From the NCBI GenBank assembly GCA_003671185.1, contig QWPN01000032.1, positions 15,805-79,804 of the forward strand: 64,000 nucleotides of DNA. The letters are read 5' to 3'. The notes beneath the pieces were generated by a model. That model saw only the letters and a list, made by a program, of their open reading frames with translations. It was not told where the DNA came from and made no database searches. A program made the translations under genes and the position numbers. This stretch comes from Planctomycetota bacterium. GTDB taxonomy: Bacteria; Planctomycetota; Planctomycetia; Pirellulales; UBA1268. Shown one piece after another: positions 1 to 64,000 of the stretch (positions within the stretch are counted from its first letter, which is position 1; each line of letters begins with the position of its first letter).

Positions 1-1278
1 CACGCGGCGAACGCCGCCTTTCGCATGCGCATCCCACTGGGTTCGGCGCAGGCTTCCGCCACCCAATGGGCGGCCGGCGGCGATCGCGGCTACGGCCCGG
101 CCCGCGACTACCGCGGTGAGGACGTGGCAGCCGCCTGGTGCTACGTCCCCAGTTTCCGCTGGGGACTGGTCATCAAGCAGGATGCCGACGAGGCCTTCGC
201 CCTGGTGAGATTCCAGCGACTCGCGATCATCGGCCTGTCCTTGGCCACGATCGTGGGAGTGACGGCGGCGGCACTGGTCGTGGCCCGCACGATCTCCAAT
301 CCGATCCGCACCGCGGTGGCGGTGGCCAAGCAGGTGGCCGGCGGCGACCTGCGCGCCGACGTGGGGATCGTCTCCAACGACGAGACCGGCGCCCTGCTGG
401 CGGCCGTGCAGACGATGACCAACGACCTGCGCGGGCTGATCGGCCGCATCCAACATTCCTCGGTGGCGCTGATCTCCACGGCCACCGCCATCCAGGCCAC
501 CTCCAGCGAGCAGCAGCAGGTGATCGCCGACTACGGCGCCTCGACGAGCCAGGCCGTGGCGGCCGTGAAGCAGATCTCGGTCACCAGCCAGGAACTGCTG
601 CGCACCATGACCGAGGTCAACGACATGGCCGGCCACACCGGCACCATGGCCGCGGCCGGCCGCGTCAATCTGGCGGGCATGGACGGCACGATGCGGCAAC
701 TGGCCGCCAGCACCTCGTCGTTCGGCGCCAAGCTGGCGGTGATCAGCGAGCGGGCGGCGAACATCAACCTGGCGGTGACCACGATCACCAAGGTGGCCGA
801 CCAGACCAACCTGCTCTCCATCAACGCCGCCATCGAGGCGGAGAAGGCGGGCGAGTACGGGCTCGGCTTCCTGGTCGTGGCCCGGGAGATCCGCCGGCTC
901 GCCGACCAGACGGCGGTGGCATCCCTCGACATCGAGCGCATGGTCAAGGAGATGCAGTACAGCGTGTCCGCCGGTGTGATGGAGATGGACAAGTTCGCCG
1001 AACAGGTGCGGGCGGGGGTCCGAGAGATCGGCGAGGTGTCGGAGAAACTCGGTGAGATCATCACGGCCGTGCAGGGCATCTCCGGCCGCTTCGGCCAGGT
1101 GACGGAAGGCATGCGGGCCCAGTCCCAGGGAGCGGAGCAGATTCGCGAGGCCATGATCCGCCTCGCCGAGGGTGCCGCCCGCACCGCCTCCTCGCTCAAC
1201 GAGTTCAACGGCGCCACGGTCCACCTCCGCGACGCGGTGGGTGATCTCAAGGAGGAGGTGTCGCGGTTCACCATCTGA
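1..1278 (+). CDS. Methyl-accepting chemotaxis protein (5' end cut by window edge)
   Basis: ORF 25..1278 stays open in frame back to position 1. It has a Cache-like tail ([25 protein letters not shown]), a TM helix, a HAMP domain, and an MCP signalling domain with the conserved tip [39 protein letters not shown]. Confidence 0.92.
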
Positions 1279-1316
1279 CGTCGCGTCCCCGCGGCGCGGT
1301 GCCCCCGGCAGCCGGC

Positions 1317-1796
1317 ATGCAACTCCTCACTTTCACCGTCGCCGGACAGGCCTACGCCATCGAATCGCGGCGGGTGGTCGAGGTGCTGCCCCTCGTGCCG
1401 GCCCGCCCCATCCCGCACACGCCCGCCTACGTGCGCGGCATCTTCCCCTACCGCGGCCGGCTCGTGCCCCTCATCGACCTGAGCCTGCGGCTCGCCGACC
1501 GGCCTCCCGACGAACGACTCAGCACGCGGGTCATCGTCGTGGAGCCTGCCGGCCGGGTCCCGGACTGCTCGCAGTCGGTGGCCCGGTTGGGCCTGATTGC
1601 CGAAAATGTGATCACGATCGGCTCCGCGGAGGATGCCGATGCCGCCTTGCCGGCCCTCGATCTGCCCGACGCCGCGTTCCTGGGACGCATCCTGCGCATC
1701 GCCGGCCACACGGTGCAACTCCTCGACGTCGACCGGTTGCTGCCCCCCGAACTGGCGGCCGGGCTGTTCCCCGCCACCACGCCGAGCCCGACATGA
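1317..1796 (+). CDS. cheW: CheW coupling protein (WspB-like position)
   Basis: The tracked ORF 1299..1796 starts at a GTG; the first ATG is at 1317 (MQLLTFTVAGQAYAIESRRVVEVLP...YVRGIFPYRGRLVPLIDL, a CheW fold signature). The stop overlaps the cheR start (ATGA at 1793-1796). Confidence 0.85.
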   Translation: MQLLTFTVAGQAYAIESRRVVEVLPLVPARPIPHTPAYVRGIFPYRGRLVPLIDLSLRLADRPPDERLSTRVIVVEPAGRVPDCSQSVARLGLIAENVITIGSAEDADAALPALDLPDAAFLGRILRIAGHTVQLLDVDRLLPPELAAGLFPATTPSPT

Positions 1797-3016
1797 ACCT
1801 GCAGGGTCCCGAAACGCTGCTCCGCACATGGATCGGGCTGGATGCGGCCACGATCGGGTCCGCGGCCCTGCGCCGCGCGGTTCGCGCCCGGATGGACGCG
1901 CTGGGGCTCGCCGACCCGGACGCCTTCACCCTGCTGCTCAATTCCGATGACGCGGAGCGGGATCGGCTGGTGGAAGAGGTGATCGTCGCCGAAAGCTGGT
2001 TCTTCCGCGACCGCCAGGTGTTCGACTTCGTGGCCGACTTCGCCGTCACGATCGCGGCCCTCCCGGGCCGTGCGCCGGTGCGGGTTCTCAGTGCACCCTG
2101 TGCGTCGGGCGAGGAGCCCTACTCCGTGGCGATGGCGCTGCTGGACGCCGGCCTGGCAGCCGGACAATTCACCATCGACGCCGTCGACGTGAGCCGGGCG
2201 GCTCTGGAACGAGCCCGTCAGGGCCGCTACTCGGCGAATGCGTTCCGGAACGCCGACACCTCGTTCCGCGACCGCTGGTTTCGCCTGGAGGGGGGCACGG
2301 CGACGATCGACGAGCGACTGCGGGCGGGCGTGTGCTTCGAGTGGGCCAACCTGCTGGACGCCGGGTTCGCCACGACACGGGGACCGTACGACGTGGTGTT
2401 CTGTCGGAACCTGCTCATCTATCTCGGCGACGAGGCCCGCGGCCGCGTGGAGCGGCTCATCGACGGCCTGCTGGCACCGGACGGCATCCTCGTGCTGGGG
2501 GCGGCCGAACCGCCGATCATGAAGGGGGACTGGATTGCGGCCGGCGCGGCCTCGGTGTTCGCCTTACGCCGCGGCATTCATCTGCCCCGGGCCCCGGGCG
2601 GAACGGCAACGGCCCCGCGCCGCCCCAGACCGCCCCTGCCCCAGCCGGTGGCGCCGCCGCCGGTCACCGCAACGATGCCGCCCGCCACCGCCCCCTCGTT
2701 GCAGGAGATCCTCGACGCGGCCGGAGCCCTGGCCAATGCCCGACGGCACGTCGAGGCGCTCGAATTCTGCGAACGGCACCGCAACGCCGTGCCTCCCGCA
2801 GCGGAACTCTTTTTCCTGATGGGCATGCTGCACCAGTCGCTGGGCGACCTCGACCGTGCCGAGGGATGCTTCCACAAGACGCTGTACCTCGACGCCACGC
2901 ACGAGGAGGCGCTGTTGTCGCTGGCGCTGCTCGCCAAGCGCCGTGGCGACGACCGCATGGCCGAAACCTACCGGCAGTCGGCGGCCCGCGTGCTGGCGCG
3001 AAAGGCGGCCCCATGA
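1793..3016 (+). CDS. cheR: CheR-type chemotaxis methyltransferase with C-terminal TPR region (WspC-like)
   Basis: In-frame ATG at 1793 inside the long ORF 1172..3016; the upstream part is Arg/Pro-rich GC noise. Motifs include ESWFFRD, VLSAPCASGEEPYSVAM and VVFCRNLLIYL. The C-terminus is TPR-like (FLMGMLHQSLGDLDRAEGCFHKTLYLDATHEEAL). Confidence 0.9.
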   Translation: MNLQGPETLLRTWIGLDAATIGSAALRRAVRARMDALGLADPDAFTLLLNSDDAERDRLVEEVIVAESWFFRDRQVFDFVADFAVTIAALPGRAPVRVLSAPCASGEEPYSVAMALLDAGLAAGQFTIDAVDVSRAALERARQGRYSANAFRNADTSFRDRWFRLEGGTATIDERLRAGVCFEWANLLDAGFATTRGPYDVVFCRNLLIYLGDEARGRVERLIDGLLAPDGILVLGAAEPPIMKGDWIAAGAASVFALRRGIHLPRAPGGTATAPRRPRPPLPQPVAPPPVTATMPPATAPSLQEILDAAGALANARRHVEALEFCERHRNAVPPAAELFFLMGMLHQSLGDLDRAEGCFHKTLYLDATHEEALLSLALLAKRRGDDRMAETYRQSAARVLARKAAP

Positions 3017-3717
3017 TCGACCGCCGCCCCCCCCAACCCGTCGTCGCCCCGATGCCCGACTGCTGGCGCGTGATCGGCGTGGGCGGCGACCGCAGCTGCC
3101 CGGAACTCGAGCAGTTCATCCACTGCCGCAACTGTCCCGTGCTGGCCGACGCCGCCCGCACCTTTTTTGACCGTGCCGCCCCCGCTGGCTACCTCGAGTC
3201 GTGGCACGACATCCTGGCAGAGCCGGCCCAGGCGGCCGACACGGAGGCCACGAGCCTGCTCGTGTTCCGCATCGAGAGGGAATGGCTGGCCCTGCCCACG
3301 GCACTGCTCGTGGAGGTGACGCCGGTGCGAACACTGCACAGGGTGCCGCACCGGGCCGGTGGCGGGCTGGCCGGACTGGTCAACATCCGCGGCCAGCTGC
3401 AGCTTTGCATGTCGCTGCACGCCGTGCTCGGTCTCCCAGGTGGGCCTTCGGCTCGCCCCCACGGGGACACGTCCACCCCCGCCCGCCTGCTGGTCGTGGA
3501 ACGGGAGGGCGAGCGGCCACAGCGCTGGGTGCTCGGCGTCGACGAGGTGGCCGGCGTTCAGCGCGTGGCCCGATCCGCCCTGCGACCCGTCCCCTCCACG
3601 GTGAGCCAGGCTTCGGCTCGCTGCTCGACGGCGCTCTTCGAATGGCAGGACAGGACGGTGGCCCTGCTCGACGAAGGCCGGCTCCTCGAGGCCCTGGCGG
3701 GCATGGTGACGTCATGA
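3013..3717 (+). CDS. CheW-like protein with N-terminal Cys/His-rich motif (WspD-like position)
   Basis: ATG at 3013 lies inside ORF 2332..3717 and forms an ATGA overlap with the cheR stop. The CheW-like core reads LLVFRIEREWLALPTALLVEV...GLVNIRGQLQL. The N-terminus carries CW-x12-C-x9-HC-x2-C. Confidence 0.8.
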   Translation: MIDRRPPQPVVAPMPDCWRVIGVGGDRSCPELEQFIHCRNCPVLADAARTFFDRAAPAGYLESWHDILAEPAQAADTEATSLLVFRIEREWLALPTALLVEVTPVRTLHRVPHRAGGGLAGLVNIRGQLQLCMSLHAVLGLPGGPSARPHGDTSTPARLLVVEREGERPQRWVLGVDEVAGVQRVARSALRPVPSTVSQASARCSTALFEWQDRTVALLDEGRLLEALAGMVTS

Positions 3718-3756
3718 GCCGTACGCCGTTTCATCGGGTCTGCGGAGGACAGCGCC

Positions 3757-6108
3757 GTGGCTGAAGATCTGAGCGGTTTCTCGATGTTGGAGTTGTTCCG
3801 GCTGGAGGCCGAAAGCCAGACGGCCGTGCTCTCGGCCGGTGTGCTGGCGATCGAGGAACTGCAGCGCTCCCCGCAGACGGTGGAGTCGATGATGCGGGCT
3901 GCGCATTCCCTCAAGGGCGCAGCCCGGATCGTGGGCCTGGAACCCGCGGTGGGGGTGGCGCACGGTCTGGAGGACGTGTTCGTGGCGGCGGGCTCGGGAC
4001 AGCTCCGCGTGCAACCCGAACACGCCGACCTGCTGCTGGCCGCCATCGACTTCCTGGCCTCGATCGCCCGTGCCCCCGACGCCCTGGACGTCGACGGCCC
4101 CTGGCCTGCTCGCGCCGCGGAGTTGGTGGCCGATCTGGCTTCATTGCTGGCCCATGACGGCGCCGCGACGCAGGCCGGCCCAGCGCCCGGCGGCGGTGGG
4201 GCCACACTGATTCCGGAGCCGGCCCCGCCCGCCCCTGCAGCGGAGCCGGCCACCGTGTCGGCAGCAGCGCCGCTCGCGTCGGCGGCCCCGTCGCCCATGA
4301 CCCCGGCTCCCGACCAAGCCGACCGGGTGGTTCGCGTCTCGGCAGACAGCCTCACCAGGCTCGTGGGCCTGGCCGGCGAGTCCCTTGTGGAGACGCGGCA
4401 GTTGCGGCCCTTCGTCGACTCGCTGCTGCATGTGCGATCCACCGAGGTCGATATCTGCGACGCCCTGTCCGCGCTCGAAGAGAAACTCAAGGCCGGCGAC
4501 GCGGCGCTGCCCCCCGCCATCACGGCCCTGCTGGCGGGCATCCGCGAGCGGGCCGACGCCGGCCTGGCGCTGCTGAACCGGCACGTGGAGGACTTCGAGG
4601 GCTTCGCCCGGCGCAACGAGGACCTCTCCAACCGCCTTCACACCGAGGTGATCGCCAGCCGCATGAGGCCGCTGGCCGATGGCATTCGCGGCTTTCCGCG
4701 GCTCGTCCGCGACCTGGCCCGCACGCTGGGCAAACAGGTGCGCTGGGAGGTGCGCGGCGAGCAGACGGGCGTCGACCGCGACATCCTCGACAAATTGGAG
4801 GCGCCCCTCTCGCACCTCATCCGCAACGCCCTCGATCACGGCATCGAAACCGCTGCGGAACGCGCGGCGGCCGGCAAGCCGCCCCTGGCCACCGTGCGTC
4901 TGGAGGCCCGCCACCGGGCCGGCATGCTTCACATCACGCTGGCCGACGATGGTCGCGGAATCGACGTCGAGCACCTGCGGGCCAGGGCCGTGGACCGCGG
5001 GCTCGTGGCCCGGCAGGTGGCCGACCAGCTCGGTGAACTGGAGTTGCTCGAGTTCCTCTTCCTGCCCGGTTTCTCCACCAAGGATCAGGTGACGGAGATC
5101 TCCGGCCGCGGCGTGGGGCTCGACGTGGTGCAGAGCATGGTCAAGGCGGTGGGCGGCGGCGTCCGCGTCTCGACGCAGCCCGGCCGGCAGACCGTATTCA
5201 TCCTGCAGTTGCCGATCACGATGTCGGTGATCCGGGCCCTGCTGGTGGAGATCGGCGGCGAACCCTACGCCTTTCCCCTGACCCGCATCGATCACATCCT
5301 CCACTGCCACCATGCCGATATCCGCACGGTCGAGGGCCGACAGTACTTCAACCGGGACGGCGCCTCGATCGGGCTGGTGGCGGCGGCTCAGGTGCTGGAG
5401 TCTGCGACCGCGGCCCCGCCCGATCCCATGCCGGTGGTGGTGATCAGCGACCGCGGCCAGCAGTTCGGCATGATCGTGGACGCCTTCCTCGGCGAACGCG
5501 ACCTGGAGGTGCGGCCTCTCGACCCGCGCTTGGGAAAGGTGCCCGACATCAACAGCGCGTCCTTGCTCGAGAACGGCGACCCGGTGCTGATCGTCGACGT
5601 CGAGGACCTGGTGCGCTCGATCGACAACGTGCTGATGGGCCGGCGGCTGTCACGGGTGGAATTCGAGCGGCTGGCGGACCAGGCCCGGCAGCGCAAGCGC
5701 ATCCTGGTCGTCGACGATTCGATCACGGTCCGGGAACTGGAGCGGCAACTGCTCCACGCCCGCGGCTTCACCGTCGACGTCGCGGTCGACGGCATGGACG
5801 GCTGGAACGCCATCCGCGGCACCCACTACGACCTCGTCGTCACCGACGTGGACATGCCGCGCATGGACGGCATCGGCCTGGTGTCGCTCATCAAGGCGGA
5901 TGCCGCCCGCCGCGACATTCCCGTGGTCATCGTGTCCTACAAGGACCGCGAGGAGGACCGGCTGCGGGGCCTCGACGCGGGGGCCAACCGCTATCTCACC
6001 AAGAGCAGTTTTCACGACGAGACGTTCGTCGATACGATCATCGACCTGATCGGTGAACCCGATGCCGCACCTGCCGTGCCGGCGCCGGGCGGTGACAGGG
6101 AGCGATGA
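3757..6108 (+). CDS. cheA: Hybrid CheA histidine kinase with C-terminal receiver domain (WspE-like)
   Basis: GTG start with a GGAGGA 7 nt upstream. Domains: Hpt (AAHSLKGAARIVG), HATPase (HLIRNALDHGIE, DDGRGID, GRGVGLDVV), a CheW-like domain, and REC (ILVVDDS...DLVVTDVDMPRMDG...K). Confidence 0.95.
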   Translation: MAEDLSGFSMLELFRLEAESQTAVLSAGVLAIEELQRSPQTVESMMRAAHSLKGAARIVGLEPAVGVAHGLEDVFVAAGSGQLRVQPEHADLLLAAIDFLASIARAPDALDVDGPWPARAAELVADLASLLAHDGAATQAGPAPGGGGATLIPEPAPPAPAAEPATVSAAAPLASAAPSPMTPAPDQADRVVRVSADSLTRLVGLAGESLVETRQLRPFVDSLLHVRSTEVDICDALSALEEKLKAGDAALPPAITALLAGIRERADAGLALLNRHVEDFEGFARRNEDLSNRLHTEVIASRMRPLADGIRGFPRLVRDLARTLGKQVRWEVRGEQTGVDRDILDKLEAPLSHLIRNALDHGIETAAERAAAGKPPLATVRLEARHRAGMLHITLADDGRGIDVEHLRARAVDRGLVARQVADQLGELELLEFLFLPGFSTKDQVTEISGRGVGLDVVQSMVKAVGGGVRVSTQPGRQTVFILQLPITMSVIRALLVEIGGEPYAFPLTRIDHILHCHHADIRTVEGRQYFNRDGASIGLVAAAQVLESATAAPPDPMPVVVISDRGQQFGMIVDAFLGERDLEVRPLDPRLGKVPDINSASLLENGDPVLIVDVEDLVRSIDNVLMGRRLSRVEFERLADQARQRKRILVVDDSITVRELERQLLHARGFTVDVAVDGMDGWNAIRGTHYDLVVTDVDMPRMDGIGLVSLIKADAARRDIPVVIVSYKDREEDRLRGLDAGANRYLTKSSFHDETFVDTIIDLIGEPDAAPAVPAPGGDRER

Positions 6109-7112
6109 ACATGAGGATCGGCATCGTCAATGACGTGAGGGCTGCCTGCGAGGCGCTGCGCCGCGTCGTCGACAGCCTGCCGGACCACGAGGTGATCTGG
6201 ACCGCCGGCGACGGCGTCGAGGCCGTGGCGCTCGCCCGGCGGGACCGGCCCGATCTGATCCTCATGGACCTGCTGATGCCGCACATGGACGGTGCCCAGG
6301 CCACGCGGCAGATCATGGCCAATGCCCCGTGCGCGATCCTGGTCGTCACGGCCACGGTGAGCGGCAACATTTCCCTGGTGTACGACGCGATGGGGTACGG
6401 CGCGCTCGACGCCGTCGACACGCCGATGCTGGGGCCGGGCGGCGAGGTGAGCGGGGCCCGGGCGTTGATCGACAAGATCGGCATCATCGCCAAGCTGGTG
6501 GGCAGCGGCGAACCCCGGCGGGGGACGCGACCGGCGGCGGCTGCTGGCCCGCCGCGGCTCGTGGTGGTGGGCGCGTCGACGGGAGGGCCCAAGGCCGTCT
6601 CCGACCTGCTGCTGCCGCTGCCCCGGGACTGGAACGCGGCCGTAGTCGTCGTGCAGCACGTCGACGTGGCCTTCGTCCAGGGGCTGGCGAAGTGGCTCGG
6701 TGACCGCACCGGCCGGCCAGTGCGGGTGGCCGAGCACGGCCAGACGCCGCAGGCCGGCGACGTGCTGCTCGCCGGCACGAACGACCACGTGGCGCTCACC
6801 CGGTCCGGCACCCTGGAATACCGCGTCGAACCCCGCGACGTGTTTTTCCGACCCAGTGTCGACGTGTTCTTCGAGAGCGTGGCCGAACACTGGCCACACC
6901 CGGGCGTGGCCCTGTTGCTCACCGGAATGGGCCGCGACGGCGCCCGGGGCCTGCTCGCGCTGCGCCGGCGTGGCTGGCACACGATCGCCCAGAACGAAGC
7001 CTCGAGCGTCGTGTTCAGCATGCCCAAGGCCGCCATCGACGCGGGCGCCGCCTGCGAGGTGCTGCCGGTCGATCAGATGGCGCGGGTGATCGCGGCGCAG
7101 TTCAGCGTCTGA
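6105..7112 (+). CDS. cheB: CheB protein-glutamate methylesterase (REC + esterase; WspF-like)
   Basis: ATGA overlap with the cheA stop. REC domain (IGIVNDV...DLILMDLLMPHMDG) and esterase domain (VVVGASTGGP, VVQHV, LLTGMGRDG). Confidence 0.95.
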   Translation: MNMRIGIVNDVRAACEALRRVVDSLPDHEVIWTAGDGVEAVALARRDRPDLILMDLLMPHMDGAQATRQIMANAPCAILVVTATVSGNISLVYDAMGYGALDAVDTPMLGPGGEVSGARALIDKIGIIAKLVGSGEPRRGTRPAAAAGPPRLVVVGASTGGPKAVSDLLLPLPRDWNAAVVVVQHVDVAFVQGLAKWLGDRTGRPVRVAEHGQTPQAGDVLLAGTNDHVALTRSGTLEYRVEPRDVFFRPSVDVFFESVAEHWPHPGVALLLTGMGRDGARGLLALRRRGWHTIAQNEASSVVFSMPKAAIDAGAACEVLPVDQMARVIAAQFSV

Positions 7113-8595
7113 GCCTGGCGCCGTGGTCGGTCCCCTCGGAGCGGCCTCCCGCCTCCTGTGCGATCACCCGCATCACCCGCAGCACCGTGGCCTCGTCGCG
7201 GCCCGGCCCGGCGATCACCTGCACGGCGACGGGCAAACCGGCGCTCCCCTCGTCGGCACGCGCGGCGGCCCGCAGCACCGGATCGCGGGCCGGAGGACGG
7301 CAGCGTTCCTCGTCGCCGCGCACCCGCGTCACGGGGACGGCCCCGGCCGGCAGGTCGAGCAGGTTCGCCAGCAGGCAGGGAGCCGCCGCAAGGAGCAGTT
7401 GGTCGGCACTGCCATGCCGCAGGGCCGGCAGCGCCGACACCGGGCAGACGATGGCATCGCAGCCGGCGTACTCGGCCGCGAACCGCATGGCGATCGCGTC
7501 ACGGGCCGCCTCCAAGGCCGCCATACCGGCCGCGCCGCGCGGACCAGTCGAGCCCAGGGCACGGGCCTCGAGCCGACTGCCCAGCAGCCCGACCAGCGCC
7601 GCCAGGGGACCCCGCAGCGGCCGGGACAGGCCGCCGATCTGCAACAGCCGCCGCACAGCGCGGATCGGCCGCGTGCGTCCGAACAGTGACCGGACCTGGG
7701 ATCCACCGTCGGCCGAGAGGATCGCCAGGTGCAACCAGGCCGCCTCGCACGCCAGCGCCCCGTCGCGGGCACTCGCCTCCGCGCCGGCATCGCGGAGCCA
7801 CCCCACGGCCTCGTGCACACCGCGCACGATCGCCGCGGACGCGGGAACCGGACCTGCGTCATCCCACCAGGCCACGCGTAGCGGCAGCTCGCAGGCCCCG
7901 GGCTCCGTGGCACCGACGGCGACCAGCGCCAGTTCCAGGTCATCGATCGTGCGGCCCAGGAAGCCGGCCCGCGGCCTCACCACCCGCAACAGCGGCATCG
8001 TGTCGAAGGCCCCACCATCACCTAGGACGGCACTGCGTGGCATGATCGTGGCGATTCCGCAGGCATGGGCCGGCTGCCGCAGGCTGCCCGCCAGATCATT
8101 GCCCACGGCCAGCGGCACCACGCCGGCCGCCACCAGCGCCGCGTCGCCCCCGCTCGATCCGCCCGGGCCGCGCTCGGCGGCCTCGGGATGGACGCTGCGG
8201 CCCCAGACGGGATTGTCGGTCTCGTGCAAGTACATCGCCTGGGGCACGTTCCCCTTGCCGATCACGATGGCGCCGGCCGCCCGCAGCCGCGAAACGAGCG
8301 GCGCATCGGCCGCATCCACACACGAGCGCCGCGACTCGATGCCCAGCGAGGTGAGCATTCCGCGGACCGGAAAACATTCCTTGATGCTGACCGGCACGCC
8401 GGCCAACAGGCCGGTTGGCGCCGCATCGACGGCCGCCGCATCATCGGCCGCGGCACGGAACCGCTGCTGCACGAGCGCGTTGAGACGTCCGTGCAGGGAC
8501 GCGTGCCGGCTGAGGTGGTCGTCGAGCACGTCGACGGCCCGAACCCGGCCGGCCACCACGGCCGACGCGATGCCTGCCGCCGATCCGACGGTCAC
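7102..8595 (-). CDS. Amidase-signature family amidase
   Basis: 497 aa with the AS signature GGSSGGDAALVAAG and an upstream K (PVSIKE). The GTG start forms a GTGA overlap with the upstream gene's stop (8592-8595). The 3' end overlaps cheB convergently by 11 bp. Confidence 0.9.
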   Translation of the reverse strand: MTVGSAAGIASAVVAGRVRAVDVLDDHLSRHASLHGRLNALVQQRFRAAADDAAAVDAAPTGLLAGVPVSIKECFPVRGMLTSLGIESRRSCVDAADAPLVSRLRAAGAIVIGKGNVPQAMYLHETDNPVWGRSVHPEAAERGPGGSSGGDAALVAAGVVPLAVGNDLAGSLRQPAHACGIATIMPRSAVLGDGGAFDTMPLLRVVRPRAGFLGRTIDDLELALVAVGATEPGACELPLRVAWWDDAGPVPASAAIVRGVHEAVGWLRDAGAEASARDGALACEAAWLHLAILSADGGSQVRSLFGRTRPIRAVRRLLQIGGLSRPLRGPLAALVGLLGSRLEARALGSTGPRGAAGMAALEAARDAIAMRFAAEYAGCDAIVCPVSALPALRHGSADQLLLAAAPCLLANLLDLPAGAVPVTRVRGDEERCRPPARDPVLRAAARADEGSAGLPVAVQVIAGPGRDEATVLRVMRVIAQEAGGRSEGTDHGARLRR

Positions 8596-10190
8596 GGGGC
8601 CGAGAGGCCGCTGGCCCCCGTGGCCGGGCGCAGATCGGCTGCCCAGATCACGTCGTCATCCATCACCAGCCCCGTGACGGCGAGCACGTCGCCACGCACG
8701 GCGGACGGTTCGGACCGCGAGATCATCGTGATGTCACGCTCGCCGTCGGGTTCCTGCAGCTTGGCATCTGAGCACCAGTACGGTCCCACGCGCCGGGCCT
8801 TGCCGAACTTCAATTGCAGGAAAATGCCGTCACTGCCCCGGTTGGGAAACTTCAGCCAGGCGACCGCGAGGCCGGCGAGATCGTCCCGCAGGGCGGGGCG
8901 GGCCGCCATCCGGTCATGCAATGCCGAAACCGCCTCGGGCGGCCCGGCCAGCGGTCGACCGGTGTCGGCCGCGGTGCGTTCCAGCTGCGCGAGTTCGTCG
9001 GCCATCTTGGCCAGCGCCTTGTAGCACTTCACGAGCAACTTCTTCCGCGCCGGATCCTCCGGATCATCGACGGCCAGCACGGCTTCGAGGGCCGTGGAGG
9101 CGGCGGCCACAGCGTCATCGAGCGCCGCCGTGTCGAGGGGTTCAGGCTCCGGCGGCGCGGGGGGTGCCGGGGGCGGCGCCGGCGGCTCCTCTGGTGCAGG
9201 CACGACCGCCACGGAATCGGGCTCCACCGCAGCCGTTTCAGGCACGGGCTCGGTGCTTGCCCCAGCCGCGGGCTCCACGACGTCGGGAATCTGGTCAAGC
9301 GGCGAACCGCCCTGCTTCGGGCCAGGCTTTTTCGCGCCGCCGGCACGGAATTTTTCCGGCAGCAGGAACCCGCCGTAGTCCTGGACCCAGGCGATCTCCG
9401 TGACCTTGAAGGGGTCTTTCTGCAGTCCCCAGATCAGGATCGCCATCGTGATCGGGATCGCCATCGCGCCGCCAAGCACGACTCCCAGCATCTGCCCAAT
9501 GCCGCCTGCCTTGCGCCGCTTCGCCTTGGCACGTGGGCGAGATGGGGCCGCGGGCCGGCTGGTGGCGGCGGCAAACGACGCACCGGGAACTTCTGAGGAC
9601 TCGTCACCGGTCACGTGCTCGGCGGCTTCATCGACGGCCGCGAACGATTCGTCTGCAACGGCCGCAGGCCGCCCCTCGGCTTCGTCGGCGCCATCCAAGA
9701 CGTCTGACTCGCGTGCGGCGGCGGATGTATTCTCCAGGCCATCGGATGCGGACCAACCGTCTCCGTCCGTCCCGCTCCATTCCGGATCGGCCTCGGTCGT
9801 GCTCCACTCGCCGGCGGCCTCGGCATCACCCCACGCGGAACCGGCCTCCGTCCCCACATCATCGGCGGGCTCGTCGAACCCGCCCACACTACTCGGAGTC
9901 GAAATGCCCGACTCACCCGTGCCGATCTGCACGGCCGAGTCGCCGGCACCGGCATCGGCCTCGTCGGCCGATTCGTCGAGCCACGAGTCGATTTCGGCGT
10001 CTGCCTGGGCGTCTGCGGACTGGTCTGTCGGCGATTCGGCAGCGGCCTCATCCGCGGCGGGCTCGGCATCTCCGCCGGATGCGTCGTCGAACGAGAAGCC
10101 GAATTCACCCGCCAGGTCCGGCAGGCCCTCCGACTCGATGCTCGACCACGGGTCGGATTCGGCATCCTTCTGGTCGTCGTCCGCCGCCAT
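8592..10190 (-). CDS. Hypothetical single-pass membrane protein with acidic Trp-repeat N-terminus and Pro-rich linker
   Basis: ORF 8592..10286. The start at ATG 10190 is preferred because GGAGGA lies 7 nt upstream. It has a ~215-aa D/E/A-rich region, one TM helix (MLGVVLGGAMAIPITMAILIW), the tract PPAPPPAPPAPPEPEP, and a C-terminal globular part. Confidence 0.6.
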   Translation of the reverse strand: MAADDDQKDAESDPWSSIESEGLPDLAGEFGFSFDDASGGDAEPAADEAAAESPTDQSADAQADAEIDSWLDESADEADAGAGDSAVQIGTGESGISTPSSVGGFDEPADDVGTEAGSAWGDAEAAGEWSTTEADPEWSGTDGDGWSASDGLENTSAAARESDVLDGADEAEGRPAAVADESFAAVDEAAEHVTGDESSEVPGASFAAATSRPAAPSRPRAKAKRRKAGGIGQMLGVVLGGAMAIPITMAILIWGLQKDPFKVTEIAWVQDYGGFLLPEKFRAGGAKKPGPKQGGSPLDQIPDVVEPAAGASTEPVPETAAVEPDSVAVVPAPEEPPAPPPAPPAPPEPEPLDTAALDDAVAAASTALEAVLAVDDPEDPARKKLLVKCYKALAKMADELAQLERTAADTGRPLAGPPEAVSALHDRMAARPALRDDLAGLAVAWLKFPNRGSDGIFLQLKFGKARRVGPYWCSDAKLQEPDGERDITMISRSEPSAVRGDVLAVTGLVMDDDVIWAADLRPATGASGLSAP

Positions 10191-10301
10191 GTTTCGTCCT
10201 CCAGCAAACGGTCCTGCCCGGTGCCCCCGGGCCGCGTCCCCGACGGGGGCTGCCGAGTGTACCACCGGGATTTCCACGACCGCCACCCGCCAGGACGGCC
10301 C

Positions 10302-11849
10302 TCACAGGCCATGCGCCGGCGCGTACCGTTCCCGCAGGCTGTCGAGCAGCCAGTGTTCCGACACCGGCTGGCCCGTGGCCCGCTCCACGAGCGGCTCCGA
10401 TTCCAGCAGCCGGCCGGTCGTGTGAATCTCCTGCCGCAGCCAGTCGAGCAGCGGACGAAAGCGTCCTGCGGCGAAGCATGGATCGAGGTCGGGAATCCGG
10501 CGCCGCGCCGCGGCCATCAATTGGGCCGCATAGATGTTGCCCAGCGTGTACGTGGGGAAGTACCCGACCAGTCCCACGCTCCAGTGGATGTCCTGCAGCA
10601 CGCCCCGGGCGTCGTCGGGTGGACGCAGGCCGAAGTCGGCCTCGAACCGCTCGTTCCATGCGCCGGGCAGTTCGGGCACCGGCAGGTCGCCGTGAACCAC
10701 GGCCCGCTCGAGGTCAAAACGCATCATCACGTGCAGGTTGTAGGTGACCTCGTCGGCCTCGACGCGAATGAACGAGGGCTTCACCGCCAGCAGCGCCGCA
10801 TGCACGCCGGCCGCGTCTGCGGCGCCAAGCGCCGCGGGAAAGGCGGCGCGGGCCGAAGGAAAACACCACTCCCAGAAAGCCCGCGACCGACCCACCAGGT
10901 TTTCCCAGAGCCGCGACTGCGATTCGTGGATGCCCAGCGAGGCGGCCTCGCCCGGTGGCAGGCCATACCAATTCGGCGGCAGCCCCTGCTCGTACATGCC
11001 GTGGCCGGCCTCGTGGAGCACGCCGAACAGCGCCGTGGGCAGGGAACGCTCGTCCCAGCGGGTCGTGATCCGGCAGTCGCCGGGGCCGAGCGTGGAGCAG
11101 AACGGGTGATTCGTCGTGTCGAGTCGGCCGCGATCGAAGTCGAAGCCGATCCGCGCGGCGACCTCGCGCACGAAACGGCGCTGGTCATCCACGGGGAACA
11201 CCGACTCCGTGAGCAGCCGGTCGTCCGGTCTGATCGCCGCATCGGCACACTGCCGGACCAACGTGACGATCCCACGGCGCAGGCTGGCGAATCGCGGCAC
11301 GATCGCCCGCCACCGGGCGCCGGGTTCATAGTCGTCGAGCAGGGCGTCGTAGGCGTCGCACCCCGGTGCCTGGCAGGCGGCCTGCTCCCGCTTCAGGGCG
11401 AAGACGCGTTCCAGCCAGGGCTGCAGCCGTTGCCAGGACGATTCGGCGCGGGCCAGTGCCCAGGCCTGCTGGGCCTCGACGCAGGTCCGCGCCAGTTCCT
11501 CGACGAGCCTGCCCGGCAGCCGGGACTGCTTGTCGAAGTCCCGCTTCAGGAGCCTGATCGTGGCCTGCTGCCGCGGCGTGCCTGACGTCGCCAGGGATCC
11601 GGTCGCCAGTTCCGCCAGCCGCTCGCCCTGGGCGGGATCGGTGCGCAGGCGGTGCGTGACAGCCGCCAGTTCCGCCGCCTGGTCGGCTCGATGCGGGGCG
11701 GCGGCCGCGGGCATCATCGTCTGTTCGTCCCAGCCGAGGAGCGCCTCCACGGAGGAGAGCACGGCGGCCCGGCGGGCATGCCGGCAGGCGGCCTCGAACG
11801 TGGCGTCCCCGGTCGGCTGGTCATCACCTGATTCTGTGGGTGGTGTCAT
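10302..11849 (-). CDS. Carboxypeptidase Taq-type (M32) metallopeptidase
   Basis: In-frame ATG at 11849 within ORF 10302..12614; the upstream part runs antisense to the PIG-L gene. M32 motifs: HPF(CSTLGPGDCRITTRW), HEAGHGMYEQG, GIHESQSRLWEN, IRVEADEVTYNLH. Confidence 0.9.
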   Translation of the reverse strand: MTPPTESGDDQPTGDATFEAACRHARRAAVLSSVEALLGWDEQTMMPAAAAPHRADQAAELAAVTHRLRTDPAQGERLAELATGSLATSGTPRQQATIRLLKRDFDKQSRLPGRLVEELARTCVEAQQAWALARAESSWQRLQPWLERVFALKREQAACQAPGCDAYDALLDDYEPGARWRAIVPRFASLRRGIVTLVRQCADAAIRPDDRLLTESVFPVDDQRRFVREVAARIGFDFDRGRLDTTNHPFCSTLGPGDCRITTRWDERSLPTALFGVLHEAGHGMYEQGLPPNWYGLPPGEAASLGIHESQSRLWENLVGRSRAFWEWCFPSARAAFPAALGAADAAGVHAALLAVKPSFIRVEADEVTYNLHVMMRFDLERAVVHGDLPVPELPGAWNERFEADFGLRPPDDARGVLQDIHWSVGLVGYFPTYTLGNIYAAQLMAAARRRIPDLDPCFAAGRFRPLLDWLRQEIHTTGRLLESEPLVERATGQPVSEHWLLDSLRERYAPAHGL

Positions 11850-11924
11850 GGCGGAGAGTATGCTCGTCGCCAAGGCCGGGCGGCAAACCGCCGCCCGTTC
11901 CGGCCAGTAGCCTGGATCTGGACC

Positions 11925-12608
11925 ATGCTCGACGCCCTCGTCATCGCCCCTCATCCCGACGATGCCGAACTGGGCATGGGAGGCACGATCGCATTCATGC
12001 TGTCGAAGGGCATGACCGTGGGGGTCCTCGACCTCACCGACGGCGAACCCACGCCGCTGGGATCGATCGAGACCAGAGCCCGCGAGACGGTCGCGGCTTC
12101 GGTCGCGCTGGGCGTGACCTGGCGTGAGAACCTGGGGCTGCCCAACAGGCGGCTCCGGGCCACGCTGGCGGCGCGGGCCGCCCTGGCGGGAGTGATCCGG
12201 CGCACGCGGCCCCGCTGGCTGTTCGCCCCCCATTGGGTCGACGCGCATCCCGACCACGTCGCCGCCGCGCGGCTCACGGAGGCGGCGCGATTCTGGGCCA
12301 AGCTCACCAAGTGCGATTTGCCGGCCGAACCCTGGCATCCGCAGCGGCTCTACCACTACGCCTGTGTCCACCTCAAGGCGGTGCGGCGCCCAGCCTTCAT
12401 CGTGGACATTTCGGCAACCTGGGAGACCAAGTGCCGCAGCCTGGCCTGCTACGTGAGCCAGTTTCCGCCAAGCGCCCCGTCGCCCACCGTCCTGCAACGG
12501 GTCGCCGCGGCCGACGCCTGGTGGGGCGCGATGATCGGCACGGCGCATGGCGAGCCGTTTTGGTCGCGGGAGCCCATCGGGCTGCGGGGCTTCAGCGACC
12601 TGTGGTGA
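11925..12608 (+). CDS. PIG-L/LmbE family deacetylase (BshB1-like)
   Basis: N-terminus LVIAPHPDDAELGMGGTIA, followed by the HPDH motif (VDAHPDHVAAARL). Confidence 0.85.
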   Translation: MLDALVIAPHPDDAELGMGGTIAFMLSKGMTVGVLDLTDGEPTPLGSIETRARETVAASVALGVTWRENLGLPNRRLRATLAARAALAGVIRRTRPRWLFAPHWVDAHPDHVAAARLTEAARFWAKLTKCDLPAEPWHPQRLYHYACVHLKAVRRPAFIVDISATWETKCRSLACYVSQFPPSAPSPTVLQRVAAADAWWGAMIGTAHGEPFWSREPIGLRGFSDLW

Positions 12609-12810
12609 CGCCATGCGCGGCGATCAGGCGACCGGCCCCGCCCGCACAGTCTGCCCAGTGTCATGCTCGATTGACGGTCGCCGTACCGGGTTGGCCCGAT
12701 CGCAGAAAGTTGGCCGGCTGCCCGGGAGAAGGCTGCGGCGGCCGGCGCCGGGTGGCCGATACTCCCACGGTGGCCACAGGGTTGGCCGCGGCACTCGTCC
12801 GGGGATTTCG

Positions 12811-13044
12811 ATGGCCTCTCGCGACATCAACGTCATCGCACTCGTCAAGGGGGGTGAACGGTACGTGTTTCTGTACGACGACGAGAGCCGCGACGAGGCG
12901 ATCCGCATGCTGGGCCGGCATGCCGCCAACCCGGAATTGAGTTTCTCCTGGTATGACGCGGCGGTGCTCAGCGACAAGGTTCGGCAGAACACGCCGCGCC
13001 CCAGCCGCCTGCGCTTCGTGCCCCGCGCCGATCGTCCGGCCTGA
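12811..13044 (+). CDS. Small hypothetical protein (77 aa)
   Basis: ATG at 12811 within ORF 12547..13044. The composition looks like a normal protein (MASRDINVIALVKGGERYVFLYDDESRDEAIRML...), and the gene ends 17 bp upstream of the recombinase gene. Confidence 0.4.
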   Translation: MASRDINVIALVKGGERYVFLYDDESRDEAIRMLGRHAANPELSFSWYDAAVLSDKVRQNTPRPSRLRFVPRADRPA

Positions 13045-13061
13045 GGTCGGCCGCGCAGGCC

Positions 13062-13973
13062 ATGGCAGCCACGTCCTCGCCACGGCACGACTTTCCCGAG
13101 GCGCTGGAGCGATTCCTGCGCTACCTGGCAGCGGAACGCGGCGCCTCACCGCTGACGACAAAGGCCTACCGCGAGGACCTGTTGCAACTGGAGGAGTTCC
13201 TGCGCTCAGCAGGCTGCCGCGGCCCCGCCGAGGCGTCCAGCCTCGTGCTGCGGCGCTTCGCTTCGGGGCTGCATGCGGCGGGCTACGCCGCCTCGACCGT
13301 GGCCCGCAAACTGGCCACCATGCGGAGTTTCTACGCCTTCGGCCAGCGCGAGGGCTGGGTGAGAGCGAACCCGGCCAAGCCGCTGCGCAGCCCGCGCCGG
13401 CCGCGAAAGCTCCCCCGCTTCCTCACCGCCGACGAGATCGGCCGACTCCTGGCCGCCCCGCAACCCCGCGCAGCGGGCGGACTCCGCGACCGCGCGATCC
13501 TGGAACTCATGTATTCGTCAGGCTGCCGCGTGCGCGAACTGGTGAGCCTCGACGACGCCGATCTCGACCTCGGCAACGCCACGGTGCGGATTCGCGGCAA
13601 GGGCCGACGTGAGCGGCTGGGGATCGTGGGTTCGCATGCGCAGCGCGCCCTGCGCGACTGGCTGGCCGCCCGCCCCAACGGGCCGGGACGGGCCCGTCCC
13701 TTGTTCACCAACAAGCTCGGCAGCCGGCTCTCGGTGCGGGGCGTGGCCCGCCTCCTCGACAAGCATCTGGCGGCAGCCGGCCTGGCCGGCCGGGCCAGTC
13801 CGCATACGCTGCGACACAGTTTCGCCACACACCTTCTCGATGCGGGCGCCGACATCCGCAGCGTCCAGGAACTGCTCGGCCACAAGAGCCTGGTGACGAC
13901 GCAGATCTACACGCACGTGACGACGAGCCGCCTGCTCGACGCCTTTGACAGGGCACACCCCCGCGCGCGATGA
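13062..13973 (+). CDS. Tyrosine recombinase XerC/XerD family
   Basis: N-terminal SAM-like domain (FLRYLAAERGASPLTTKAYREDL). Catalytic residues are present: R..., HTLRHSFATHLL, LLGHKSLVTTQIYTHV. Confidence 0.9.
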   Translation: MAATSSPRHDFPEALERFLRYLAAERGASPLTTKAYREDLLQLEEFLRSAGCRGPAEASSLVLRRFASGLHAAGYAASTVARKLATMRSFYAFGQREGWVRANPAKPLRSPRRPRKLPRFLTADEIGRLLAAPQPRAAGGLRDRAILELMYSSGCRVRELVSLDDADLDLGNATVRIRGKGRRERLGIVGSHAQRALRDWLAARPNGPGRARPLFTNKLGSRLSVRGVARLLDKHLAAAGLAGRASPHTLRHSFATHLLDAGADIRSVQELLGHKSLVTTQIYTHVTTSRLLDAFDRAHPRAR

Positions 13974-14036
13974 CGGCACCAGACCGCAGCCTGGCGCGGC
14001 GGCCCTTGAATCAGTCGTCCAGGAGCGACTGCGGCG

Positions 14037-14672
14037 TCACACCAGGCCGCGGCGCACGGCCCATACGGCGGCCTGCGTGCGATCCGTGACGGCGATCTTG
14101 CGCAGGATGTTTTGCACGTGCTCTTTCACCGTCTCCACGCTGATCGTCAGCGACTGGGCGATTTCCTTGTTGGACAGCCCCAGAGCCATGTGGCGCAGCA
14201 CCTGGGTCTCCCGTTGCGTGAGCGGGATGTCGGGATCCGGGGCCTGCACGCGGTTGGCCATCGTCGTGGCCACGCGCCGCAATTCTCCGGCCCGCATCGG
14301 CAGTTGACCGGCAGCCGCCCCCGTGATCGAAGTGATGAGTTCGGCCCGGGTACAGCCCTTGAGCATGTAATCGTGGGCGCCGGCGGCGACCGCCCGAGCC
14401 ACATAGGTCGGGTTGTCGAACGTGGAGAGCATCACGCAGCGCACGGCAGGCATGTCGGCGCGAATCTTTTCCAGGGCCGCCAGGCCGTCCTTACCCTGCA
14501 TACGGATGTCGAGCAGGGCCACGTCGGGCTTCAATTTCTTGGTGAGCTTCACGGCTTCTTCGCCGCTCGAAGCCTCGCCGACGATCTTCACCTCCGACCC
14601 GGCCAACAGGCTGACAAGGCCGCGTCGCACCACCTCGTGATCGTCCGCAATCACCACCTTGATCGCCATCAT
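14037..14672 (-). CDS. NarL/FixJ-family response regulator (REC + LuxR-type HTH)
   Basis: REC domain (KVVIADDH...DVALLDIRMQGKDG) and HTH (LTQRETQVLRHMALGLSNKEIAQSLTISVETVKEHVQNILRKI). Confidence 0.9.
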   Translation of the reverse strand: MMAIKVVIADDHEVVRRGLVSLLAGSEVKIVGEASSGEEAVKLTKKLKPDVALLDIRMQGKDGLAALEKIRADMPAVRCVMLSTFDNPTYVARAVAAGAHDYMLKGCTRAELITSITGAAAGQLPMRAGELRRVATTMANRVQAPDPDIPLTQRETQVLRHMALGLSNKEIAQSLTISVETVKEHVQNILRKIAVTDRTQAAVWAVRRGLV

Positions 14673-14714
14673 TGCCTCTACCTTCGTCGCCGGGATGTCT
14701 CACGATACCGACAT

Positions 14715-14743
14715 ACTTTACCTGTTCAACTTTTTTGATTCAA
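14715..14743 (-). promoter_or_regulatory. Putative sigma70-like promoter for the response regulator gene
   Basis: The minus strand reads TTGAAT-17 nt-TAAAGT inside a locally AT-rich patch, about 40-70 nt upstream of ATG 14672. The patch also contains a TTCAAC direct repeat. Confidence 0.3.
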
Positions 14744-14830
14744 CAGCCGAGTCGACGCTTCGCCACTCCGCGCTCCGCTGCGATGCAAGCGGCACTCACC
14801 CCCTCACGTGACCCCCTTCCCTGATGTGGG

Positions 14831-15784
14831 TCACCCATTCTTGTTTCGAAGGCGCATCCGAGCGAGCATCTCTTCGGCGCCAGCGGCCAGCAGACCGGCC
14901 GCGACATCGGTCCCCAGGTGCCGGAGGGCCGCACTGGACACCTGCGTGGTCCGCGCGTCGGCCTGTCGTTCGGCCACGATGCGCCGCACCCGGCCCTCCT
15001 CGTCCTCCAGCACGCAGGCGCCGAGCGTCATGGACCCGTCATCCTGGATGCGGGCCCAGGCACCGATCGGCGCCAGGCATCCACCCGCCAGCCCGGCCAG
15101 ACAGCTCCGTTCGGCTACCACGGCCGCGTGCGTCGGCATGTGATCGAGCGGGGCCAGGATGTCGTGCAGGCGCCGATCGGCGGCGCGAACCTGCACCACC
15201 AGCGCCCCCTGGGCCACCGCCGGCCAGAACGCCGGAGGCCGCAGCAGTTCGCTGATCCGTCCGGCGAGTCCCAATCGTTCCAGCCCCGCCGCGGCGAGGA
15301 TCAGGCCGTCGTATTCGCCGGCGTCGAGCCGCCGCAGCCGGGAGTCGACGTTGCCGCGAATCGGCCGCACGTCGAGATCGGGCCGCAGGGCCCGGGTCTG
15401 GGCCACGCGACGGATGCTCGACGTCCCCACCACGGCCCCGGACCGCAGGCCGACCAGCGTGGCCCCCGGACCCGCCACCAAGGCGTCGAACGGGGTGGCC
15501 CGCTCGGGGACGCAGGCCAGCGACAACCCGGGCGTCTCCGCCGTGGGCAGGTCCTTGAGGCTGTGAACGGCGGCGTCGATGCGGCCGTCGAGCAGTGCCT
15601 GCTCGAGTTCGCGGACGAAGACACCGTCGCCACCGATGCGGGCCACGGGCACGTCGGCTCGGGCGTCGCCCTGCGTCGAGATCGTCTCCACCTGCACGAC
15701 CGCGCCCAGCGCGCGCAGCCGGTCGGCGACCCAGCCCGTCTGAGTGCGGGCCAGGGTGCTGCCGCGGGTGCCGATGCGGACCAT
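14831..15784 (-). CDS. hemC: Hydroxymethylbilane synthase (porphobilinogen deaminase)
   Basis: Motifs VRIGTRGSTLARTQ, VHSLKDLP, VGTSSIRR, RGNVDSRLRRLDAGEYDGLILAAAGLERLGL and LAGGCLAPIG. The ORF extends to 15805, but the ATG at 15784 matches the canonical N-terminus. Confidence 0.95.
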   Translation of the reverse strand: MVRIGTRGSTLARTQTGWVADRLRALGAVVQVETISTQGDARADVPVARIGGDGVFVRELEQALLDGRIDAAVHSLKDLPTAETPGLSLACVPERATPFDALVAGPGATLVGLRSGAVVGTSSIRRVAQTRALRPDLDVRPIRGNVDSRLRRLDAGEYDGLILAAAGLERLGLAGRISELLRPPAFWPAVAQGALVVQVRAADRRLHDILAPLDHMPTHAAVVAERSCLAGLAGGCLAPIGAWARIQDDGSMTLGACVLEDEEGRVRRIVAERQADARTTQVSSAALRHLGTDVAAGLLAAGAEEMLARMRLRNKNG

Positions 15785-15834
15785 CTCGACGTGCTGCATG
15801 AGCATGGATCTCGGGGAAGGTCTGTGTCAGTGTG

Positions 15835-16611
15835 TCAGGAGGGTGAACCAGCGCCGCGGTCGGCGCGGGCCACGGCGGCGGCGAACACGGCAGCCGCACC
15901 GGCGGCGACCAGGGCCCGTCGGCACTCCGCCAGCGTGGCGCCAGTGGTCGTCACATCGTCGACGATCAGCACGCGACGGCCGGCGGCGCGACCCGCGGCG
16001 CGAAACGCGTCTCGCACGTTGCCACGCCGTGCGGCAAACGGCAGTTCATTCTGCATGGGTGTGGCCCGGCGGCGACGCAGCAGCCTGCGATACGGCAGCC
16101 TCAGCCCGGCGGCCACGCCGCGCGCCAGCTCGTCGGCCGCGCTCGTGCCCCGGGCGGCGCGCCGCATCCAGTGCATCGGCACCGGTGACACCACGTCGAT
16201 GCGCCACTCGGCGAACGTGGCGGCATGTTTGCGCACGAGCAGCGCCGCCAGCCCCGCAGCCCGCGCTTCGCCGCCGGGCCGCTTGGCGAGGATCACGGCG
16301 TCGCGCACCTCGTCCGCATAGGAAGCGAGCACCAGCATCCCATCCCAGTCGCGGGCCTCGCCCGGGCAGTGGCGGCATGCGCCGCCCATATCCGGCTCGC
16401 CACAGGCGGGACAGCGGGGCACGTCGTGCGACAGGGCCGCCGCGCAGGTGGCGCACACCACGGGCGTGCCCGGGCCGGGCAGTACGCCGTCGCCGGTTTC
16501 CTGATCGACCGCCTCGCTGCCGCAAAACACGCAGTGCGGCGGACAGAGCAGGTCCAGCCCCAGCCCGGTCCACCGGCATGCCTCGCGTCCCAGCAAGTTA
16601 AACCACGCCAT
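15835..16611 (-). CDS. comF: ComF-family phosphoribosyltransferase-like protein
   Basis: ATG at 16611 (MAWFNLL...) within ORF 15835..16722. N-terminal Cys-rich Zn finger (CPPHCVFCG...CPACGEP) and a PRTase motif (VLIVDDVTTTGATL). Confidence 0.8.
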   Translation of the reverse strand: MAWFNLLGREACRWTGLGLDLLCPPHCVFCGSEAVDQETGDGVLPGPGTPVVCATCAAALSHDVPRCPACGEPDMGGACRHCPGEARDWDGMLVLASYADEVRDAVILAKRPGGEARAAGLAALLVRKHAATFAEWRIDVVSPVPMHWMRRAARGTSAADELARGVAAGLRLPYRRLLRRRRATPMQNELPFAARRGNVRDAFRAAGRAAGRRVLIVDDVTTTGATLAECRRALVAAGAAAVFAAAVARADRGAGSPS

Positions 16612-16754
16612 GACCGCGTGTTTCCCCAGGCTCGGCCCAGATTGACGCTTCCGCCCGTGTTCCGTACCCTCCGCCGCCCCGCGCCGCGTGGGCCGGTCAG
16701 CGACTGCAGCCGAGCCGATCATCGTCCACCGGCCCCCCTGCCCGTCAAGCGCCC

Positions 16755-17885
16755 ATGCTCATCGACCGCTACATCGGCCGCGCCCAGTGTCACGCGTTCG
16801 TGATCGTGTTCGTGAGCCTCGCCGGCCTGTACTTCGTGTTCGACGCGTTCACGAACATGGAGGAGTTCATAGCCCACACGGCCGAGAAGGGGGGCCTGGC
16901 TGCCGTGTTGGCGTCCTATTACGGCTGCCGGATTGTCTGGTTCTTCGACGCCACCAGTCCGGTGATCTCGTTGGCCAGCGGCATGTTCGCGCTCTCCTGG
17001 CTGGAGCGGCACAACGAGTTGACGGCGCTGCTGGCCGCGGGCGTACCCCGGTGGCGGATCGCGAAGTCCGTGATCGTGTTCGCCGCGGCCGTCAGCCTGC
17101 TGGCCGCCGCGAACCGGGAACTGCTGCTGCCTCGCATCCGCCAGGCCTTCGCCCGCAACGCCCAGGATCTGCGCGGCGAGACGGCCCATCCGTTCGAGCC
17201 CCGGTATGACCAGCGCACCGAGATCTTGTTCCGCGGCCGCGGCGCCAAGACGGCGGGGTGCTGCATCGAGGCCCCCAGCCTGCTCATGCCCCCGCAACTG
17301 GGCGACTACGGTCCGCAGATCACCGCCGCCGATGCGGTCTGGCTGCCCGCCTCGGACACGAGGCCCGCGGGCTACCTGCTGAACGCGGTGACGGAACCCG
17401 CCGACATCGACGGCCTGCCGCCGCTGCGCTGCGGCGACCGGCCCGTCGTGCTCACCCGCAGCACGGAGAACTGGCTCGAACCACGGAAGTGCTTCGTGGT
17501 CAGCGACGTGACCTTCGAGCAACTGCTCGGGTCGACCAACTGGAGCAACTACTCCTCCACGGTCGAACTCGTGCGTGCCATCGCCAACCCCAGCCTCGGC
17601 GTGTCGGCAGACATCCCGCTGCGGGTCCATGCCCGGCTGCTGGCCCCGTTCCTCGACATGGCGCTGGTGATGCTCGGCATCCCGCTGGTGCTGGGACCGA
17701 GCCGGCGTGGCGTGTTCGTGGCGGTCGGACTCTGCGTGGCGATGACGGTCCTGTTCTTCGTCGTCGTGATGGGCTGCCATGCCCTGGCCGGGAGCGACAT
17801 CCTCAGCCCGTCGCTGGCCGCCTGGTCGCCGCTGCTGGTGCTGGCGCCGTTGGCCGCCTGGCGGGCTCAGCCGATGTGGCAGTGA
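16755..17885 (+). CDS. LptF/LptG-family (YjgP/YjgQ) permease
   Basis: N-terminus MLIDRYIGR, multiple TM segments, and the typical ELTALLAAGV motif. Confidence 0.8.
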   Translation: MLIDRYIGRAQCHAFVIVFVSLAGLYFVFDAFTNMEEFIAHTAEKGGLAAVLASYYGCRIVWFFDATSPVISLASGMFALSWLERHNELTALLAAGVPRWRIAKSVIVFAAAVSLLAAANRELLLPRIRQAFARNAQDLRGETAHPFEPRYDQRTEILFRGRGAKTAGCCIEAPSLLMPPQLGDYGPQITAADAVWLPASDTRPAGYLLNAVTEPADIDGLPPLRCGDRPVVLTRSTENWLEPRKCFVVSDVTFEQLLGSTNWSNYSSTVELVRAIANPSLGVSADIPLRVHARLLAPFLDMALVMLGIPLVLGPSRRGVFVAVGLCVAMTVLFFVVVMGCHALAGSDILSPSLAAWSPLLVLAPLAAWRAQPMWQ

Positions 17886-17898
17886 GCGCCCCTTCGTC

Positions 17899-18609
17899 TT
17901 ACTTTCCTGCTGCCGGTGCAGAAGGCGGCGGGAACTGCACCGTGCGGGCCACCGTGGTCGATAGCATAGCGAGCGGCACGTCCAGCATGCCGGCCACGTC
18001 GTTGGGCACGCGCCACGCGAGCACCACGCCCAGATCCTGCCGTGGTGCCGCGAGCACCCAGATCTGGCAGGCCCCGTCCCATTTTTTCAGTTCCGGGTTA
18101 CCGACCACCTGGCTCTCGAAGACCTGCTTGCCCTCCAACACCAGCCTGCTCCAGGCGGCGGGCTCACCGTTCCCGTCGGTCACCGTCACCTTCTCCCAAC
18201 GCGGCTTGGCGGCCGCGAAGGCCTCGTCGGCCACGACCTGGGTGAGGATCGACTTCTCGACGTCGGCTTGTTTGCCGCGCCACACGCCGATCGACAGTCC
18301 GGCGGACAGCCGCAGGTTCTTGATCTGAAGCCACGCCTCGTGGGCGGCGACGAAACCTGGAAAATCCTTGACGAACGGCGGCTTGATCCGGCTGGCATCG
18401 GCGTCGTCCGGCACCGGCGCGGCGAACTGCCGTGGCAACCGCAGCCGCAGACGGTCGTCGGCGAAGCCCGTGGGCTCGGCGGCCAGACAGGCGAAATCGG
18501 CTTCGTGGCGGTACGCCTTCAGCCGCTCGGCGTAATCGACGTCGTACCGAGACGCCGAGCAACCGCCCAGAAGCGTCAGGACGAGGATCACGGCGGCGCG
18601 GAAGATCAT
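17899..18609 (-). CDS. Hypothetical lipoprotein
   Basis: Signal peptide with a lipobox (MIFRAAVILVLTLLGGC-SAS). No recognisable domain. Confidence 0.6.
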   Translation of the reverse strand: MIFRAAVILVLTLLGGCSASRYDVDYAERLKAYRHEADFACLAAEPTGFADDRLRLRLPRQFAAPVPDDADASRIKPPFVKDFPGFVAAHEAWLQIKNLRLSAGLSIGVWRGKQADVEKSILTQVVADEAFAAAKPRWEKVTVTDGNGEPAAWSRLVLEGKQVFESQVVGNPELKKWDGACQIWVLAAPRQDLGVVLAWRVPNDVAGMLDVPLAMLSTTVARTVQFPPPSAPAAGK

Positions 18610-18880
18610 GACGTGGGCTCCAGCCTCAACCGGGCACGGCGGAATACCGCCTCATCGCAGCGATTGTGCGGAATTTAGCGGCCGGTCAAGCCGCCCGAAA
18701 AAACCCCGCCAGCGGACACAACTCCCTACACGGCAACCCCTTCCGCATCCCCCCTGTTTCGCCAGTCCTTTTTTTCTCACCCGAACAGCCCGCGCTGCCG
18801 ATTTCACTGTAGGCGAACGGGAGTTCGCGCGGCCGGTCCACCGGCCGTCGGTTTCCACCGGGCAATGGAGTGCCACTGAC

Positions 18881-19321
18881 ATGCGCATCACCACCAGCCG
18901 ATTCGGCCGCATCGACGTCGATACCGACGACATCCTGCGGTTTCCCAGCGGTTTGCCGGGACTGGAGGACTGTCGAGAATGGGCCCTGCTCGCCGACGCG
19001 TCGAACGACGCCCTCGGTTGGCTGCAGAGCACGAACCGCGGCGATGTCGCCCTAGCGGTGGTCAGCCCGCGGCGCTTCGTGCCCGACTACCAGGTGCGAA
19101 TTCCACGAAGTGAACTGTCGCCGCTCGCCATCAGCGACATGCGGCAGGCACAGGTGGTGGTCGTCGTCGGCACGAACGGAAAGTCCCTCACCCTCAATTT
19201 GAAAGCGCCGATCGTCATCAACCTCGAAACCCGCACGGGCCGTCAAGTCGTCGCCAGCGGCGAGCTGCCCCTGCAGTATGAACTCACGACCGAACGACCG
19301 CCTCTGAAAAAGAGTGCATAA
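18881..19321 (+). CDS. fliW: Flagellar assembly factor FliW (CsrA antagonist)
   Basis: ATG at 18881 within ORF 18608..19321. The sequence RITTSRFGRIDVDTDDILRFPSGLPGLEDCREWALL...NLKAPIVIN is the FliW signature. It sits directly upstream of csrA, as in Bacillus. Confidence 0.85.
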   Translation: MRITTSRFGRIDVDTDDILRFPSGLPGLEDCREWALLADASNDALGWLQSTNRGDVALAVVSPRRFVPDYQVRIPRSELSPLAISDMRQAQVVVVVGTNGKSLTLNLKAPIVINLETRTGRQVVASGELPLQYELTTERPPLKKSA

Positions 19322-19382
19322 TCAAGGGTGACCGCCGGCGCAGGATCGCCGCGGCCCCGCCGGGATCAGGAAGGAACCAGCG

Positions 19383-19640
19383 ATGCTCGTGCTCTCCAGA
19401 CAACGTGACGAAAGCATCATGATCGGCGACAATATCGTCGTCACGATCGTGGATATCCGGGGAGACAAGGTCCGGCTGGGCATCAACGCGCCTTCGGAGG
19501 TCCCGGTGCACCGCCAGGAGGTGTACGAGGCGATCCAGCGGGAGAACCTGCGGGCCACACGTCTGGAGCCAGGCGACACGCAGGACATCGGCAAGTTTGC
19601 CAACCGGGGGCCCCAGCGGCCCAACGATCGGCCGCGCTGA
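19383..19640 (+). CDS. csrA: Carbon storage regulator CsrA (copy 1, FliW-linked)
   Basis: MLVLSRQRDESIMIGDNIVVTIVDIRGDKVRLGINAPSEVPVHRQEVYEAI. The leader carries four GGA motifs, including the SD AGGAAGGAA. Confidence 0.95.
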   Translation: MLVLSRQRDESIMIGDNIVVTIVDIRGDKVRLGINAPSEVPVHRQEVYEAIQRENLRATRLEPGDTQDIGKFANRGPQRPNDRPR

Positions 19641-19760
19641 ACCACCCCGGGGCGGAAATCGGCTGCATGGCCGGGCAACCGCCCCCTCGTCAGGCCGGGC
19701 GGGGAGCCTGCCCGTGGGCGGCACACTCCCCACGCCACCGGCAGCCGCTATCATCCCGTC

Positions 19761-20636
19761 ATGAGCACCGCATCCAGCCGGGCCACACACACCATCCGTG
19801 TCGGCCACAGTCCAGATCCGGACGACGCGTTCATGTTCTACGCGCTCGCCGCGGACAAGATCGACACCGGTCCCTACCGTTTCGTCCACGAACTCGTCGA
19901 TATCGAGACGCTCAACCGCCGGGCATTTGCCGGGGAACTCGAGCTCACGGCGCTCAGCATCCACGCCTACGCCCATCTCGCCGACACGTACGTTCTCTGC
20001 CCCTGCGGCGCGAGTATGGGAGACGGCTACGGGCCGATCGTGGTCGCCAAGCGTCCGCTCACGAAGGACGAAACCGCGGCGTCCGTGATCGCCGTGCCCG
20101 GCACGCTGACGAGCGCCTTCCTGTCGCTTTCGCTGTGGCTCGGCCGGCCGTTCCAGCACGTGGTCGTGCCCTTTGACCGGATCCTCGACGTGGTGGAGGC
20201 GGGCCAATTCGAGGGCCACAAAGTCGACGCGGGCTTGGTGATCCACGAGGGCCAACTCACCTACCGCGAACAGGGACTCGACCTCGTCGTGGACCTTGGC
20301 GTGTGGTGGAAGGATCGCCACGGCCTGCCGCTGCCGCTGGGCGCCAACGGTATCCGCCGTGACCTCGGGCACGAGGTGATCCGAGACGTCACGCGGCTGC
20401 TGTCGGAAAGCATCAACTGGGGGCTCGACCATCGCCAGGAGTCGCTGGCCTACGCCGGCAAGTGGGGCCGCAACCTCGACGCCGCGCGCACCGACACCTT
20501 CGTGGGCATGTACGTCAACGACTGGACCCGCGACTTCGGGACCCCCGGTCGAGCGTCGGTGCAACTGTTCCTCGACGAGGCCCATGACGCCGGCCTGATC
20601 CCGCGAAAGATCAGTCCCGAATTCGTGTCGGGTTGA
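19761..20636 (+). CDS. MqnA/MqnD-family (futalosine-pathway menaquinone biosynthesis) periplasmic-binding-fold protein
   Basis: N-terminus IRVGHSPDPDDAFMFYAL and overall length fit the MqnA/MqnD family. The specific step cannot be assigned by eye. Confidence 0.65.
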   Translation: MSTASSRATHTIRVGHSPDPDDAFMFYALAADKIDTGPYRFVHELVDIETLNRRAFAGELELTALSIHAYAHLADTYVLCPCGASMGDGYGPIVVAKRPLTKDETAASVIAVPGTLTSAFLSLSLWLGRPFQHVVVPFDRILDVVEAGQFEGHKVDAGLVIHEGQLTYREQGLDLVVDLGVWWKDRHGLPLPLGANGIRRDLGHEVIRDVTRLLSESINWGLDHRQESLAYAGKWGRNLDAARTDTFVGMYVNDWTRDFGTPGRASVQLFLDEAHDAGLIPRKISPEFVSG

Positions 20637-20655
20637 TCACCGGCGCGGGATCCGA

Positions 20656-21237
20656 TCACGGGCTGAAGTACGACGGGTGGTTGCCGGCCTTCCACTTGAT
20701 GTTGCAGCCCAGGCTGGGGATTTGTTCCGCCGCCGGCGCGGCACCTGACAGCAGCCCGTCGATCGCCGTCCGCAGGTCGTCGCCCGTCACCGGAATCCCG
20801 CTGCCCGGCCGACTGGCGTCGAGTTGTCCGCGGTACACGAGCTTCCGGCCCGCATCGAACAGGTAGAAGTCGGGCGTGCAGGCAGCGTGGTAGGCCTTCG
20901 CCACATCCTGGGTCTCGTCGTAGACGTAGGGGAACGGATAGCCCCGCGACTCCGCCTCGTGCACCATCTGCTCGGGCGAATCGGCAGGGTGACTGGAGAC
21001 GTCGTTGGAACTGACGGCCGCGAACCCGATGCCCCGGGGCATGTAGTCCCGGCCCAGGGCGGCCAGATGATCGGCGACGTGCTTCACGAACGGGCAGTGG
21101 TTGCAGATGAACATGATGACGGTGCCCTTGGGGCCGGCGGCATCGGCGAAGGTGATGCTGCGGCCGTCGACGTTGGGCAGCTCGAAGTCGGGGGCAGCGG
21201 TGCCCAAGGGCAACATCGTGGAGGGGGTGCGTACCAT
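20656..21237 (-). CDS. Thioredoxin-fold redoxin (AhpC/TSA-like, CxxC = CNHC)
   Basis: ATG at 21237 within ORF 20656..21399. Sequence features: LPLGTAAPDFELPNVDG...IMFICNHCPFVKH and C-terminal LGCNIKW. Confidence 0.75.
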   Translation of the reverse strand: MVRTPSTMLPLGTAAPDFELPNVDGRSITFADAAGPKGTVIMFICNHCPFVKHVADHLAALGRDYMPRGIGFAAVSSNDVSSHPADSPEQMVHEAESRGYPFPYVYDETQDVAKAYHAACTPDFYLFDAGRKLVYRGQLDASRPGSGIPVTGDDLRTAIDGLLSGAAPAAEQIPSLGCNIKWKAGNHPSYFSP

Positions 21238-21410
21238 GCAGGCGAGCTCCGGGGGCTTCAGATTTTGCCATCGTACCCGCCGCGCGGGGCAGGGAAAGCC
21301 TCTCGGTTGGTTCGGGGTCGCCCATGCCCCGTCGCCGGACGTTCGCTCCGGCCCTCCGGGCCTCCACTCTCTCGGAGCTGCCTGCGCTCCGGCATCCATG
21401 CCTGCGCTGG

Positions 21411-22136
21411 TCAGCTACGCCGGCTCCCGGGGCATGGGCACCCCCTCACAGATCCGTCGTTTGATCGCATCATCCATACCGCGTACCCCATCAGACCCAG
21501 GCAGACGAGGTGGAAGAGATTGAGCGGCCCGAGCACCGGGGCATAGGGCTTGAGAAACTCCCAGCAGAATCGCTGCGCCGCGTACCAGAGCACCATCAGG
21601 TAGAAGCCGTTTCGCAGGAAGAAGGGGTCGCGACGGGCGAGCATGACGAGGGCAGAGACGAGGAACGCCGCCATCGCGGCCGATTCGTAAATCTGCACCG
21701 GATGGCGGGGCACGCCGTCGCCGAAATCGTGGCCCCAGGGGACCGCGGTCAGTGCACCGTGGGTGTGATCCGTGAGCCCCGAAAGGAAGCAGCCCCAGCG
21801 ACCGATCATGACGGTCGTGCAGAAGGCGGGAACGAAGATGATGCCGGTCGAGCCCGTGATGCCGCGAGCCCGCTTGAAGATCTCGATCGCCACGATCGCG
21901 CCGGCAAGAGCCCCGACGATGCTCCGGGCCACGCCGGCTTCACTCGAGAGCCAGAGGTTCGCGGTGCCAGCGGCATAGCCCCCGAGGACCGCCCCGATCA
22001 CGAGCGCGCAGGCGTAGCCGAAACCCGCCTGGTCGATCCGCGTCGCCGCATCGCGGAGCCGCCAGAAGAAGCAGCCCACGGTCATGACCGCCGCGGCCGT
22101 GGCGGCGGCGATGTCGAACCAGGCGTGGACGTTCAC
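21411..22136 (-). CDS. lgt: Prolipoprotein diacylglyceryl transferase
   Basis: Polytopic membrane protein with MIGRWGCFLSGLTDHTHG and PRHPVQIYES motifs. The GTG start at 22136 forms a GTGA overlap with the upstream small ORF; the tracked N-terminal extension to 22307 looks like noise. Confidence 0.85.
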   Translation of the reverse strand: MNVHAWFDIAAATAAAVMTVGCFFWRLRDAATRIDQAGFGYACALVIGAVLGGYAAGTANLWLSSEAGVARSIVGALAGAIVAIEIFKRARGITGSTGIIFVPAFCTTVMIGRWGCFLSGLTDHTHGALTAVPWGHDFGDGVPRHPVQIYESAAMAAFLVSALVMLARRDPFFLRNGFYLMVLWYAAQRFCWEFLKPYAPVLGPLNLFHLVCLGLMGYAVWMMRSNDGSVRGCPCPGSRRS

Positions 22137-22369
22137 GAGTCGCGTGCGTCCGCGGAGCCGTCTGGCGGTCGAACAGGGCCGCGGAAGAGCCGGTAGGCCG
22201 CCCAGAGCAGCACCGCGGCCAAGCCGACGTTCACAGCGATCAGCCACACGATCCCCGCATCGGGCAAGCCCTCCCGGAGCACCGCGATCGTCCACCCGCC
22301 CGCACAACCGCCGAAGACAAGACCGAACAGGGCCAAGAACGTTCCGAGAATGACGGCGAGGATTCTCAT
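22133..22369 (-). CDS. Small two-TM membrane protein (78 aa)
   Basis: MRILAVILGTFLALFGLVFGGCAGGW...VWLIAVNVGLAAVLLWAAY. It is translationally coupled (GTGA) to lgt. Confidence 0.45.
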   Translation of the reverse strand: MRILAVILGTFLALFGLVFGGCAGGWTIAVLREGLPDAGIVWLIAVNVGLAAVLLWAAYRLFRGPVRPPDGSADARDS

Positions 22370-22418
22370 GGTGTCCCCTGGTTGGACTATCGAACGAACT
22401 GAAAGCCGTCGGGGTCGC

Positions 22419-23831
22419 TCATCGCCCCTCCAGCGACCGCCGCATCCGAGCCCGGGCGGCCGCGTCGCGGTAGAACAGGTTATAGGTCTCGAAAGGGATG
22501 ATTTTTTCGTCCGGCGTCACGAAGTGGATGCACGACCGCTTCACGCGGCCGAGGCAGAAGTTGTGGGCATCCATGAACTCCACGATCACCACGCGGAACG
22601 TGTCCTCGTAGCCAAGGCCCGCGGGCAGTGGCACCTCCGGCAGGCAGCAGAGGAGTTCGGCCAGCTTCTGCTCGTTGTTGCACTCGGCCGTGGCGAGTGA
22701 GAAGAACTCGAGTACCCGGCGATGCAGGTCGGGGTATTTCTCGAACGTGATCGCGTTGGGCAGCGTCTCGACGAGCAACTCCCGCGGGAAGAACGAGGTC
22801 ACCGGGGCAATCCGCGACCCTTTCCGCAGGGCGTAGCCGATGGCGATGCTCTCCGGGTTGCAGGGCAGCGGGATGATGTCGCCCGGACCGAACGGGCCGC
22901 CGGAGCCGACGATCCGCCGCCTGATCGCCGACAGGGGAAACCGATCTCGCGACGGATCAAAACCCTCGTTGCGGCCGGCGTCCTGGATGGGCTGGAAGAC
23001 GACGCCGCGGACGCACCGCCACTGGAGCGCGTGGTCGATGATCGCCGGAAGCTCGTCGTCGTTCACGCCCTGCTTGACCACGACGACGAGCGTCGTGGAA
23101 ATGCCGGCCCGCTCCAGCGCCTCGAGGGCCTGCCGCCGGATCCGCGTCAGGTCGGCACCCCGCAGGTTCAGGTGGGCCTCCGGCCGCAGCGAGTCGAATT
23201 GCAGGTAGACCTCGAAGCCGGGGCGAAGTTCGGCGAGCCGGCGGACAAACTCGGGGTCCTCGGCGATGCGGATCCCGTTGGTGTTGAGCATCACGTGGCG
23301 GATCGGCCGCCGCTTGGCCGCGGCCAGGATCTCGAGGATCTCTGGGTGGATCGTCGGCTCCCCGCCGGAAATCTGCAGCAGGTCGGGCTCCCCTTCGCTC
23401 CGCACAAGCGCGTCCATCATCCGCTCGATCTCGGCGAGCGGCCGATGCAGGGACCGCTGCGGCGAGGAGTCGGAGAAGCAGACCGGGCAGGAGAGGTTGC
23501 AGGCCTCGTTGACGTCGATGAGGGCCAGGCAGGAGTGCTGCTCGTGGTCGGGGCAGAGCCCGCAGTCGTAGGGGCAGCCCCGCTCGGTGTGCGTCTGGAG
23601 CACGAGCGGCCGGTCGCCGGGCTTGAGGTAGTCGTGGCAGAGCCGCCAGTAGGCGGCGTCGGTGGAGACGAGCACCTTCCGCGGCCCATGGGCCCGGCAG
23701 CGCTTGAGATAGTAGACCCGCTCCTCCTCGATCACGATCTTGGCCGGCACGAGCGCGAGGCACTCGTCGCACAATGACGTCGTCTGCCCGAAAAAGACGT
23801 ACGGCGTCTGCCTGCGGACGGTCACTGACAT
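22419..23831 (-). CDS. Radical SAM enzyme with N-terminal Zn-ribbon/Cys cluster (MJ0619/Tes-like architecture)
   Basis: ATG at 23831. Sequence SLCDECL...ERGCPYDCGLCPDHEQHSCLALIDVNEACNLSCPVCF contains the radical SAM CxxxCxxC cluster, followed by GGEPT. The protein is 470 aa. Confidence 0.85.
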   Translation of the reverse strand: MSVTVRRQTPYVFFGQTTSLCDECLALVPAKIVIEEERVYYLKRCRAHGPRKVLVSTDAAYWRLCHDYLKPGDRPLVLQTHTERGCPYDCGLCPDHEQHSCLALIDVNEACNLSCPVCFSDSSPQRSLHRPLAEIERMMDALVRSEGEPDLLQISGGEPTIHPEILEILAAAKRRPIRHVMLNTNGIRIAEDPEFVRRLAELRPGFEVYLQFDSLRPEAHLNLRGADLTRIRRQALEALERAGISTTLVVVVKQGVNDDELPAIIDHALQWRCVRGVVFQPIQDAGRNEGFDPSRDRFPLSAIRRRIVGSGGPFGPGDIIPLPCNPESIAIGYALRKGSRIAPVTSFFPRELLVETLPNAITFEKYPDLHRRVLEFFSLATAECNNEQKLAELLCCLPEVPLPAGLGYEDTFRVVIVEFMDAHNFCLGRVKRSCIHFVTPDEKIIPFETYNLFYRDAAARARMRRSLEGR

Positions 23832-23879
23832 GCAGCCTCCCCGGCCCGGGAGCATAGCCGGTGCGGGGCGATCCCGGAT

Positions 23880-24650
23880 TCAGATGCCGAACAGACGGCG
23901 GGCGTTGGCGGTGGTCGCCGCCGCCAACGCCTCCAGTGGCTCTTCCCGGGCCAGCGCCAGGCAACCGGCCGTGTGCACGACGTGCGCCGGCTCGTTGCGT
24001 TTGCCGCGCAGCGGCTCGGGCGACAGGAACGGGCTGTCGGTCTCGACGAGGAGCCGGTCGAGCGGAACGGTCTTAGCCACCTCGCGCAGGTCGGCACCCG
24101 ACCGGAACGTGACCATGCCCGCAAAGCCCAGGTGACAGCCGAGGTCGGCCGCCTCCGCCGCCTCCAACGCCGTGCCCGTGAACGAATGCAGGACGGCGCG
24201 GAGCGGCCCGCGGGACGAAGCCTCGCGAATCATGTCCAGGACGTCGCGAATGCTTTCCCGGGTGTGGATCACGACCGGCAGCGAGTGCCGCTGCGCGAGC
24301 CTGAGATGGCGATCGAAAAACTCGCGCTGCAGGTCTGCCGGCGCCGTCGTGCGATACCAGTCGAGGCCCGTCTCGCCGATGGCGGCCACACGGCCTTCCC
24401 TCGCCAGCCGCTCAATTCTTTCCCATTCACCGGGCTCGGCGTCGGCCACGTCGTTGGGGTGAAGGCCGGCCGCGGCGACAAGTCCCGGTTCGCGCGCGGC
24501 CAGGTCCGCGGCGGCCTCGCTATCTGCGGCCCGCGTACCGATCACCGCCATCCGCGTCACGCCGGCGGCCCGGGCCCGCGCCAGCACGTCGGGCAGCTCC
24601 GCCCCGAACCGCATGGGGTCGAGGTGGCAATGGCTGTCGAAATACTCCAT
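23880..24650 (-). CDS. tatD: TatD-family metal-dependent hydrolase/DNase
   Basis: N-terminus MEYFDSHCHLD, then IGETGLDWY, VVIHTRE, HSFTG and ETDSPFL. Confidence 0.9.
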   Translation of the reverse strand: MEYFDSHCHLDPMRFGAELPDVLARARAAGVTRMAVIGTRAADSEAAADLAAREPGLVAAAGLHPNDVADAEPGEWERIERLAREGRVAAIGETGLDWYRTTAPADLQREFFDRHLRLAQRHSLPVVIHTRESIRDVLDMIREASSRGPLRAVLHSFTGTALEAAEAADLGCHLGFAGMVTFRSGADLREVAKTVPLDRLLVETDSPFLSPEPLRGKRNEPAHVVHTAGCLALAREEPLEALAAATTANARRLFGI

Positions 24651-24653
24651 GGC

Positions 24654-25133
24654 TCAGGACGCCGCGGCTGGCGCCGCCGACACCGCACCTGACGGAGCGG
24701 TTCCCAGAAGGCCGGCCCGCGACCTGGCCACCAGTTGCTCGAGCGCGTCGGCATGACGCCTGGCCGAGTGCACCGCCTCGATCGCGAGTTCGGCGGCCGC
24801 CGCATCATCCGCGGCGTTGGCGGCCAGCGCGTCACACTCGGCCGCCTGCGCCCGCAGCCGATCGATGACCCGCGACATCAGGTAACCAAGGTCGAGATCG
24901 TGCCAGGCCGTGTAGGACAGTGGATAGGCCACCCGGGGCAGGTTCACCCCACGATCCTCGAGAATCGCGGCCGCCCGGGCCGACAGGCTCTTCTGATCGC
25001 CCACCAGATCGGCCAGCGCCACTTTCAAGCCCTCGTCGCCGGGATAGGACCAGATGCCGGACTCGGCCAGATACATGGCCGGCGACGACTCCAGCGTTTG
25101 CAGCACACGCACCAGCAGGTCGGTCTTGGCCAT
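24654..25133 (-). CDS. Hypothetical protein (159 aa), packed between nuoN and tatD
   Basis: GAGGAA SD upstream of ATG 25133. The gap to the nuoN stop is 12 bp and the gap to the tatD start is 3 bp. No recognisable domain. Confidence 0.55.
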   Translation of the reverse strand: MAKTDLLVRVLQTLESSPAMYLAESGIWSYPGDEGLKVALADLVGDQKSLSARAAAILEDRGVNLPRVAYPLSYTAWHDLDLGYLMSRVIDRLRAQAAECDALAANAADDAAAAELAIEAVHSARRHADALEQLVARSRAGLLGTAPSGAVSAAPAAAS

Positions 25134-25145
25134 GGTGAGATTTCC

Positions 25146-26786
25146 TCAGGACGCAATCCGACCGGCCAACTGTGCGAAGGCGTAGAGTCCGGACCAGAAC
25201 ACGCCCAGTACGACGATCGGCAACGCCAGAGCCGCCACCAGTCCGCCCGACAGCCAGACCGGCGCATTGGCATCGATGAAGCGGTCGGCCGGAGGTGGGT
25301 CGAACGTCATCACCTTGAGCACCCGCAGGTAGTAGAACAGGCTGATCACGGTGTTGACGCCACCCACCACGAGCAGGGCCAGCAGCAGCGACCGGACCGC
25401 GGGGCTGGCGGCGCCCGACGAGATGGCCTGTGCCAGCGAGGAGAACACGAGGAACTTGCCGACGAAACCGGCGAGCGGTGGCAGACCGATCAGGCTCACG
25501 AGCACCACTGCCGTGGCCACCACGAGGCCCGGGCTGCTGCGCACGAGCCCCGCGTAGGCGGAGATCTCCTCGCTGCGCAGCCGGTTCCGCAGCACGGCAA
25601 CGATGGCGAACGCCGCCAGGTTCATGAACAGGTAGGTGCCCAGGTAGAAGGCCAGCGCGCTGACGGCGTCCCGGGCCTGCCCTGGGGCCACTCCCATCAT
25701 CGCCACCGCAGCCGCCACACCCATCATCAGGTAGCCGGCGTGTGCGATCGTCGAGTAGGCGAGCATGCGCTTCATGTTCGTCTGGCCGTAGGCGGCCAGG
25801 TTGCCCAGCGTGCAGGTCGCGGCCGCCATCAGCGCCACGACCACGAGCATGAAGAAGCGGACGTCGGCCAGCCCCTCGCCGCCGGGCCCCGCGGCCAGCG
25901 TGCCCAGGCCGAACGCCAGCCGCACCACCAGGGCCACGGCGGCCGCCTTGCTGGCCACCGACAGGAACGCCCCCACCTCGGCCGCCGCTCCCTCGAACAC
26001 GTCCGGGCACCAGAAGTGAAACGGCACGGCGGAGAGCTTGAACGCCAGGCCCACGGCCACCATCAGGCCGCCCAGCACGAGCACCATCGTGGTCCCCTGA
26101 TCGGCGCCGACCACCCGGGACAGTTCGGCGGCCATGCTCGGCAGATGGCAGGTGCCGAGCACGCCGGCCAGCAGGCTGATGCCGTACAGCATCACGCCGG
26201 CCGCGCCGGCACCGTAGACGGCGTACTTGAGAGCGGCCTCGGAACTCGCCTTGCGCCCCTTCAGCATCCCCGCCAGCGCGTAACTCGGCACGCTCGCCAT
26301 CTCCACCGCCATGAACACCATCAGCAGGTGATTGGCGGAGGCCATCAGGCACATGCCCAAGGCGGCCCCGAGTACGAGCGTGTAGAAGTCCGCACCATCC
26401 TCACGATCGGGAATTCCCGACACTTTGGTGAACGGGATGTAGAGGAGAAGGAAGCCCGTGAGCAACAACCGGATGATGGCGGTCAAGGCGTCAAACACGA
26501 GCAGGCCACCGAACAACTCCTGCCGCCCCGGCACAGCGTCGGCCCCCGGCCATCCGGACAGCGGCAGGCCGGTCGCATCGCACCACGCGTACCAGAAGGC
26601 GAAGGCCACGCCCCCCAGCGCCACGAGTCCGGAATCAAGCCAGCGCAGCACCGGCAGCATCCGGCAGAGCAGCACGAGCACCACCGTCGCCGCCAGCGCC
26701 GCTTCGGCACGAAACAGCGGCAGCGACACCCTGAGCGTGTCATCGATCGTGCCGGCGACGAGTGATCCGAGTTCCATGGGCTGCAT
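25146..26786 (-). CDS. nuoN: NADH-quinone oxidoreductase subunit N
   Basis: 546-aa polytopic antiporter-like subunit and the last member of the L-M-N series (FKLSAVPFHFWCPDVFEGAA, MLAYSTIAHAGY). Confidence 0.9.
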   Translation of the reverse strand: MQPMELGSLVAGTIDDTLRVSLPLFRAEAALAATVVLVLLCRMLPVLRWLDSGLVALGGVAFAFWYAWCDATGLPLSGWPGADAVPGRQELFGGLLVFDALTAIIRLLLTGFLLLYIPFTKVSGIPDREDGADFYTLVLGAALGMCLMASANHLLMVFMAVEMASVPSYALAGMLKGRKASSEAALKYAVYGAGAAGVMLYGISLLAGVLGTCHLPSMAAELSRVVGADQGTTMVLVLGGLMVAVGLAFKLSAVPFHFWCPDVFEGAAAEVGAFLSVASKAAAVALVVRLAFGLGTLAAGPGGEGLADVRFFMLVVVALMAAATCTLGNLAAYGQTNMKRMLAYSTIAHAGYLMMGVAAAVAMMGVAPGQARDAVSALAFYLGTYLFMNLAAFAIVAVLRNRLRSEEISAYAGLVRSSPGLVVATAVVLVSLIGLPPLAGFVGKFLVFSSLAQAISSGAASPAVRSLLLALLVVGGVNTVISLFYYLRVLKVMTFDPPPADRFIDANAPVWLSGGLVAALALPIVVLGVFWSGLYAFAQLAGRIAS

Positions 26787-26805
26787 CAGCGGGGGCGGCT
26801 CCGGT

Positions 26806-28593
26806 TCAGCGGCGGGCGGTGGCGTCGGCGGCCAGCGGCGGCTGCGCCGCCGGGGCGTCGGGCTTCACCGTGCGGGTCCATTCGGCGAGCGTCTCCACCT
26901 GGCGGTTCACCGTCGGGGTGACGTAATTGAAAAGCGTCTGCGGGGCCACCCCGAAGAGGATCGCCAGGAACACGAGCGGGGTGGCGATCGCCAGTTCCCG
27001 GCCGGTGATCGGCGTCAGGTGATCGCCATGCGGACCCTTGTATTCGGCGCCCAGATAGACCCGCTGGATCGCCCACAGGATGTAGGCCGCCGTGAGGATC
27101 ACCGTGAAGGCCGAGATCACGGCCAGCACTCGGCTGTAGTTCCAACTGGAGAGCGTCACCAGCACCTCGCCGATGAAACCGCACAGCCCCGGCAGGCCCA
27201 GGCCCGCGAAGAAGATCGCCACTGCCAGGCCGCTGTACACCGGCATGCGGTTGAAGATGCCGCCGAATTCCTCGAGATTGCGATGGTGCACCCGGTCATA
27301 GAGCACGCCCACCATGAAAAACATCCCGGCCGACGAGATGCCGTGGGCCAGCATTTGGAACATGGCCCCGTTCACACCCTGGGCCCAGGCGTCCCAGCGG
27401 AACTCGTTGCCGGCCACCGCGCTCCACACGCCCAGGCCCAGCATCACGTAACCCATGTGGCTCACGGAGCTGTAGGCCACCATCCGCTTGAAGTCCTTCT
27501 GGGCCAGCGCCGCAAAGGCGCCGTAGACCATCGACACCACGCCCAAACCGCACACCAGCCAAGCGAGCGCCAGCCCTGCGCCGGGACAGATCGGATAGCA
27601 GATGCGCAGGATGCCGTAGCCACCCAGCTTGAGCAGCACGCCGGCCAGGATCATCGAGATCGGCGTCGGCGCCTCGACGTGGGCGTCGGGCAGCCAGGTG
27701 TGCACCGGCACCACGGGCACCTTGATCACGAAACCGACGAGCAGCAGCAGGAAGGCCCACGTCTCCAGGCTCAGGCCCCAGAGGTTGACCGCAGCGAACG
27801 GCGACTCGGGCAGTTGGCCGAGCTGGGCCAGCGCCAGCAGGTTGAACGTATGGACTGGCGACGTGGCCGTCTTGATCGCCGCCACGGCATCAGCCTGAGC
27901 GGCCGCGTCGAGCACGGGACTGACGACGTGTGCGGCCACCAACTGCTCGGCCGACAGATCCCGCAGATCGCCCGTGAAATACAGCATCAGGATCGCCAAC
28001 AGCATGAGCACGCTGCCGAGCAGCGTGTAGAGGAAGAACTTGATGGCGGCGTATTCCCGCCGCGGACCGCCCCAGATGCCGATCAGGAAGTACATCGGCA
28101 GCAGCATCACCTCCCAGAACACGTAAAACAGGAAGAAGTCGAGCGACACGAACACGCCCAGCATGCCCGTCTCCAAGAGCAGAAACAGCACGTGGTAGGC
28201 CTTCACGTGCTTGGTGATCGGCCAACTAGCGGCGGCGGCCAGCATCGACAGAAACGTGGTGAGGACGACGAGCGGCATGCTGATGCCGTCGACACCCAGC
28301 AGGTACTCGATGTTGAAGGCCGGAATCCACGGCTGCTTGACCATGGCCTGCATGCCGGCCTCGCCCACCCTGAACTGTGCCGGGCCGACCGCTCCGAACA
28401 GCGTCGGCCACGCCATCCACAGCGACAGCACGAACACCACCGCCGTGGTGAGCAGCGTGATCCAGCGGATCGCCTCCTCGCGGCCCTTGGACACGATGGG
28501 CAGCGAAAGCAGCGCGGCCACGAGGGCCGGCAGGAACACGATCGCCGTGAGGGGCCAGAGGGCGGGCTGGTCGAGCGTTGCGACGGGAAGCAT
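26806..28593 (-). CDS. nuoM: NADH-quinone oxidoreductase subunit M
   Basis: 595-aa antiporter-like subunit (FVFWEVMLLPMYFLIGIWGG, HTWLPDAHVEAPTP, MVAYSSVSHMGY). Confidence 0.92.
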   Translation of the reverse strand: MLPVATLDQPALWPLTAIVFLPALVAALLSLPIVSKGREEAIRWITLLTTAVVFVLSLWMAWPTLFGAVGPAQFRVGEAGMQAMVKQPWIPAFNIEYLLGVDGISMPLVVLTTFLSMLAAAASWPITKHVKAYHVLFLLLETGMLGVFVSLDFFLFYVFWEVMLLPMYFLIGIWGGPRREYAAIKFFLYTLLGSVLMLLAILMLYFTGDLRDLSAEQLVAAHVVSPVLDAAAQADAVAAIKTATSPVHTFNLLALAQLGQLPESPFAAVNLWGLSLETWAFLLLLVGFVIKVPVVPVHTWLPDAHVEAPTPISMILAGVLLKLGGYGILRICYPICPGAGLALAWLVCGLGVVSMVYGAFAALAQKDFKRMVAYSSVSHMGYVMLGLGVWSAVAGNEFRWDAWAQGVNGAMFQMLAHGISSAGMFFMVGVLYDRVHHRNLEEFGGIFNRMPVYSGLAVAIFFAGLGLPGLCGFIGEVLVTLSSWNYSRVLAVISAFTVILTAAYILWAIQRVYLGAEYKGPHGDHLTPITGRELAIATPLVFLAILFGVAPQTLFNYVTPTVNRQVETLAEWTRTVKPDAPAAQPPLAADATARR

Positions 28594-28651
28594 GGCGGGA
28601 TCCGTGCGAGGTTCCGGAGGGTGACTGGTGAACGGGGACGTGCGGCCGGGG

Positions 28652-31096
28652 TCAGCCGGCCAGTGACGACGAGAGCAGCATGCTGGCCAAGACGTACAGC
28701 GCGACGGTGCCGACGACGATGAACATCACGTACTGCCGCAGCCGGCCCGTCTGCAGCTTCTTGAGCTCCAGGCCGGCATTCCACGTGGCGTTGGCCGTGG
28801 CGTTGACGAGGCCGTCAACCAGCGTGCGATCGATCCAGGCGTCGATGCCCGCCAGTTGCCGGGCCGTCCAGGCCACGCCATCGATGATGCGGTCGATAAT
28901 GCCCCGGTCGACCCCGCTGGCCAGGCTGGCGATCCCCAGCACCGGCTTCACGAACAGCGCGTCGTAGAGTTCATCGAAGTACCAACGGCCGGCCAGAAAG
29001 GCATACAGCGGCCGGAACACGGCGGCCACGGCGGCCGGGGAGATCGACCGCCACACGTACATCGCCGCGGCCAGCAGCACGCCCGCCAGAGCGGTCCCAA
29101 AGGCGGTCCAGGTGGCGATCGTGTGGAACGGCTCGCCGTGGCTGAGGTGCTCGGCGGGAATGGTGATGCCGGCGGCGGCGAAGCCCTCGGCCGTGCCCGC
29201 GGGCCGGGCCTGCTCGAGCAGGTTCGCGATGCCGAAGCCACCCGGCAGCGTCCAGCCCGCCACCACGGCCAGCACCGCCAGCGTCACGAGGGGCGTGACC
29301 ATCACGTTCGGCGACTCGTGGGCGTGGTCGGCGATATGGTGATCCCGGGGCTGGCCCGCGAACGTCATGAACCAGAGTCGGAACATGTAGAACGCGGTCA
29401 GGAATGCACCCCCCGCCACGGCCCAGAACAGGATCGCGTGCCGGGGGTTCGCCTGGGAGAAGCAGAGGGCCTGGGCGAGGATCGAGTCCTTGGAGTAATA
29501 GCCCGAAAGCCCGATCACGAAGGGCACGCCGGCCCCGATGATGGCCAGGCAGCCGACGAGCATGGTGCCGGCCGTGTAGGGCATCACTCGGGCGAGGCCA
29601 CCCATCTTCCGCATGTCATTCGTGTGGCAGGCGTGGATCACCGATCCCGAGCAGAGAAACAGCAGGCTCTTGAAGAAGGCGTGCGTGACGAGGTGGAACA
29701 GGCCGGCCACCCAGCCGCCCACGCCCAGCGCCAGCATCATGTAGCCGAGCTGACTGACGGTGGAGTAGGCGAGCACCCGCTTGATGTCGTTGGCGACCAG
29801 CGCGATTGTGGCGGCGATGAACAGCGTGATCGCGCCCGCGTAGGCGATCACGAGCAGCACTTCGGGCGTGAGCACGGGAAAGAACCTGCCCACGAGGTAC
29901 ACGCCGGCGGCCACCATCGTGGCCGAATGGACGAGCGCCGAGACCGGCGTGGGGCCTTCCATGGCATCAGGCAGCCAGACGAAGAGTGGAAACTGGGCGC
30001 TCTTGCCCACGCAGCCGCAGAAGATGCCGAGACCGGCCACCACGAGGAGCCAGTGTCCCAGGCCGATGGCCCGCCAGTCGGAGATGCGGCTGGCCACTTC
30101 GCTGGCCGCATCGGCCGGGTTGCCCGCGTGGTCGGCCGCGATCCGCGCCACCTCGTCGGCCGCCGCGAACGTCACCATCCCGTCCGGCACCTGGAGCGCA
30201 TGACCGCCAGCGGCAGGACGCACGAGACTGAACAGGCCGGGCGTCGTGACGACGCTGCCATCGGGGCCCGCCACCTGCGCGTCGGCGAACTGCAAGGTCC
30301 CCAGCGCGCCCCACAGGGCCATCAGCCCGATGAGCATGCCAAAGTCGCCCACCCGATTGACGATGAACGCCTTGTTGGCGGCGGTCGAGGCGCTCGTGCG
30401 CTCGTAGTAGAAGCCGATCAGGAACCAGGAGCAGATGCCCACCAGTTCCCAGAAGATGAAAACCATCGCCAGATTGCCGGCGATCACGATGCCCAGCATC
30501 GAGAAGCAGAACAGGGACAGGGCCTGGAAGAACCGCGGAAAGCGGCCGGGCCGGTGGAGGTGGCCGCCACCCGCAAGATGCACCTCGTGATCGGTGACGT
30601 CGTGGAGCTCGTCGTGCATGTATCCGGACGCATAGACGTGAATGCACGTGGCGATGAACGTCACCACCACGAACATCAGCACCGTGAGCGCATCGACGTA
30701 CCAGCCGATGGAGAGCCGCAGCCGGCCACCCTCGTAGAGGGTGTACCAGTCTCCGGCGTAGTGGGCCGGCACCTCGGCATGGCCGCCATGGACGGCGGCG
30801 TCGGCATGAGCACCGGCGTCATCTTGCTCGGCAGCCGCAGCGTCGGCATGGTCGCTCGCGTGGGCGGCTGCATGCCCGCCGTGGGCCGCCGCCTGCACGG
30901 GATGCACACCCAGCCAGGTCACGAACGCCGCCAACGAGAGCACCAGCGACGTGACGATCGCCGCGGTCGCCACCCAGGCGGCGTTCCGACCGTGCGACCC
31001 CATGCGCGGCCCGAAGAACAGGATGGCCAGGAAAGACGCCAGGGGCGCCAGCCAGGCCAGGCCGAGGAGCATCGGGAGTTGGGAGGCGGGATCCAT
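28652..31096 (-). CDS. nuoL: NADH-quinone oxidoreductase subunit L (expanded, 814 aa)
   Basis: Motifs FIFWELVGICSWFLIGFYY, GKSAQFPLFVWLPDAMEGPTPVSALVH and VLAYSTVSQLGYM. It contains two large insertions relative to typical NuoL (~610-670 aa). Confidence 0.92.
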   Translation of the reverse strand: MDPASQLPMLLGLAWLAPLASFLAILFFGPRMGSHGRNAAWVATAAIVTSLVLSLAAFVTWLGVHPVQAAAHGGHAAAHASDHADAAAAEQDDAGAHADAAVHGGHAEVPAHYAGDWYTLYEGGRLRLSIGWYVDALTVLMFVVVTFIATCIHVYASGYMHDELHDVTDHEVHLAGGGHLHRPGRFPRFFQALSLFCFSMLGIVIAGNLAMVFIFWELVGICSWFLIGFYYERTSASTAANKAFIVNRVGDFGMLIGLMALWGALGTLQFADAQVAGPDGSVVTTPGLFSLVRPAAGGHALQVPDGMVTFAAADEVARIAADHAGNPADAASEVASRISDWRAIGLGHWLLVVAGLGIFCGCVGKSAQFPLFVWLPDAMEGPTPVSALVHSATMVAAGVYLVGRFFPVLTPEVLLVIAYAGAITLFIAATIALVANDIKRVLAYSTVSQLGYMMLALGVGGWVAGLFHLVTHAFFKSLLFLCSGSVIHACHTNDMRKMGGLARVMPYTAGTMLVGCLAIIGAGVPFVIGLSGYYSKDSILAQALCFSQANPRHAILFWAVAGGAFLTAFYMFRLWFMTFAGQPRDHHIADHAHESPNVMVTPLVTLAVLAVVAGWTLPGGFGIANLLEQARPAGTAEGFAAAGITIPAEHLSHGEPFHTIATWTAFGTALAGVLLAAAMYVWRSISPAAVAAVFRPLYAFLAGRWYFDELYDALFVKPVLGIASLASGVDRGIIDRIIDGVAWTARQLAGIDAWIDRTLVDGLVNATANATWNAGLELKKLQTGRLRQYVMFIVVGTVALYVLASMLLSSSLAG

Positions 31097-31117
31097 GACC
31101 TTCTCGCTGCCGCGATC

Positions 31118-31489
31118 TCAACCCTTGAGATCATCCGCACGATCGACGTCGACCGTGGCGTGGTTGTTGTAGAAGTTGAGGGTGATTGCCAGGGCCACGG
31201 CGGCCTCGGCGGCCGCCAGCAGGATCACGAACAGGGCGATCGCCTGCCCATCCAATCCCAGCGACTTCCCCCCCTCGGCCTGCAGGTACGGGGAAGCGAA
31301 GGCCACGAAGTTCACGTTGGCGCCGTTGAGGACGAGTTCGATGCCCATCAACACGCCGAGGGCGTTGCGTTTCACCGCCATGCAGGCCACGCCGGCCGTG
31401 AACAAGATCGCCCCCACCACCAGGTAGTGCGTCACGCCCACGGGCTCCGTGAGCAAACTGGCCACAAGCGGGGACAGGGACGGCTGCAT
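31118..31489 (-). CDS. nuoK: NADH-quinone oxidoreductase subunit K
   Basis: Three-TM protein with the motif LGVLMGIELVLNGANVNFVAF. Confidence 0.9.
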   Translation of the reverse strand: MQPSLSPLVASLLTEPVGVTHYLVVGAILFTAGVACMAVKRNALGVLMGIELVLNGANVNFVAFASPYLQAEGGKSLGLDGQAIALFVILLAAAEAAVALAITLNFYNNHATVDVDRADDLKG

Positions 31490-32178
31490 CAGCGTGCCCC
31501 TCCCGCCAGCACCGACCCGCCACGTGACCCCTCGCGTCCCACGGCGGCGTGGGCGGCGACGGTCGCCGGGGGTTCCATCGACGCGGCCACCTCGATGGCG
31601 CGTGGCGTCCGGCGCCGCTTGGCACGGGCCAGGTACGCGGCGCCTACGAGCACCACGAGCAGATGCACAGAAACGATTTCGAACGGCAGCAGGTAACCGC
31701 TACGAACACCGCCGGGAGCACCTGCCGACGCCTCGTCGACCCGCGTGCCCAGCAGCGCCATGCCGAGCGGCGTGGCGGCAGGCTCGCCGTCTCGACCGGC
31801 GGCCGGCTTCCGCCATTCCGGCACGGAGAACGCCGACTGCAGCAGCACGGCGAGCAGGGCGGCGCCGATCACGCCCGCCAGCACGCGATCGCCCGGCGCG
31901 GTCTTGATCGACACGAATGGAGCCTGGGCCGTGAGCATCACGCCGAACACCAGCAGCACGAGCGTGCCGCCCACATAGATCATGAGTTGCATGGCACCCA
32001 CGAACTCGGCGCCGGCCAGAAAGAACAGCCCCGCCGTCGCGCCCAGCGAGAGTACGAGGTACAACGCCATGCGCACCACGTTTTCCGCCGCCACCACGGC
32101 CACGGCACAGCCGCAGGCCAGCGCCGCGAACAGAAAGAAGAAGACGGAGTGCCAGTCGATGGCGGCCAGCGGTATCAT
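31489..32178 (-). CDS. nuoJ: NADH-quinone oxidoreductase subunit J
   Basis: ATG at 32178 within ORF 31489..32553, forming an ATGA overlap with the nuoH stop. Sequence FFFLFAALACGCAVAVVAAENVVRMALYLVLSL...AEFVGAMQLMIYVGG. Confidence 0.88.
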   Translation of the reverse strand: MIPLAAIDWHSVFFFLFAALACGCAVAVVAAENVVRMALYLVLSLGATAGLFFLAGAEFVGAMQLMIYVGGTLVLLVFGVMLTAQAPFVSIKTAPGDRVLAGVIGAALLAVLLQSAFSVPEWRKPAAGRDGEPAATPLGMALLGTRVDEASAGAPGGVRSGYLLPFEIVSVHLLVVLVGAAYLARAKRRRTPRAIEVAASMEPPATVAAHAAVGREGSRGGSVLAGGAR

Positions 32179-33371
32179 GGGAGCACCCCGGCGACAGCGG
32201 AGGACCGAGCCGCGGCAGACCGGCCACCCGGTCCCTCGAGCCAGCCCTCGCGGATCTCGCCCGCGGGCCGCGACAGCCCTGGCGCCACTCCACCCGGCAG
32301 CATCAACTGCCAGAGCATGGCACCAGCGAACATCGCCGCGGCGATCGGCGTGCAGTACTTGAGGCAGGTGGTCATCACCTGGTCGATGCGGAGCCGGGGC
32401 AGCGTCCAGCGCACCCACATCATCACGAGCACGCCCAGCGTGGCCTTGCCGAGCAGGTTCGCCATGCCCAGCAAACGCACGAAATAGTTCGCCGTGTCGC
32501 CCGTGCCCTCCGAGAGGCCCACCAACCGTGCCACCGGGATGGGGCCGTTCCAACCGCCCATGAACAGCACCGCGGCCAGGGCGCTGACGAGGAACATCGA
32601 TCCGTACTCGGCCATGAAGAAGTAACTCCAGCGCAGGCCGGAGTATTCAGTGTGGAAGCCGGCCACGAGTTCACTCTCCGCCTCAGCCAGGTCGAAGGGG
32701 GCGCGGTTGACGCTGGCCACCGCACAGGTGACGTACACCCAGAAGATCACGAACGTGAAGGGGTCGTGGAACAGGTACCAGTTCGTGACCCAGCCCGCCT
32801 GCTTCTCCGCGATCGTCACCAGATCCATGCTGCCGGCCAGCATCACGGGAACGACCACGCACATCCCCAGCGGCACCTCGTAACTCACGACCTGGGCCGC
32901 CTCGCGCATGGCCCCGAACAGCGACCATTTGGAGGCCGACGCGTAGCCGGCGAGGATCACCCCGAACACCTCCAGGCCGAGCACCGCCACCACGAAGAAC
33001 ACGCCGACGTTGAGCCGCTGGCCCACGAAATCGAAGGCGAACGGGAGGGCGATGAAGGCGCAGAAGGAGGCGCAGAAACTGACGTATGGGGCCAGACGGA
33101 ACAGCATCCCGTCAGCACCCTCGGGCATCAGGTCCTCCTTGGCGATGAGCTTGATGCCATCAGCCAGGGACTGCAGCCAGCCGAACCGGCCGCCCGTGCG
33201 CGTGGGACCGAGGCGATCCTGGATCCGGGCGGCAATCTTGCGCTCCGCCCAGATGAACACCAGTGCGCCGCCGGCGATCACGTTGAGGATCAACACGGCG
33301 GCCACGACGGCCGTGACCGTCCATGCCAGCCACTCGGGGAAGCCGACCGAGTTGATGAGGAATTCAGCCAT
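32175..33371 (-). CDS. nuoH: NADH-quinone oxidoreductase subunit H
   Basis: Motifs WAERKIAARIQDRLGPTRTG, QSLADGIKL and RAPFDLAEAESELVAGFHTEYSG. Confidence 0.95.
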   Translation of the reverse strand: MAEFLINSVGFPEWLAWTVTAVVAAVLILNVIAGGALVFIWAERKIAARIQDRLGPTRTGGRFGWLQSLADGIKLIAKEDLMPEGADGMLFRLAPYVSFCASFCAFIALPFAFDFVGQRLNVGVFFVVAVLGLEVFGVILAGYASASKWSLFGAMREAAQVVSYEVPLGMCVVVPVMLAGSMDLVTIAEKQAGWVTNWYLFHDPFTFVIFWVYVTCAVASVNRAPFDLAEAESELVAGFHTEYSGLRWSYFFMAEYGSMFLVSALAAVLFMGGWNGPIPVARLVGLSEGTGDTANYFVRLLGMANLLGKATLGVLVMMWVRWTLPRLRIDQVMTTCLKYCTPIAAAMFAGAMLWQLMLPGGVAPGLSRPAGEIREGWLEGPGGRSAAARSSAVAGVLP

Positions 33372-33656
33372 CAGTCCGAGTCGTGCGGCGGCGAAACAAC
33401 GGGCTGCCCACGGTTTTCCCGGGCAGAAACCGACTTCGTGAAAATTCGCACGAAGTTTGCCCTACACCAACTCTTTTCACAAGCCCCGGCGGGGGATCGG
33501 GCCGGTTTCGCACGGTGCACCCACGGAGCCACGGGTCGGGGGACGCCGAGACCATGTGCGCCATGGGCACGCCCGGCGACGCCGCGCCATCCCACTCTCC
33601 GCAGCCGCGGCTTTCACTCCCGCGCGGCACGCACCGGTGCCGCGAGCGGCGGCCGG

Positions 33657-34862
33657 CTACCGGTCGATCTCGCCCATCACGATGTCGAGACTGCCCACGA
33701 TGGCCGGCACGTCGGCGATCAGGCAGCCACGGCACAACTCCGGCGCCACCGCCAGGTTTGAGAACGAACTCGAACGGGCCCGCACTCGCCAGGGAATCGC
33801 TGACCCGTCGCTCACCAGATAGAACCCCATCTGGCCCTTCGGTGCCTCGGTCTCCAGGTAGGCGTCGCCGGCCGGAATCTTCTCCGCGAGTTTGAGCGGC
33901 TCGCCCAGCGGCCCCTTGCAGGCCGAGTAGCGGTCGATCGACTGGCGAACCAGGTCCATCGACTGCACCACCTCCAGCATGCGCACGAAGAACCGGTGCC
34001 AGCAGTCCCCCAGCACCGCATCGGCCGGCACGGGCGGATATTCGTGGTCGCGGGGATAGTGTCCGTCCTTCATCACGGCCACCTCGAAGGCGTAGCCGTC
34101 GTACATCGCCGTGTAGATGGCTTCACCGTCGCGCCGCATGTCCTGGTCGACGCCGCTACCGCGGAGCACGGGGCCCGAGCAACCGTATTCGATGGCCAGA
34201 TCCCGCGACATGACGCCGATGTTCGCGGTGCGCTTCACGAAGATCGCGTTGGTCGTGAGCAGCGCGTGGTATTCCTTGATGATGGGCTCGAACTGGTCGA
34301 GAAAGGCCTCGCAGCGGCCCAGCCAGCCCGGCGGCAGGTCGGCCGTCAGGCCGCCCACGGTGATGTAGCTGTAGGTGAGGCGGGCCCCGCAGGCCTCCTC
34401 GAACAGGTCGAGGATCTTCTCGCGCTCGCGGAAGGCGTACAGGAACGGGCTGAACGTGCCCAGATCGAGGCCGTAGGCCCCCATGCCCACCAGGTGGCTG
34501 GCGATGCGACCCAACTCGGCGATCAGCACGCGAAGGTGTCGGGCCTTCTCGCTGACCTGGTACTTCATCAACTTCTCCACCGCCAGCGCCCAGCCGAGAT
34601 TCATGTTCATCGCGGCCAGATAGTCCATCCGGTCGGTGTAGGGAATCCACTGCCGGGCGGTGAGGTTCTCGCCGATCTTCTCGGCGCAGCGGTGCAGGTA
34701 GCCGATGTGCGGCTCCACCTCCGACACCACCTCGCCATCGGTGCGCAGCACGAGCCGCAGCACACCGTGCGTGCTGGGATGCTGTGGCCCCATGTTGACG
34801 AGCATCTCGTCGGTGCGGACATCGAATTCGATGATGCGGGGGTCGTCGGCGACGTGCGACAT
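33657..34862 (-). CDS. nuoD: NADH-quinone oxidoreductase subunit D
   Basis: Motifs MLVNMGPQHPSTHGVLRL, GYLHRCAEK and a C-terminal LDIVMGEIDR. Confidence 0.95.
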   Translation of the reverse strand: MSHVADDPRIIEFDVRTDEMLVNMGPQHPSTHGVLRLVLRTDGEVVSEVEPHIGYLHRCAEKIGENLTARQWIPYTDRMDYLAAMNMNLGWALAVEKLMKYQVSEKARHLRVLIAELGRIASHLVGMGAYGLDLGTFSPFLYAFREREKILDLFEEACGARLTYSYITVGGLTADLPPGWLGRCEAFLDQFEPIIKEYHALLTTNAIFVKRTANIGVMSRDLAIEYGCSGPVLRGSGVDQDMRRDGEAIYTAMYDGYAFEVAVMKDGHYPRDHEYPPVPADAVLGDCWHRFFVRMLEVVQSMDLVRQSIDRYSACKGPLGEPLKLAEKIPAGDAYLETEAPKGQMGFYLVSDGSAIPWRVRARSSSFSNLAVAPELCRGCLIADVPAIVGSLDIVMGEIDR

Positions 34863-34877
34863 GGTGATGTCCCTGGT

Positions 34878-35408
34878 TCAGCGGCCGCGGATGCCGTGGT
34901 ATTCGAGCGGTTGTTCGTAGTCCTTGCGCAGCGGGTACCCCTCCCAATCCTCCGGACAGAGGATGCGGCGCAGGTTGGGGTGGCCCGTGAACCAGACGCC
35001 GGAGAGGTCATACACCTCGCGCTCGTGCCAGTCGGCGCCCCGCCACACGCCGCACAGGCTGGGAACCTCGGGCAACTGTCCGGGCACGTCCCCCTTCCAG
35101 CGCGGCACCTTCGCCTTGAGCACGAGGCTGACACGGGACGCCGTGCTCCACAGGTGGTAGACGAGTTCGAGGTGGGGCTGCCACGACACCTTCGCCGCCT
35201 TCTTGGGGTCGGGCTCGCACCAATCCACCACCGTCATGCACTGCAGCGAGTCGAACCGCACCGGGCTCCGGGAATTCAGCCAGCCGCAGACGTCGGCGAT
35301 CCGTTCCGGGGCGATCTCGACCCAGGGGTCGATCGCTTCGAGGTTCCTACCCACCACCGCGCCAGGCAGGGCCTCATCAAGTTGTTCCAGGAAGCCGGGG
35401 CCTCGCAT
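34878..35408 (-). CDS. nuoC: NADH-quinone oxidoreductase subunit C
   Basis: ATG at 35408 within ORF 34878..35663. Sequence [34 protein letters not shown]...[10 protein letters not shown]. Confidence 0.9.
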
Positions 35409-35451
35409 GGTCGCTCCGAGAAGTGATTTGCAGCTGGAAGTAGCCGCCTGC

Positions 35452-36093
35452 TTACGGTGCGGCCGCGCGTTCGGCCGACACGGCCCGCACCCAGTCGAGA
35501 TCGCCTCGATACCACACGTAGGCGAACCCGATGAGGAGCACGGCAAAAAATGCCACCATGTCGACGACCGCCGTTCGTGCCAGGAGGGAGCCGGCCCGGG
35601 CCACCGACCATTCCCCGAGCGCCTGCTGATCCGATATCTCACCGCGTCCGGCCTGTAGCGCACGCTTCCGTGCCCACACGATCTTCTCCTGCATCGGCTC
35701 GCGAAGCGTGTCCGTCTCCGGCGCGGCCGGTCGCGACAACCCCAGCTCCCGTTGCAAGCCGACGGCGGCCGGCGTCAGCGTCCCGTCGGCGCACACCGTG
35801 GCCAAGGCCGGATCGGTGAGTTGCGTGGCCTTGCCGAACACCGTGGCCCAAGGAAAGAATAAGGCAACTTCCACGTCGAAGATGATGAACAGCAGGGCGA
35901 CTACGTAAAATCTCAGGTCGAACTGCACGAAACTGGATCCGATGGCCGGTTCCCCACACTCGTAGACCTCGAGTTTCTCCGTGTTCGGAGCACGGGGCCG
36001 TACCAGCCAGCCGACCAGCAGGTTGACGGCCAGGAAGGCGCCGCCCACGGCCACGAACAGGGCCACGTAGCCGGCAGTCAGGGTGGGGTGCAT
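35452..36093 (-). CDS. nuoA: NADH-quinone oxidoreductase subunit A (expanded, 213 aa)
   Basis: Motifs [39 protein letters not shown] and a C-terminal [14 protein letters not shown], separated by a ~80-aa insertion. Confidence 0.88.
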
Positions 36094-36134
36094 GGCGGGA
36101 GAGGCTCGTGGGGGACGGTTGGGCCGCGGGGCTG

Positions 36135-36698
36135 CTACTGGTTGGGGCCACCGTGGACCGGTTCCACGATCACCTTCGAGGCGGCCACGGCCGTGGGGTT
36201 GAGCGTTGACCGGCCCCAGGCCACTTCGACAGGCAGACGGGCGAAGTCGACGATGGTTCCGTCACGGCTGTAGCAGGACAGGTCGAGCGTCGATCCCATG
36301 AAGATGCAGTCGACGGGGCAGGGTTCCACGCACAGGGCGCAGAACATGCACTTCGAGTAGTCGATGGTGAATCCGCTCACGCGAAAGCCCTTGCCGTTCT
36401 CGACCCGCTCCTTGCCGATGTAGATGCAATCGACCGGGCAGGCCTTCGAGCACTGGTCGCAGGCGATGCAGGTGGTGAGATCGTAGCGGTGGAAGCCGCG
36501 GTAGCGGGCCGCGACGGGGGCCGGCAATTCGGGATATTCGAAGTGTTCTGTAAACGTGCGGCGTGTCTGATCGTAGGTGCTGCCGAACACCCGTAGCGTG
36601 ACAAGCATCCCCTCGGCGACGGTTTTGACCGCGGAAAACAGATTGCGGAACCACTCGTTCATGACGGATCCGGAGGAGGAATCGTCGCGGGAGAGCAC
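36135..36698 (-). CDS. nuoI: NADH-quinone oxidoreductase subunit I (2x[4Fe-4S])
   Basis: Two ferredoxin motifs: CIACDQCSKACP and CMFCALCVEPCP. The tracked start is a GTG at 36698; the ATG at 36662 (MNEWFRNLF...) is probably the true start. Confidence 0.88.
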   Translation of the reverse strand: MLSRDDSSSGSVMNEWFRNLFSAVKTVAEGMLVTLRVFGSTYDQTRRTFTEHFEYPELPAPVAARYRGFHRYDLTTCIACDQCSKACPVDCIYIGKERVENGKGFRVSGFTIDYSKCMFCALCVEPCPVDCIFMGSTLDLSCYSRDGTIVDFARLPVEVAWGRSTLNPTAVAASKVIVEPVHGGPNQ

Positions 36699-36709
36699 AT
36701 CACGTCGCC

Positions 36710-36737
36710 AGTATAGGAACGCCCGTCAGGCCAACAA
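36710..36737 (-). promoter_or_regulatory. Putative promoter of the nuo gene train
   Basis: The minus strand reads TTGTTG-16 nt-TATACT, ending ~10 nt upstream of the GTG at 36698 and ~45 nt upstream of the ATG at 36662. Confidence 0.25.
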
Positions 36738-36907
36738 GCCTCGGTGTTGGCCGCCGCCGTGAAGCCGCGCCCCGGCCGTGAGTCCACCGCGGACGACGGA
36801 TGGCGACCGGTTCTCCAAGCGGCAGAACCGGCCAGCAACTCGGGGGTCGACGGGCAACTGAAACCACGGTTTTGCCGGGTGATTCCAGACCGTGGCCCGG
36901 AATTTGC

Positions 36908-36935
36908 TTGACTCGACCGGGGAAACCTTTACAGT
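36908..36935 (+). promoter_or_regulatory. Putative sigma70-like promoter of the orphan csrA
   Basis: TTGACT-16 nt-TACAGT, about 65 nt upstream of ATG 37002. Confidence 0.35.
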
Positions 36936-37001
36936 TAAGGGGTTTGACGAAAGATGCGCGAGGTCGCAAAAAGCGGATCGCGCCACGCCAAGGAATGGCT
37001 C

Positions 37002-37259
37002 ATGCTCGTGCTGTCGCGGAAAAAAGACGAGAGCATCGTCATCAACAACGACATCACTATCGTCGTCGTGGAAATCCGCGGCGACAAGGTGAGGCTCGGC
37101 GTTGAGGCGCCCAAGGAAGTGCCTGTGCACCGACGTGAGGTGTATGAGGCGATCGCGCGGGGTGACGCGGCGGACGTGCCGTCCGTCTCGTCGGCCGCCG
37201 CTGGCGATGACCTGGGAAACGCGGCGGTGCCGCCACAGGGCGGTGCCGACGCTGGCTAA
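37002..37259 (+). CDS. csrA: Carbon storage regulator CsrA (copy 2, orphan)
   Basis: ATG at 37002 within ORF 36954..37259, with SD AAGGAA. Sequence MLVLSRKKDESIVINNDITIVVVEIRGDKVRLGVEAPKEVPVHRREVYEAI. The C-terminal tail is unrelated to that of copy 1. Confidence 0.9.
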   Translation: MLVLSRKKDESIVINNDITIVVVEIRGDKVRLGVEAPKEVPVHRREVYEAIARGDAADVPSVSSAAAGDDLGNAAVPPQGGADAG

Positions 37260-37477
37260 CTGTCCGCGGGACAGGCAGTGGCGACATGTTCGCCGCCCGG
37301 TCGATCCCGGGCCGAACCGCAGGTGTTCTTGCACCGGCGGTCCCCGCATCATGCGACGAATAGCTCGTTCCACGGTCTGTTTGGACGGCCGATGAACGGC
37401 AGCCTTCCGCGCCCGGCCGTTACGCGGTAACCTTGAGGACGGTTTCCCTTGATGTCGCGCTCGACGGCCGGCGTCTC

Positions 37478-37550
37478 GGCCCCATCGTCTAGAGGCCTAG
37501 GACATCGCCCTTTCACGGCGGTAACCGGGGTTCGAATCCCCGTGGGGTCA
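37478..37550 (+). tRNA. tRNA-Glu (anticodon UUC)
   Basis: 73-nt cloverleaf: acceptor stem GGCCCCA/TGGGGTC plus discriminator A, D-arm GTCTAGAGGCCTAGGAC, anticodon loop CTTTCAC, and T-arm GGGGTTCGAATCCCC. CCA is not encoded. Confidence 0.95.
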
Positions 37551-37579
37551 TAGCTCCGGCGGCCGCCCGAGCTCTCAAC

Positions 37580-38671
37580 ATGCCGGAATTGCCTCCCATC
37601 GAAACTCCAGCGGACTCCCGGCACCCGGTCTACGATGCCGTTCTGCTGGTGTCGTTCGGCGGACCTGATGGCCCGGAGGACGTGCTTCCGTTCTTGGAAA
37701 ACGTGCTGCGCGGCCGCAACGTGCCCCGCGAGCGCATGCTCGAGGTGGCCGAGCACTACAACCACTTTGGCGGCAGGAGCCCGATCAACGAGCAGAACCT
37801 GGCGCTGCTGGCCGCCCTGCGGGCCGAACTCGAGCGCCGAGGCCCGCGACTGCCCGTCTATTGGGGTAATCGCAACTGGCATCCGCTGCTCACCGACACG
37901 CTCCGCGAGATGGCGGATGCCGGCGTGAAACGGGCCATCGCCTTCGTGACCAGCGGCTTCAGCAGCTACTCCGGCTGCCGGCAGTACCGGGAAAACATCG
38001 CGGCCGCCCGCGAGGCGGTGGGCGAGCGGGCTCCCCAGGTCGACAAGATCCGCGTGTTCTTCAATCACCCGGGGTTCGTGGGGCCGATGGCCGCCAACCT
38101 GCGCCAGGCGCTCGAGCATTTTCCCGCTGCCGACCGCGCGGCCGTGCCGGTGTTGTTCACGGCCCACAGCATTCCCTCTTCGATGTCGGATGGCTGCCGC
38201 TACGTCGCCCAATTGCAGGAATCCTGCCGCTTGGTCGCCGCCGAGGCAGGTGTGACGCACTGGCAACTCGTCTACCAGAGCCGCAGCGGTCCACCCTCGC
38301 AACCATGGCTCGAGCCCGACGTCGGCGATGCGATCCGCGATCTGCACGCACGCGGCGTGAGGCAACTGGTCGTGGCTCCGATCGGATTCATCTCCGACCA
38401 CATGGAGGTGCTCTACGATCTCGACACGGAGGCCGCCGACCTGTGTCGAGACCTCGGCGTCGACATGAAGCGTGCCGCCACCGTGGGCACGGACCCGGAG
38501 TTCGTGGCCATGGTCCGCGACCTGATCGCGGAACGGGCCTGGGATCTGCCCAATCGCGTCGCCATCGGCACCCTGCCCGCCAACCACGACGTCTGCCCGG
38601 TCGACTGCTGTCCGGCACCGCAGCGGCCCACGCTGCCGGCCGCCGGCCGCCCCGGGGGACCGCCCGGCTGA
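37580..38671 (+). CDS. hemH: Ferrochelatase
   Basis: Motifs AVLLVSFGGPDGPEDVLPFLENV, YWGNRNWHP, FTAHSIP and IGFISDHMEVLYDLD. Confidence 0.9.
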   Translation: MPELPPIETPADSRHPVYDAVLLVSFGGPDGPEDVLPFLENVLRGRNVPRERMLEVAEHYNHFGGRSPINEQNLALLAALRAELERRGPRLPVYWGNRNWHPLLTDTLREMADAGVKRAIAFVTSGFSSYSGCRQYRENIAAAREAVGERAPQVDKIRVFFNHPGFVGPMAANLRQALEHFPAADRAAVPVLFTAHSIPSSMSDGCRYVAQLQESCRLVAAEAGVTHWQLVYQSRSGPPSQPWLEPDVGDAIRDLHARGVRQLVVAPIGFISDHMEVLYDLDTEAADLCRDLGVDMKRAATVGTDPEFVAMVRDLIAERAWDLPNRVAIGTLPANHDVCPVDCCPAPQRPTLPAAGRPGGPPG

Positions 38672-38698
38672 CCGTCGCTGGCCCGAGGAGTTCGCACC

Positions 38699-39364
38699 AT
38701 GCCCAGCGCCCGTGACGACGCCGGCAGCCGGCCCATCCGTGCCGGCGAACGCGCGGCCCTCGTGCATGGGTATCTGGCCAACACCTTCATGCTCGCGGTG
38801 CTGGGCCGACGACTCCGTGACCACGGCTTCACGACCAGCACCTGGGGCTACTGGAACATCCGCTGTTCGTTGCTCGTACACGCCGAGCGGTTTGCCCGCG
38901 AATTGCAGGTGCTCGATGCCGATCCTCGGATCGACCGGTTGCATCTCGTCACGCACAGCATGGGGGGCATCATCGCCCGGGCTGCCCTCGCCCGCTACAG
39001 GCCGAAGAAGTTGGGGCGATTCGTCATGCTGGCACCGCCCAATCGTGGCTCGTTCGTGGCCACGGCGGCCGCCAGCACCGTGGGGCGCGTGCTCAAACCG
39101 GTCGCTGAACTTTCCACCAGCGACACGAGCCTGGTGAATTCGCTGCCCATGCCGGAAGGTGTGGACATCGGCGTGATCGCCGCCGAATACGACGCCCTCA
39201 TCGACGCGGACAGCACCCGGCCCGACGTGCCGCACGAGCACGTCACGCTCTCCACCTGGCACACGGGACTCCTGTTCCGCCGCGAGACGGCCGATCTCGC
39301 GGCCGCGTTTCTCTCCAGCGGGCGGTTCCCTGCCGAGTCCGTGCCCGCCGGCGAAGCGAGATGA
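38699..39364 (+). CDS. Alpha/beta-hydrolase (lipase/esterase-like)
   Basis: GAGGAG SD. Nucleophile elbow HLVTHSMGG. LVHGY lies near the N-terminus. Confidence 0.7.
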   Translation: MPSARDDAGSRPIRAGERAALVHGYLANTFMLAVLGRRLRDHGFTTSTWGYWNIRCSLLVHAERFARELQVLDADPRIDRLHLVTHSMGGIIARAALARYRPKKLGRFVMLAPPNRGSFVATAAASTVGRVLKPVAELSTSDTSLVNSLPMPEGVDIGVIAAEYDALIDADSTRPDVPHEHVTLSTWHTGLLFRRETADLAAAFLSSGRFPAESVPAGEAR

Positions 39365-39370
39365 CCCACG

Positions 39371-40360
39371 ATGGACCTCACGCCCCGGTCGCTCGGCACC
39401 TCGCCCGTTTCCATAGGACCGTTGGGGCTGGGCTGTTGGCCGCTGGCAGGAATGACCAGGGAGGGCGTCACGGCCGAGGCCGCCGTGGCCACCGTCCGCG
39501 CGGCTGTTGACGCCGGCGTCGCCCATCTCGACACGGCTTACTGCTATGGCGAGCACGGTGAGAGCGAGCGGGCCATTCAGGCCGCCGTGGGCGGCCGACG
39601 CGACCGCGTGGTGATCGCCGGCAAGTGCGGGATCCACTGGGAGAAGGACACCACCAAGACACCACCGCGCCGACAGGTGGTCGACGGCCGTCCGGAACGG
39701 ATCCGCGCCCAGGTGGCCGAGAGCCTGGCCCGGCTCGGCACCGACCATCTCGATCTGCTCTACCTGCACGCTCCGGACCCGGCCATCCCGATCGAGGAGT
39801 CGGCGGGCGAGTTACAGCGGTTGCTCGATGCAGGGCAGGCACGAGCCATCGGGCTCTCCAACGCCTCCACACCGCTCCTCGCCCGGTTCGCCGCCGAGTG
39901 CCCGCTGCACGCCTGCCAGATGCACTTCAACATGCTGCAGCGGGAGATCGAGGCCGAGGTGCTGCCCTGGTGCCGGTCCCGGGGCGTGGCCATGGTCGTG
40001 TACTGGCCGCTTATGAAGGGGCTGCTGGCGGGCACCATGGAGCGAAACCGCGTCTTTCCGGCGAGCGACAGCCGCCACAAGTACCCGATGTTCCAGGGGC
40101 TCGAGTTCGCCAGGAACCTCGATTTCGTCGAGTCTCTGCGGCCCGTCGCCGAGAGGTTGGGCCACACCCTTCCGGATCTGGTGCTGGCCTGGACGGCGGA
40201 GCAGCCCGGTATCACGGGCGTGCTGTTCGGTGCCACCAGTCCGGAACAGGTGTGCGAGAACGCCCGTGCCCTGGCCTGTGATCTGGACGACGAAGCCCGC
40301 ACTGCGATCAGAGCCGCGATCGCGGCCCGCGGGCAGGTTGCCAGCGGCCGCGCGGTCTGA
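39371..40360 (+). CDS. Aldo/keto reductase
   Basis: Motifs LGLGCWPL, HLDTAYCYGEHGESE, DLLYLHAPD and IGLSN. Confidence 0.9.
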   Translation: MDLTPRSLGTSPVSIGPLGLGCWPLAGMTREGVTAEAAVATVRAAVDAGVAHLDTAYCYGEHGESERAIQAAVGGRRDRVVIAGKCGIHWEKDTTKTPPRRQVVDGRPERIRAQVAESLARLGTDHLDLLYLHAPDPAIPIEESAGELQRLLDAGQARAIGLSNASTPLLARFAAECPLHACQMHFNMLQREIEAEVLPWCRSRGVAMVVYWPLMKGLLAGTMERNRVFPASDSRHKYPMFQGLEFARNLDFVESLRPVAERLGHTLPDLVLAWTAEQPGITGVLFGATSPEQVCENARALACDLDDEARTAIRAAIAARGQVASGRAV

Positions 40361-40427
40361 CATCCCGGCCCGGTCCTGCCGGCAGATGGGCGCTGACACG
40401 GCCATCCTGTCTCGCCCGGGGCACCGC

Positions 40428-40943
40428 TCAGGAACCGGGCTTCGCGCCGCCACCTGGAAAAAAGTTGAACGCCTGGGCACTGGCCGCCTGCGCCGCCGCC
40501 ACGGCGGCGGCCAGTTCGGCGACGTCGCGCACCGTGACCCAATCGAGGAGCCCGTCGCGCCACACCAGTTCCTCGGGACCGACGTCACCACTCGCCACGA
40601 GCTGCTGGAGCGTCCCCGTGTCTGCCGTCGTCTCCTGCTGGGCCCCGTGCACCGTGTAATGCCACACGAAACCGTCGTTCACCGGGGCTGGAGCCGCGGC
40701 CGGCGTGGCGCTGGTGGTCGTGGTGGACGGCGCGGGTGCGGCGACGGCTGCCCCGACGATGTCCGGGCAGTCGGCCAGCGGCACCCAACTCTGACGATCC
40801 GTCGAAACCTTGTCCGATCGGGCCGCCCTGCCTCGATGCAGCATGCCCCGCAGTTGCTGTGCACTGAAGGGGCCGCTGATCTTGGTCTGCTGTCGCAGGT
40901 AGTACATGTTCACGGCGAGCCTCCGGCCCGCCCTCCCGGTCAT
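40428..40943 (-). CDS. Double GYF_2(DUF4339)-like domain protein (array B, gene 5)
   Basis: The ATG at 40943 forms an ATGA overlap with the upstream stop; an alternative ATG is at 40907 (MYYLRQQ...). There are two repeats of the pattern [WY]-Y-x-n-G-x-n-L-x-n-W-V-x-V/L: MYYLRQQTKISGPFSAQQLRGML...QSWVPLADCPDI and WHYTVHGAQQ...LQQLVASGDVGPEELVWRDGLLDWVTVRDVAEL. Confidence 0.6.
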   Translation of the reverse strand: MTGRAGRRLAVNMYYLRQQTKISGPFSAQQLRGMLHRGRAARSDKVSTDRQSWVPLADCPDIVGAAVAAPAPSTTTTSATPAAAPAPVNDGFVWHYTVHGAQQETTADTGTLQQLVASGDVGPEELVWRDGLLDWVTVRDVAELAAAVAAAQAASAQAFNFFPGGGAKPGS

Positions 40944-42943
40944 TGTGTCGGCGATTGCAACATCACTTCGATCTCGTGGATCGCCGCCACCTCGTCGGGC
41001 GCCACACGACGCCGCACACTGCCGCCCAGCAGCGCATCCACCGTCGCACACTTGTCCATGGAGGCCTTGTCCCGCAGCGAATGGAGTCGCTGGAGGAGGC
41101 TCCTGGCGCGCTGTGCGTCCTTGCCGGCCAACGCCGCGTCGGCCTCGCCGCGAATCGTGGCCAGTTCCTCCTTGAAGGCCTGTGTGGCGGCCTCGCGGAA
41201 CTCGTTCTCGAGTTCCTTTTGCGCGTCGCCTCCGGCCACGATTTCACTCTCTTCCTTCTTCAGCGCATGGCGTGACTCGACGCAGTCTTCCGGCGGTACC
41301 TTGGCGGCACGGTCGCCCTGTCCCACGCGATGGCCCGGGTCACCACCCAGCGATCGCGCTACGCGCCACGCCTTGGCCGCGGCCGGCACGTCGTCCGGCC
41401 AGGCTTCGAGCCGCTGCAGTCCCGTGCGTTCCGTGAGCTTTCGTCTCGCCGTCTCCACGTTGGCGGCATGACGTGCCAACGCTTCCTGCACCTGCCCGCG
41501 CCGTTCACGTTCCTCGTCGACGGCGACACCGATTTCCTCGATCAACAGCGCGATTTTCTCATCCGCCGCATACGCGGACGCGACCTCGGCCACGAACTTC
41601 GGCGGTTCCACGAAATTGCCCGCCTGCGCCTGATGAAGGGTTTTTTCCAACCTCGCCCTGTCTTTCTCCAATTGCTGCGAACGTCGAGCCCCGAACATGA
41701 ACAGCCCGATCGCCAGGACCGCCATCACCACCCCGGCCACGACGGCTCCGAGCAGCATCGTGTGCCGGCGGGCTCCTCGGGCCCGCACCTCGGCCAGAGC
41801 CTCCTCGACGCGGACACGGAGCGGCTCCGGGTAGGCCAGGTCCGGCACTTCTTGGCACAGCCTCGCCACCTCGTCCTGCCGTTCGGCCACACTGTCGAGC
41901 CAGGCCGTCTCCACCTTCCAGTGCGGGAGCCGCTCGACGTGCTGCTCCAGTTGTTCGCAGGCATGCGCAAACCGGCTCGCCGTGTCGTCCCTCGTGTCCT
42001 GCTCGCCAAGCCAGTCGAGCACCGGCTGTGTTCGCGCCGGGAGCACGTCGAACCGGCCGAACAGCCCCTCGTCGCGGACGAGGGCGGCGACGTTGGGACT
42101 CTCGGCAAGCGCGGCACGGCAGCCGGCGGCTTCGTCGCGGGTCTCCTCCCAGCGCTGCCGCAACCGTCTGGCCTCGTCCACCATCTCCAGGGTGGGCGGC
42201 TGCAGCACCGCCCTGGCATACCAGGCCTCGAGCGCCGCGGCCGCTGCCTCGCCCTCGGTCACCACGTCCCGCAGCCGCAACCAGGCATCGGCTCCCCGAG
42301 TGGCACGCACGTATTCCTTGGGCACCGGCACCGTCCATCCGCTGGCCGTCAGTTCGTCGTGCAAGGTGGCTATGGCCGCGGGGTCGCGGGCCGCCAGCGC
42401 CTGCCGCACGGCGTCTTTCAGCTCCCCATGACGCACCTGTTCGTGGGCCGCGATCAACTCAGCCCACACCGGCTTCGTGGGATCGAGTTCGCCGAGCTTC
42501 CGCAGCACCGCCAGCCGCCGACCGAGCGGCGCCCGTTCGAGGGTCATGCGCCGCAACTTGTCCAGGGTTCGGCTCAACGGCTCGAGTTCCGAGTGCGCCG
42601 ATTCCAACGCCGAGAGCGTGTCGAAATCGACCGCCGGCGGCGGACCGATGCCCTCGCTGGCGAAGTATTGCTCGACCTGGGGCCACGTAGCTCGGTCCTG
42701 GAGATTGAGCCGGGCGGCGAGCGCCGGAAACTCGGGGTCGTGCAACGCGATGGCCTCGTCGCGAAGGCCCTCGAACAGCAATGCCTCCACCTCCCCCAGC
42801 GCGGCGTTGACCGCGTCGACCGTCTCGTGCAGGTTGGGGAGCAGGTCCCGGATCGCCACCAGCCCCTGCTCGTCGTGCCGCGCCATGGCGGTATCGATCG
42901 CGTTGACGAGCTTGGATAGGTCCTGGAGTCGCGTGAACGGCAT
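40940..42943 (-). CDS. Hypothetical all-helical protein with one central TM helix (array B, gene 4; 667 aa)
   Basis: GAGGAA SD. The sequence is predicted helical/coiled-coil-rich (by eye), with the TM helix MLLGAVVAGVVMAVLAIGLFMF at about aa 395-416. No known motif. Confidence 0.65.
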   Translation of the reverse strand: MPFTRLQDLSKLVNAIDTAMARHDEQGLVAIRDLLPNLHETVDAVNAALGEVEALLFEGLRDEAIALHDPEFPALAARLNLQDRATWPQVEQYFASEGIGPPPAVDFDTLSALESAHSELEPLSRTLDKLRRMTLERAPLGRRLAVLRKLGELDPTKPVWAELIAAHEQVRHGELKDAVRQALAARDPAAIATLHDELTASGWTVPVPKEYVRATRGADAWLRLRDVVTEGEAAAAALEAWYARAVLQPPTLEMVDEARRLRQRWEETRDEAAGCRAALAESPNVAALVRDEGLFGRFDVLPARTQPVLDWLGEQDTRDDTASRFAHACEQLEQHVERLPHWKVETAWLDSVAERQDEVARLCQEVPDLAYPEPLRVRVEEALAEVRARGARRHTMLLGAVVAGVVMAVLAIGLFMFGARRSQQLEKDRARLEKTLHQAQAGNFVEPPKFVAEVASAYAADEKIALLIEEIGVAVDEERERRGQVQEALARHAANVETARRKLTERTGLQRLEAWPDDVPAAAKAWRVARSLGGDPGHRVGQGDRAAKVPPEDCVESRHALKKEESEIVAGGDAQKELENEFREAATQAFKEELATIRGEADAALAGKDAQRARSLLQRLHSLRDKASMDKCATVDALLGGSVRRRVAPDEVAAIHEIEVMLQSPTQ

Positions 42944-42958
42944 GATCTCGGTTCCTCG

Positions 42959-44797
42959 CTAACGCGGCGCCGCGCCGGATGCATCGTCGGCCGCGGCAGT
43001 GGTGTGGGATCGGTGCCGCGCGAACGACACGAGCACGCTGCGGCCGATTCCGGGAAAACTTGCGCCCAGGTCACCGCTGAACGCTGCATCGCCGGCTCCG
43101 ATATCCTTCAAGAGCTGCTGGGCGGCCCGCTTGCCGTCCGGAACGGCGTCCAGTTCCTCGAGCATGCAGCAGAGGGCGACTTCGGTCGCCTCCTCCCGGT
43201 GTGCAGCCAGATCAGCCTGCAGGTGGCTCCAGTATGCACTGGTATCGGCATGTCCGTCCGCGATCTCCCGTCGTCCGTCGGCGCTCGCCTGCCAGGCCCG
43301 ATATCCGGGCGTTTCCCGCAGCAGCTCCCTGAACCTATCCTTCCACATGGCCAATGGGAGCGCCTCCTCGGGGCTCAATTTCTGCAGGCACTCGTGCAGT
43401 GCCCGCGGCGCTCCCGGCACCTGCAAGCGGTAACGCCGCACGACGTCGGCGAACTGCGCGATGGCGCCGATACCCGCTCGGTCGGCTTGGGGAACCCGGG
43501 CCTGCACCACGTCTGCGAATGCGTGCGGTTCGGGAAGCACAGCCAGCCCCGACCGCTCTTGGCCCGCATTTTGGACGTCCGCCAGACGGCGATACGAGTC
43601 CCAGGGATCGAGCACCCGAGACGAAGTCAGCCTGAACGGAAGTTCGAGCCGCTCACCGGACGAGAGCGGACCGCTCGGCCCCAGCGTCAGCGTGGTCTCC
43701 ATGAACGGCTGGCCCGTGGCGCCGGCCCACGCCCAGAGCAACGTGCATCCGGGCGGTTCGGCGCCGGGCTGGAGCCGTCCGGCATGGGGCGAAGCCGACG
43801 ATGACGAAGAGCCGCACGTCCCGTCGAGCCTCAGATCGACCACCCAGGGGCTGACCGGCACCTCGACGTGCAACAGGGGCTTCCCGCCGGCGGACGCGTC
43901 CACACGCAACGCCTCATCAAAAAAGAATCGCTTCACGTGCAGGGGACCGTGCTCGACGGGACGGCCCAATTGGACGTGGGTTTCCTGCCCCTCATGTCCT
44001 GCCGCGGAGATGGCGATCACCGTGCTGGCCAGCGCCTCCCGGGCCCGCCACTGCTCGACGTGCCCCGGCACAGTGACCGACTCGCGGACGTCGATCCACG
44101 CCGTCAGCATGCCACGCTCCACGGCGGCACCACCGCAACGCCGATCGCGGCCCGCCGTGACGCTCACAAACGTCCAGGACTGGTCGCCGTCGGGTCGGCA
44201 TTCGAGCACCGAAGGCGGACCGTCCGGGAGCAACTGCACCTTTTCGGCCGGGAGCCGCAGCGAGATGGGCACGTTGCCCACGGTGCACAGTTCCCCGCGC
44301 TGCCGCCGCGGATCACCGCCGTCGAGCCCCTGCAGCGGAAGGTGGCGGTTGTGCTGCAGTTCGGTGCCGATGGCAGCAAAATGCGAGACCGCCGCCGGTG
44401 CGGCACGCCGGCCATCGCCATCGGCACGCCGGCCGTCGCCTTCGGCGTGGGCGGCCGTGCCGTGAGACCGCATGGTGGAGCCGGCCCGGGAGCGTTTCGG
44501 GGCCCCCGCCGACATGTCGGTGCCGATCACCAGCGCGGCGATGCCACCGGCCACGAGACAACCGGCCACCGCCGCCAGGGCGAAGATGGTCTCGTTGCGA
44601 CGCATCTTTCGCCACTTTCGCGGCCGGGACAAACTCGCAGTTACCGCGTTCTGCTCGGCGGCAGTGGCGGCGGCAGCGGCGGCCGCCGGGGCGATTGCCG
44701 GCGGACGGACCGGTGCTCGACCTGGCACGGGCGCGGGCCGAGACGCCCCCGGTAGCGAGGGCGGCTTTGGCGGTGGCGGTGGATCCCGAAACGGCAT
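42959..44797 (-). CDS. Hypothetical Pro-rich single-pass TM protein, paralogue of the C-terminal half of the upstream gene (array B, gene 3; 612 aa)
   Basis: N-terminus MPFRDPPPPPKPPSLPG and TM helix IFALAAVAGCLVAGGIAALVI. The ~500-aa C-terminal region aligns by eye with 44814..~46350 (HLPLQGLDGG/HLPIQGLDSG; THVQLGRPVEHGPLHVKRFFFDEALR/THVQLCRPTAGGPIVVEQFFFDDKLR; AYWSHL...VALCC[ML]LEELD). Confidence 0.7.
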   Translation of the reverse strand: MPFRDPPPPPKPPSLPGASRPAPVPGRAPVRPPAIAPAAAAAAATAAEQNAVTASLSRPRKWRKMRRNETIFALAAVAGCLVAGGIAALVIGTDMSAGAPKRSRAGSTMRSHGTAAHAEGDGRRADGDGRRAAPAAVSHFAAIGTELQHNRHLPLQGLDGGDPRRQRGELCTVGNVPISLRLPAEKVQLLPDGPPSVLECRPDGDQSWTFVSVTAGRDRRCGGAAVERGMLTAWIDVRESVTVPGHVEQWRAREALASTVIAISAAGHEGQETHVQLGRPVEHGPLHVKRFFFDEALRVDASAGGKPLLHVEVPVSPWVVDLRLDGTCGSSSSSASPHAGRLQPGAEPPGCTLLWAWAGATGQPFMETTLTLGPSGPLSSGERLELPFRLTSSRVLDPWDSYRRLADVQNAGQERSGLAVLPEPHAFADVVQARVPQADRAGIGAIAQFADVVRRYRLQVPGAPRALHECLQKLSPEEALPLAMWKDRFRELLRETPGYRAWQASADGRREIADGHADTSAYWSHLQADLAAHREEATEVALCCMLEELDAVPDGKRAAQQLLKDIGAGDAAFSGDLGASFPGIGRSVLVSFARHRSHTTAAADDASGAAPR

Positions 44798-44813
44798 GGA
44801 ACGAATCCTGTCC

Positions 44814-47768
44814 TCAACGATCGACCGGCGGAGGCACGTCGAGCCTGTCCTCGATGGCGGGTGCGGCGGGGCGCTGAACTTTTGGCTTGTCGCGTTGGGC
44901 GGTCGGCTCCGGCTTTCTCGCGCTCACAAAGGTCGGGGGCTTGTCGCCAAGGACCAGAAGCACGCAGTTCCGTCCGTTTCCGAAGTCGATGGCGACGTCG
45001 CCACGAAACTCGGCATCGCCCTCGCCGAGCGCTTCGATCAGGCTCCTGGCCTGCTGTTTGAGCGGTGGCAGCATGTCCAGTTCCTCGAGCAGGCAGCACA
45101 GCGCCACGTCGGGGTGCGTGGTCTTGGTCCGGTCTTGCCCGGACTTGAGATGCGACCAGTATGCCGCGATGTCTCGCGGCGTTGGGGGACCTGAAGGCAC
45201 ATCCTGGTTCGCACCTCGGGCCGCAGTCGCGGTCCAATCCCGATATTCCGCCGACTCTGCCAACGCGCCGCGAATCCGCTCCTTCCACAGCGACACGGGT
45301 TGCTGGCCCTGCATTTCGATCTGTCCGAGGTCGAGCGGGGCCTTGGGATACTGCCGGCACACCTTGGTGCTGAATTTCTTGATGAGGTCGAAATCGACTT
45401 CGTCGTGGTCCGAGTCCGCCGGCACTTCGACGCCGATTTTCAGCAGGCTGACCCTCGGCAACTGGTGCAACGGGATCCGCGGCGGGACGGCCTGGTTGAG
45501 GTCCGCGCAGAAGCGGAACGTGTTCCACGGTTCCAGGACGTCGGACGACTGCAGCCAGAATTGGGTGTCGCATGGATCACTGTCCGTCGCCGGCACCTCT
45601 TTGTTGGCGAGTTGCAATTCCGTCTTCATCACGGGCTTGCCGGCGGGTGTCGACCATTCGATCGTCCAACTGGCGGGGGAGTTGAGCGCGGCGGAAGGAT
45701 ACCCTGCCCCTGACGTCGTGATTCTCCCCGCCAGTCCCCCGGGCACGCTCGTCCCCTCGAAACGCACCTGACATTGCCAGGGGGTCGAGGGCAGAGAGGC
45801 TCCCAGAAACAGTTTCACGGGGGTGTGCTTGAGCGATTGCGGCCGCAGTTTGTCATCGAAAAAAAACTGCTCGACCACGATTGGCCCGCCAGCGGTCGGA
45901 CGACACAACTGCACGTGCGTCGTCTGTTGGGGATGCTCCTCATCGGCCAGGATCACGATCGCGGTCGCCACCGCTGCCCGGGCGCCGAGATGTTCGCTGA
46001 ACCGCGGATCGTTGGGGGCGACCCGCTGATTCAGCGTGGCGCACACGGTATCGTCACGGATCGCCAGACGGCCAACTTCTATGGGCTCCGGAGCGACCGC
46101 GGCTCCGACTCGCGAACAGAGGATCCTCCAGTCGCCCTCCGCTGTCGGCACACACGACACTCGCGACTGCGGGCCGTTTGGTGCCAGGTTGAGCACGGCA
46201 TCCGGCAACTGCGGCCTGACCCTGGCGCCGTGCAGAGCGCACAGCCGTGCCGTCTGCTCCTGGAGAATGCCGCTGTCGAGTCCCTGGATGGGCAGATGCT
46301 CGGCGCTGTCGAGCGCTGAGCAGAGCTTGGGAAACGCGTCGACCGCTGGGGGAGCAGGCCGGGGCGGCCCGGGCGGCAGCGGCGGCGGTGGCGGTGGCGG
46401 TGGCGGTGGTGATGGTGAGGTGCGGCGGTCGATCGGCAAGCCGTCAGCCGACCGGGATGATGAATCGGCCACCACATCGGGACCGCCGACGACGAGGGGC
46501 GGCGGCACGGAAGACGGCTGAGCCACGATTGGCGCTCGTCCACCGCGGTCGGTTGCCAGTTCTGTTGGCGAAGGATTTCTTGGCCTCTCCGTCTCGCCGC
46601 TGGCGCCGGGGCGTCTCGAATTCGTGCGCGGCGGTGTCCCGGCGTCGCGCAATCCCATGAATCGCGTGCGCACACCGGGCACGACCAGGGCGATGAGTGC
46701 CACGATCACCGCCGTTGCCAGGGCGACCACGACGAGGGGCACCCATGACCGCCGTTGCCCCCGCTCCGCCCCCTCCGGTGCCGGCACGGCGGCGCGGGGC
46801 TGGCGAGCGGCGGTCGTGGAAAATGCGAACGGATTGGCGAGTGGCGGCGGAGCTCCAGGACGACCGGCCGCGATGCGTGGCGGCCTTCCGGGAGCGGCGG
46901 CCGCAGCGGCGCCGACGGCTGCGACCGCCCCGCCCCCACTCGCCGTTCCGGCCGGCAGCGCCTGCCACGGCACTTGTGCCTTTCCGCGAGCGGCGTCGAC
47001 CAGCGCCGATGCAGCCGTGAGCGGCGGCTTGCGGACGAGATCGACGACCGCGACCCGCGACTGCCCGCGGGCTGCCTGTGCTTCCGGCGAGCCATCCACG
47101 GTCCCCAGCCAGAGCATGTCGGGCTGCCCGACCGCGTACGTCGTGAACGTCACGCCCCAGCGCTGCGCGGGCGGCACGAGCGACAGGGCCTCCGCGAAGA
47201 GTTCGATGAGTTCGCAGTCTGCGGCGGCGATGATCCAGGTCTGTTCCCGACGCAGCGCCCGCTCGACGATGACACCCGCCCAACCGGCGTCACCCGCAAC
47301 ACGCGCCCAGGCATTGCATGGCTTCGGCTCGCACGCCGGCGCGGGTGGGGCGATCGTAGGCGCGGGTTGCTCGCGGGGCTGGCCCGACCATCGCCGCAGC
47401 AATCCGCCGGCATGATCGAGGGCCATCAGTACGCTGGCCGGACTCGACATGGCCCGCGCCGACACCTCGCCGCCGTCAAGCGCCAGATGATGGGCCAGCT
47501 TGTTGGAGCGGCCATCGTAGCCATTGCCCGCGTCGACGATGCTGCTGAGCACGGACATTTGGCCCGCCGGCGACTGAAGGAGCGCGTGGGACAGGATGCG
47601 GGGGTTCCGCGCGTCCCCCTGCGGGTACACGTGGCGGTAGGCGCTGCCCTGTTCCAATTTCGACTGCAGTTCGGGATGAATGCCTCGCGTCCGCAGCACG
47701 GTGGTGAAACCACTGCGGCCGGCCTGCAGGCCCCGCGCGGCGCTGGTGACCACGAGTTCGTGGATCAT
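44814..47768 (-). CDS. GAP1-like (GTPase-associated) single-pass TM protein, 984 aa (array B, gene 2)
   Basis: The ATG at 47768 (MIHELVVTSAARGLQAGRSGFTTVL...) forms an ATGA overlap with the GTPase stop. It has a ~330-aa N-terminal module, an Ala/Pro linker, the TM helix WVPLVVVALATAVIVALIALVV, a Pro10 tract, and the shared ~500-aa C-terminal domain. The GAP1 assignment rests on recollection of the family N-terminus and was not searched. Confidence 0.6.
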   Translation of the reverse strand: MIHELVVTSAARGLQAGRSGFTTVLRTRGIHPELQSKLEQGSAYRHVYPQGDARNPRILSHALLQSPAGQMSVLSSIVDAGNGYDGRSNKLAHHLALDGGEVSARAMSSPASVLMALDHAGGLLRRWSGQPREQPAPTIAPPAPACEPKPCNAWARVAGDAGWAGVIVERALRREQTWIIAAADCELIELFAEALSLVPPAQRWGVTFTTYAVGQPDMLWLGTVDGSPEAQAARGQSRVAVVDLVRKPPLTAASALVDAARGKAQVPWQALPAGTASGGGAVAAVGAAAAAAPGRPPRIAAGRPGAPPPLANPFAFSTTAARQPRAAVPAPEGAERGQRRSWVPLVVVALATAVIVALIALVVPGVRTRFMGLRDAGTPPRTNSRRPGASGETERPRNPSPTELATDRGGRAPIVAQPSSVPPPLVVGGPDVVADSSSRSADGLPIDRRTSPSPPPPPPPPPPLPPGPPRPAPPAVDAFPKLCSALDSAEHLPIQGLDSGILQEQTARLCALHGARVRPQLPDAVLNLAPNGPQSRVSCVPTAEGDWRILCSRVGAAVAPEPIEVGRLAIRDDTVCATLNQRVAPNDPRFSEHLGARAAVATAIVILADEEHPQQTTHVQLCRPTAGGPIVVEQFFFDDKLRPQSLKHTPVKLFLGASLPSTPWQCQVRFEGTSVPGGLAGRITTSGAGYPSAALNSPASWTIEWSTPAGKPVMKTELQLANKEVPATDSDPCDTQFWLQSSDVLEPWNTFRFCADLNQAVPPRIPLHQLPRVSLLKIGVEVPADSDHDEVDFDLIKKFSTKVCRQYPKAPLDLGQIEMQGQQPVSLWKERIRGALAESAEYRDWTATAARGANQDVPSGPPTPRDIAAYWSHLKSGQDRTKTTHPDVALCCLLEELDMLPPLKQQARSLIEALGEGDAEFRGDVAIDFGNGRNCVLLVLGDKPPTFVSARKPEPTAQRDKPKVQRPAAPAIEDRLDVPPPVDR
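46380..46409 (-). repeat. Pro10 tract encoded by a (CGGTGG)n hexanucleotide tandem repeat
   Basis: The plus strand reads cgg cgg tgg cgg tgg cgg tgg cgg tgg, which equals 10 consecutive Pro codons on the minus strand, within SPSPPPPPPPPPPLPPGPPRPAPP. Confidence 0.85.
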
Positions 47769-49087
47769 GGGGATTCCCCACCCCCTGCCTCGACCGCCGG
47801 TTTCGCCGCGTCCGCCGCAGCGGACCGCGGCACGCCGTGCGGAATGATGGCGGCCGAGCCACTGCCGAACTGGCTGAGCGCATAGAGCATGGGCACCTCG
47901 GCCCACATCGGGTTGATGGATCCGGCACGGTGCCAGTAGCCGTTGTCGGGGCCGCGCTGCGGCGGACCGCCCGTGGCACTGACCGGCACGTAGACGATCC
48001 TGCTCGGCTCGACGAAGCTCTCCGCCGTGGCCACGACCGCCGGCATGTACTCGTGCAGCATCTGGCGGATCGCGGCCGAAGCCCCCTGGATCATGTCGGG
48101 CCGCAGGACAGCGAAGCCGCCCGTCGGGTGCATGGTCCAGGGATCGGGCAGCCGCTCCCGGCCCAGGAGTTTCTGCCAGGCGTCGTATTTGTTCACCAGC
48201 ACGAGCAACGGCCGGTCGTGACGGGCATTCACCGCCAGGCCACGGTATGACTTGACGCGGCGGGCGACTTCCGCGAGCAACACTTCCTGCCGGCTGAGCA
48301 CCGCCGGATCGCGGACCTGCTCGTCCTCGGATATGTTCTGCAGGTGCTTGCGGAACTCGGGTTCCTGTGCCGGGTCATAGACGAACATCAGGCAATTCGA
48401 TTTCGCCAGATGCTGCGTCACGGGGTTGTCGGGCCGGTCGGCCCCGGGCTGGAAACTCTCGCCGGCGTTGTCGTAGACGCAGAGCGTGCGGGCCACGGAG
48501 GCGGGCTTGGCGGCATAGGGGTGTGAGCCAACCGGGCTGATCTGGAAGAAGAACGGCTTCGGGTAGAGGATCCGCTTCTCGCCGTAGGTCACCTCGTGAT
48601 ACCAGTCGCCGGTCACGTCGGTCTTCTTGAGATGCACGAGATCGTCGGGTTTGCCGTGCGCGAACAGTTCGTCCTCGTACTCGTGCAGCACCGCGTTGGC
48701 CTGCGGATCGGCATCGCTGAAGTCGATGGCAAACGACTTGGGGAGCAGTTTGCGCAGCCTGTGGATCATCGACGCCAACAGGTAGGACTTGCCGCTCTTG
48801 GGCGAGCCGAAGACCGACGCGAAGAACGCCGGCCGCTCCAGGAACACCCGCGGCACACCCAGATGACAACGCGGGCATGCGAGTTCGTGGCAGGGAGCAC
48901 CCTTGGCGTCCAAAGCCCGGCCTTCCGGATCGAAACGCGTGGGCGGAAAGCGCCGCCGTTCGTTCGGCCCCAGCCGCAGGTCACCGAACAGGTCGTGGTG
49001 CGATGACACATACCACACCCGCTCCGGCGGAAACCGCTCCCAGCAGTTGGGGCAGGTCACTTCCTTGACGAGGCTGGTGTGCTGCAT
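47765..49087 (-). CDS. Zn-ribbon + Ras-like (TRAFAC) GTPase (array B, gene 1)
   Basis: N-terminal CPNC...CPRC motif. G1 GSPKSGKS, G3 VYDNAGE, G4 LVNKYD, G5 VSATG. Confidence 0.8.
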   Translation of the reverse strand: MQHTSLVKEVTCPNCWERFPPERVWYVSSHHDLFGDLRLGPNERRRFPPTRFDPEGRALDAKGAPCHELACPRCHLGVPRVFLERPAFFASVFGSPKSGKSYLLASMIHRLRKLLPKSFAIDFSDADPQANAVLHEYEDELFAHGKPDDLVHLKKTDVTGDWYHEVTYGEKRILYPKPFFFQISPVGSHPYAAKPASVARTLCVYDNAGESFQPGADRPDNPVTQHLAKSNCLMFVYDPAQEPEFRKHLQNISEDEQVRDPAVLSRQEVLLAEVARRVKSYRGLAVNARHDRPLLVLVNKYDAWQKLLGRERLPDPWTMHPTGGFAVLRPDMIQGASAAIRQMLHEYMPAVVATAESFVEPSRIVYVPVSATGGPPQRGPDNGYWHRAGSINPMWAEVPMLYALSQFGSGSAAIIPHGVPRSAAADAAKPAVEAGGGESP

Positions 49088-49353
49088 GGTGGCGCTAGTG
49101 ATCGCGACTCCGGCAGGGACTCAGGCTGTGGGCAGCACCGGTTCGGGCGGTGCCCCGCCCGACGGCCCGGCGGCGTCACGTCCCTCCCTCAAAAGTATGG
49201 ACAGTCGGCATAACCCGCAACCCCCGCACCTGACGGATGGGGATGAAGCCGGGCCGCGGTTTGACCGATCACCGAAAGCGGGCTAGGGTTCCCGAGAGTC
49301 TGCCGTCGGCCTCCCAGACGGACCGTCCCGAACTCCAGCCCGGAGGGCTTTCC

Positions 49354-49908
49354 ATGCGTTCCGCCCGCTCTGCGATTCTGTGCGCGTTGCTCTTGGCCGC
49401 CGCGACCACGGTGCGGGGCGAACCGATCACCCCTGCCATCGCCGATTGGGCCCTGCAGAACGCCGCCGACATCACATCCAGACTGCGGGCCAAACTGGCG
49501 GAGTACGACGAGGATGGCGGTGAACTCAAAGGCTTGGTCGACGTCAACGCCCCCGGATGGAACATTTACAACCGCGACCGGCAACTGCTGATCGCCATCC
49601 CCGTGAAGAAGAACCTGCTGTTTGCCAGCAAGAAGACCGGCGAAACGAACGCCGCCGCACTGGCCCGCAGCATCATCCAGCAGATCAACACCATCCCCCT
49701 GCAAGCCGACAACGAGACGGCTCGCCTCGACGACAACGCGGTTCGCGTGGTGTTCATCGAGCCGGCCGTGGCCGACATCCGCTCCGGATCCTTTTCAGCC
49801 TCGTCCGCTACGACGGCGGCGTGGGCCGGATTCCAGCCGCCTCTCGGGTACGCTCCCTCCGGCTTCTACCCACAGGCTTCGTTCTCCAACGCCTGCGGCT
49901 GCCACTGA
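49354..49908 (+). CDS. Small secreted hypothetical protein (184 aa) wedged between the two arrays
   Basis: ATG at 49354 within ORF 49237..49908, with a GGAGGG SD. Signal peptide MRSARSAILCALLLAAATTVRG. The C-terminus ends ...NACGCH. Confidence 0.6.
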   Translation: MRSARSAILCALLLAAATTVRGEPITPAIADWALQNAADITSRLRAKLAEYDEDGGELKGLVDVNAPGWNIYNRDRQLLIAIPVKKNLLFASKKTGETNAAALARSIIQQINTIPLQADNETARLDDNAVRVVFIEPAVADIRSGSFSASSATTAAWAGFQPPLGYAPSGFYPQASFSNACGCH

Positions 49909-49923
49909 CGGCCGTCGCGCCGT

Positions 49924-51996
49924 TCAGGGCAGGACCTTGAGCGAGTCGTACCAGAGAATGCCGGGCCCGCGGGCGTTGGTGAGCCGCTTCGAACGTTCCT
50001 GGAGGATGGCCGAAACCTCCTGCTTGACCTTGGGCGCCTTGATGGGCCCGCTCACGAACAGCACGGGGTTGCGCACACGCATTCCCATGCGGTCGCGCAG
50101 GAATGCGCCCAGCGTGCGGTCCTGCTCCGGCATCTCGCTCCAGGCCGCCTCGATGGCCGCCTTGGCCTTGGTATGCGTCGAACGCTTGGCGATCAAGTCG
50201 GCGATGAATTTCACGGCCGCCTCTCCATTGAGCCTATCGCTCCGCTCCAAGTCCTTCACCAGGGCCATGAACATCGCCTCCAGAACGTCCACCTCGACCG
50301 GTGCCAGGAAGAGCAGTTCCCGCAGTTGGGGCATCTTCACGTCAGGCTGCAGCGGGTGGAACATCCAACCGGTGGCCGGCACGTAGTACTGCTGGTTGCT
50401 GGCGGCGAACGCCGCCAGCGTGCCACCGTCGTCGACGATCCGCTGTTCCATGCCCGGCCCCGGCACGGCGTACTGGTTGCGACGCTCCAGGGCGTCGATC
50501 TCCCGGGCCAGTGCCGCCTGGCGCCGCTGCTGCTCGGCCCCGGCTTCCCGGATCCGTTGATTGAGCTGGCTCGGATCGTTGATCCCCACGTTGCCTGGCA
50601 GCACCACGCTGCCAGGCTCGCACTTGTCGGCAATCCGCTGGGCCTGCTCCGCGAACGACTTTTGATACGACCTGTCTCCTTGGCCGACCCGGATAAATAC
50701 GAGCCGCACACCGGTCTGGGCCACGAGATCGGCCACTTCGTCGACCAATTTGTCCAGTTCGGCGTCGCGCCGGCGGTCGCCGGTGTCGCCGATCACCAGC
50801 ACCAGGCGTGACGAACCGGCCGAGAACTTCGCCGCCTTGATGCCGGCGATGATGCCGTCGAGCATCAATTCCTCGGGCTGGTCCCCCTCGCCGATCGGCG
50901 CCACCTCCTTGTGGGCGGCGACCTCCGTCGCCACGGCCGCGGCCTTCTCGGCGGTGAGCTTCTCCAAGGGCCCGAGATTCTCCAGGACGGGCTTCCCCTT
51001 GCCCCAGAAATCTCGATACCACACCACCCGCATCGCCGCCCCCACGCTTTCCGTGCCTTTCAGGCCGGCGATGAAGTCGGCCACCGGCTTGAAGTACGGC
51101 TGCATGCTCAGTGTGTCGTCGACCACGAACAGCATCTCGAAGTGAGATTCCTCCCCTTGTTGCTGCTGCTGGGTCCTCTTGCGTGCCAGCACCTTCGGAT
51201 TGACAGGGCCTCCACACACGGCGCCGATATGAAGCAGCCGGTTCTCGGGCCCCAGAGGAAACGTCTGGGGGGTATCCGGCAGTTTTTGCTCTTCCGCCGG
51301 AGCGAGCTCCAGGAAGGGGGGCGCCTCGCTGATCCGGCGCGGATCCCAGCTCGTTGCCCCCTTGCGTTCGGTGATCAGCACCTTGGCCAGATTCCGATCC
51401 GCCGCCTTCTGCACCACCAGGGCGTCGTAGGCATCCTCGGCACTGGCATACAGATCAACGGGATGCTTGCGCTCCAGGTTCGTGAACGAGTAGCCGTAGC
51501 GGCTCTTGAGCAGTTCCAGCTGCTCGCCCGATGCCCAGCCCACCACGGGCGTCTGCCCGGGCCGCGGGTCCTTGACCTGGGCGTAGTCGTTCGCCAGCAG
51601 GCACCAGCCGTTACCCAGCCCGTCCCCAATCTGCGCGTAGACGTAGAGCGGCATGAACAGGGGCTGCCGGGCGACGACCGGTTCCGTGAGCGAGGGGCTG
51701 TTTCGCAACTCCAGGTGGTCGAGCTTGCGCAGGCGTTCATCGGCGCCGGGCCGGCGCACTCCCATCGCCATGCGCGGCACCACCGTGCCCTCCATGAACA
51801 GGCATTCCAGAGCCAGCGGCGACCCGTCCGGCATGACGGGGTTCGGGGCCTTGTCGGGCAGGTAGACGGCCGCGTCGTCGGCAGCCGGGCCGAGCCCGCC
51901 CCCAGCCGCCGCCGGTTGCGCGGTCGCCGGCGTCGCTCCGTGGAGCACCACGGCGATCGCGACGACCGCAGTGCAGACGGCCGAACGTATCGCCAT
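49924..51996 (-). CDS. Secreted von Willebrand factor A (vWA) domain protein, 690 aa (array A, gene 7)
   Basis: Signal peptide MAIRSAVCTAVVAIAVVLHGATPATA. MIDAS-like motif FEMLFVVDDTLSM, followed by LVLVIGDTGD. The ATG overlaps the upstream stop by 1 nt (TGATG). Confidence 0.75.
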   Translation of the reverse strand: MAIRSAVCTAVVAIAVVLHGATPATAQPAAAGGGLGPAADDAAVYLPDKAPNPVMPDGSPLALECLFMEGTVVPRMAMGVRRPGADERLRKLDHLELRNSPSLTEPVVARQPLFMPLYVYAQIGDGLGNGWCLLANDYAQVKDPRPGQTPVVGWASGEQLELLKSRYGYSFTNLERKHPVDLYASAEDAYDALVVQKAADRNLAKVLITERKGATSWDPRRISEAPPFLELAPAEEQKLPDTPQTFPLGPENRLLHIGAVCGGPVNPKVLARKRTQQQQQGEESHFEMLFVVDDTLSMQPYFKPVADFIAGLKGTESVGAAMRVVWYRDFWGKGKPVLENLGPLEKLTAEKAAAVATEVAAHKEVAPIGEGDQPEELMLDGIIAGIKAAKFSAGSSRLVLVIGDTGDRRRDAELDKLVDEVADLVAQTGVRLVFIRVGQGDRSYQKSFAEQAQRIADKCEPGSVVLPGNVGINDPSQLNQRIREAGAEQQRRQAALAREIDALERRNQYAVPGPGMEQRIVDDGGTLAAFAASNQQYYVPATGWMFHPLQPDVKMPQLRELLFLAPVEVDVLEAMFMALVKDLERSDRLNGEAAVKFIADLIAKRSTHTKAKAAIEAAWSEMPEQDRTLGAFLRDRMGMRVRNPVLFVSGPIKAPKVKQEVSAILQERSKRLTNARGPGILWYDSLKVLP

Positions 51997-53954
51997 CAGA
52001 GCGTCCGATTCAGGCTGGCTTCAACGCCCTCTGCCGGCGTCGATTCTTGGGATGGCACGGTTTCGCCCGGCACGCGGCCCGGGGCACCCGCCGCCTCGTC
52101 GTGGGCGTGTTGCATGACGTTCTCCAGGTGCAGCCGCAGTTCCGCCGCCTTCGGCGATCGCACCGTGACCTCGCCGGGCTTAACGCCGGCAGGCACGAGC
52201 CCCTGGTGCATGTATCCCGCATAGGCCGGGTCGGCATCCGGGAACAGGAACGACATCGGAGCCAACCCAGGCCCCTTCGGCGGCTCGAGGCCACGGCCCA
52301 AGATCAGGTTCCGTTCCGGCCAGATGACGATGGCCCGTAGGTCGGGGTTCTGTGCCGCCTCACGTTTCTTGCGCACCGTCTCCTCGATCCGTGCGAGCTG
52401 ACCTGTCACGTCTTCCTGATCTTCCTCGAAAGGACGGAACATCTTGTCCTTTTCCGGGCTGCCACCAGACGGGGTGAGCAGATCTTCGCCCTTGTCCTGC
52501 CGGTTGAGGATGATCGCGCCGTTGTCGTAGATCTCCGCGGCGCGGCTGGCAACCGCCTCGCGGACCTGCTCGGTGATCTTGTCGCCCGGTTCGTGCAAAC
52601 GCTCGTCGTTGACGAGGATGATGATGTAGTCGCCGGTCTTTGGCGGCCCGCACAGCGCCTTGCAGCCGCAGCCCTTTCCGCCGCCGGCACCACTGCCGGA
52701 GCCGCTTCCAGAACCCGAGCCAGAGCCGCTGCCCGAACCCGAACCGCCGCCCTCGCCTGACCCGCCACCGCCGCCGCCACCAGGTGTTGCTCGGACCTCG
52801 ACCTTCGAGCCCATCGTGCCGTCGATCCCACCGAGGTCGGCGACCGACACCGGCTCGCTTCGTACCGCACCGGCTCGGGTCCTCACGCCGACGCCACGAC
52901 CGTCGTCTCCCAGACTGATGAAATCCTCGACGTCGCGTTCCATCGGCCCATTCCGCGCCAGGAGCACGGCGCCGTCCCGCTCCAGGTGGTCGATCTGCCG
53001 GCCGTCGCGATCCAGAAAGACGAGGTTTTCATCCGGCAACGGGTCGTCGTTCGCCGCCACCAGCGTGCAGGTGCGGGGATTGTCGGGGAACAACGGATGT
53101 GGCGGCGTCTCCATCTCGAGTTCGTACACCTCGTCGGGCCCCGGTGCGTTGTCGTCCCGCAGGCCGAACTTTTGTAATTCCTCGGGGGTCAGAACGTCTT
53201 CGAGCCGCATGCTTACGCTGCGATCTCCGACGTCGAACACTCGCTCGAAATGCTTGAGCAACGACCGCGGCTCGCCCGGTGTCGCCCGATACAGGTCGAA
53301 AGCCACCGGCACCCTGGTGTTCACAGCGGAGGCCGCCGGCACTTCGACCGTTGTGGAGGCCAGATCGTGCTCCGGCACCACCACCCTCTCAGTTGCGAAC
53401 TGCACCGGGATCACGCCCTCGGGTGTCGCTTCACGCGTGTCGTCGTCGACGATCGTCACCGTGCACCAGCCGTCGTCGCCCACGGTTGCGTCGGCGGTGG
53501 GCTGCAGCTCCAGACGGAAAGTCCGCCTGCCGTCCTGGCCGGTGAATTCGTCGTCATTGACGATCGTGATGTCCGGTGTCTCGGACTTCGTCATCCGCAG
53601 CTTGCCGTCCACGGCCCCCTCGTCGAAATGCATCACGGCGCCGCTGGGGATGACGCGGAAATCGCGGTCGTGCGTCGCCGACACGTCGGTCCAGACGAGC
53701 GGCACATCCATGGCGTAGGGCGCGGGCTTCGTGAGCTTGGCGCGGAGTCGCAACAGACCGTTGACATCGGGCTCTTCAACGCTGAGGCCCTTGCCGTCGA
53801 AGGCGACCTGGAGTGCCGTGGGCGGGGCGGCAGGCGGAGGCGAGAGCACCAAAAAGCCGGTGATCGTGAGCGAGTACACCCACACCACCCACCAGCCGAA
53901 CATAGAGAGCAGCGATTGACCGTTGAACATGATCTGTTCCCCGCGTGGTGTCAC
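51996..53954 (-). CDS. N-terminally TM-anchored protein with Calx-beta-like repeats, Gly/Ser linker, Cys cluster and C-terminal alpha/beta domain (array A, gene 6)
   Basis: The GTG at 53954 forms a GTGA overlap with the upstream stop; an alternative ATG is at 53930. TM helix [19 protein letters not shown]. Calx-beta-like pattern [21 protein letters not shown]...[11 protein letters not shown]...FRLEL and TVTIVDDD. A (G/S)36 tract is followed by [10 protein letters not shown]. Confidence 0.65.
   Translation of the reverse strand: [652 protein letters not shown]
52674..52781 (-). repeat. Gly/Ser low-complexity tract (36 aa) including a near-perfect (GS)9 repeat at 52689-52745
   Basis: Translation [37 protein letters not shown], encoded by imperfect hexanucleotide repeats (gagcc/gaacc units). 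Confidence 0.85.
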
Positions 53955-54859
53955 CCGTCCCCGAACATCTTGCCGAGCCCCTCGAAATCCTGTGCTGAGA
54001 TCGATGGCAGCGCCGGCTCTGGAGCGGGTCGCGCCTGGCCGGCACCCTTGGGCGTTTCCCGCTGCGTCACCGCAGCCTGTCCCGGCGCAGACGGCCCCGA
54101 CGCGAGTGCCGCGGCCACCACCGGTCCGGTTGCAGCCGGGAGATTGGCAGCCACGAACGCCGACTGCGCGTCAAGCGGGTTGACGCTGGACGACCAACGC
54201 TGCAGCAGGCTGCGCGTCCACTGGTCGATGGCCACGATCAACAGCATCAGCAGAAGAGCCGCCGCGATGGAGAGAATCATCGGCCATGCCACGACGCCGG
54301 CGACGGATCGCTTGCCTGCCTCGACGAGGCCCTTGCTCACGTACTCACCCCAGGTATCCCAGGCGCTGATCAGGCCGAATACGGGTGCCGTGAACGCGGC
54401 GGCACAGGCCGGCCAGAGCCGCTGCCCGAGAAGGCCCCGCGCCCGCGGCGCAAACTCGGTGACGGCATTCGTGAAATCCTGATCGGTGCGGCGCAGGGCC
54501 GGCGTGTTCTGCAGCGCCGCCGCCACGAGCCGAAGCGGCCACCAGGGGTGGTCTGTGTCGCCGTCGGATTCCGGTCCCGGTCGGCGCCCGAGTGCGCCAC
54601 TCAGCCGAAACAGCGAGAGGACTCGTGGCAGAAGCGTGAACACCCCGCCGAGGGCGATGCCATACGCGGCACAAGCCCACGGCTTGAGCGATCCACCGAC
54701 ATCTTCCGATCCAGCCACCATTGGCAGGACGAGGTAGCCCAGGCCGCCGCCCACGGCGATCACGATCCATGACGCCCAAGCGGCACCACCACCGAAAACG
54801 TCCCGGACGGCCGCTGCCAGCCCGTACCCCTCGGCATCACGATCACTTCTGCCCGACAT
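53951..54859 (-). CDS. Polytopic inner-membrane protein, 302 aa (array A, gene 5)
   Basis: About 4-5 hydrophobic helices (WASWIVIAVGGGLGYLVLPMV, ACAAYGIALGGVFTLL, WPACAAAFTAPVFGLISAW, VVAWPMILSIAAALLLMLLIVAI) and an Ala/Pro-rich tail. It starts 6 bp after the upstream stop. Confidence 0.65.
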   Translation of the reverse strand: MSGRSDRDAEGYGLAAAVRDVFGGGAAWASWIVIAVGGGLGYLVLPMVAGSEDVGGSLKPWACAAYGIALGGVFTLLPRVLSLFRLSGALGRRPGPESDGDTDHPWWPLRLVAAALQNTPALRRTDQDFTNAVTEFAPRARGLLGQRLWPACAAAFTAPVFGLISAWDTWGEYVSKGLVEAGKRSVAGVVAWPMILSIAAALLLMLLIVAIDQWTRSLLQRWSSSVNPLDAQSAFVAANLPAATGPVVAAALASGPSAPGQAAVTQRETPKGAGQARPAPEPALPSISAQDFEGLGKMFGDG

Positions 54860-54865
54860 GTTCGG

Positions 54866-57800
54866 TCACTCCGTCTCGACGATCGCGGGCCGCACGAGGC
54901 TGCTGCTCAAGGTTCTGACACCAGGTCGCAAAACCTTGCGGATTCTATTCCCGGACGGCCGCTTGCCGTCCGCACCGACCGCCCACTCGGAAGGGTAGTC
55001 GGTCAGTTTCACGGGCTCAAACACCACCATTCGGCAGGAACTCTTGAGAAGTTGCAGCAAATGGCCTTTGGCGGGCTCGAAGGCGGCCTGCAGGGGGCCC
55101 GGGGCCGCTTCCGCCGCCCCCCAGAGGCTGTCAAACAGGTTCGGCACCACCATGGGCAGCCGTCCGTTTGCAGCCTGCTTAGCCAACTCGTTGAGCCGCT
55201 TGTCCAAGTCTCCCAGCTTCGGAGTATGCCCCAATTCAGGGGTGTTGCCAAGTTCGCTCAAGGCAGCCCGCAGATCGTTGAATCCCGACGGGGCCGGCCC
55301 TGCCGACACGGCCCCTTCAAGCGGCACGCCGCACGGACCGCGGATCCCGAATCGCTTCAGCATGAACGCACCTGCGGGGACGCTCTCGTCGAAGGCGGGC
55401 ATGACTTCCAACTCCCCGAACTGTTCGCCCGGCAGAGCCTCGCCCGCTCGCCATTCCGCGGGCACGACCTCGTGCCCGAGCGCCGCGCACCATCGGGATG
55501 CAGCCGTGTACACCGCCTGCCGCGCGTCGGCATCCAGATCGTGGCCCGCCAGGAGAGCGTCGAGCAAGGGGCCTGCCTTGGTGACGGGATGCGCCGCGGC
55601 CTCGCCGAACGTCTGCCGGCGGTCGGTCGCGGCACGACATGAGGTGGCCAGTCCCTTGAGCCGCTCTCCGGCGTTGGCGGTGGCCGCCACGAGTCGGTCG
55701 GCGAGGTCCGCCGCCGATCCGGGTTCCCGCGGACCGTGGCCGATCACCCGCCGCGCCCGCCGCGGCTCGAGGGCAAATGTCACGGCTAGGTCGGTGCCGG
55801 CTGGTACGTCGGGATCATGGGCCCACGCGAGATACTCGTCATCGACGCCCGGAGGCATCAGTTCACGCCGGTCCGCCGTGAGCGGTGGATGGCAACGGAA
55901 ATCGAACCTGGGATCGGACACCAGCAGGTCGACCCATGCGATCAGCGCCGCGTCGCCTTTCCTCGCGCGATCGATCAGTTCGTGGAAGGCCGGCGCATCG
56001 GCTCCCGCAAAGCGGTCGCGCAGGGCGGGCAGCTCGGCGTCGAGTGGATGCGGGCTCGATCTCGCCAGCGACTCGATCAAACGTCCCTGGAACTCGGCAA
56101 GAACAATCCGCAACGGCCGGCCGCTGCCGGCTATCTCACGGGGCGCCGGCAGCAGGGTGTTGAGACAGCCGATGTCACCTTCTTCGACGGGGCCGGCGGA
56201 CACCGTCACGACCAGCCACCCGCGTCCGTCCAGTCGCTCGTCGAGCACCGTCCCGAACGGCGAATCGGACATCACCCAGGTCAGCCCCGTCTCGTCGGCA
56301 TCGGCATCGGCCGTCAACCGTTGCCTGAGCCACTTGCCCACATGCACCGTCCCGTCGGCCTGTCGGGGCGGCGAACACCGTTCCGTTGCCTGCCCGTCGC
56401 TCGCCGCAGCCTCGGCGAGCGCGACGCGGCCGAGTTCATGGAGGTTGTCGAGAAGGCGGTTGCCCAGATGCTGATTCACCGCCTCGTCCGCTGCGGCGAC
56501 GAGCGGCTGAAGCCCGAGCCTGGCGCGGTGTGCATAGTCGAAAAGCCCGGCCGTCGCCGGCCCACGTTCGGCCATCGTGCCGGCCAACACGTGGTTCTTC
56601 ACCGTTTCCCAGCGACGATGGTTGATGGCCGCCAGGATGCGGTCGCGTTGGTGGGATGCATGATCCGCAAGCGGTGCTTGAGCGAGCGCCCAGATCCGCC
56701 AGTCAACGGCTTCGATCACCTTCAGGAGACCGTCTCCGCACGCTGCCGGGGGCCCCACGGTCCCCACGTCCACGTCCCAGGCGACTGGGGGGCCTCCGGG
56801 AATCGCGAGCGCCGCGCGCAGGGTGAGTTTCGCCGCGCCGCCGGCAGGCTCCGGCGCTGCGTGCGGGATTACGCGACCTTCGGCACCGACTTGAACCGGG
56901 GTGGTGTGGAGCGAAAAGCCTTCGAATGCCATCGCTATCCGCAACGCCTCGCGTGACACTGGGTGGGCCTCGTCAGCGCCATCCGTTGCCGGTTGGCGGT
57001 TTTCTTCGCAGGCGATCGCGGCGAGCAAGCGGGCCGCCGCCACCAACCCGGCGTCGAGATCCTCCGGCGACACGACTGCACGCGCGTCATCGCCCGCGCG
57101 TTTCCACGCGCCGGCCGGCGGCGGTACGGCAGCCGTATCCAGCGCATTGCCACCCCAGCAATCAGCTGCGAACTCGAGCGCCGCCCGCCAATCGGTCACG
57201 GCCGCGTTCCCCGCGAACGTGATTCTCCGGCACATGAACGACGCCGGCGGCAGGACGGCGATACCCTTGATCAGGGTGGCTCGTTCGCCGGCACTCTGGA
57301 TCACGGGCCGCCGCACCTCCTGAATCAGGCCGCCGGCGAACTTCCCCGCGTGCCAGGCAGGAATCCAGTCCCGCACGGTGTCGACCGTGAGCGGGCCACC
57401 GGTCTCCAGTCCACGCTCGCTCCCGAACATCTCCTCGGCGTCCTGGAGCACCCCGGCGAATTCCTCTCTCAGACTCTGCAACCACTCCTGGCTCTGCCGC
57501 GCCGGGTCGGGCCTCCGCGCCCTCGGTCTGCGATGGAGCATCACCCACTTGAGGAGTTTGAGGCGGTAGTCACGGCGATTTTTGCCCACCCCACGCCAGT
57601 CCGGCCCCGGGACTCCCGCCGTCAGGGCACTCTGCTGCCACGCGTCGAAGGAGAAATGCAGCCGCTCGAATCTCCTCATGCACCAGAACGGCGGATAGAG
57701 GCCGCCGCGAGCCGGCGACAACACGGTTCCGTGCTGTTTCAACTCGGCTGCACTCCAGCCACCAAGTGCTTCGCCGGCCTGGAGCCACCAGCCGATCAGT

Positions 57801-58072
57801 TCGGCGTAACTCCACGCCTCCGGCACGCCCACATGCCCCGATTCATCGACGGGCAGGAGCGTCTTCACCCGCTGCACAAGCGACTCGATAGCGGCCCGTG
57901 TCCCGCGCACGGTGACGGTCTCTTCCCGCAACCGGCGTCGGACGTCGGAATCATGGGCCAGGAGCGGCTCGGGCATGCCGACCGCGCCGTCGCCCGCCGC
58001 CTCACGGCTCGCATGCGACAGGGAAAGCAATGCCTGCCTGCGACATTCCTCGACCATCCACGTCTCGGGCAT
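54866..58072 (-). CDS. Large hypothetical cytoplasmic protein (1068 aa) with GrpE-like C-terminal tail (array A, gene 4)
   Basis: ATG at 58072. No TM segment or NTPase motif. The last ~60 aa (VVFEPVKLTDYPSEWAV...PSGNRIRKVLRPGVRTLSSSLVRPAIVETE) resemble the GrpE beta-domain (..[36 protein letters not shown]). Confidence 0.6.
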   Translation of the reverse strand: MPETWMVEECRRQALLSLSHASREAAGDGAVGMPEPLLAHDSDVRRRLREETVTVRGTRAAIESLVQRVKTLLPVDESGHVGVPEAWSYAELIGWWLQAGEALGGWSAAELKQHGTVLSPARGGLYPPFWCMRRFERLHFSFDAWQQSALTAGVPGPDWRGVGKNRRDYRLKLLKWVMLHRRPRARRPDPARQSQEWLQSLREEFAGVLQDAEEMFGSERGLETGGPLTVDTVRDWIPAWHAGKFAGGLIQEVRRPVIQSAGERATLIKGIAVLPPASFMCRRITFAGNAAVTDWRAALEFAADCWGGNALDTAAVPPPAGAWKRAGDDARAVVSPEDLDAGLVAAARLLAAIACEENRQPATDGADEAHPVSREALRIAMAFEGFSLHTTPVQVGAEGRVIPHAAPEPAGGAAKLTLRAALAIPGGPPVAWDVDVGTVGPPAACGDGLLKVIEAVDWRIWALAQAPLADHASHQRDRILAAINHRRWETVKNHVLAGTMAERGPATAGLFDYAHRARLGLQPLVAAADEAVNQHLGNRLLDNLHELGRVALAEAAASDGQATERCSPPRQADGTVHVGKWLRQRLTADADADETGLTWVMSDSPFGTVLDERLDGRGWLVVTVSAGPVEEGDIGCLNTLLPAPREIAGSGRPLRIVLAEFQGRLIESLARSSPHPLDAELPALRDRFAGADAPAFHELIDRARKGDAALIAWVDLLVSDPRFDFRCHPPLTADRRELMPPGVDDEYLAWAHDPDVPAGTDLAVTFALEPRRARRVIGHGPREPGSAADLADRLVAATANAGERLKGLATSCRAATDRRQTFGEAAAHPVTKAGPLLDALLAGHDLDADARQAVYTAASRWCAALGHEVVPAEWRAGEALPGEQFGELEVMPAFDESVPAGAFMLKRFGIRGPCGVPLEGAVSAGPAPSGFNDLRAALSELGNTPELGHTPKLGDLDKRLNELAKQAANGRLPMVVPNLFDSLWGAAEAAPGPLQAAFEPAKGHLLQLLKSSCRMVVFEPVKLTDYPSEWAVGADGKRPSGNRIRKVLRPGVRTLSSSLVRPAIVETE

Positions 58073-58110
58073 GGTGCCATCCGTTGCTGCGCTGGTTGCG
58101 CTGGTGAACG

Positions 58111-60546
58111 CTAGATCTTGCCGCTCTGCGGAGGCGCCAGGTAGGGCGGCACCTCGAACGGATCGGCGATCACGCGGTCTTCCTTGCCGCCATCTCGCTT
58201 CGGGTAGGCGACAAAGGCGTGCGCGTCCTCACTGTCGTACTCCACGAGATACGCCCCTTCCACCGGCTCGGGGAAGCGGAAGATCACGTACGGCTCGGCC
58301 ACCGACTCGCCCGGCCATCGTCGGCTGAGCACGACCTCACGCACGCTAGGCCTGCCGGTCACCGGATCCGGCTTGATGTCGATCGTCCGCGGCAGCAACT
58401 CCGAATACAGTTCGCCCGTGTGATACAGCACACGGTCGCCGACACTGCCCAGCGTGACGTGTACGACGTCGAAGGGCAGCCGGCGCACGACCTGATGATC
58501 CCAGGACACCGTCATGCCCATCTCTTGGTAGCGGAGCTTCATGGCCACGATCGCCCCCTTGGCGACCGAGTTCTTGAAGTCCTCCGGGCGGACCAGCGCC
58601 AGCCGATCCTTGAGGAAGCGCACCCGCAGGCCGCGTTGCGGATCGAGGAGCATCTCGCGAATGCGCGGATATCGCGAGGCGTTGCCGACCAGGTACACCC
58701 AGTGCACCTCCGGCACCTCGAGCGATCCGGGAACGGCCCCGCCCGGCCCCGACTGGGGCGCCAGGCAGGTTTCCAGCAGATCGTTCGCGTATTCGATGGT
58801 GCGCACGATCGGCGCATCGATGAGGGCGTCGACTTCGCGCCGCTGCACCTTGAGCTTTTCCACGAGTTCGTCCGGCATCACGTCCTGGCCCGGGTTCAGC
58901 TGCTTCCACAGCTTGTTGAGCAACCCAGTCTCTTCGGGGCCGGGCGTGCAGAATTGCGCGGTGGGGGCGCTGAGCCGGATCTTGAACCGCTCCGCCAACT
59001 TCCACAGATCCATGACGGTTTCGCGGCGCCGCTTGGCCTCGCTGTTCTGGCTCTGCCGCACGTCGAACGTCGTGGGCACGGCATCGTTGATGGCCTTCCT
59101 GTTTTCAGGGCGGTCGAGGAATTCGGCCAGCTTCGCCGGCGCGGGCAGGGGCTCGACCTTTTCCTGAAGCTCCGCCAGCCTCGCCTTGAGCAGCCGGAAC
59201 ACCTGCTCGGTGATGTAGTCGCCGCCGAACGTGCGGTGGCCGGCCCGGCCCAAGACGCTGATCTTCAGAGCGCCGGCGTCGGACGACTCCAGTCGCACGA
59301 GCGCCAGGTCGGTGGTGCCGCCACCGCAGTCGTAGAGCAGCATGTGCATGCCGTTCGGGTACAGGTAGCGGAAGGCCGGCATGCGGCCAGGTCCGAAAAT
59401 GAAGTCCCTATAGGCGAAATAGAATGCGGCCGCCGACGCTTCGTCCACGACCATCGGCACGCGGGCGTCGATCATCTCCGGACGGAACGAGGCAGCCGTC
59501 TTCCCCAATACCCGGTGAAACGCCCGGGCCACCGTGGTGCGCAGGCGGTTCACCTCCGACTCCGAGAACGTCGTCGGGCAGGTGACGACGATCGGCTCCG
59601 GGACCGACTGGCGGTGGTAGAAGAACCCGCGCAGCATCTGGCTGATGAACACCTCCGCGGGATCCTCCTTGCGGATCACGTGCGGGGTGTTGTTGAGCAC
59701 GATCACTTCACTGTCGGAATTGGCGTCGGACTGGCGGCGATCCGAAAGCAGCCGCTTCGCCCCCAGCACCAGCCACGTATCGTCGCGGGCGTCGTCCATG
59801 GCCCGCTTGCCGATCCGCGACTCGTAGACCATGAACTGCTGGGGGGTTTCCGGATCCCTGATCCCGTAGATGCGCAGAGCGGTCTGCACGGGCCCTGGCT
59901 TTTCGTTGACGTTCACGTCGCCGACCTCATCGGCCTGCACGACCTCGAACTCGCTCTGATTCGTCTCGGAGCAAACGAGCGTGCTGCCGGTATTGCCGAA
60001 GTCGAGGGCCACATAGCCGGCGAAGTGCCCCATCTCCTTCATGGGACTGAGGATCAGCCGGGCGTCGACCCGTGAGGCGAGCACCGCCTTCGTCTCCGGA
60101 TCGACCGCGAACACGTCGATGTCGAGCGTCACGGGCGCGCCCAACTGGGCGGCACCGCCCTTTGGCGACGCCTTCATCTGCTGCGCCTTCTCCACCACCT
60201 TTGGATGGTCGGTGTCGACCTCGATGTCGACGTCCAAATCGGCGGCACCCTGCATCGCCACCACCACGAATTCCTTGGCCTGGAGCACACTGGGCGGAAC
60301 CCGCAGGAACTGCCCCACGTACTTGCGGGCCTCGGCGCCACCCTTGTGCGACTTCTCCGGCACCACGCGAATGAAGCGGCCCAGTTCCCGCGGCAACGAC
60401 ACCACCAGGAACCACTGGTTGCTGGTGGCAATGAAGGCGGGCGTGACCTGCACGTTGTCGAGCAGATCGTTGTTCGCGATCGTGAACTTGTACTTCCGCA
60501 CACCGGTGCGGGGTATGACGCCATGGGCGTGAATCGACGCGGTCAT
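58111..60546 (-). CDS. Atypical Hsp70/actin-fold ATPase, 811 aa (array A, gene 3)
   Basis: Phosphate-1 motif VALDFGNTGSTLV, phosphate-2 motif LLYDCGGGTTDLALV, and adenosine motif VYLVGNASRYPRIREML. It also has a ~180-aa non-DnaK N-terminal domain and a beta-rich C-terminus. Confidence 0.8.
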   Translation of the reverse strand: MTASIHAHGVIPRTGVRKYKFTIANNDLLDNVQVTPAFIATSNQWFLVVSLPRELGRFIRVVPEKSHKGGAEARKYVGQFLRVPPSVLQAKEFVVVAMQGAADLDVDIEVDTDHPKVVEKAQQMKASPKGGAAQLGAPVTLDIDVFAVDPETKAVLASRVDARLILSPMKEMGHFAGYVALDFGNTGSTLVCSETNQSEFEVVQADEVGDVNVNEKPGPVQTALRIYGIRDPETPQQFMVYESRIGKRAMDDARDDTWLVLGAKRLLSDRRQSDANSDSEVIVLNNTPHVIRKEDPAEVFISQMLRGFFYHRQSVPEPIVVTCPTTFSESEVNRLRTTVARAFHRVLGKTAASFRPEMIDARVPMVVDEASAAAFYFAYRDFIFGPGRMPAFRYLYPNGMHMLLYDCGGGTTDLALVRLESSDAGALKISVLGRAGHRTFGGDYITEQVFRLLKARLAELQEKVEPLPAPAKLAEFLDRPENRKAINDAVPTTFDVRQSQNSEAKRRRETVMDLWKLAERFKIRLSAPTAQFCTPGPEETGLLNKLWKQLNPGQDVMPDELVEKLKVQRREVDALIDAPIVRTIEYANDLLETCLAPQSGPGGAVPGSLEVPEVHWVYLVGNASRYPRIREMLLDPQRGLRVRFLKDRLALVRPEDFKNSVAKGAIVAMKLRYQEMGMTVSWDHQVVRRLPFDVVHVTLGSVGDRVLYHTGELYSELLPRTIDIKPDPVTGRPSVREVVLSRRWPGESVAEPYVIFRFPEPVEGAYLVEYDSEDAHAFVAYPKRDGGKEDRVIADPFEVPPYLAPPQSGKI

Positions 60547-60576
60547 GGGACTTCCTGGCAGCTGACGCCGCCGCCC

Positions 60577-62631
60577 TTAACGGAGGGTGGAGAGGCGGGA
60601 ACGGAACTCGGCATACAGTGCCTTCGCCCCGGGGTCGATGCAGTCGACCTCGCTGCCGACGGCCCGGTAGCGGTCGGCGAGATTCTCGATATGGTGGCGC
60701 ATCTCGTCCACCAGTCGCGAGCCGTAGACCTGCGAGGCGCGGCGAACCTTGCGCCGCATGATTTCCAGGTAGTCACCCACGGCGAGCATTTGCTGGCCAC
60801 CGGCGTCGAAGGGGCTGGGGTCCGACTCGATGCCGTTGAACACGGGCTGGCGGAACTCCACGCGTCCGGCGGAGCGGCCGGGCTCCAGAAAATCCTCGCA
60901 CACCTTGGCCCAGTGCTGCAGCGGTGTGTCGAACCCCGGGGCGTCCGGGGCCGCCTGGCGGCTGCTCTCGTCCTCGAATACTTTCTTCACCTCGGCGGCG
61001 ATGAGCCGCGTCTGGGCACCCGCCTCCTCCGCGCCCGACCGGGCCAGCACGCGGGCCAAATTGGAGTGGTTGGCGGCCAGGTTGCGGTCGGCCGGCATGC
61101 CCCAGCCCTCCAGCAGGTTGTCCATGTTTTTCTCGACCACGTCGACGAGCGGTTGGCTGAACCGGGCGTCGTTGGCCACCGTCTCGGCAATCGACGACAG
61201 CCTGCCGCTCCACATGGCGGCGGACCGCATCTGCTCCGTCGACATGCCGGACTGCTGCTCGGCCACCTCCAAGGCCCCGATCAGCCCGTCGATGATCCGA
61301 GTCAGCCGGTCACCGACCGCACGCTTGGTCTGGGAACGGACCGAATCCGCAACCTTCGACTGCATCGTCTCGCGAAGGTTCGACAAGCCGCCGTCGATCA
61401 CGAACCGGCGCCACGGCTCGACCTGGCCGGGATACCGCTGGCAGCGCTCGGGAACAACGGGGTTTCCGTCGGCATCGAACTTCAGCACGGTCTCGAACTG
61501 CGACTGTATCTCAGGCGTGGGACGGGACAACGAGCCGTCGGGCTGGCGGGGCAGGGCCAGCAGCTTCGTGTAGTAGTAGTTGCCCACGAAAATCACGGCG
61601 TCGCCCCCCAGCCCCTGGTTCTTCAGGGTGTCGTTGAGGTGGCAGAAGGCAGAGGGCTGCGAGGCATCCTCTGGTGGCCCGTTGAGCTGCAGGTCGTTGA
61701 GGTTGTCGCACTTCGTGACCACCATCCAGACGCGGCCGCCGAGCGTGTTCTTGTGCTGGTCACGCATCACCTCAGCCAGCGTCGACACGGTGCCCGACTT
61801 CATCTGATGCGATTCCTGGAACATGAACGCACCGTCGACGTGCGGCAGGAACGCGATCGTGAGCGCGTCGTCGCTCTCCTTGTCCACCCCCAGCCCCGGC
61901 AGGTCGATCATGTCGATCTCGTGGCTCATGGCGTCGGTGACGAAGTAGATGCGGACCTCGCGCAGCAGCGTGTACTTGGAGGGCTTCTCCTGGTGGGTGG
62001 CGTAGTCGCGTCGCTTCTTGAAATCACCGACCTCCACCTTGGAGGTTTCCTGGATCACGTCCGGAAACTCGAGGGCCGCCTTGAGCAGGCCGATCAGCAC
62101 GCCGTGGTCCGGCGCCTTGAAGTGGGGCTGTTCGGCAGTCTGCCGCTGCGCGGCTTCGAGCAGCGCGCGGCGATTTTCGTCGTACGTGAGCTTGCAGATC
62201 CGGCACAGATCCTTGAGTCGATCGCGAAACTGCGCCGTGTTCATGTATTGCAGTTCGATGTAGTGCCGTTCGCCGGGCTGGCACTGCGGGTGCGGCGCGG
62301 CACAGGGCACGAGCCGGGTGGGCACGCTGGTGGTCGGTCCACCCGACCCCTGCGGCGCCGGACATTCATCCTTCGACACGGAGAGCAGGTTGCCAACGGT
62401 CGTCGACTTGCCCGCCTGCGATGGGCCGATGAATCCGATCGAGAACCGCTGACGCGTCATCTCCACGGCCAGCTTGGAGAGTTCCTCCTTGACCCGCCCC
62501 ACCACGTCACGATCGGCGAAGCGCGGCAGCTTCGCCGTCGCCTCAGAGAGGATCTGGTCCACGTCGTTGAAGCGCTCGACGAGTCGCTCGTCCTGCAGCA
62601 GCTTGCAGGATTCCTGTGTCAGTCTGCCCAT
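60577..62631 (-). CDS. Dynamin-like large GTPase, 684 aa (array A, gene 2)
   Basis: ATG at 62631 (GGGAGA SD) within ORF 60577..62718. G1 GFIGPSQAGKST, G3 MIDLPGLG, G4 VVTKCD, followed by a ~400-aa helical region. Confidence 0.8.
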   Translation of the reverse strand: MGRLTQESCKLLQDERLVERFNDVDQILSEATAKLPRFADRDVVGRVKEELSKLAVEMTRQRFSIGFIGPSQAGKSTTVGNLLSVSKDECPAPQGSGGPTTSVPTRLVPCAAPHPQCQPGERHYIELQYMNTAQFRDRLKDLCRICKLTYDENRRALLEAAQRQTAEQPHFKAPDHGVLIGLLKAALEFPDVIQETSKVEVGDFKKRRDYATHQEKPSKYTLLREVRIYFVTDAMSHEIDMIDLPGLGVDKESDDALTIAFLPHVDGAFMFQESHQMKSGTVSTLAEVMRDQHKNTLGGRVWMVVTKCDNLNDLQLNGPPEDASQPSAFCHLNDTLKNQGLGGDAVIFVGNYYYTKLLALPRQPDGSLSRPTPEIQSQFETVLKFDADGNPVVPERCQRYPGQVEPWRRFVIDGGLSNLRETMQSKVADSVRSQTKRAVGDRLTRIIDGLIGALEVAEQQSGMSTEQMRSAAMWSGRLSSIAETVANDARFSQPLVDVVEKNMDNLLEGWGMPADRNLAANHSNLARVLARSGAEEAGAQTRLIAAEVKKVFEDESSRQAAPDAPGFDTPLQHWAKVCEDFLEPGRSAGRVEFRQPVFNGIESDPSPFDAGGQQMLAVGDYLEIMRRKVRRASQVYGSRLVDEMRHHIENLADRYRAVGSEVDCIDPGAKALYAEFRSRLSTLR

Positions 62632-62680
62632 CGGTCGATTCTCCCTGTCTTCCCTGCGGGCAGCGGCCCGCGGATCGAGC

Positions 62681-63904
62681 TCACTCCATCGCCCGCAATT
62701 CGGAGACCCACTCCCCAATCCGGTCCGGCACCATATAGCCCTCGGTCATCTTCAAGGGTAGTTTCTCGCCATCCGTCCCCTCGAACTCGTAGACCAAGAG
62801 GGCGTTGTCTCCCACGGCGTTGGCCTGGGCGCCGAGCTGCTTCTTCCAGCCTTCCACGTCGAGTTCGCTGCGGGCCGTGAACCGATCGCCCACCAGCGGC
62901 AGTTCCACCCATCCCGCCGGGGAGTCAGGCCTGAGCGCACCCTTGCGGATGCCCTTGCGGATCACGTCGGGCAACTTCTTGAATCCGTCCTCCTGCGCCA
63001 GGATCGCCTCGATCGACTCACGCTCGCGGGCCAACTGCTCACCGTTGAGCGGAAACAGCACCCACAGCCGCTTGGGTTCCACGTTTCGCGGCTTGGGGAA
63101 GTCGAACACCAGTTTTCCGTCCACGATGCTCACCCGCTTGCCCAGCACCTCGATGAAACTGGCCACCATCAGCGAGGCCGGCTGCAACTCCTTGATCGGG
63201 TTGCCGACCTTCTTGGGATCGCGGAGCGATTCGAAGAGCAACGCTTCATTGCCCACGATGTCGTTGAGTGTCACAAGGTAGCAGCGGCCCACGTTGGGCC
63301 AGGCCTGGGACACCTCGCGCTTGTTGGTCTTGACGCCGTCGTCCTCGGTGACCTCGAAGCGAATCGAGCGCGGCGGGCGTCCCTTGGGCAGCTTGAGGAC
63401 GTAGGTGCCGGGGCTGTGGAAGCGGAGATCGAACCCGTCGGGGTTCGCCACGCCGACGCCAACTTCCAGCGTCTTCTCCCCCTTGCCGTCCCCGGCGTCG
63501 GCCACCACGGTGGCGCTGTCCATGTAGCCGTAGGCGCTGCCGAGGTTGATGCTCCACGAACCGTCCTCGCCTTGCAGGGGCTCTATGAGCGCGGCCTTGG
63601 TCGCCGCAGAGCCATCACGCTTGGCACCGGTCCCGCGCGTGAGCACGGATCGCAGCACGAGATACGTTTCGGCGTCGACCGGCTCGACGACCATGTCCTT
63701 GAACGTGCAGCCGGTCGTGCCCTTGCGCGCCGACTCGAACTTCTGCTTCACCTCGCTGAGCGTGGTGGTGGGCTCGGTCTGGATCACCATGTAGATCACC
63801 CGGGCGTCGGCCGCGGCGGCACGTGCTGCACCGGCGAGCAGCAGACTTGCCCCCAGGCAGGCGCCGAGCGCGGCGGCCGGGATGCGGGCCAGTACGGGAT
63901 TCAT
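62681..63904 (-). CDS. Secreted hypothetical protein, 407 aa (array A, gene 1)
   Basis: ATG at 63904 with an AGGAG 8 nt upstream; the ORF extends to 63952. Signal peptide MNPVLARIPAAALGACLGASLLLAGAARAAAA. No known domain. Confidence 0.65.
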   Translation of the reverse strand: MNPVLARIPAAALGACLGASLLLAGAARAAAADARVIYMVIQTEPTTTLSEVKQKFESARKGTTGCTFKDMVVEPVDAETYLVLRSVLTRGTGAKRDGSAATKAALIEPLQGEDGSWSINLGSAYGYMDSATVVADAGDGKGEKTLEVGVGVANPDGFDLRFHSPGTYVLKLPKGRPPRSIRFEVTEDDGVKTNKREVSQAWPNVGRCYLVTLNDIVGNEALLFESLRDPKKVGNPIKELQPASLMVASFIEVLGKRVSIVDGKLVFDFPKPRNVEPKRLWVLFPLNGEQLARERESIEAILAQEDGFKKLPDVIRKGIRKGALRPDSPAGWVELPLVGDRFTARSELDVEGWKKQLGAQANAVGDNALLVYEFEGTDGEKLPLKMTEGYMVPDRIGEWVSELRAME

Positions 63905-64000
63905 CGGGTCACTCCTGGGGAATGCTGGTGGATGGGCGCTGGGATTGGTCACGGGGTGACGGCGGCGGCCGGCTGATCGGTGGGGAGGGGTCTCGACGGC

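Follow-up and report, generated by a model that had tools for sequence, protein, structure and literature searches.

Organization of the complex I gene cluster

The window analyzed here (the whole 64-kb stretch of DNA) carries on its minus strand a complex I gene cluster with the order nuoI-A-C-D-(285 bp)-H-J-K-L-M-N (Table 1), which is the order given in the preliminary description and is borne out by Pfam, NCBIfam, and public gene calls. ORFs were identified with Pfam and NCBIfam, and public gene calls on identical contigs give the same boundaries. The cluster encodes 10 of the 11 core subunits of a complex I lacking the N-module. Pfam E-values range from 1e-11 (the Fer4 motifs of NuoI) to 1e-105, and the seven membrane subunits (A, H, J, K, L, M, and N) all have Pfam matches (E = 1e-23 to 1e-105), with NuoH, NuoL, and NuoM scoring above the curated NCBIfam cutoffs. 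NuoD also exceeds its cutoff (NF004739, 406 bits versus 360) and is identical to NCBI protein RLS79437.1. For NuoI, the NuoI models are the top NCBIfam matches, yet they stay under their cutoffs; its top PDB sequence matches are NdhI, NuoI, and TYKY chains, and an alternative GTG start at 36698 would give a protein of 187 aa.

Table 1. Features of the nuo cluster and its flanks in the window
Feature	Position	Strand	Assignment
nuoI	36135..36662	-	NuoI/NdhI-type 2x[4Fe-4S] subunit; first in cluster; same coordinates called on public contigs
nuoA	35452..36093	-	213 aa; Pfam Oxidored_q4 in two stretches, E = 1e-28
nuoA-nuoC spacer	35409..35451	.	43 bp; position of nuoB in Gemmatales-like relatives
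nuoC (30-kDa subunit)	34878..35408	-	Pfam Complex1_30kDa, E = 2e-38
nuoD (49-kDa subunit, quinone site)	33657..34862	-	Pfam Complex1_49kDa, E = 9e-81
nuoD-nuoH intergenic region	33372..33656	.	285 bp; no nuoEFG inside
nuoH	32175..33371	-	Pfam NADHdh, E = 1e-104; NCBIfam NF004741, 317 bits (cutoff 305)
nuoJ	31489..32178	-	Pfam Oxidored_q3, E = 1e-30; gene call on public contigs
nuoK	31118..31489	-	Pfam Oxidored_q2, E = 1e-23
nuoL	28652..31096	-	Pfam Proton_antipo_N, Proton_antipo_M, NADH5_C; NCBIfam NF005141, 598 bits (cutoff 556)
nuoM	26806..28593	-	Single copy; TIGR01972, 530 bits (cutoff 264)
nuoN	25146..26786	-	Pfam Proton_antipo_M, E = 4e-54; top NCBIfam TIGR01770 NuoN, 309 bits (under cutoff 332.6)
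159-aa gene	24654..25133	-	Conserved, after nuoN; predicted ferritin-like four-helix bundle
tatD-family hydrolase	23880..24650	-	Pfam TatD_DNase, E = 6e-79; 3 bp past the 159-aa gene

Since nuoJ overlaps the stop codon of nuoH, nuoI is absent from its canonical position between these genes. NuoA, with hydrophobic segments at residues ~3 to 33, 53 to 88, and 167 to 198, has an insert of ~85 aa between TM2 and TM3. NuoL is 814 aa long, ~200 aa above the usual size, the extra length being made up by inserts after TM1 (His/Ala/Asp-rich) and within the antiporter domain.

Direct reading of the sequence found no ORF in the short nuoA-nuoC spacer, so the earlier remark that no small gene had been missed there stands. 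The nuoD-nuoH gap contains no Rfam family, and its promoter and terminator predictions were no better than expected from shuffled sequence, none being convincing.

Searches for nuoB and the N-module genes

The absence of nuoB and nuoE/F/G stated in the preliminary description was upheld across the window by tblastn and Pfam. No NuoB was found there when E. coli NuoB and Thermus Nqo6 served as tblastn queries (best E = 0.36), and the Pfam scan of the other window ORFs gave no Oxidored_q6, Complex1_51K, 2Fe-2S_thioredx, or NuoG domains. Likewise, nuoE/F/G were found neither among the scanned ORFs of the window nor among the called genes of related loci, no N-module gene was found in positions 1 to 3757 (genes called on the matching public contig), and no NuoB was found in the 6 kb past the left end of the window. 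Positions 1 to 3757 correspond to a chemotaxis operon, as called on an identical public contig.

The search was extended to roughly 160 related loci, covering ~10 kb to each side of nuoD, and no nuoB was detected. When NuoB from E. coli, Thermus, and Gemmatales was compared by tblastn with the window and 180 loci, the only matches were in Gemmatales-like loci and in unrelated contigs of viral collections. The Gemmatales-type query came from L167, a locus reached by a metagenome scan with the NuoD representative P0121 (67% identical). A plasmid tblastn and two scans of viral contigs for NuoB returned just unrelated A-B-C clusters or low-GC contigs. An extra-Cys substitute for NuoB in the NuoA insert or in NuoI was also considered and rejected, as the insert has one Cys and is also found in L167, which bears NuoB.

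Our literature search found no description of how nuo genes are ordered in planctomycetes or of where their nuoB lies, an aggregate KO table being the only relevant source. In that table, which covers a Pirellulales-rich set of Planctomycetota genomes with no breakdown per order, nuoB has a prevalence of 14/26, the same as nuoA/C/D/H/J/L/M (PMC11929135, Table S4).

Spread of the gene order among relatives

The structure around the cluster is identical in six independent metagenome assemblies from different samples, and an 85.7-kb contig from a further sample, looked up through its match to one window gene, has the same surrounding gene order. The order I-A-C-D was present in all 80 Pirellulales species genomes retrieved (A and C were both visible in 71), and none of the 80 had a NuoB match within ~10 kb, even at E < 1. 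Another 78 metagenome loci, including a lineage at 62 to 67% NuoD identity, have the same I-A-C-D without nuoB. Because it recurs in ~150 related genomes and contigs, the nuoB-less order is characteristic of the lineage rather than anomalous. An assembly or binning artefact that deleted or misjoined nuoB in this contig, which the preliminary description had allowed for, has in its favor just the metagenomic origin of the window; with six independent assemblies giving the same order and ~150 related loci equally devoid of nuoB, it can be dismissed. The cluster is thus atypical, as first described, when set against textbook operons, but it is the norm in Pirellulales, and the leading position of nuoI is common to Gemmatales-like relatives. 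The further suggestion that such a norm might be accompanied by a standard nuoB-EFG set nearby was not borne out, as none was found in the window, in the 6 kb past its left end, or within ~10 kb of nuoD in the ~160 loci.

Gemmatales-like loci have the order I-A-B-C-D, seen in L167, L168, L178, L179, and the cultured Tuwongella immobilis (LR593887.1), and nuoI and nuoA lay just upstream of nuoB in all five of the listed Gemmatales-type NuoB contexts that were examined. Given that these relatives also put nuoI first, the nuoI-first layout is probably old in the class Planctomycetia, predating the split of Pirellulales and Gemmatales. The A-C spacer measures 14 to 272 bp in the 71 Pirellulales genomes versus 696 bp, containing nuoB, in L167 and L168. 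Locus L177 has I-A-kinase-B with C and D elsewhere, a split indicating that scattered nuo genes are common in Planctomycetia. Relatives of the window likewise have no nuoEFG between nuoD and nuoH, and this junction is frequently broken or interrupted by other genes: the D-H distance among Pirellulales genomes runs from 94 to 8773 bp, locus L012 has unrelated genes inserted there, and in the more distant loci H-N are not within 10 kb.

Comparison with known types of complex I

The Q-module subunits C, D, and I are all present, with the 2x[4Fe-4S] motifs of NuoI and the His/Tyr/Asp quinone-site motifs of NuoD, and nuoD is followed after 285 bp by nuoH, as in a Nuo11-type layout; with no nuoEFG in between, the likeness to 11-subunit enzymes proposed earlier holds. 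NuoB (PSST, the subunit of cluster N2) is not encoded with the complex in either the window or the ~160 nuoB-less related loci. No dedicated donor-docking subunit (NdhS/O/V, NuoX/Y) was recognized in the window, and none of these resembles the 159-aa ferritin-like protein.

Several known classes do not fit the cluster. A Nuo14-type NADH:quinone oxidoreductase does not agree with the lack of NuoE, NuoF, and NuoG domains in the scanned window ORFs. Fpo models score well below their cutoffs (FpoD, 306 bits versus 600; FpoH, 262 versus 475; FpoL, 438 versus 1050; FpoI, 58 versus 180), and no FpoF-like gene was found in the window. Group 4 [NiFe] hydrogenases, Mbx, and FHL are rejected by NuoD itself, which has GPQHPSTHGV instead of the N-terminal Cys motif and a C terminus (...VMGEIDR) with no Cys, and MBH, MBS, and FHL chains score far below complex I chains. 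A 2M-type complex I, with a second NuoM and a longer lateral helix in NuoL, is rejected as well, the cluster having one each of nuoL, nuoM, and nuoN and the added length of NuoL stemming from the inserts described above.

Among the closest layouts is that of the Gemmatales (in T. immobilis, nuoI-nuoA-CMD-nuoB-nuoC-nuoD), where nuoI and then nuoA lead, nuoEFG are absent, and C and D are orthologous to those of the window (NuoD ~63 to 65% identical). The Gemmatales cluster readily takes up other genes and tends to be separated from nuoH-N; it keeps nuoB between nuoA and nuoC, where the window has 43 bp, and in Tuwongella other genes follow nuoD, whereas in the window H-N come directly after it. 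Cyanobacterial and chloroplast NDH-1 (PDB 6hum), a ferredoxin:plastoquinone oxidoreductase, has the same kind of 11-subunit core without NuoEFG, and its NdhH and NdhI are the top-scoring solved homologs of the window NuoD and NuoI, although for NuoD the margin is small (NdhH, 313 bits; Paracoccus, 291; Thermus, 288). NDH-1 genes are split over several loci (PMC4758237). In contrast to NDH-1, the window proteins fall far short of the cutoffs of the NCBIfam NdhH and NdhI models, no oxygenic-specific subunits such as NdhS, NdhO, or NdhV were seen in the window, and the quinone would likely be menaquinone instead of plastoquinone.

With respect to Nuo14/Nuo13 enzymes (Thermus nqo1-14, Paracoccus, E. 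coli nuoA-N), A, C, D, and H-N are recognizable and the cofactor and quinone motifs are conserved, but nuoE/F/G are missing from the window, nuoB is not linked to the cluster, nuoI has left its place between H and J for the front, and NuoA and NuoL have large inserts. The Nuo11 operons of Chlorobi, Bacteroidota, and some Firmicutes are of the ancestral type and react with menaquinone (PMC4758237); like the window cluster, they are devoid of the N-module, are probably menaquinone-reducing, and take electrons from a donor that may be of the ferredoxin type. Their order is A-B-C-D-H-I-J-K-L-M-N, with nuoB in place (PMC4758237).

Purifying selection and the whereabouts of nuoB

The subunits that should interact with NuoB are strongly constrained, with dN/dS values of ~0.03 for NuoI, ~0.04 to 0.05 for NuoD, 0.03 to 0.08 for NuoH, and ~0.08 to 0.13 for NuoC. 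NuoI has two complete and intact CxxCxxCxxxCP motifs, and NuoD has GPQHPSTHGV, DRMDY, and GLDLG, three motifs that 116 of 119 full-length NuoDs from Pirellulales combine and that we take to contain Thermus His38, Tyr87, and Asp139. With strong purifying selection acting on NuoI, NuoC, NuoD, and NuoH and with the Fe-S and quinone motifs kept, it is almost certain that a NuoB partner is encoded elsewhere. The earlier claim to that effect is well supported, though indirectly, by this selection and these motifs. Indirect support for such a gene also comes from the prevalence of nuoB in the KO table and from a Stieleria strain reported to have nuoA-nuoN (PMC11588811); on the other side, no Pirellulales nuoB was found in the loci searched.

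That absence from all ~160 loci examined in the nuoB-less lineages would also fit a complex with no NuoB at all in Pirellulales, lacking cluster N2 or persisting as a non-redox ion-translocating remnant. We regard this as very improbable, because conserved Fe-S and quinone motifs under such selection would serve no purpose if the N2 relay were missing. Moreover, we know of no member of the complex I/group 4 hydrogenase superfamily without a NuoB homolog, and the finding that nuoB is as prevalent as the other nuo genes in sets of Planctomycetota genomes (PMC11929135) argues against it.

A second alternative is that the orthologous nuoB has been lost and the small subunit is borrowed from a second, full nuo operon or from a group 4 hydrogenase-like module. 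In a protein search with the L167 NuoB, the 120 matches listed were all Gemmatales-type proteins and none was from Pirellulales, as expected from such a loss; however, Gemmatales-type NuoBs alone fill these 120 matches, which can explain the missing Pirellulales protein. Some Pirellulaceae are reported with a full nuoA-N set and a sister strain with almost none (PMC11588811), a difference that hints at mobile extra operons. Against borrowing, the partner subunits in the window evolve slowly and resemble their Gemmatales orthologs. In solved structures, NuoB has extensive, coevolved contacts with NuoD, NuoH, NuoA, and NuoI, which also makes a borrowed subunit unlikely.

The enzyme should still need NuoB, the subunit in which cluster N2 resides and which makes up half of the quinone pocket; hence, nuoB would lie at an unlinked locus. 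It seems likely that the cluster encodes an ordinary Pirellulales complex I of the N-module-less (Nuo11) type with an inherited gene order and nuoB located elsewhere, and the enzyme is probably menaquinone reducing, in keeping with a futalosine-pathway gene for menaquinone 4 kb away. Two steps may have led to this layout: nuoI probably moved ahead of nuoA-B-C-D before Pirellulales and Gemmatales diverged, and nuoB would then have been excised from between nuoA and nuoC, both in the Pirellulales line and in a second, more distant lineage. An unlinked nuoB would fit the scattered, insertion-prone nuo layouts across Planctomycetia. Electrons from a donor, possibly reduced ferredoxin or flavodoxin, would enter the two NuoI clusters and pass to N2 on the unlinked NuoB and then to menaquinone at the NuoD/NuoH site, driving proton pumping through NuoL, NuoM, and NuoN. 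It is a long shot that, in Pirellulales and the second nuoB-less lineage, the excised nuoB sits in a separate transcription unit, perhaps beside electron-input proteins, or has been replaced by a nonorthologous small subunit; if so, the neighbors of the relocated gene would point straight to the module that feeds electrons to the Nuo11-type enzymes of aerobic heterotrophs.

The main value of these results is one of correction, as a seemingly aberrant cluster is the standard layout of a large and environmentally abundant order. Automated pathway rules based on clustering or module completeness will call the Pirellulales complex I partial, owing to its unlinked nuoB and to a NuoI that scores under the curated model cutoffs. 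A more modest evolutionary point is the stepwise erosion of the nuo operon that Planctomycetia would illustrate, with nuoI moved, nuoB then excised, and D/H as a recurrent break point.

Genes downstream of the cluster

As first described, the cluster runs on into the 159-aa gene and tatD, followed by a radical SAM gene, lgt, and a redoxin gene. The 159-aa protein has no Pfam or NCBIfam match, and its matches in protein databases are all from Planctomycetia. Homologs occur in 33 related loci, between nuoN and tatD wherever both are present, and the linkage of tatD to the cluster is also kept in relatives. The AlphaFold2 model of the protein (pLDDT 89) retrieved ferritins and Rv2844 with Foldseek (TM ~0.6), with weak E-values near 0.01.

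Organization of the complex I cluster

The window, with a G+C content of ~68%, carries ten nuo genes on the minus strand (25146-36698), with the boundaries called on identical public contigs. The preliminary description had reported a complex I cluster that begins with nuoI and lacks nuoB and nuoE/F/G, and the order, the spacers and the missing genes were confirmed in every detail by Pfam and NCBIfam assignment, tblastn and public gene calls. Reading of the 43-bp nuoA-nuoC spacer revealed no ORF and, since nuoH overlaps nuoJ, the canonical position of nuoI between nuoH and nuoJ is empty. The 285-bp gap between nuoD and nuoH gave no Rfam match and no signal above the shuffled expectation; its chief importance is that the cluster repeatedly breaks there.

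Features of the window. The nuo genes were assigned with Pfam and NCBIfam and agree with public gene calls; dN/dS (Nei-Gojobori) compares the window with closer relatives with unsaturated dS
Feature	Position	Strand	dN/dS	Remark
nuoI	36135-36662	minus	~0.03	
nuoA	35452-36093	minus	0.12-0.18	
nuoC	34878-35408	minus	0.08-0.13	
nuoD	33657-34862	minus	0.04-0.05	
nuoH	32175-33371	minus	0.03-0.08	
nuoJ	31489-32178	minus		
nuoK	31118-31489	minus		
nuoL	28652-31096	minus		
nuoM	26806-28593	minus		
nuoN	25146-26786	minus		
159-aa gene	24654-25133		0.3-0.4	no family assigned
radical SAM gene	22419-23831			downstream of tatD
MqnA/MqnD-family gene	19761-20636			near radical SAM gene
csrA	within 37002-38671			divergent to nuoI
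tRNA region	within 37002-38671 and 40027-40103			
run of large ORFs	42959-63952	minus		~10 ORFs, 300-1070 aa
GAP1 ORF	44814-47906			GAP1-N2 and GAP1-M domains
dynamin-family ORF	60577-62718			faint LeoBC match
chemotaxis operon	1-7112	plus		MCP-CheW-CheR-CheW-CheA-CheB

An assembly error that deleted nuoB would give the same picture. Nine public contigs encode the window NuoD, which is the same protein as NCBI entry RLS79437.1. The six contigs listed trace to as many separate metagenome samples of the GROS21 series (contigs up to 85.7 kb), and each shows this gene order over the part that it covers; this agreement among independent samples refutes such an error.

Distribution in Pirellulales

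The named proteins nearest to NuoD belong to Planctomycetota, Planctomycetia or Pirellulales MAGs. Scanning GTDB species, each represented by a single genome, with NuoD retrieved 80 loci (82-97% NuoD identity), mostly labeled Pirellulales, Planctomycetia or Planctomycetota, with a few evidently wrong labels. Synteny by tblastn gave I-A-C-D in 80/80, as far as each contig extends, and this order is therefore the norm for Pirellulales and not, as "atypical" had implied, an anomaly. In the 71 loci showing both genes, the A-C spacer measures 14-272 bp (median 77), never leaving room for nuoB, which takes ~500-650 bp, and tblastn found no NuoB match in the 80 loci even at E < 1. Close relatives keep the full string csrA / hemH ... 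I-A-C-D-H-J-K-L-M-N-159aa-tatD, and at 82-84% NuoD identity I-A-C-D often lies apart from H-N, with unrelated genes occupying the I|A (up to 2.3 kb) and D|H (up to 8.8 kb) junctions in relatives. The window carries one of the most compact forms of this layout. The finding holds up but is ordinary for the lineage, a standard, publicly annotated Pirellulales complex I cluster; we found no paper on planctomycete nuo gene order, although the arrangement can be read off hundreds of deposited genomes.

Two Gemmatales-like loci, L178 (4624-5070) and L179 (4760-5197), carry a DUF2203 gene between nuoI and nuoA, and an ORF judged by eye to be DUF2203-like occupies the corresponding position in the complete Pirellulales chromosome OY970289.1 (L071, 6200-6736). 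The window has no such gene, so it may accompany the cluster only optionally or have been lost from it.

Relatives with nuoB and the ancestral order

Searching 50%-identity representatives with NuoD led to P0121, a NuoD 67% identical to that of the window, and a metagenome scan with P0121 added 80 more loci. The P0121-like lineage, represented by many marine contigs, shares 62-67% NuoD identity with the window and likewise lacks nuoB in its I-A-C-D block, where A and C are 13-378 bp apart. Two Gemmatales-like loci, L167 and L168 (NuoD ~65% identical), have I-A-B-C-D, their 696-bp A-C interval containing a normal NuoB whose closest named proteins are from Gemmataceae and Tuwongella immobilis. 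Other contexts of this Gemmatales-type NuoB are I-A-CMD-B-C-D in the complete genome of T. immobilis, I-DUF2203-A-B-C-D (L178), I-DUF2203-A-B-...-C-...-D (L179), I-A-B-C (around protein P0373) and I-A-kinase-B with C and D elsewhere (L177). Since A-B-C-D is the general order in bacteria, parsimony on gene order suggests a two-step history, in which nuoI would have moved to the front before the split of Pirellulales and Gemmatales and nuoB would have been excised later in the Pirellulales line, either once or twice when the P0121-like lineage is counted.

In locus L177 (ERZ25039492 contig_7017, 2019-8259), from a Gemmatales-like genome, the Q-module cluster has the order nuoI-nuoA-(941-aa Ser/Thr kinase with TPR)-nuoB-(ECF sigma factor)-(kinase) and represents extreme erosion of the nuo operon in Planctomycetia. 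Going by annotated Pfam domain pairs, some NuoBs of Gemmatales type would be fusions, either NuoA-NuoB (324 aa; P0317) or NuoB-NuoC (P0306, P0386), and may also be gene-calling artefacts.

Where is nuoB?

Neither tblastn of the 64 kb with E. coli NuoB and Thermus Nqo6 (approximate query sequences) nor Pfam scans of the other window ORFs for NuoB, NuoE, NuoF and NuoG domains gave a match; for positions 1-3757, where our own ORF calls were wrong, the genes of the matching public contig were used. nuoB is likewise missing from the 6 kb past the left end of the window (second 85.7-kb contig) and, across roughly 160 loci, from the ~10 kb on either side of nuoD; a protein search with Gemmatales-type NuoB returned only Gemmatales-type sequences among the matches listed, and plasmid and viral collections gave no relevant match.

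The remaining subunits are functional, judging from their sequences. Both CxxCxxCxxxCP motifs of NuoI are intact, dN/dS is low, and NuoD has the motifs GPQHPSTHGV, DRMDY and GLDLG, all three present in 116/119 full-length Pirellulales NuoDs, which we take to hold the quinone-site residues His38, Tyr87 and Asp139 (Thermus thermophilus structure, Baradaran et al. 2013). Such conservation would be senseless if there were no cluster N2 and no NuoB to form its half of the quinone pocket; we therefore infer that NuoB is encoded elsewhere in the genome. Two papers give indirect evidence. In a set of Planctomycetota genomes rich in Pirellulales, KEGG nuoB prevalence equals that of nuoA, C, D, H, J, L and M (14/26, not split by order or locus; PMC11929135 Table S4), and nuoA-nuoN are reported, not split by locus, from Stieleria strain TBK1r (PMC11588811). 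That Pirellulales lack NuoB or have replaced it, as the empty searches might be read, has a low probability and, if true, would be very surprising.

Electron donor and quinone

NuoD does not look like a hydrogenase subunit: it has no NiFe-ligand cysteines, and its matches to complex I chains are far stronger than those to MBH, MBS or FHL chains. Among solved structures, NuoD and NuoI come closest to cyanobacterial/chloroplast NdhH and NdhI, with those of Paracoccus and Thermus only slightly behind. Scores against the NCBIfam models for Fpo and Ndh fall far short of the cut-offs, and the generic NuoD, NuoH, NuoL and NuoM models pass theirs. No N-module (NuoE/F/G) is linked to the cluster, and the MqnA/MqnD-family gene belongs to the futalosine pathway of menaquinone biosynthesis, menaquinone being the respiratory quinone of planctomycetes. 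Because of the missing N-module, the model scores and this gene, we read the product as a Nuo11-type (N-module-less, 11-subunit) proton pump, putatively menaquinone-reducing; a 2M-type complex is rejected, since there is a single nuoM. The analogous cases of NDH-1, Campylobacter and Fpo-without-FpoF enzymes would make a ferredoxin or flavodoxin a plausible electron donor. NADH may instead be handled by Na+-NQR, reported for 6/6 planctomycete genomes compared (PMC11588811). The enzyme belongs to a known kind, and the remaining interest lies in the location of nuoB and the identity of the electron-input module.

Inserts and neighboring genes

NuoA (141-271 aa across Planctomycetia) has an ~85-aa insert between TM2 and TM3 that, from the known NuoA topology, would face the periplasm. 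NuoL has 814 aa and so exceeds the usual length by ~200 aa; its inserts lie outside the lateral helix, and a His/Ala/Asp-rich segment follows TM1.

The 159-aa protein matches no Pfam or NCBIfam family. Where related loci reach that far, its homologs, planctomycete (Planctomycetia) only in a protein search, sit between nuoN and tatD, and it evolves faster than the Nuo subunits. The AlphaFold2 model, a confident one (pLDDT 89), is a ferritin-like four-helix bundle with weak Foldseek matches to ferritin-like folds (TM ~0.6, E ~0.01); His78, Asp79, Asp110 and His127 are invariant, and inspection by eye of the sequence and invariant columns revealed no conserved ExxH pair. It might act as an assembly factor or have a metal-related function, but both ideas are guesses.

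The radical SAM protein has an HMPTM-type zinc ribbon, presumably of the methanopterin-biosynthesis type. Beyond csrA, a tRNA-Glu(UUC) lies directly upstream of the ferrochelatase gene hemH, and the tRNA-Asp called by ARAGORN inside an aldo-keto reductase ORF is probably a false positive, since Rfam sees none there. Our own minus-strand ORFs at 1448-3476, in the region of the chemotaxis operon, were wrong according to the genes called on the 85.7-kb public contig. The minus-strand run of large ORFs, almost without Pfam or PADLOC matches, includes a protein with GTPase-associated protein 1 (GAP1) domains and a dynamin-family GTPase, and could be a GTPase-centered conflict or defense system.

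Follow-up and report, generated by a model that had tools for sequence, protein, structure and literature searches.

Probable coupling of a predicted GTPase-centric conflict operon to a conserved dynamin- and Hsp70-like gene array in Planctomycetota

Two tightly packed, NTPase-rich gene arrays occupy one end of the stretch of planctomycete DNA analysed here (64,000 nucleotides of contig QWPN01000032.1; the window), raising the question of whether they constitute an undescribed system, as the first-pass annotation proposed, or belong to a machine that already has a name. An ORF check of the window bore out the twelve-gene minus-strand layout at 40428-63952 exactly, together with its junction motifs (ATGA at 47765-68, where the stop of B1 overlaps the start of B2, and at 40940-43, GTGA at 53951-54, and TGATG at 51994-98), and the signal peptides and transmembrane (TM) segments match those originally described. 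Gaps within the arrays range from -4 to 49 bp, while 836 bp separate array A (49924-63904) from array B (40428-49087). Two genes had been missed, namely A0, by which array A extends past the window end on the source contig, and a convergent plus-strand gene, A8. The features are:

A0, just outside the window end: first gene of array A, kinase-like, 485 aa
A1, 62681..63904, minus strand: second gene of array A, secreted 407-aa protein with a hydrophobic N-terminus/signal peptide
A2, 60577..62631, minus strand: 684-aa bacterial dynamin-like GTPase with a Dynamin_N match
A3, 58111..60546, minus strand: 811-aa divergent Hsp70-fold ATPase, from its AlphaFold2 model, Foldseek and motifs
A4, 54866..58072, minus strand: 1068-aa, mostly helical protein
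A5, 53951..54859, minus strand: 302-aa polytopic membrane protein, from its hydrophobic segments
A6, 51996..53954, minus strand: protein of 644-652 aa, anchored at its N-terminus, with a linker rich in Gly and Ser and one or more Calx-beta-like domains
A7, 49924..51996, minus strand: 690-aa secreted vWA-domain protein with a signal peptide
A8, 49237..49908, plus strand: small secreted protein of about 184-223 aa, convergent with A7
B1, 47765..49087, minus strand: DO-GTPase of the TRAFAC class with an N-terminal zinc ribbon
B2, 44814..47768, minus strand: 984-aa GAP1-N2-type GTPase-associated protein
B3, 42959..44797, minus strand: 612-aa single-pass membrane protein, TM helix at 73-91
B4, 40940..42943, minus strand: 667-aa helical single-pass membrane protein, TM helix at 397-415
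B5, 40428..40943, minus strand: 171-aa protein with two GYF domains

Array B had been described as having no assignable pathway, a claim that does not hold. Pfam searches identified GAP1-N2 (E 7e-17) and GAP1-M (E 4e-8) in B2 and GYF_2 in two stretches of B5 (E 2.3e-19), confirming the GAP1-like and double-GYF assignments. The zinc-ribbon GTPase B1 matched DO-GTPase2 (PF19993) with an E of 3.9e-5 and 23.9 bits, under the cut-off of 27, and its conserved motifs, CPxCW...CPxCH, GxPxSGKS, YDNAGE (Walker B with Glu) and [NT]KxD, fit this call. The order GTPase, GAP1, large TM protein, GYF is shared by seven other loci (L086, L087, L088, L115, L116, L117 and the P0158-bearing contig), and the last gene of the operon encodes a GYF protein in all related loci examined. 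These matches, motifs and operon order, set beside the published description, identify array B at the sequence level as a DO-GTPase/GAP1-N2 'GTPase-centric conflict system' of the planctomycete double-GYF subtype. Both the system and the subtype were predicted computationally by Kaur, Burroughs, Iyer and Aravind (2020, eLife 9:e52696; PMC7159879); any part that GAP1-N2 systems play in conflict is likewise no more than predicted. A GTPase-thresholded conflict or defence system, which the first-pass annotation had offered as an alternative, is thus exactly right for array B, with its GAP1-N2, GAP1-M, DO-GTPase2 and double GYF domains, and places it in a system that is named, though uncharacterised.

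Hydropathy analysis indicates that B2 runs from cytoplasmic GAP1-N2 and GAP1-M domains through a TM helix (345-363) and a poly-Pro linker to an extracytoplasmic domain of ~510 aa. All 78 homologues of B2 contain GAP1-N2, 72 of them have a single TM helix at ~330-380, and Pro-rich tracts flank the helix in 33. In B3 the cytoplasmic N-terminus is rich in Pro, and the domain outside the membrane is a paralogue of the C-terminal half of B2 (BLASTP of B2 470-937 against B3 131-590: 31% identity over 479 aa, E 5e-60), so that the description of B3 as a GAP1 paralogue applies to the half of B2 that follows the TM helix and not to the rest of B2. Homologues of B4 come after GAP1 in L086, L088, L010 and L106, the same position being held by genes of 640-1000 aa in L087, L115, L116 and L117. 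B4 is the third component conserved across the GAP1-N2 operons of planctomycetes.

Like the double-GYF systems of Kaur et al., array B encodes a zinc-ribbon TRAFAC GTPase with the Walker-B Glu directly upstream of a GAP1-N2/GAP1-M protein, a GAP1 protein with a C-terminal TM helix and extracytoplasmic region, and a linked GYF pair, all in a planctomycete host (PMC7159879). The GYF architecture of B5 has been described for planctomycete GAP1-N2 systems, although B5 is free-standing rather than fused to a trypsin or TM-rich region (PMC7159879). Array B further differs in having a single GTPase instead of a pair and a further protein, B3, paralogous to the outer domain of GAP1, and domain searches of the arrays detected neither a GAP1-C domain nor an FNIII-repeat protein, the kind reported as typical of GAP1-N2 systems. 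It is also probably coupled to a dynamin/Hsp70-like operon, which PMC7159879 does not mention.

Array A, by comparison, was unmatched in the PADLOC, PHROGs and NCBIfam libraries; our literature search found no paper describing it, and the word 'dynamin' does not occur in the text of Kaur et al. (0 occurrences). The order A0-A1-A2-A3-A4 tail is syntenic in ~27 loci, almost all from Planctomycetota, at 20-40% protein identity, an arrangement that is far beyond chance. The dynamin-like, Hsp70-like and putative GrpE-tail trio singled out for a neighbourhood check is syntenic rather than scattered. Hosts include Isosphaeraceae (among them Tautonia plasticadhaerens), Gemmataceae, Thermoguttaceae, Pirellulales and Kuenenia. 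The designation of the whole cluster as the best candidate for an undescribed system accordingly survives for array A, which is conserved, unmatched and absent from Kaur et al., but not for array B.

The dynamin-like call for A2 is supported by a Dynamin_N match above the curated cut-off (E 2e-6, 28.4 bits against 27), by a profile search of the PDB in which SynDLP (Slr0869) was the best solved relative (E 4e-11) with mitofusins next, and by the G1 (GxxxxGKS), DxPG and G4 (Asp) motifs, which are kept in 31 homologues. A3 reached only E 0.0098 against Pfam HSP70. Its AlphaFold2 model (pLDDT 88, pTM 0.88) matched full-length DnaK best in Foldseek (E 1.8e-21), with full-length DnaK, BiP and Ssb as top matches (E ~1e-21, ~655 columns, 15% identity), and all four nucleotide-binding motifs (DLGNT, DEASAAA, DCGGGTTD and VGNASRYP) are conserved, which upholds the Hsp70-like ATPase call. 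In A3 the nucleotide-binding domain is preceded by an additional beta domain at the N-terminus (about 1-170) and followed by a beta-rich domain at the C-terminus. A4 may be a co-factor of A3. Its N-terminal ~740 aa evolve fast and are recognizable in only five loci, while its C-terminal tail of ~330 aa is kept in ~25; the AlphaFold2 model is unusable, with a pLDDT of 36. Similarity of the tail to GrpE is weak, domain searches of the arrays detected no clear GrpE domain or DnaJ, and a GrpE-like tail is unproven.

A1 and A5-A8 are secreted or membrane-bound. A1 has homologues at the same position in ~28 loci and no relative in Pfam or PDB searches. A5 is conserved in closer relatives only and has no family match, its similarity to MotA/ExbB being not significant (E 0.39). 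The Calx-beta match is weak for A6 itself (E 0.054; 0.018 in L006) but clear in the positional orthologue from Tautonia (E 4e-11); close homologues occur in L006, L007, L089, L092, L094 and L096. A vWA gene often follows the array A core, with A7 downstream of it in at least 13 loci. The vWA call finds support in a MIDAS-like motif, D293-x-T295-x-S297, and in sub-threshold Pfam matches of orthologues (VWA_4, TssR_VWA and VWA). Among 12 orthologues D293 and S297 never vary and T295 hardly does, and a subset of 5 sequences keeps all three residues without exception. A8 directly follows A7 in nine loci by tblastn, including the window's contig (L001, L089, L006 and L090-L095); within this sub-clade it is an accessory gene conserved with array A.

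Are the two arrays one system? A then B is the order in the window, L089 and L115; in L086, B is followed by a MotA/ExbB trio and then A; in L004 and L005, GAP1-N2 and DO-GTPase genes lie directly upstream of A0, where the DO-GTPase alone was detected in the related loci L014, L027 and L029-L031; in L010, B4 and GYF genes lie upstream of A; and in L106 a convergent B array follows A7. Linkage occurs in ~9 of the 23 loci with enough flank and is not obligatory, as B was found without A within 10 kb in L087, L116, L117 and the P0158-bearing contig, and A without B in the visible flanks of at least ten loci (e.g. L002, L003, L011, L012, L015-L018, L025 and L026). The original description as two adjacent arrays is thus fair, but since five adjacent gene orders exist and each array also stands alone, A and B probably form coupled modules and not a single fixed operon. 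In Tautonia and L117, genes for a recombinase, integrase or reverse transcriptase adjoin the modules, which counts in favour of the joint reading set out below.

We considered how such modules might act together. That A (A0, outside the window, A1-A7 and the convergent A8) and B (B1-B5) are coupled modules of one NTP-gated, envelope-spanning system, with A as its dynamin/Hsp70 membrane-remodelling output, has in our judgement about an even chance of being correct; an envelope-spanning, membrane-remodelling reading of the arrays is compatible with the data. GYF domains bind proline-rich peptides, and B5 would probably dock on the Pro-rich juxtamembrane tracts of B2 and B3, whose paralogous domains outside the cytoplasmic membrane are likely sensors. 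The cytoplasmic GAP1-N2/M region of B2 would contact B1, which may serve as switch or threshold. Upon an envelope-level insult, e.g. by phage or another invader, firing of the switch would lead nucleotide-driven dynamin and Hsp70-like assemblies of module A, a putative planctomycete-specific output or assembly module, to remodel, seal or disrupt the cytoplasmic membrane. Against this reading, the cluster contains no obvious toxic effector.

Published GAP1-N2 themes include tubulin, Hsp70+GrpE and kinase/PP2C/vWA (PMC7159879), and by analogy array A is most likely a planctomycete theme parallel to the tubulin, Hsp70+GrpE and kinase/vWA ones. The Hsp70+GrpE theme accounts for ~14% of GAP1-N2 neighbourhoods, mainly in Actinobacteria and Firmicutes (PMC7159879). 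Here, too, an Hsp70-fold ATPase lies beside a GAP1-N2/DO-GTPase pair and is followed by a putative co-factor, A4, whose GrpE similarity is unproven; A3, however, diverges strongly from DnaK (15% identity) and has an extra N-terminal domain, and array A lacks DnaJ or a TPR-FNIII protein, adds dynamin-like GTPase, kinase-like, vWA and Calx-beta proteins, and is found in Planctomycetota. A2 resembles bacterial dynamin-like proteins in its GTPase domain, with all G motifs, and in its best PDB match, SynDLP. Its matches to PADLOC LeoBC (E 2.8e-4) and LeoA (E 3.2e-3), proteins of a defence system called Eleos or 'Dynamins', are marginal. DynA is a two-headed dynamin fusion; array A has one dynamin gene, unlike DynA or the LeoA/LeoBC pair, and entirely different partner proteins. 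Bacillus subtilis DynA, a bacterial dynamin, is reported to limit phage spread through membrane action (PMC8844932). As in MoxR-vWA (Bat or ternary) systems, a multi-gene cluster with NTPases includes a secreted vWA protein bearing a MIDAS-like motif, but no MoxR/AAA+ ATPase was found and the NTPases are GTPases and an Hsp70-fold ATPase.

It is unlikely, though worth serious weight, that A and B are independent neighbours, with B a conflict system and A a lineage-specific planctomycete machine for membrane homeostasis or remodelling (membrane repair, invagination or budding, or envelope biogenesis) without a conflict role. Either module does occur without the other, A starts cleanly at A0 with unrelated upstream genes where B is missing, A contains no nuclease, toxin or protease, and the window surroundings are housekeeping genes (nuo operon, CheA, M32 peptidase), not a defence island. 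The five adjacent gene orders, which include distant Gemmataceae versions at ~25-30% identity, are hard to account for without functional coupling. A core cell-biology machine should moreover be commoner than the A3 family, for which 1.84 billion representatives yielded 232 clusters at E<=1e-30 and a scan covering 185,579 species genomes ~30 loci, and the N-terminal part of A4, A5 and A6 evolve fast.

We consider it improbable that the genes together build an energised apparatus across the envelope, reminiscent of Tol/Ton/Agl-type motors, that serves surface adhesion, transport or a motility-like function rather than immunity. In such a device, vWA and Calx-beta adhesion modules in the periplasm or at the surface would be powered by the NTPases of the cytoplasm and, in relatives, by a MotA/ExbB proton channel. 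MotA_ExbB genes do follow the GYF genes in L086, L088, L115 and L117, each trailed by two to four unannotated same-strand genes, several proteins are secreted or anchored and carry vWA and Calx-beta domains, and the B2 and B3 domains face outward; the window, however, has no MotA/ExbB gene, A5 being no significant match, domain searches detected no secretin, pilin, TonB or outer-membrane component, and the cluster occurs rarely and patchily. That the genes are a chance series of ORFs on one strand, or high-GC artefacts, without functional unity is almost certainly wrong. Long spurious ORFs such as that at 37349-39769 are common at the prevailing G+C of 66-71%, but all twelve genes have homologues in conserved order elsewhere, several with significant domain or fold matches, and synteny effectively refutes it. 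The ORF at 37349-39769, of 806 aa, itself looks non-coding.

As the first-pass annotation had described, twelve minus-strand genes run from 63904 down to 40428, and the minus-strand junctions claimed for them were exact (ATGA at 47765-68 and 40940-43, GTGA at 53951-54 and TGATG at 51994-98). Gaps within each array range from -4 to 49 bp, and a gap of 836 bp separates array A (A1-A7, 49924-63904) from array B (B1-B5, 40428-49087). Array A proved to be a conserved operon. Two conserved genes had been missed, one beyond the window end and one inside the gap between the arrays:

A0, L001:2944-4401 (L001 is the window's own locus), just past window position 64000, same strand as array A: 485-aa protein encoded directly upstream of A1
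A8, 49237-49908, plus strand: small secreted protein, convergent with A7 and kept in nine loci including the window's contig

The retention of A8 in this many loci indicates that the gap between the arrays contains a real accessory gene. Upstream of A0 on the source contig, outside the window, are genes for a bacterial-PH protein and a TPR+Trypsin_2 protein. The window matches a high-GC (66-71%) metagenomic contig of 85.7 kb (ENA ERZ19025640 scaffold_56), and a promoter and terminator scan across 39.7-50.1 kb gave the same outcome as shuffled sequence.

The identity of array B was established by the protein encoded by B2 (44814-47768, 984 aa), which matched the Pfam families GAP1-N2 (PF20013; E 7.4e-17, 62 bits, cut-off 24) and GAP1-M (PF20014; E 3.7e-8, 34 bits, cut-off 24). 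The GAP1-M domain is followed by a transmembrane helix and then an outer domain of ~510 aa; Pfam shows nothing past GAP1-M, including no match to GAP1-C, the third globular domain expected of GAP1. B1 (440 aa), encoded immediately upstream of B2 with an ATGA stop/start overlap, matched DO-GTPase2 (PF19993) just under the Pfam cut-off of 27 (E 3.9e-5, 23.9 bits), and its conserved motifs are CPxCW...CPxCH (zinc ribbon), GxPxSGKS (P-loop), YDNAGE (Walker B, glutamate included) and [NT]KxD. B5 (40428-40943) matched GYF_2 in two stretches (Pfam, E 2.3e-19). Hydropathy placed a single transmembrane helix in each of three array B proteins:

B2, 345-363: helix between GAP1-M and the outer domain
B3, 73-91: helix following the cytoplasmic N-terminus
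B4, 397-415: helix of the B4 protein

B3 is paralogous only to the post-helix half of B2 (31% identity over 479 aa, E 5e-60), so that B2 and B3 expose related domains outside the membrane; a sequence search turned up no solved relative of this outer domain.

It is by GTPase and GAP1 features of this kind that 'GTPase-centric' conflict systems of the DO-GTPase/GAP1 type were defined in 2020 by Kaur, Burroughs, Iyer and Aravind (PMC7159879), who note that C-terminal transmembrane segments are frequently fused to GAP1-N2 proteins. Array B resembles these systems in pairing a GAP1-N2 and GAP1-M protein with a zinc-ribbon DO-GTPase directly upstream, and resembles their planctomycete subtype, to which a GYF-pair gene is linked (PMC7159879), in having a linked double-GYF gene. 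A rapidly evolving FNIII-repeat protein is stated to typify GAP1-N2 systems, its presence in the planctomycete subtype not being stated either way (PMC7159879); unlike the typical systems, the 12 proteins of the cluster gave no fn3-type Pfam match. Domain matches and gene order place array B in this known system as a new member, the system itself being predicted only: in the literature searched, GAP1-N2 or GTPase-associated protein 1 was named by the 2020 paper alone, and no experimental follow-up was found. The first-pass annotation had put both arrays forward as the best candidate for an undescribed system, naming a GTPase-thresholded conflict/defence system as one alternative; array B belongs to a system already predicted, and array A is undescribed.

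Related loci fetched from other genomes and contigs (L numbers; homologous proteins have P numbers) preserve the order GTPase, GAP1-N2 protein, B4-position protein of 640-1000 aa and GYF protein(s) (L086, L087, L088, L115, L116, L117 and the P0158 contig). The operon ends with GYF genes in all related loci examined, and in some of them GYF is fused to TM2, RDD, PrsW or trypsin. In four loci the gene next to the GYF genes encodes a MotA_ExbB-family protein, and two to four same-strand genes that lack annotation come after it:

L086:16854-19634, MotA_ExbB stretch
L088:8223-10944, MotA_ExbB stretch
L115:20284-23010, MotA_ExbB stretch
L117:17037-20444, MotA_ExbB stretch

This suggests a proton-motive-force component that is missing from the window's copy. 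A different variant was seen at L004/L005, beside module A, where the DO-GTPase has a right-handed beta-helix fused at its C-terminus (Beta_helix/NosD; L004:2858-4972) and the GAP1-N2 protein is short, at 548 aa.

Array A is a conserved planctomycete module. The order A0-A1-A2-A3-A4 tail was found in about 27 loci at 20-40% protein identity, with hosts among the Isosphaeraceae (including the complete Tautonia plasticadhaerens genome), Gemmataceae/Fimbriiglobus, Thermoguttaceae, Pirellulales, Planctomycetaceae and Kuenenia. A7 follows this core in at least 13 loci, and A5, A6 and A8 are limited to nearer relatives. Searches of PADLOC, PHROGs and NCBIfam returned only marginal LeoA/LeoBC matches and HscA/DnaK fragments for the array, and the 2020 paper on GAP1-N2 never mentions dynamin (PMC7159879). 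A full A0-A1-A2-A3 set was also present at L033, on a contig binned as a Chitinophaga sp. MAG (Bacteroidota), reflecting either a mis-binned contig or horizontal transfer. Directly upstream of module A in T. plasticadhaerens (CP036426; L002:1-4124) and of module B at L117 (404-7130) lie resolvase, rve integrase, large serine recombinase or reverse-transcriptase genes, and these recombinase-type neighbours suggest that the modules are mobile.

A2 is a bacterial dynamin-like GTPase, as judged from its Dynamin_N match (28.4 bits, over the curated Pfam cut-off of 27), its nearest solved relative, the cyanobacterial SynDLP (E 4e-11; mitofusins next), and the GKS, DxPG and G4 Asp motifs kept by its homologues. 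Its PADLOC matches to LeoBC and LeoA were marginal and covered partial stretches (E 2.8e-4 and 3.2e-3, respectively). These models represent the defence system called Eleos or 'Dynamins', in which the dynamin-like LeoA and LeoBC are paired; the window cluster has one dynamin-like gene. Another bacterial dynamin, B. subtilis DynA, has been linked to phage resistance (PMC8844932).

A3 is barely detected by Pfam HSP70 at the sequence level (E 0.0098). Its AlphaFold2 model (pLDDT 88, pTM 0.88) best matched full-length DnaK, BiP and Ssb in Foldseek, all at E about 1e-21 (1.8e-21 for DnaK) over ~655 aligned columns at 15% identity, with an additional N-terminal beta domain. Four nucleotide-binding motifs of the ASKHA/Hsp70 type are conserved, three of them invariant and DLGNT mostly so. 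The family is small, a search of 1.84 billion representatives yielding 232 clusters at E<=1e-30. The neighbouring A4 (1068 aa) combines a fast-evolving N-terminal region of ~740 aa with a conserved tail of ~330 aa; a word-indexed search found 6 close homologues, and its AF2 model was unusable (pLDDT 36). For the GrpE-like tail that had been assigned to A4, a weak signal was obtained in the mid-tail (score 18.3, shuffled maximum 13.8) and none at the extreme C-terminus. No GrpE match to the tail profile appeared at E<=10 in a PDB profile search, Pfam GrpE matched one of 19 A4 family members (E 0.29), and hhalign gave a probability of 1.5-2.9% against E. coli GrpE. The placement of an Hsp70-family ATPase near GAP1 resembles the HSP70 + GrpE theme of GAP1-N2 neighbourhoods; unlike that theme, the cluster has no DnaJ- or TPR-fused FNIII protein, as no DnaJ or fn3 match was obtained with Pfam.

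Several observations touch on relatives of A3 and A4 elsewhere. In P0204, a 1261-aa protein from a Logan contig, a Ser/Thr kinase, apparently active by its HRDVKPTN and DFG motifs, and a CxxC...CxxC stretch resembling a zinc ribbon are naturally fused to a homologue of the N-terminal part of A4, a hint that A4 is wired to kinase signalling. Distant A3-like Hsp70-fold proteins were found outside Planctomycetota in Candidatus Latescibacterota (L037-L039, L051 and L055), with a weak A4-tail match (E 0.007) after the A3-like gene of L037, and the A3/A4 pair may therefore extend beyond this phylum. Distant Hsp70-like matches in Firmicutes were rejected as instances of the published Hsp70 theme, since they belong to DnaJ-FHA-FHA-PP2C-...-VgrG-like operons in which GAP1 was not detected. 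At L077:2580-13991 (Clostridium aciditolerans) and ~15 similar loci (L040, L048, L059, L062 and others), a different, atypical Hsp70-like protein of ~876 aa is encoded in a conserved operon together with two FHA proteins, a PP2C phosphatase, a protein with a DnaJ domain and one resembling VgrG/baseplate hubs, in what looks like another uncharacterised system.

Among the remaining array A proteins, the A0 profile gave weak but consistent kinase matches against the PDB: the best was the pseudokinase VRK3 (E 0.02), most of the other matches listed were kinases, with alignments over the catalytic-loop/DFG region, and E was 0.008 with hhalign. The HRD catalytic motif is replaced and no individual A0 family member matched Pfam Pkinase; tentatively, A0 may be kinase-like, probably inactive and perhaps a pseudokinase. 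A sequence search yielded no solved relative of A1. A5 is a polytopic membrane protein, for which a MotA/ExbB-like channel assignment was unsupported (hhalign E 0.39). A6 is anchored, with a Calx-beta match at E 0.054 in the window protein and 4e-11 in the Tautonia positional orthologue. A7 is a secreted vWA protein in which the D and S of DxTxS are invariant and the T nearly so across 12 orthologues; unlike MoxR-vWA/Bat systems, where the vWA protein has a MoxR-type AAA+ ATPase as partner, the cluster gave no AAA+ or MoxR match in Pfam, NCBIfam or PADLOC.

Analysis of the related loci revealed five arrangements in which the two modules are linked. In the window, L089 and L115, B comes after A; in L086 B is followed by a MotA/ExbB trio and then A0-A1-A2. 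The GAP1-N2 gene and the beta-helix-fused DO-GTPase lie directly upstream of A0 in L004/L005, and in the related L014, L027 and L029-L031 the DO-GTPase alone was detected there. B4 and GYF genes lie upstream of A in L010 (Isosphaeraceae), and a convergent B4-GYF pair lies downstream of A7 in L106. That adjacency is kept despite rearrangement, at ~25% identity, is an argument that the modules are functionally coupled, but linkage is not obligatory: B stands alone among unrelated genes in L087, L116, L117 and the P0158 contig, and at least 10 A loci have no B within their visible flanks, the genes that precede A0 there being mutually unrelated, with none conserved. Among the 23 A loci with sufficient flank, B was seen in about 9, a lower bound because the stretch downstream of A7 is usually cut off. 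The published themes of GAP1-N2 neighbourhoods are tubulin, Hsp70+GrpE and kinase/PP2C/vWA (PMC7159879). Module A, with its Hsp70-fold ATPase, possible co-factor, kinase-like protein and vWA protein together with a dynamin, reads naturally as a fourth, and array A is most likely a new planctomycete theme of the GAP1-N2 system.

We infer the following roles for the components. The outer domains of B2 and B3, possibly with the vWA and Calx-beta proteins, would detect an envelope-level event, and the signal would pass the membrane to the GAP1-N2/M domains, which would determine the state of B1, the GTPase with the zinc ribbon. The double-GYF protein B5 would bind proline-rich juxtamembrane tracts; such a tract is found at the cytoplasmic N-terminus of B3, and beside the transmembrane helix in 33 of the 78 GAP1-N2 homologues. 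As output, A2 and A3 with A4 would assemble on the cytoplasmic membrane and remodel it, either by sealing, as with the phage-resistance dynamin DynA of B. subtilis (PMC8844932), or by disruption. A role in conflict would be in keeping with the rare and patchy distribution of the families, the fast evolution of several parts and the recombinase, integrase or reverse-transcriptase genes adjoining the Tautonia and L117 loci; against it stand the housekeeping surroundings of the window (nuo operon, CheA and M32 peptidase) and a cluster with no recognisable toxin.

By analogy with eukaryotic endocytosis, module A could instead be a membrane-trafficking or scission-and-uncoating machine under a DO-GTPase/GAP1 small-GTPase switch, a reading that we consider very improbable. 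The dynamin-like GTPase would then cut or fuse membrane, the Hsp70-fold ATPase and its giant dedicated co-factor would dismantle a coat or scaffold, the kinase-like protein would regulate, and the GTPase switch would read the periplasmic vWA, Calx-beta and sensor domains. If true, this would be a GTPase-gated bacterial membrane-remodelling pathway and not a conventional toxin-type defence.

The GAP1-N2/DO-GTPase systems are among the least understood of the predicted bacterial conflict systems, and as a probable theme of theirs, the locus would extend the published tubulin, Hsp70-GrpE and kinase-vWA themes by a fourth partner module, specific to planctomycetes. The added dynamin/Hsp70/kinase-like/vWA/Calx-beta module strengthens the view that the outputs under the control of these GTPase switches are nucleotide-driven, self-assembling and 'cytoskeleton-like'. 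A real coupling would make this a rare case of three NTPase classes in one envelope-spanning bacterial system. The set is compact, at ~14 genes with one version in the complete T. plasticadhaerens genome, and could serve to find out if dynamins and Hsp70-like ATPases of bacteria work together in defending or remodelling membranes.

Two minor observations concern the window beyond array B. An 806-aa ORF beside the array (37349-39769, minus strand) has a translation that is not protein-like, lacks homologues in all the loci fetched, and is probably a high-GC artefact; the real genes there may be plus-strand ORFs at 37580-40360. The nuo operon (NADH:quinone oxidoreductase; 24700-35000, minus strand), with NuoH, NuoD, NuoL, NuoM and NuoN-type subunits, falls where the AT skew is strongly positive (0.16-0.24).

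Follow-up and report, generated by a model that had tools for sequence, protein, structure and literature searches.

What does a soluble protein with two GYF domains recognise when its gene closes an operon that also encodes a GTPase and two membrane proteins with conspicuous proline-rich stretches? The question is raised by a 64,000-nt stretch of Planctomycetota DNA (the window), in which a first-pass annotation had noted the two repeats and proposed that they dock on proline tracts of the membrane proteins through PPG-type motifs of the eukaryotic kind. To our knowledge, AglZ is the sole bacterial GYF ligand known, GAP1-N2/DO-GTPase systems are entirely uncharacterised experimentally, and nobody has proposed a binding target for their near-universal GYF genes. 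Here we describe the operon, its relatives and the motifs that are candidate GYF ligands.

The operon and its relatives

The genes of the operon are listed from the GTPase to the GYF gene.

47765..49087 (-), DO-GTPase-like protein of 440 aa, with an N-terminal CxxC...CxxC zinc ribbon and a P-loop
44814..47771 (-), GAP1 protein of 985 aa, with GAP1-N2 at residues 2-112 and GAP1-M at residues 152-246
42959..44797 (-), P612, a type II membrane protein of 612 aa, with an N-tail (residues 1-66), a transmembrane (TM) segment (residues 70-92) and a periplasmic module
40940..42943 (-), H667, a helical protein of 667 aa with a single TM segment at residues about 396-418
40428..40943 (-), double GYF_2 protein, 171 aa as called, assigned by Pfam GYF_2 and homologues

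The 440-aa protein has the P-loop GSPKSGKS and matches Pfam DO-GTPase2 (PF19993) with 23.9 bits (E=3.9e-5), under the 27-bit cutoff; the stop codon of its gene overlaps with the start of GAP1, and related loci share this gene order. Both GAP1-N2 (PF20013; 62.2 bits, E=6.9e-17) and GAP1-M (PF20014; 34 bits, E=3.5e-8) exceed their cutoff of 24 in the GAP1 protein and are followed by a Pro/Gly-rich cytoplasmic linker, a TM helix, a Pro-rich periplasmic spacer and a periplasmic module of ~500 aa. The C-terminal module of P612 is paralogous to the C-terminal half of GAP1 (31% identity, E=3e-61). In related operons, too, an H667-like gene lies directly upstream of the GYF genes, and GI.PPP.[LVI]D near residue 100 of H667 is conserved in an alignment of seven orthologues. 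An FNIII-repeat protein is associated with GAP1-N2-type systems; no Pfam FN3 match was found in the operon proteins scanned, and nine operon proteins gave no matches to the anti-phage defence models of PADLOC-DB v2 at E<=0.01. The genes at 19-36 kb ("array A") were considered as a related system and rejected; they are nuo/complex I and housekeeping genes.

The GYF gene had been placed last in its array, and the surrounding genes agree: the operon ends with it, and a convergent aldo-keto reductase gene terminates at 40360. A scan for a promoter and a terminator around the gene found nothing. An opposite-strand ORF (40230-41471, +) was rejected as a GC-rich artefact because the minus-strand protein family is conserved. 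Translational coupling to the H667 gene through ATGA had also been proposed. The overlap can be read in the sequence at 40940-40943, but 10 of the 12 orthologues begin with MYYLRQQ, which corresponds to M13 of the window protein (nt 40907); because of this, the true start is probably M13, which would give a protein of 159 aa beginning 32 nt past the upstream stop. The two genes are tightly linked still, and strict ATGA coupling is doubtful. The GYF protein was searched for a TM segment, a hydrophobic segment and a signal peptide, and none was found; lacking a TM segment and a signal peptide, it is predicted to be cytoplasmic.

GAP1 homologues (n=65) were gathered, and their N-terminal 430 residues were aligned. 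In genome contigs, a search with the full GAP1 protein found no loci; an alignment of the N-terminal domains succeeded as query and retrieved at least 442 GAP1-N2/DO-GTPase relatives from one genome-per-species collection. These systems are widespread in Planctomycetota. The gene order GTPase-GAP1-(P612-like)-H667-like-GYF recurs in nine metagenomic loci, and of the 47 Planctomycetota loci with enough context, 44 have GYF domains 5-8 kb downstream of GAP1, encoded on its strand. The number of GYF genes per locus is 1-4, and their fusions vary (TM2, a zinc ribbon or several TM segments may be present or absent). A double GYF joined to TM2 is found in four orthologues (P0074-77) and in proteins of loci L006 and L007. 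In sister clades, the double GYF carries a C-terminal TM2 as membrane anchor, and a MotA/ExbB-type module comes after it; both anchor and module are lost in the clade of the window.

GYF pairs in planctomycete GAP1-N2 systems have already been reported by Kaur et al. 2020 (PMC7159879), who count fusions of such pairs to trypsin or to a TM-rich region among the variable or effector components and propose no GYF ligand; the PPx[LIVM] ligand proposed here sharpens the hypothesis of the first-pass annotation. The window operon resembles their systems in its GAP1-N2 and GAP1-M domains, in the zinc-ribbon GTPase directly upstream, in the fusion of GAP1 to a C-terminal TM segment and extracytoplasmic region, and in its Planctomycetota origin. 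It differs in that its GTPase scores below the curated DO-GTPase2 cutoff and in that its GYF pair, unlike the published trypsin and TM-rich fusions, stands alone, TM2 having been lost.

The GYF repeats and their kinship

Two stretches of the 171-aa protein match Pfam GYF_2 (PF14237, DUF4339) with 70.3 bits (E=1.2e-19; cutoff 25.8), and with the folds and structural matches given below they bear out the two GYF_2-like repeats of the first-pass annotation.

40755..40907 (-), GYF repeat 1, residues 13-63, of the MYY...GPF...W type
40509..40667 (-), GYF repeat 2, residues 93-145, of the WHY...GDVGPEELVWRDGLLDW type, closest to the GltJ GYF

The best GYF_2 stretch, residues 94-144, falls within repeat 2, and repeat 1 is matched at residues 13-63 by our own GYF HMM (E about 1e-24). 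PF14237 is present in all 12 homologues of the protein (42-97% identity), and 41 columns are invariant in an alignment of 13 orthologues. In the AlphaFold (AF2) model, residues 13-63 and residues 93-145 each form a RAGNYA-type beta-beta-alpha-beta(-beta)-alpha domain (pLDDT 75-84), with the elements E13-18, E21-27, H28-36, E45-47 and H60-63 in repeat 1. Using Foldseek, the model superposes on 7z3c, the GYF domain of GltJ (probability 1.0, rmsd 2.5 A, 62 columns), with further matches to 3fma_A, 7rup_A, 7ruq and 1gyf (GYF structures of Smy2, GIGYF and CD2BP2). The best PDB sequence match of repeat 2 is likewise 7z3c_A (E=3.4e-6 with the single sequence, 1.6e-10 with the profile). GltJ GEVGPDSLCWRSGFSDW aligns with GDVGPEELVWRDGLLDW of repeat 2, and the conserved beta-sheet residues of the GltJ GYF are kept, in that W, G-VGP--L-WR-G--DW and AELA align.

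In 2006, Kofler and Freund reportedly assigned the Pro-binding pocket to the signature W-x-Y-x(6-11)-G-P-F-x4-[MV]-x2-W-x3-G-Y-F. The eukaryotic signature was sought in both repeats by alignment, and neither keeps it in full: repeat 1 retains YY...GPF and lacks W-x3-GYF, and repeat 2 retains WHY and lacks both GPF and GYF. Nearly all bacterial GYF domains likewise lack it (PMC11135422). The GltJ GYF binds a proline-rich sequence of AglZ with micromolar affinity via its beta-sheet, the surface of which carries the residues most conserved among prokaryotic GYF domains; the eukaryotic pocket is unused, and the CD2 PPPGHR peptide is not bound (PMC11135422). The same authors consider that GYF ligands likely differ from lineage to lineage (PMC11135422).

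The window repeats share with the GYF of GltJ (AgmX) of Myxococcus xanthus (Attia et al. 2024, PMC11135422) the bacterial type without the G-Y-F triad and the setting, a cytoplasmic module of an inner-membrane machine working with a GTPase. The likeness extends to a MotA/ExbB-type motor, present in relatives of the window operon, and to a Pro-rich periplasmic spacer in associated single-pass proteins. GltJ is, however, a membrane protein with one GYF after a zinc ribbon and linker, whereas in the window a soluble protein carries the two GYF domains and the GTPase has the zinc ribbon. GltJ pairs with AglZ, a separate coiled-coil protein of the cytoplasm, whereas the partners proposed here are tails of membrane proteins from the same operon. 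Unlike the gliding machinery, the window has no MglA/MglB or AglZ, and its function is not motility. Eukaryotic GYF domains (CD2BP2, Smy2, GIGYF1/2) share the fold and may be likened in their general role as proline-motif adaptors; they bind PPG-hydrophobic motifs via a helix-loop pocket, whereas the bacterial surface is the beta-sheet (PMC11135422). Literature searches returned only GIGYF2 papers for GYF_2 with GTPase and nothing functional for DUF4339.

Proline-rich segments on the two sides of the membrane

The segments of GAP1 and P612 that bear on a GYF ligand are as follows.

46821..46889 (-), GAP1 juxtamembrane motif pair GRPPRIAAGRPGAPPPLANPFAF, with PPRI at residue 297 and PPPL at residue 308; residues 292-317, AAPGRPPRIAAGRPGAPPPLANPFAF, span both cytoplasmic motifs
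46671..46745 (-), single TM helix of GAP1, residues 343-367, Kyte-Doolittle maximum 3.26
46338..46415 (-), SPSPPPPPPPPPPLPPGPPRPAPP tract of GAP1, residues 453-478, after the TM segment
44690..44797 (-), P612 N-tail motifs MPFRDPPPPPKPPSLPG (PPSL at residue 12) and RPPAIAP (PPAI at residue 32); residues 1-37, MPFRDPPPPPKPPSLPGASRPAPVPGRAPVRPPAIAP, span both

Both proline tracts of the first-pass annotation were found where it had placed them. Their assignment to the cytoplasm holds, as a prediction, for the P612 N-tail, which lies ahead of a positive-inside anchor, but fails for the P10 run of GAP1, which lies past the sole TM helix. P10 with LPPGPPRPAPP occupies GAP1 residues 455-478 (nt 46338-46409). 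If residues are drawn independently at the Pro frequency of the protein concerned, about 6e-7 P10 runs and about 0.003 P5 runs are expected, so low that the tracts are low-complexity features and not chance. The P10 run is encoded by a slippage-prone (CCACCG)n-type repeat and is P8 in an otherwise near-identical homologue. Poly-Pro is kept solely in the four closest GAP1 orthologues; in more distant homologues its place is taken by unrelated repeats, (PEPK)n, (KEAAA)n, (PTPQQ)n or (AADK)n. K+R is richer on the N-side of the GAP1 helix (2.59 vs 1.84, Wilcoxon p=0.003, 37 homologues). Since P10 is C-terminal to the sole TM helix and GAP1-N2/M is N-terminal to it, P10 is predicted, almost certainly correctly, to be periplasmic, where a GYF protein that lacks a signal would not reach it.

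The P10 run looks like a length-variable, TonB-like spacer between the TM helix and the periplasmic module and not like a cytoplasmic GYF ligand; as a periplasmic spacer, it is unsuitable as bait. In TonB, the TM anchor is joined to the C-terminal domain by a (Glu-Pro)n-(Lys-Pro)n rod. P10 and the (PEPK)n-type repeats similarly separate a single N-in TM anchor from a C-terminal module in the periplasm, and a MotA/ExbB homologue is encoded in the relatives' operons. Unlike TonB, no TonB_C domain was found by Pfam, and the resemblance is architectural only.

The Pro-rich N-terminal tail of P612 (residues 1-66) is predicted to be cytoplasmic, with RPRKWRKMRR before the TM segment as positive-inside anchor; MPFRDPPPPPKPPSLPG forms residues 1-17 (nt 44747-44797). 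With the longest ATG start taken for each P612-type protein, RD(x)PPPPP and PPx[LIVM] were found in L001, P0081, L004, L006 (two genes) and L007. The tail is kept in every P612-like paralogue found. P612-type tails occur in just 5 of 58 loci; the tail is conserved, yet within the subclade of the window only. Its motifs are a candidate GYF ligand, but with GYF in 44 of 47 loci the P612 tail is not the ancestral partner.

Pro/Gly-rich juxtamembrane linkers are frequent in GC-rich Planctomycetota, and the cytoplasmic PPx[LIVM] motif could serve another partner or be no more than a stiff linker.

PPx[LIVM] is ~3-4x enriched over shuffles in the cytoplasmic linker of GAP1 in two homologue sets and is not enriched in the periplasmic spacer. 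The pre-TM linkers of 37 non-redundant homologues, 32 of which have the motif, contain 77 copies against 19.6+-4.2 in shuffles, none of 1000 being as high (the shuffles ignore shared ancestry). The stricter [GA].PP.[LIVM] is found 35 times against 4.5 in the linker and 0 times in the post-TM spacer of these homologues, again with ancestry ignored. P297 and P298 are >=90% conserved in a linker that is otherwise unalignable. In a second set of 61 independent genome loci, the counts are 50 vs 18.2+-4.0 before the helix and 19 vs 14.4, not significant, after it (shuffles ignoring shared ancestry). The eukaryote-like PPG motif of the first-pass annotation found no such support: PPG-hydrophobic is absent from the pre-TM and post-TM regions of the 37 homologues, occurs at chance level among the 61 proteins (one copy pre-TM and two post-TM), and is not matched by the P10 tract, which reads PPGP.

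The GAP1 linker motif pair is, on this evidence, the best candidate for a GYF ligand within the operon. The strict motif is missing from the last 75 pre-TM residues in 18 of 44 GYF-positive loci, and in L011 and L012 the GAP1 linker lacks it and GYF is present. Across 47 loci, GYF and motif occur together in 26, GYF alone in 18, the motif alone in 3 and neither in 0; because GYF is almost universal, this correlation is uninformative. An AF2 chimera with GS linkers (GYF, P612 1-40 and GAP1 284-333) gave a pLDDT of 66 for P612 residues 2-11 and 41-45 for the GS linkers. The modest rises track prolines generally in both peptides, and the chimera is for that reason not evidence either way.

What the GYF pair may read

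Our preferred explanation, held tentatively, is that the soluble GYF pair is a conserved accessory of GAP1-N2/DO-GTPase systems that reads the cytoplasmic PPx[LIVM] motifs of GAP1 and P612. Since the repeats are homologues of the GYF of GltJ, the likeliest ligand of each is a short linear motif rich in proline. Binding would be via the conserved aromatic beta-sheet face (W/Y of beta1, VW, DW), with the eukaryotic pocket probably unused. The most probable ligand would be GRPPRI...GAPPPL of GAP1 (residues 295-312), just before the membrane helix, and in this subclade also the homologous P612 N-tail, MPFRDPPPPPKPPSLPG...RPPAI. We infer both the physical interaction of GYF and motif and a bridging role, in which two GYF domains and paired motifs would bridge or cluster two membrane sensors beside the GTPase. 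A more specific model is conceivable but rather doubtful: the bivalent GYF would read the paired motifs in the juxtamembrane tails of two paralogous sensors of the periplasm, GAP1 and its N-terminally truncated copy, and by clustering these would gate the DO-GTPase switch. On that model, the pair would be an SH3/GYF-polyproline-like prokaryotic scaffold inside a predicted conflict system, with sister clades welding the same pair to a TM2 module and a MotA/ExbB-type motor.

It is possible, though we think it unlikely, that the GYF pair instead recognises a Pro-rich target encoded outside the operon, which might belong to an invading element or be an unlinked protein of the host. The pair would then be a sensor or effector-recruiting arm of the conflict system, and the Pro motifs of the operon would be unrelated linkers. 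The place of GYF-trypsin and GYF-TM proteins among the variable or effector parts in Kaur et al. (PMC7159879) and the variable ligands expected by the GltJ authors (PMC11135422) favour such a target, as do the GYF copy number and fusions that differ between loci and the GYF-positive loci in which GAP1 lacks the strict motif. However, the GYF domains are well conserved, in the invariant columns noted above as in their presence across loci, unlike a fast-diversifying sensor, and PPx[LIVM] is enriched specifically on the GYF side of the membrane in two independent sets.

Less probable again is that the GYF domains bind no Pro motif and contact a folded partner (the DO-GTPase, H667 or the relatives' MotA/ExbB-type stator), the Pro stretches of the operon being passive low-complexity linkers typical of GC-rich Planctomycetota. 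Interchangeable low-complexity repeats do make up the post-TM spacers, GYF genes always adjoin an H667-like gene (and in relatives also MotA_ExbB), the window repeats lack the eukaryotic signature, and the AF2 chimera gave no clear docking signal. Yet the closest characterised homologue, the GltJ GYF, binds a Pro-rich sequence via residues conserved here, PPx[LIVM] is over-represented relative to composition-matched shuffles in the cytoplasmic linker alone, and near-invariant P297/P298 in an unalignable linker are unexpected of a passive spacer.

Docking in the cytoplasm on GAP1 SPSPPPPPPPPPPLPPGPPRPAPP via eukaryote-like PPG recognition is highly improbable: the tract exists, is extreme and keeps its poly-Pro in the closest orthologues, but it lies across the membrane from GAP1-N2/M and from a GYF protein without a signal peptide, is a slippage repeat polymorphic in length and replaced by non-Pro repeats in more distant homologues, and lacks the PPG-hydrophobic motif, and the GltJ GYF leaves the CD2 peptide unbound (PMC11135422).

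Reading of the cytoplasmic GAP1 and P612 motifs thus remains our preferred explanation. Were it refuted, the GYF pair would become a candidate sensor for foreign proline-rich proteins. If it is true, proline-motif adaptor signalling would extend to a second bacterial machine, and the wiring between GTPase, membrane sensors and, among the relatives, TM2 and MotA/ExbB modules would be explained.

The double GYF protein

The last gene of the window operon, which faces a convergent aldo-keto reductase gene, encodes the following protein:

40428-40943, minus strand, open reading frame of 171 aa, double GYF_2 protein

The GYF_2 assignment in the first-pass annotation holds, with the Pfam profile (PF14237) matching two stretches of the protein (70.3 bits, E=1.2e-19). 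An AlphaFold2 model, with 13 orthologues as input, contains two beta-beta-alpha-beta(-beta)-alpha domains (residues 13-63 and 93-145, pLDDT 75-84 for both) joined by a disordered Ala/Pro/Thr linker. Foldseek matched the model in the PDB to the GYF domain of GltJ (7z3c; probability 1.0, rmsd 2.5 A, 62 columns), ahead of those of Smy2, GIGYF1/2, and CD2BP2, and the GltJ domain was the sole significant PDB match by sequence (E=3.4e-6 for the single sequence, 1.6e-10 for the profile). For the whole two-domain model, the top Foldseek PDB matches were chains 7vcf_Q and 7xzi_F of the Chlamydomonas TOC-TIC supercomplex (E about 1e-3, rmsd 18 A), with Arabidopsis TIC chain 8z9y_E also among the matches; these chains may represent plastid translocon subunits with two GYF_2-like domains. 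The GYF protein is predicted to be cytoplasmic because it has no hydrophobic segment. An ATGA overlap between this gene and the one upstream, taken earlier as translational coupling, does exist, but 10 of 12 orthologues start at MYYLRQQ, corresponding to window M13 (nt 40907), so the true start probably lies 32 nt past the upstream stop.

The GAP1-N2 operon and its relatives

The operon belongs to the GAP1-N2-type DO-GTPase systems described by Kaur et al. 2020 (PMC7159879), a study that already reported the association of GYF domains with planctomycete GAP1-N2 operons. The 985-aa GAP1 protein matches GAP1-N2 (E=6.9e-17) and GAP1-M (E=3.5e-8) in Pfam, and the product of the gene upstream contains a P-loop and a zinc ribbon, with a sub-threshold DO-GTPase2 match. 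Nine metagenomic loci, located via GAP1 homologues, keep the gene order: GTPase, GAP1, zero to two genes like that of the 612-aa membrane protein (P612), one like that of the 667-aa helical protein (H667), and one to four GYF genes. The latter are often TM2 fusions, sometimes with a zinc ribbon, and lie 5′ of a MotA_ExbB gene and two single-transmembrane (TM) genes. A one-genome-per-species collection yielded 442 relatives; among the 47 loci whose context spanned 9 kb or more, taken from the best 80 of these and the metagenomic loci, 44 encode same-strand GYF domains, mostly paired, 5 to 8 kb downstream of the GAP1 start.

A double-GYF-TM2 protein (database homologues P0074-77; loci L006 and L007) is orthologous to the window protein, whose clade has lost the TM2 anchor. 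The MotA/ExbB module is missing from this clade, and its position after the GYF genes in relatives suggests that a proton-motive-force-driven stator belongs to the ancestral system. The module follows GYF(-TM2) genes at L004 19502-22289, L006 21965-22846, L007 20284-23010, L008 16854-19634, L009 10358-13097, and L013 16269-18856; its two single-TM genes encode about 290 and 320 aa, with N termini ExbD/TolR-like in appearance.

Upstream of the GTPase gene, four conserved genes (49924-58072, minus strand) encode proteins of 690 aa (signal peptide), 652 aa, 302 aa (TM segments), and 1068 aa, for which Pfam and PADLOC gave no matches. Their synteny with the GAP1 operon in L001, L004, L006, and L007 indicates that the system probably extends beyond the GTPase-to-GYF segment. 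Between the 690-aa and GTPase genes lies a small opposite-strand ORF (49237-49908, plus strand; listed as 223 aa) whose N terminus is hydrophobic; the same four loci have an opposite-strand gene of 183-201 aa at the equivalent position. Farther upstream, 58111-62718 (minus strand) encodes a GTPase of the dynamin family (Dynamin_N, 28.4 bits) and, with a weak Hsp70-like match (E=0.0098), a protein of 811 aa.

Topology of the proline tracts

Both proline tracts noted in the first-pass annotation were found where it placed them: ten prolines (P10) plus LPPGPPRPAPP at residues 455-478 of GAP1, and MPFRDPPPPPKPPSLPG at residues 1-17 of P612. Its cytoplasmic assignment of the GAP1 tract is not supported. 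The only hydrophobic helix of GAP1 spans residues 343-367; N-terminal to it are the GAP1-N2/M domains, which have to contact the GTPase in the cytoplasm, and C-terminal to it is the tract. Among 37 non-redundant homologues, a second TM segment is very rare, and the N-side flank is richer in K+R (2.59 versus 1.84, Wilcoxon p=0.003). In P612, a strongly basic RPRKWRKMRR precedes the TM segment, and the C-terminal ~470 aa and the C-terminal half of GAP1 are paralogues (31% identity, E=3e-61), so both modules would be on the outer side. These features support an N-in orientation of GAP1 and a cytoplasmic N-terminal tail in P612. The P10 tract, lying beyond the sole helix of an N-in protein, is predicted to be periplasmic, and docking of the predicted cytoplasmic GYF protein on it, as originally proposed, is thus very improbable.

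P10 appears to behave as a variable periplasmic spacer, not a conserved ligand of a cytoplasmic domain, because it is coded by a (CCACCG)n-type microsatellite (46377-46415, minus strand), differs in length, and is poly-Pro in only the four closest GAP1 orthologues, with (PEPK)n, (KEAAA)n, (PTPQQ)n, (AADK)n, or E/K/A-rich sequence at that position elsewhere. Its length is polymorphic between near-identical strains, since database protein P0001, with 100% identity elsewhere, has P8. The spacer is hypervariable among homologues and reminiscent of the Pro-rich rod of TonB; in homologues P0005-P0018, its repeats, about 20-130 residues past the TM segment, differ by lineage.

Given the longest ATG start, every P612-like paralogue (window, L001/L003, P0081, L004/L005, two genes in L006, and L007) carries RD(x)PPPPP and then PPx[LIVM]. 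Conservation of the tracts across orthologous operons is partial: the tail is kept in all P612-like paralogues, but these occur in just 5 of 58 loci. Most simply, the tail is the retained linker of a GAP1 copy without its N2/M domains. Public gene calls pick internal starts that clip these Pro-rich tails, and RD-PPPPP is seen only with the longest ATG; the clipped tails are as follows:

L001 12993-13188, P612-like tail
L003 6234-6429, P612-like tail
L005 9547-9634, P612-like tail
L006 13111-13336, P612-like tail
L006 15259-15334, P612-like tail
L007 13094-13247, P612-like tail

A candidate cytoplasmic ligand motif

The Pro/Gly-rich linker between GAP1-M and the TM helix, otherwise unalignable, contains a recurring, often duplicated PPx[LIVM] (window GRPPRI..GAPPPL; homologues GGPPVL..GAPPPL, PAPPPLVKPPPVV, and GLPPVL), and P297 and P298 of GAP1 are at least 90% conserved. 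The motif is carried by 32 of the 37 homologues, with 77 linker occurrences against 19.6±4.2 in composition-preserving shuffles that ignore phylogeny (0/1000 reached the observed count). The stricter [GA].PP.[LIVM] occurs 35 times in the linker (4.5 expected) and 0 times in the periplasmic spacer, where PPx[LIVM] is not enriched overall (14 versus 9.5). In a second, independent set of 61 more distant proteins derived from genomes, the counts were 50 versus 18.2±4.0 before and 19 versus 14.4 after the TM segment, and only 35 of the proteins carried the motif. The PPG-type ligand of eukaryotic GYF domains, invoked earlier, has no support here: PPG-hydrophobic did not occur in the first set and was no commoner than chance in the second. 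In H667, GI.PPP.[LVI]D (residues about 97-106; 42626-42655, minus strand) is kept in 7/7 aligned orthologues, a further PPx-hydrophobic site on a probably cytoplasmic region; H667 and P612 share the N-terminal start MPF.

Through its beta-sheet face, where the best-conserved residues of prokaryotic GYFs lie, the GltJ GYF domain binds a proline-rich sequence of AglZ with micromolar affinity; the G-Y-F triad is missing from it, as from nearly all bacterial GYFs, and it showed no binding to the CD2 peptide (Attia et al. 2024, PMC11135422). Because of this precedent, and because window repeat 2 aligns across exactly the beta-sheet binding elements of GltJ, we tentatively favor, at somewhat under even odds, a cytoplasmic bivalent GYF adaptor that would dock on the PPx[LIVM] motifs of GAP1 and, in the window's subclade, of the P612 tail. 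Docking would hold the membrane sensors together beside the GTPase; in relatives, TM2 would tether the same GYF pair next to the MotA/ExbB-type module. Against the adaptor count the absence of the strict motif from 18 of the 44 loci with GYF, the clade-specific P612 tails, and the disregard of phylogeny in the shuffles. In an AlphaFold2 model of a GS-linked chimera, a docking proxy with pLDDT as its only output, small rises follow proline residues in general. A GYF ligand encoded outside the operon is a less probable alternative. That the domains bind no proline motifs at all is unlikelier still, given GltJ.

The GYF fold, the occurrence of GYF domains in GAP1-N2 operons of planctomycetes, and the binding of a proline sequence by one bacterial GYF were already known. 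New here are a stand-alone double GYF protein without TM2, the near-universal presence of GYF in the GAP1-N2 operon family (44/47), a corrected topology prediction for the GAP1 tract, and a specific conserved cytoplasmic candidate ligand motif; GYF-PPx[LIVM] docking is a sharpened hypothesis that would be cheap to test.
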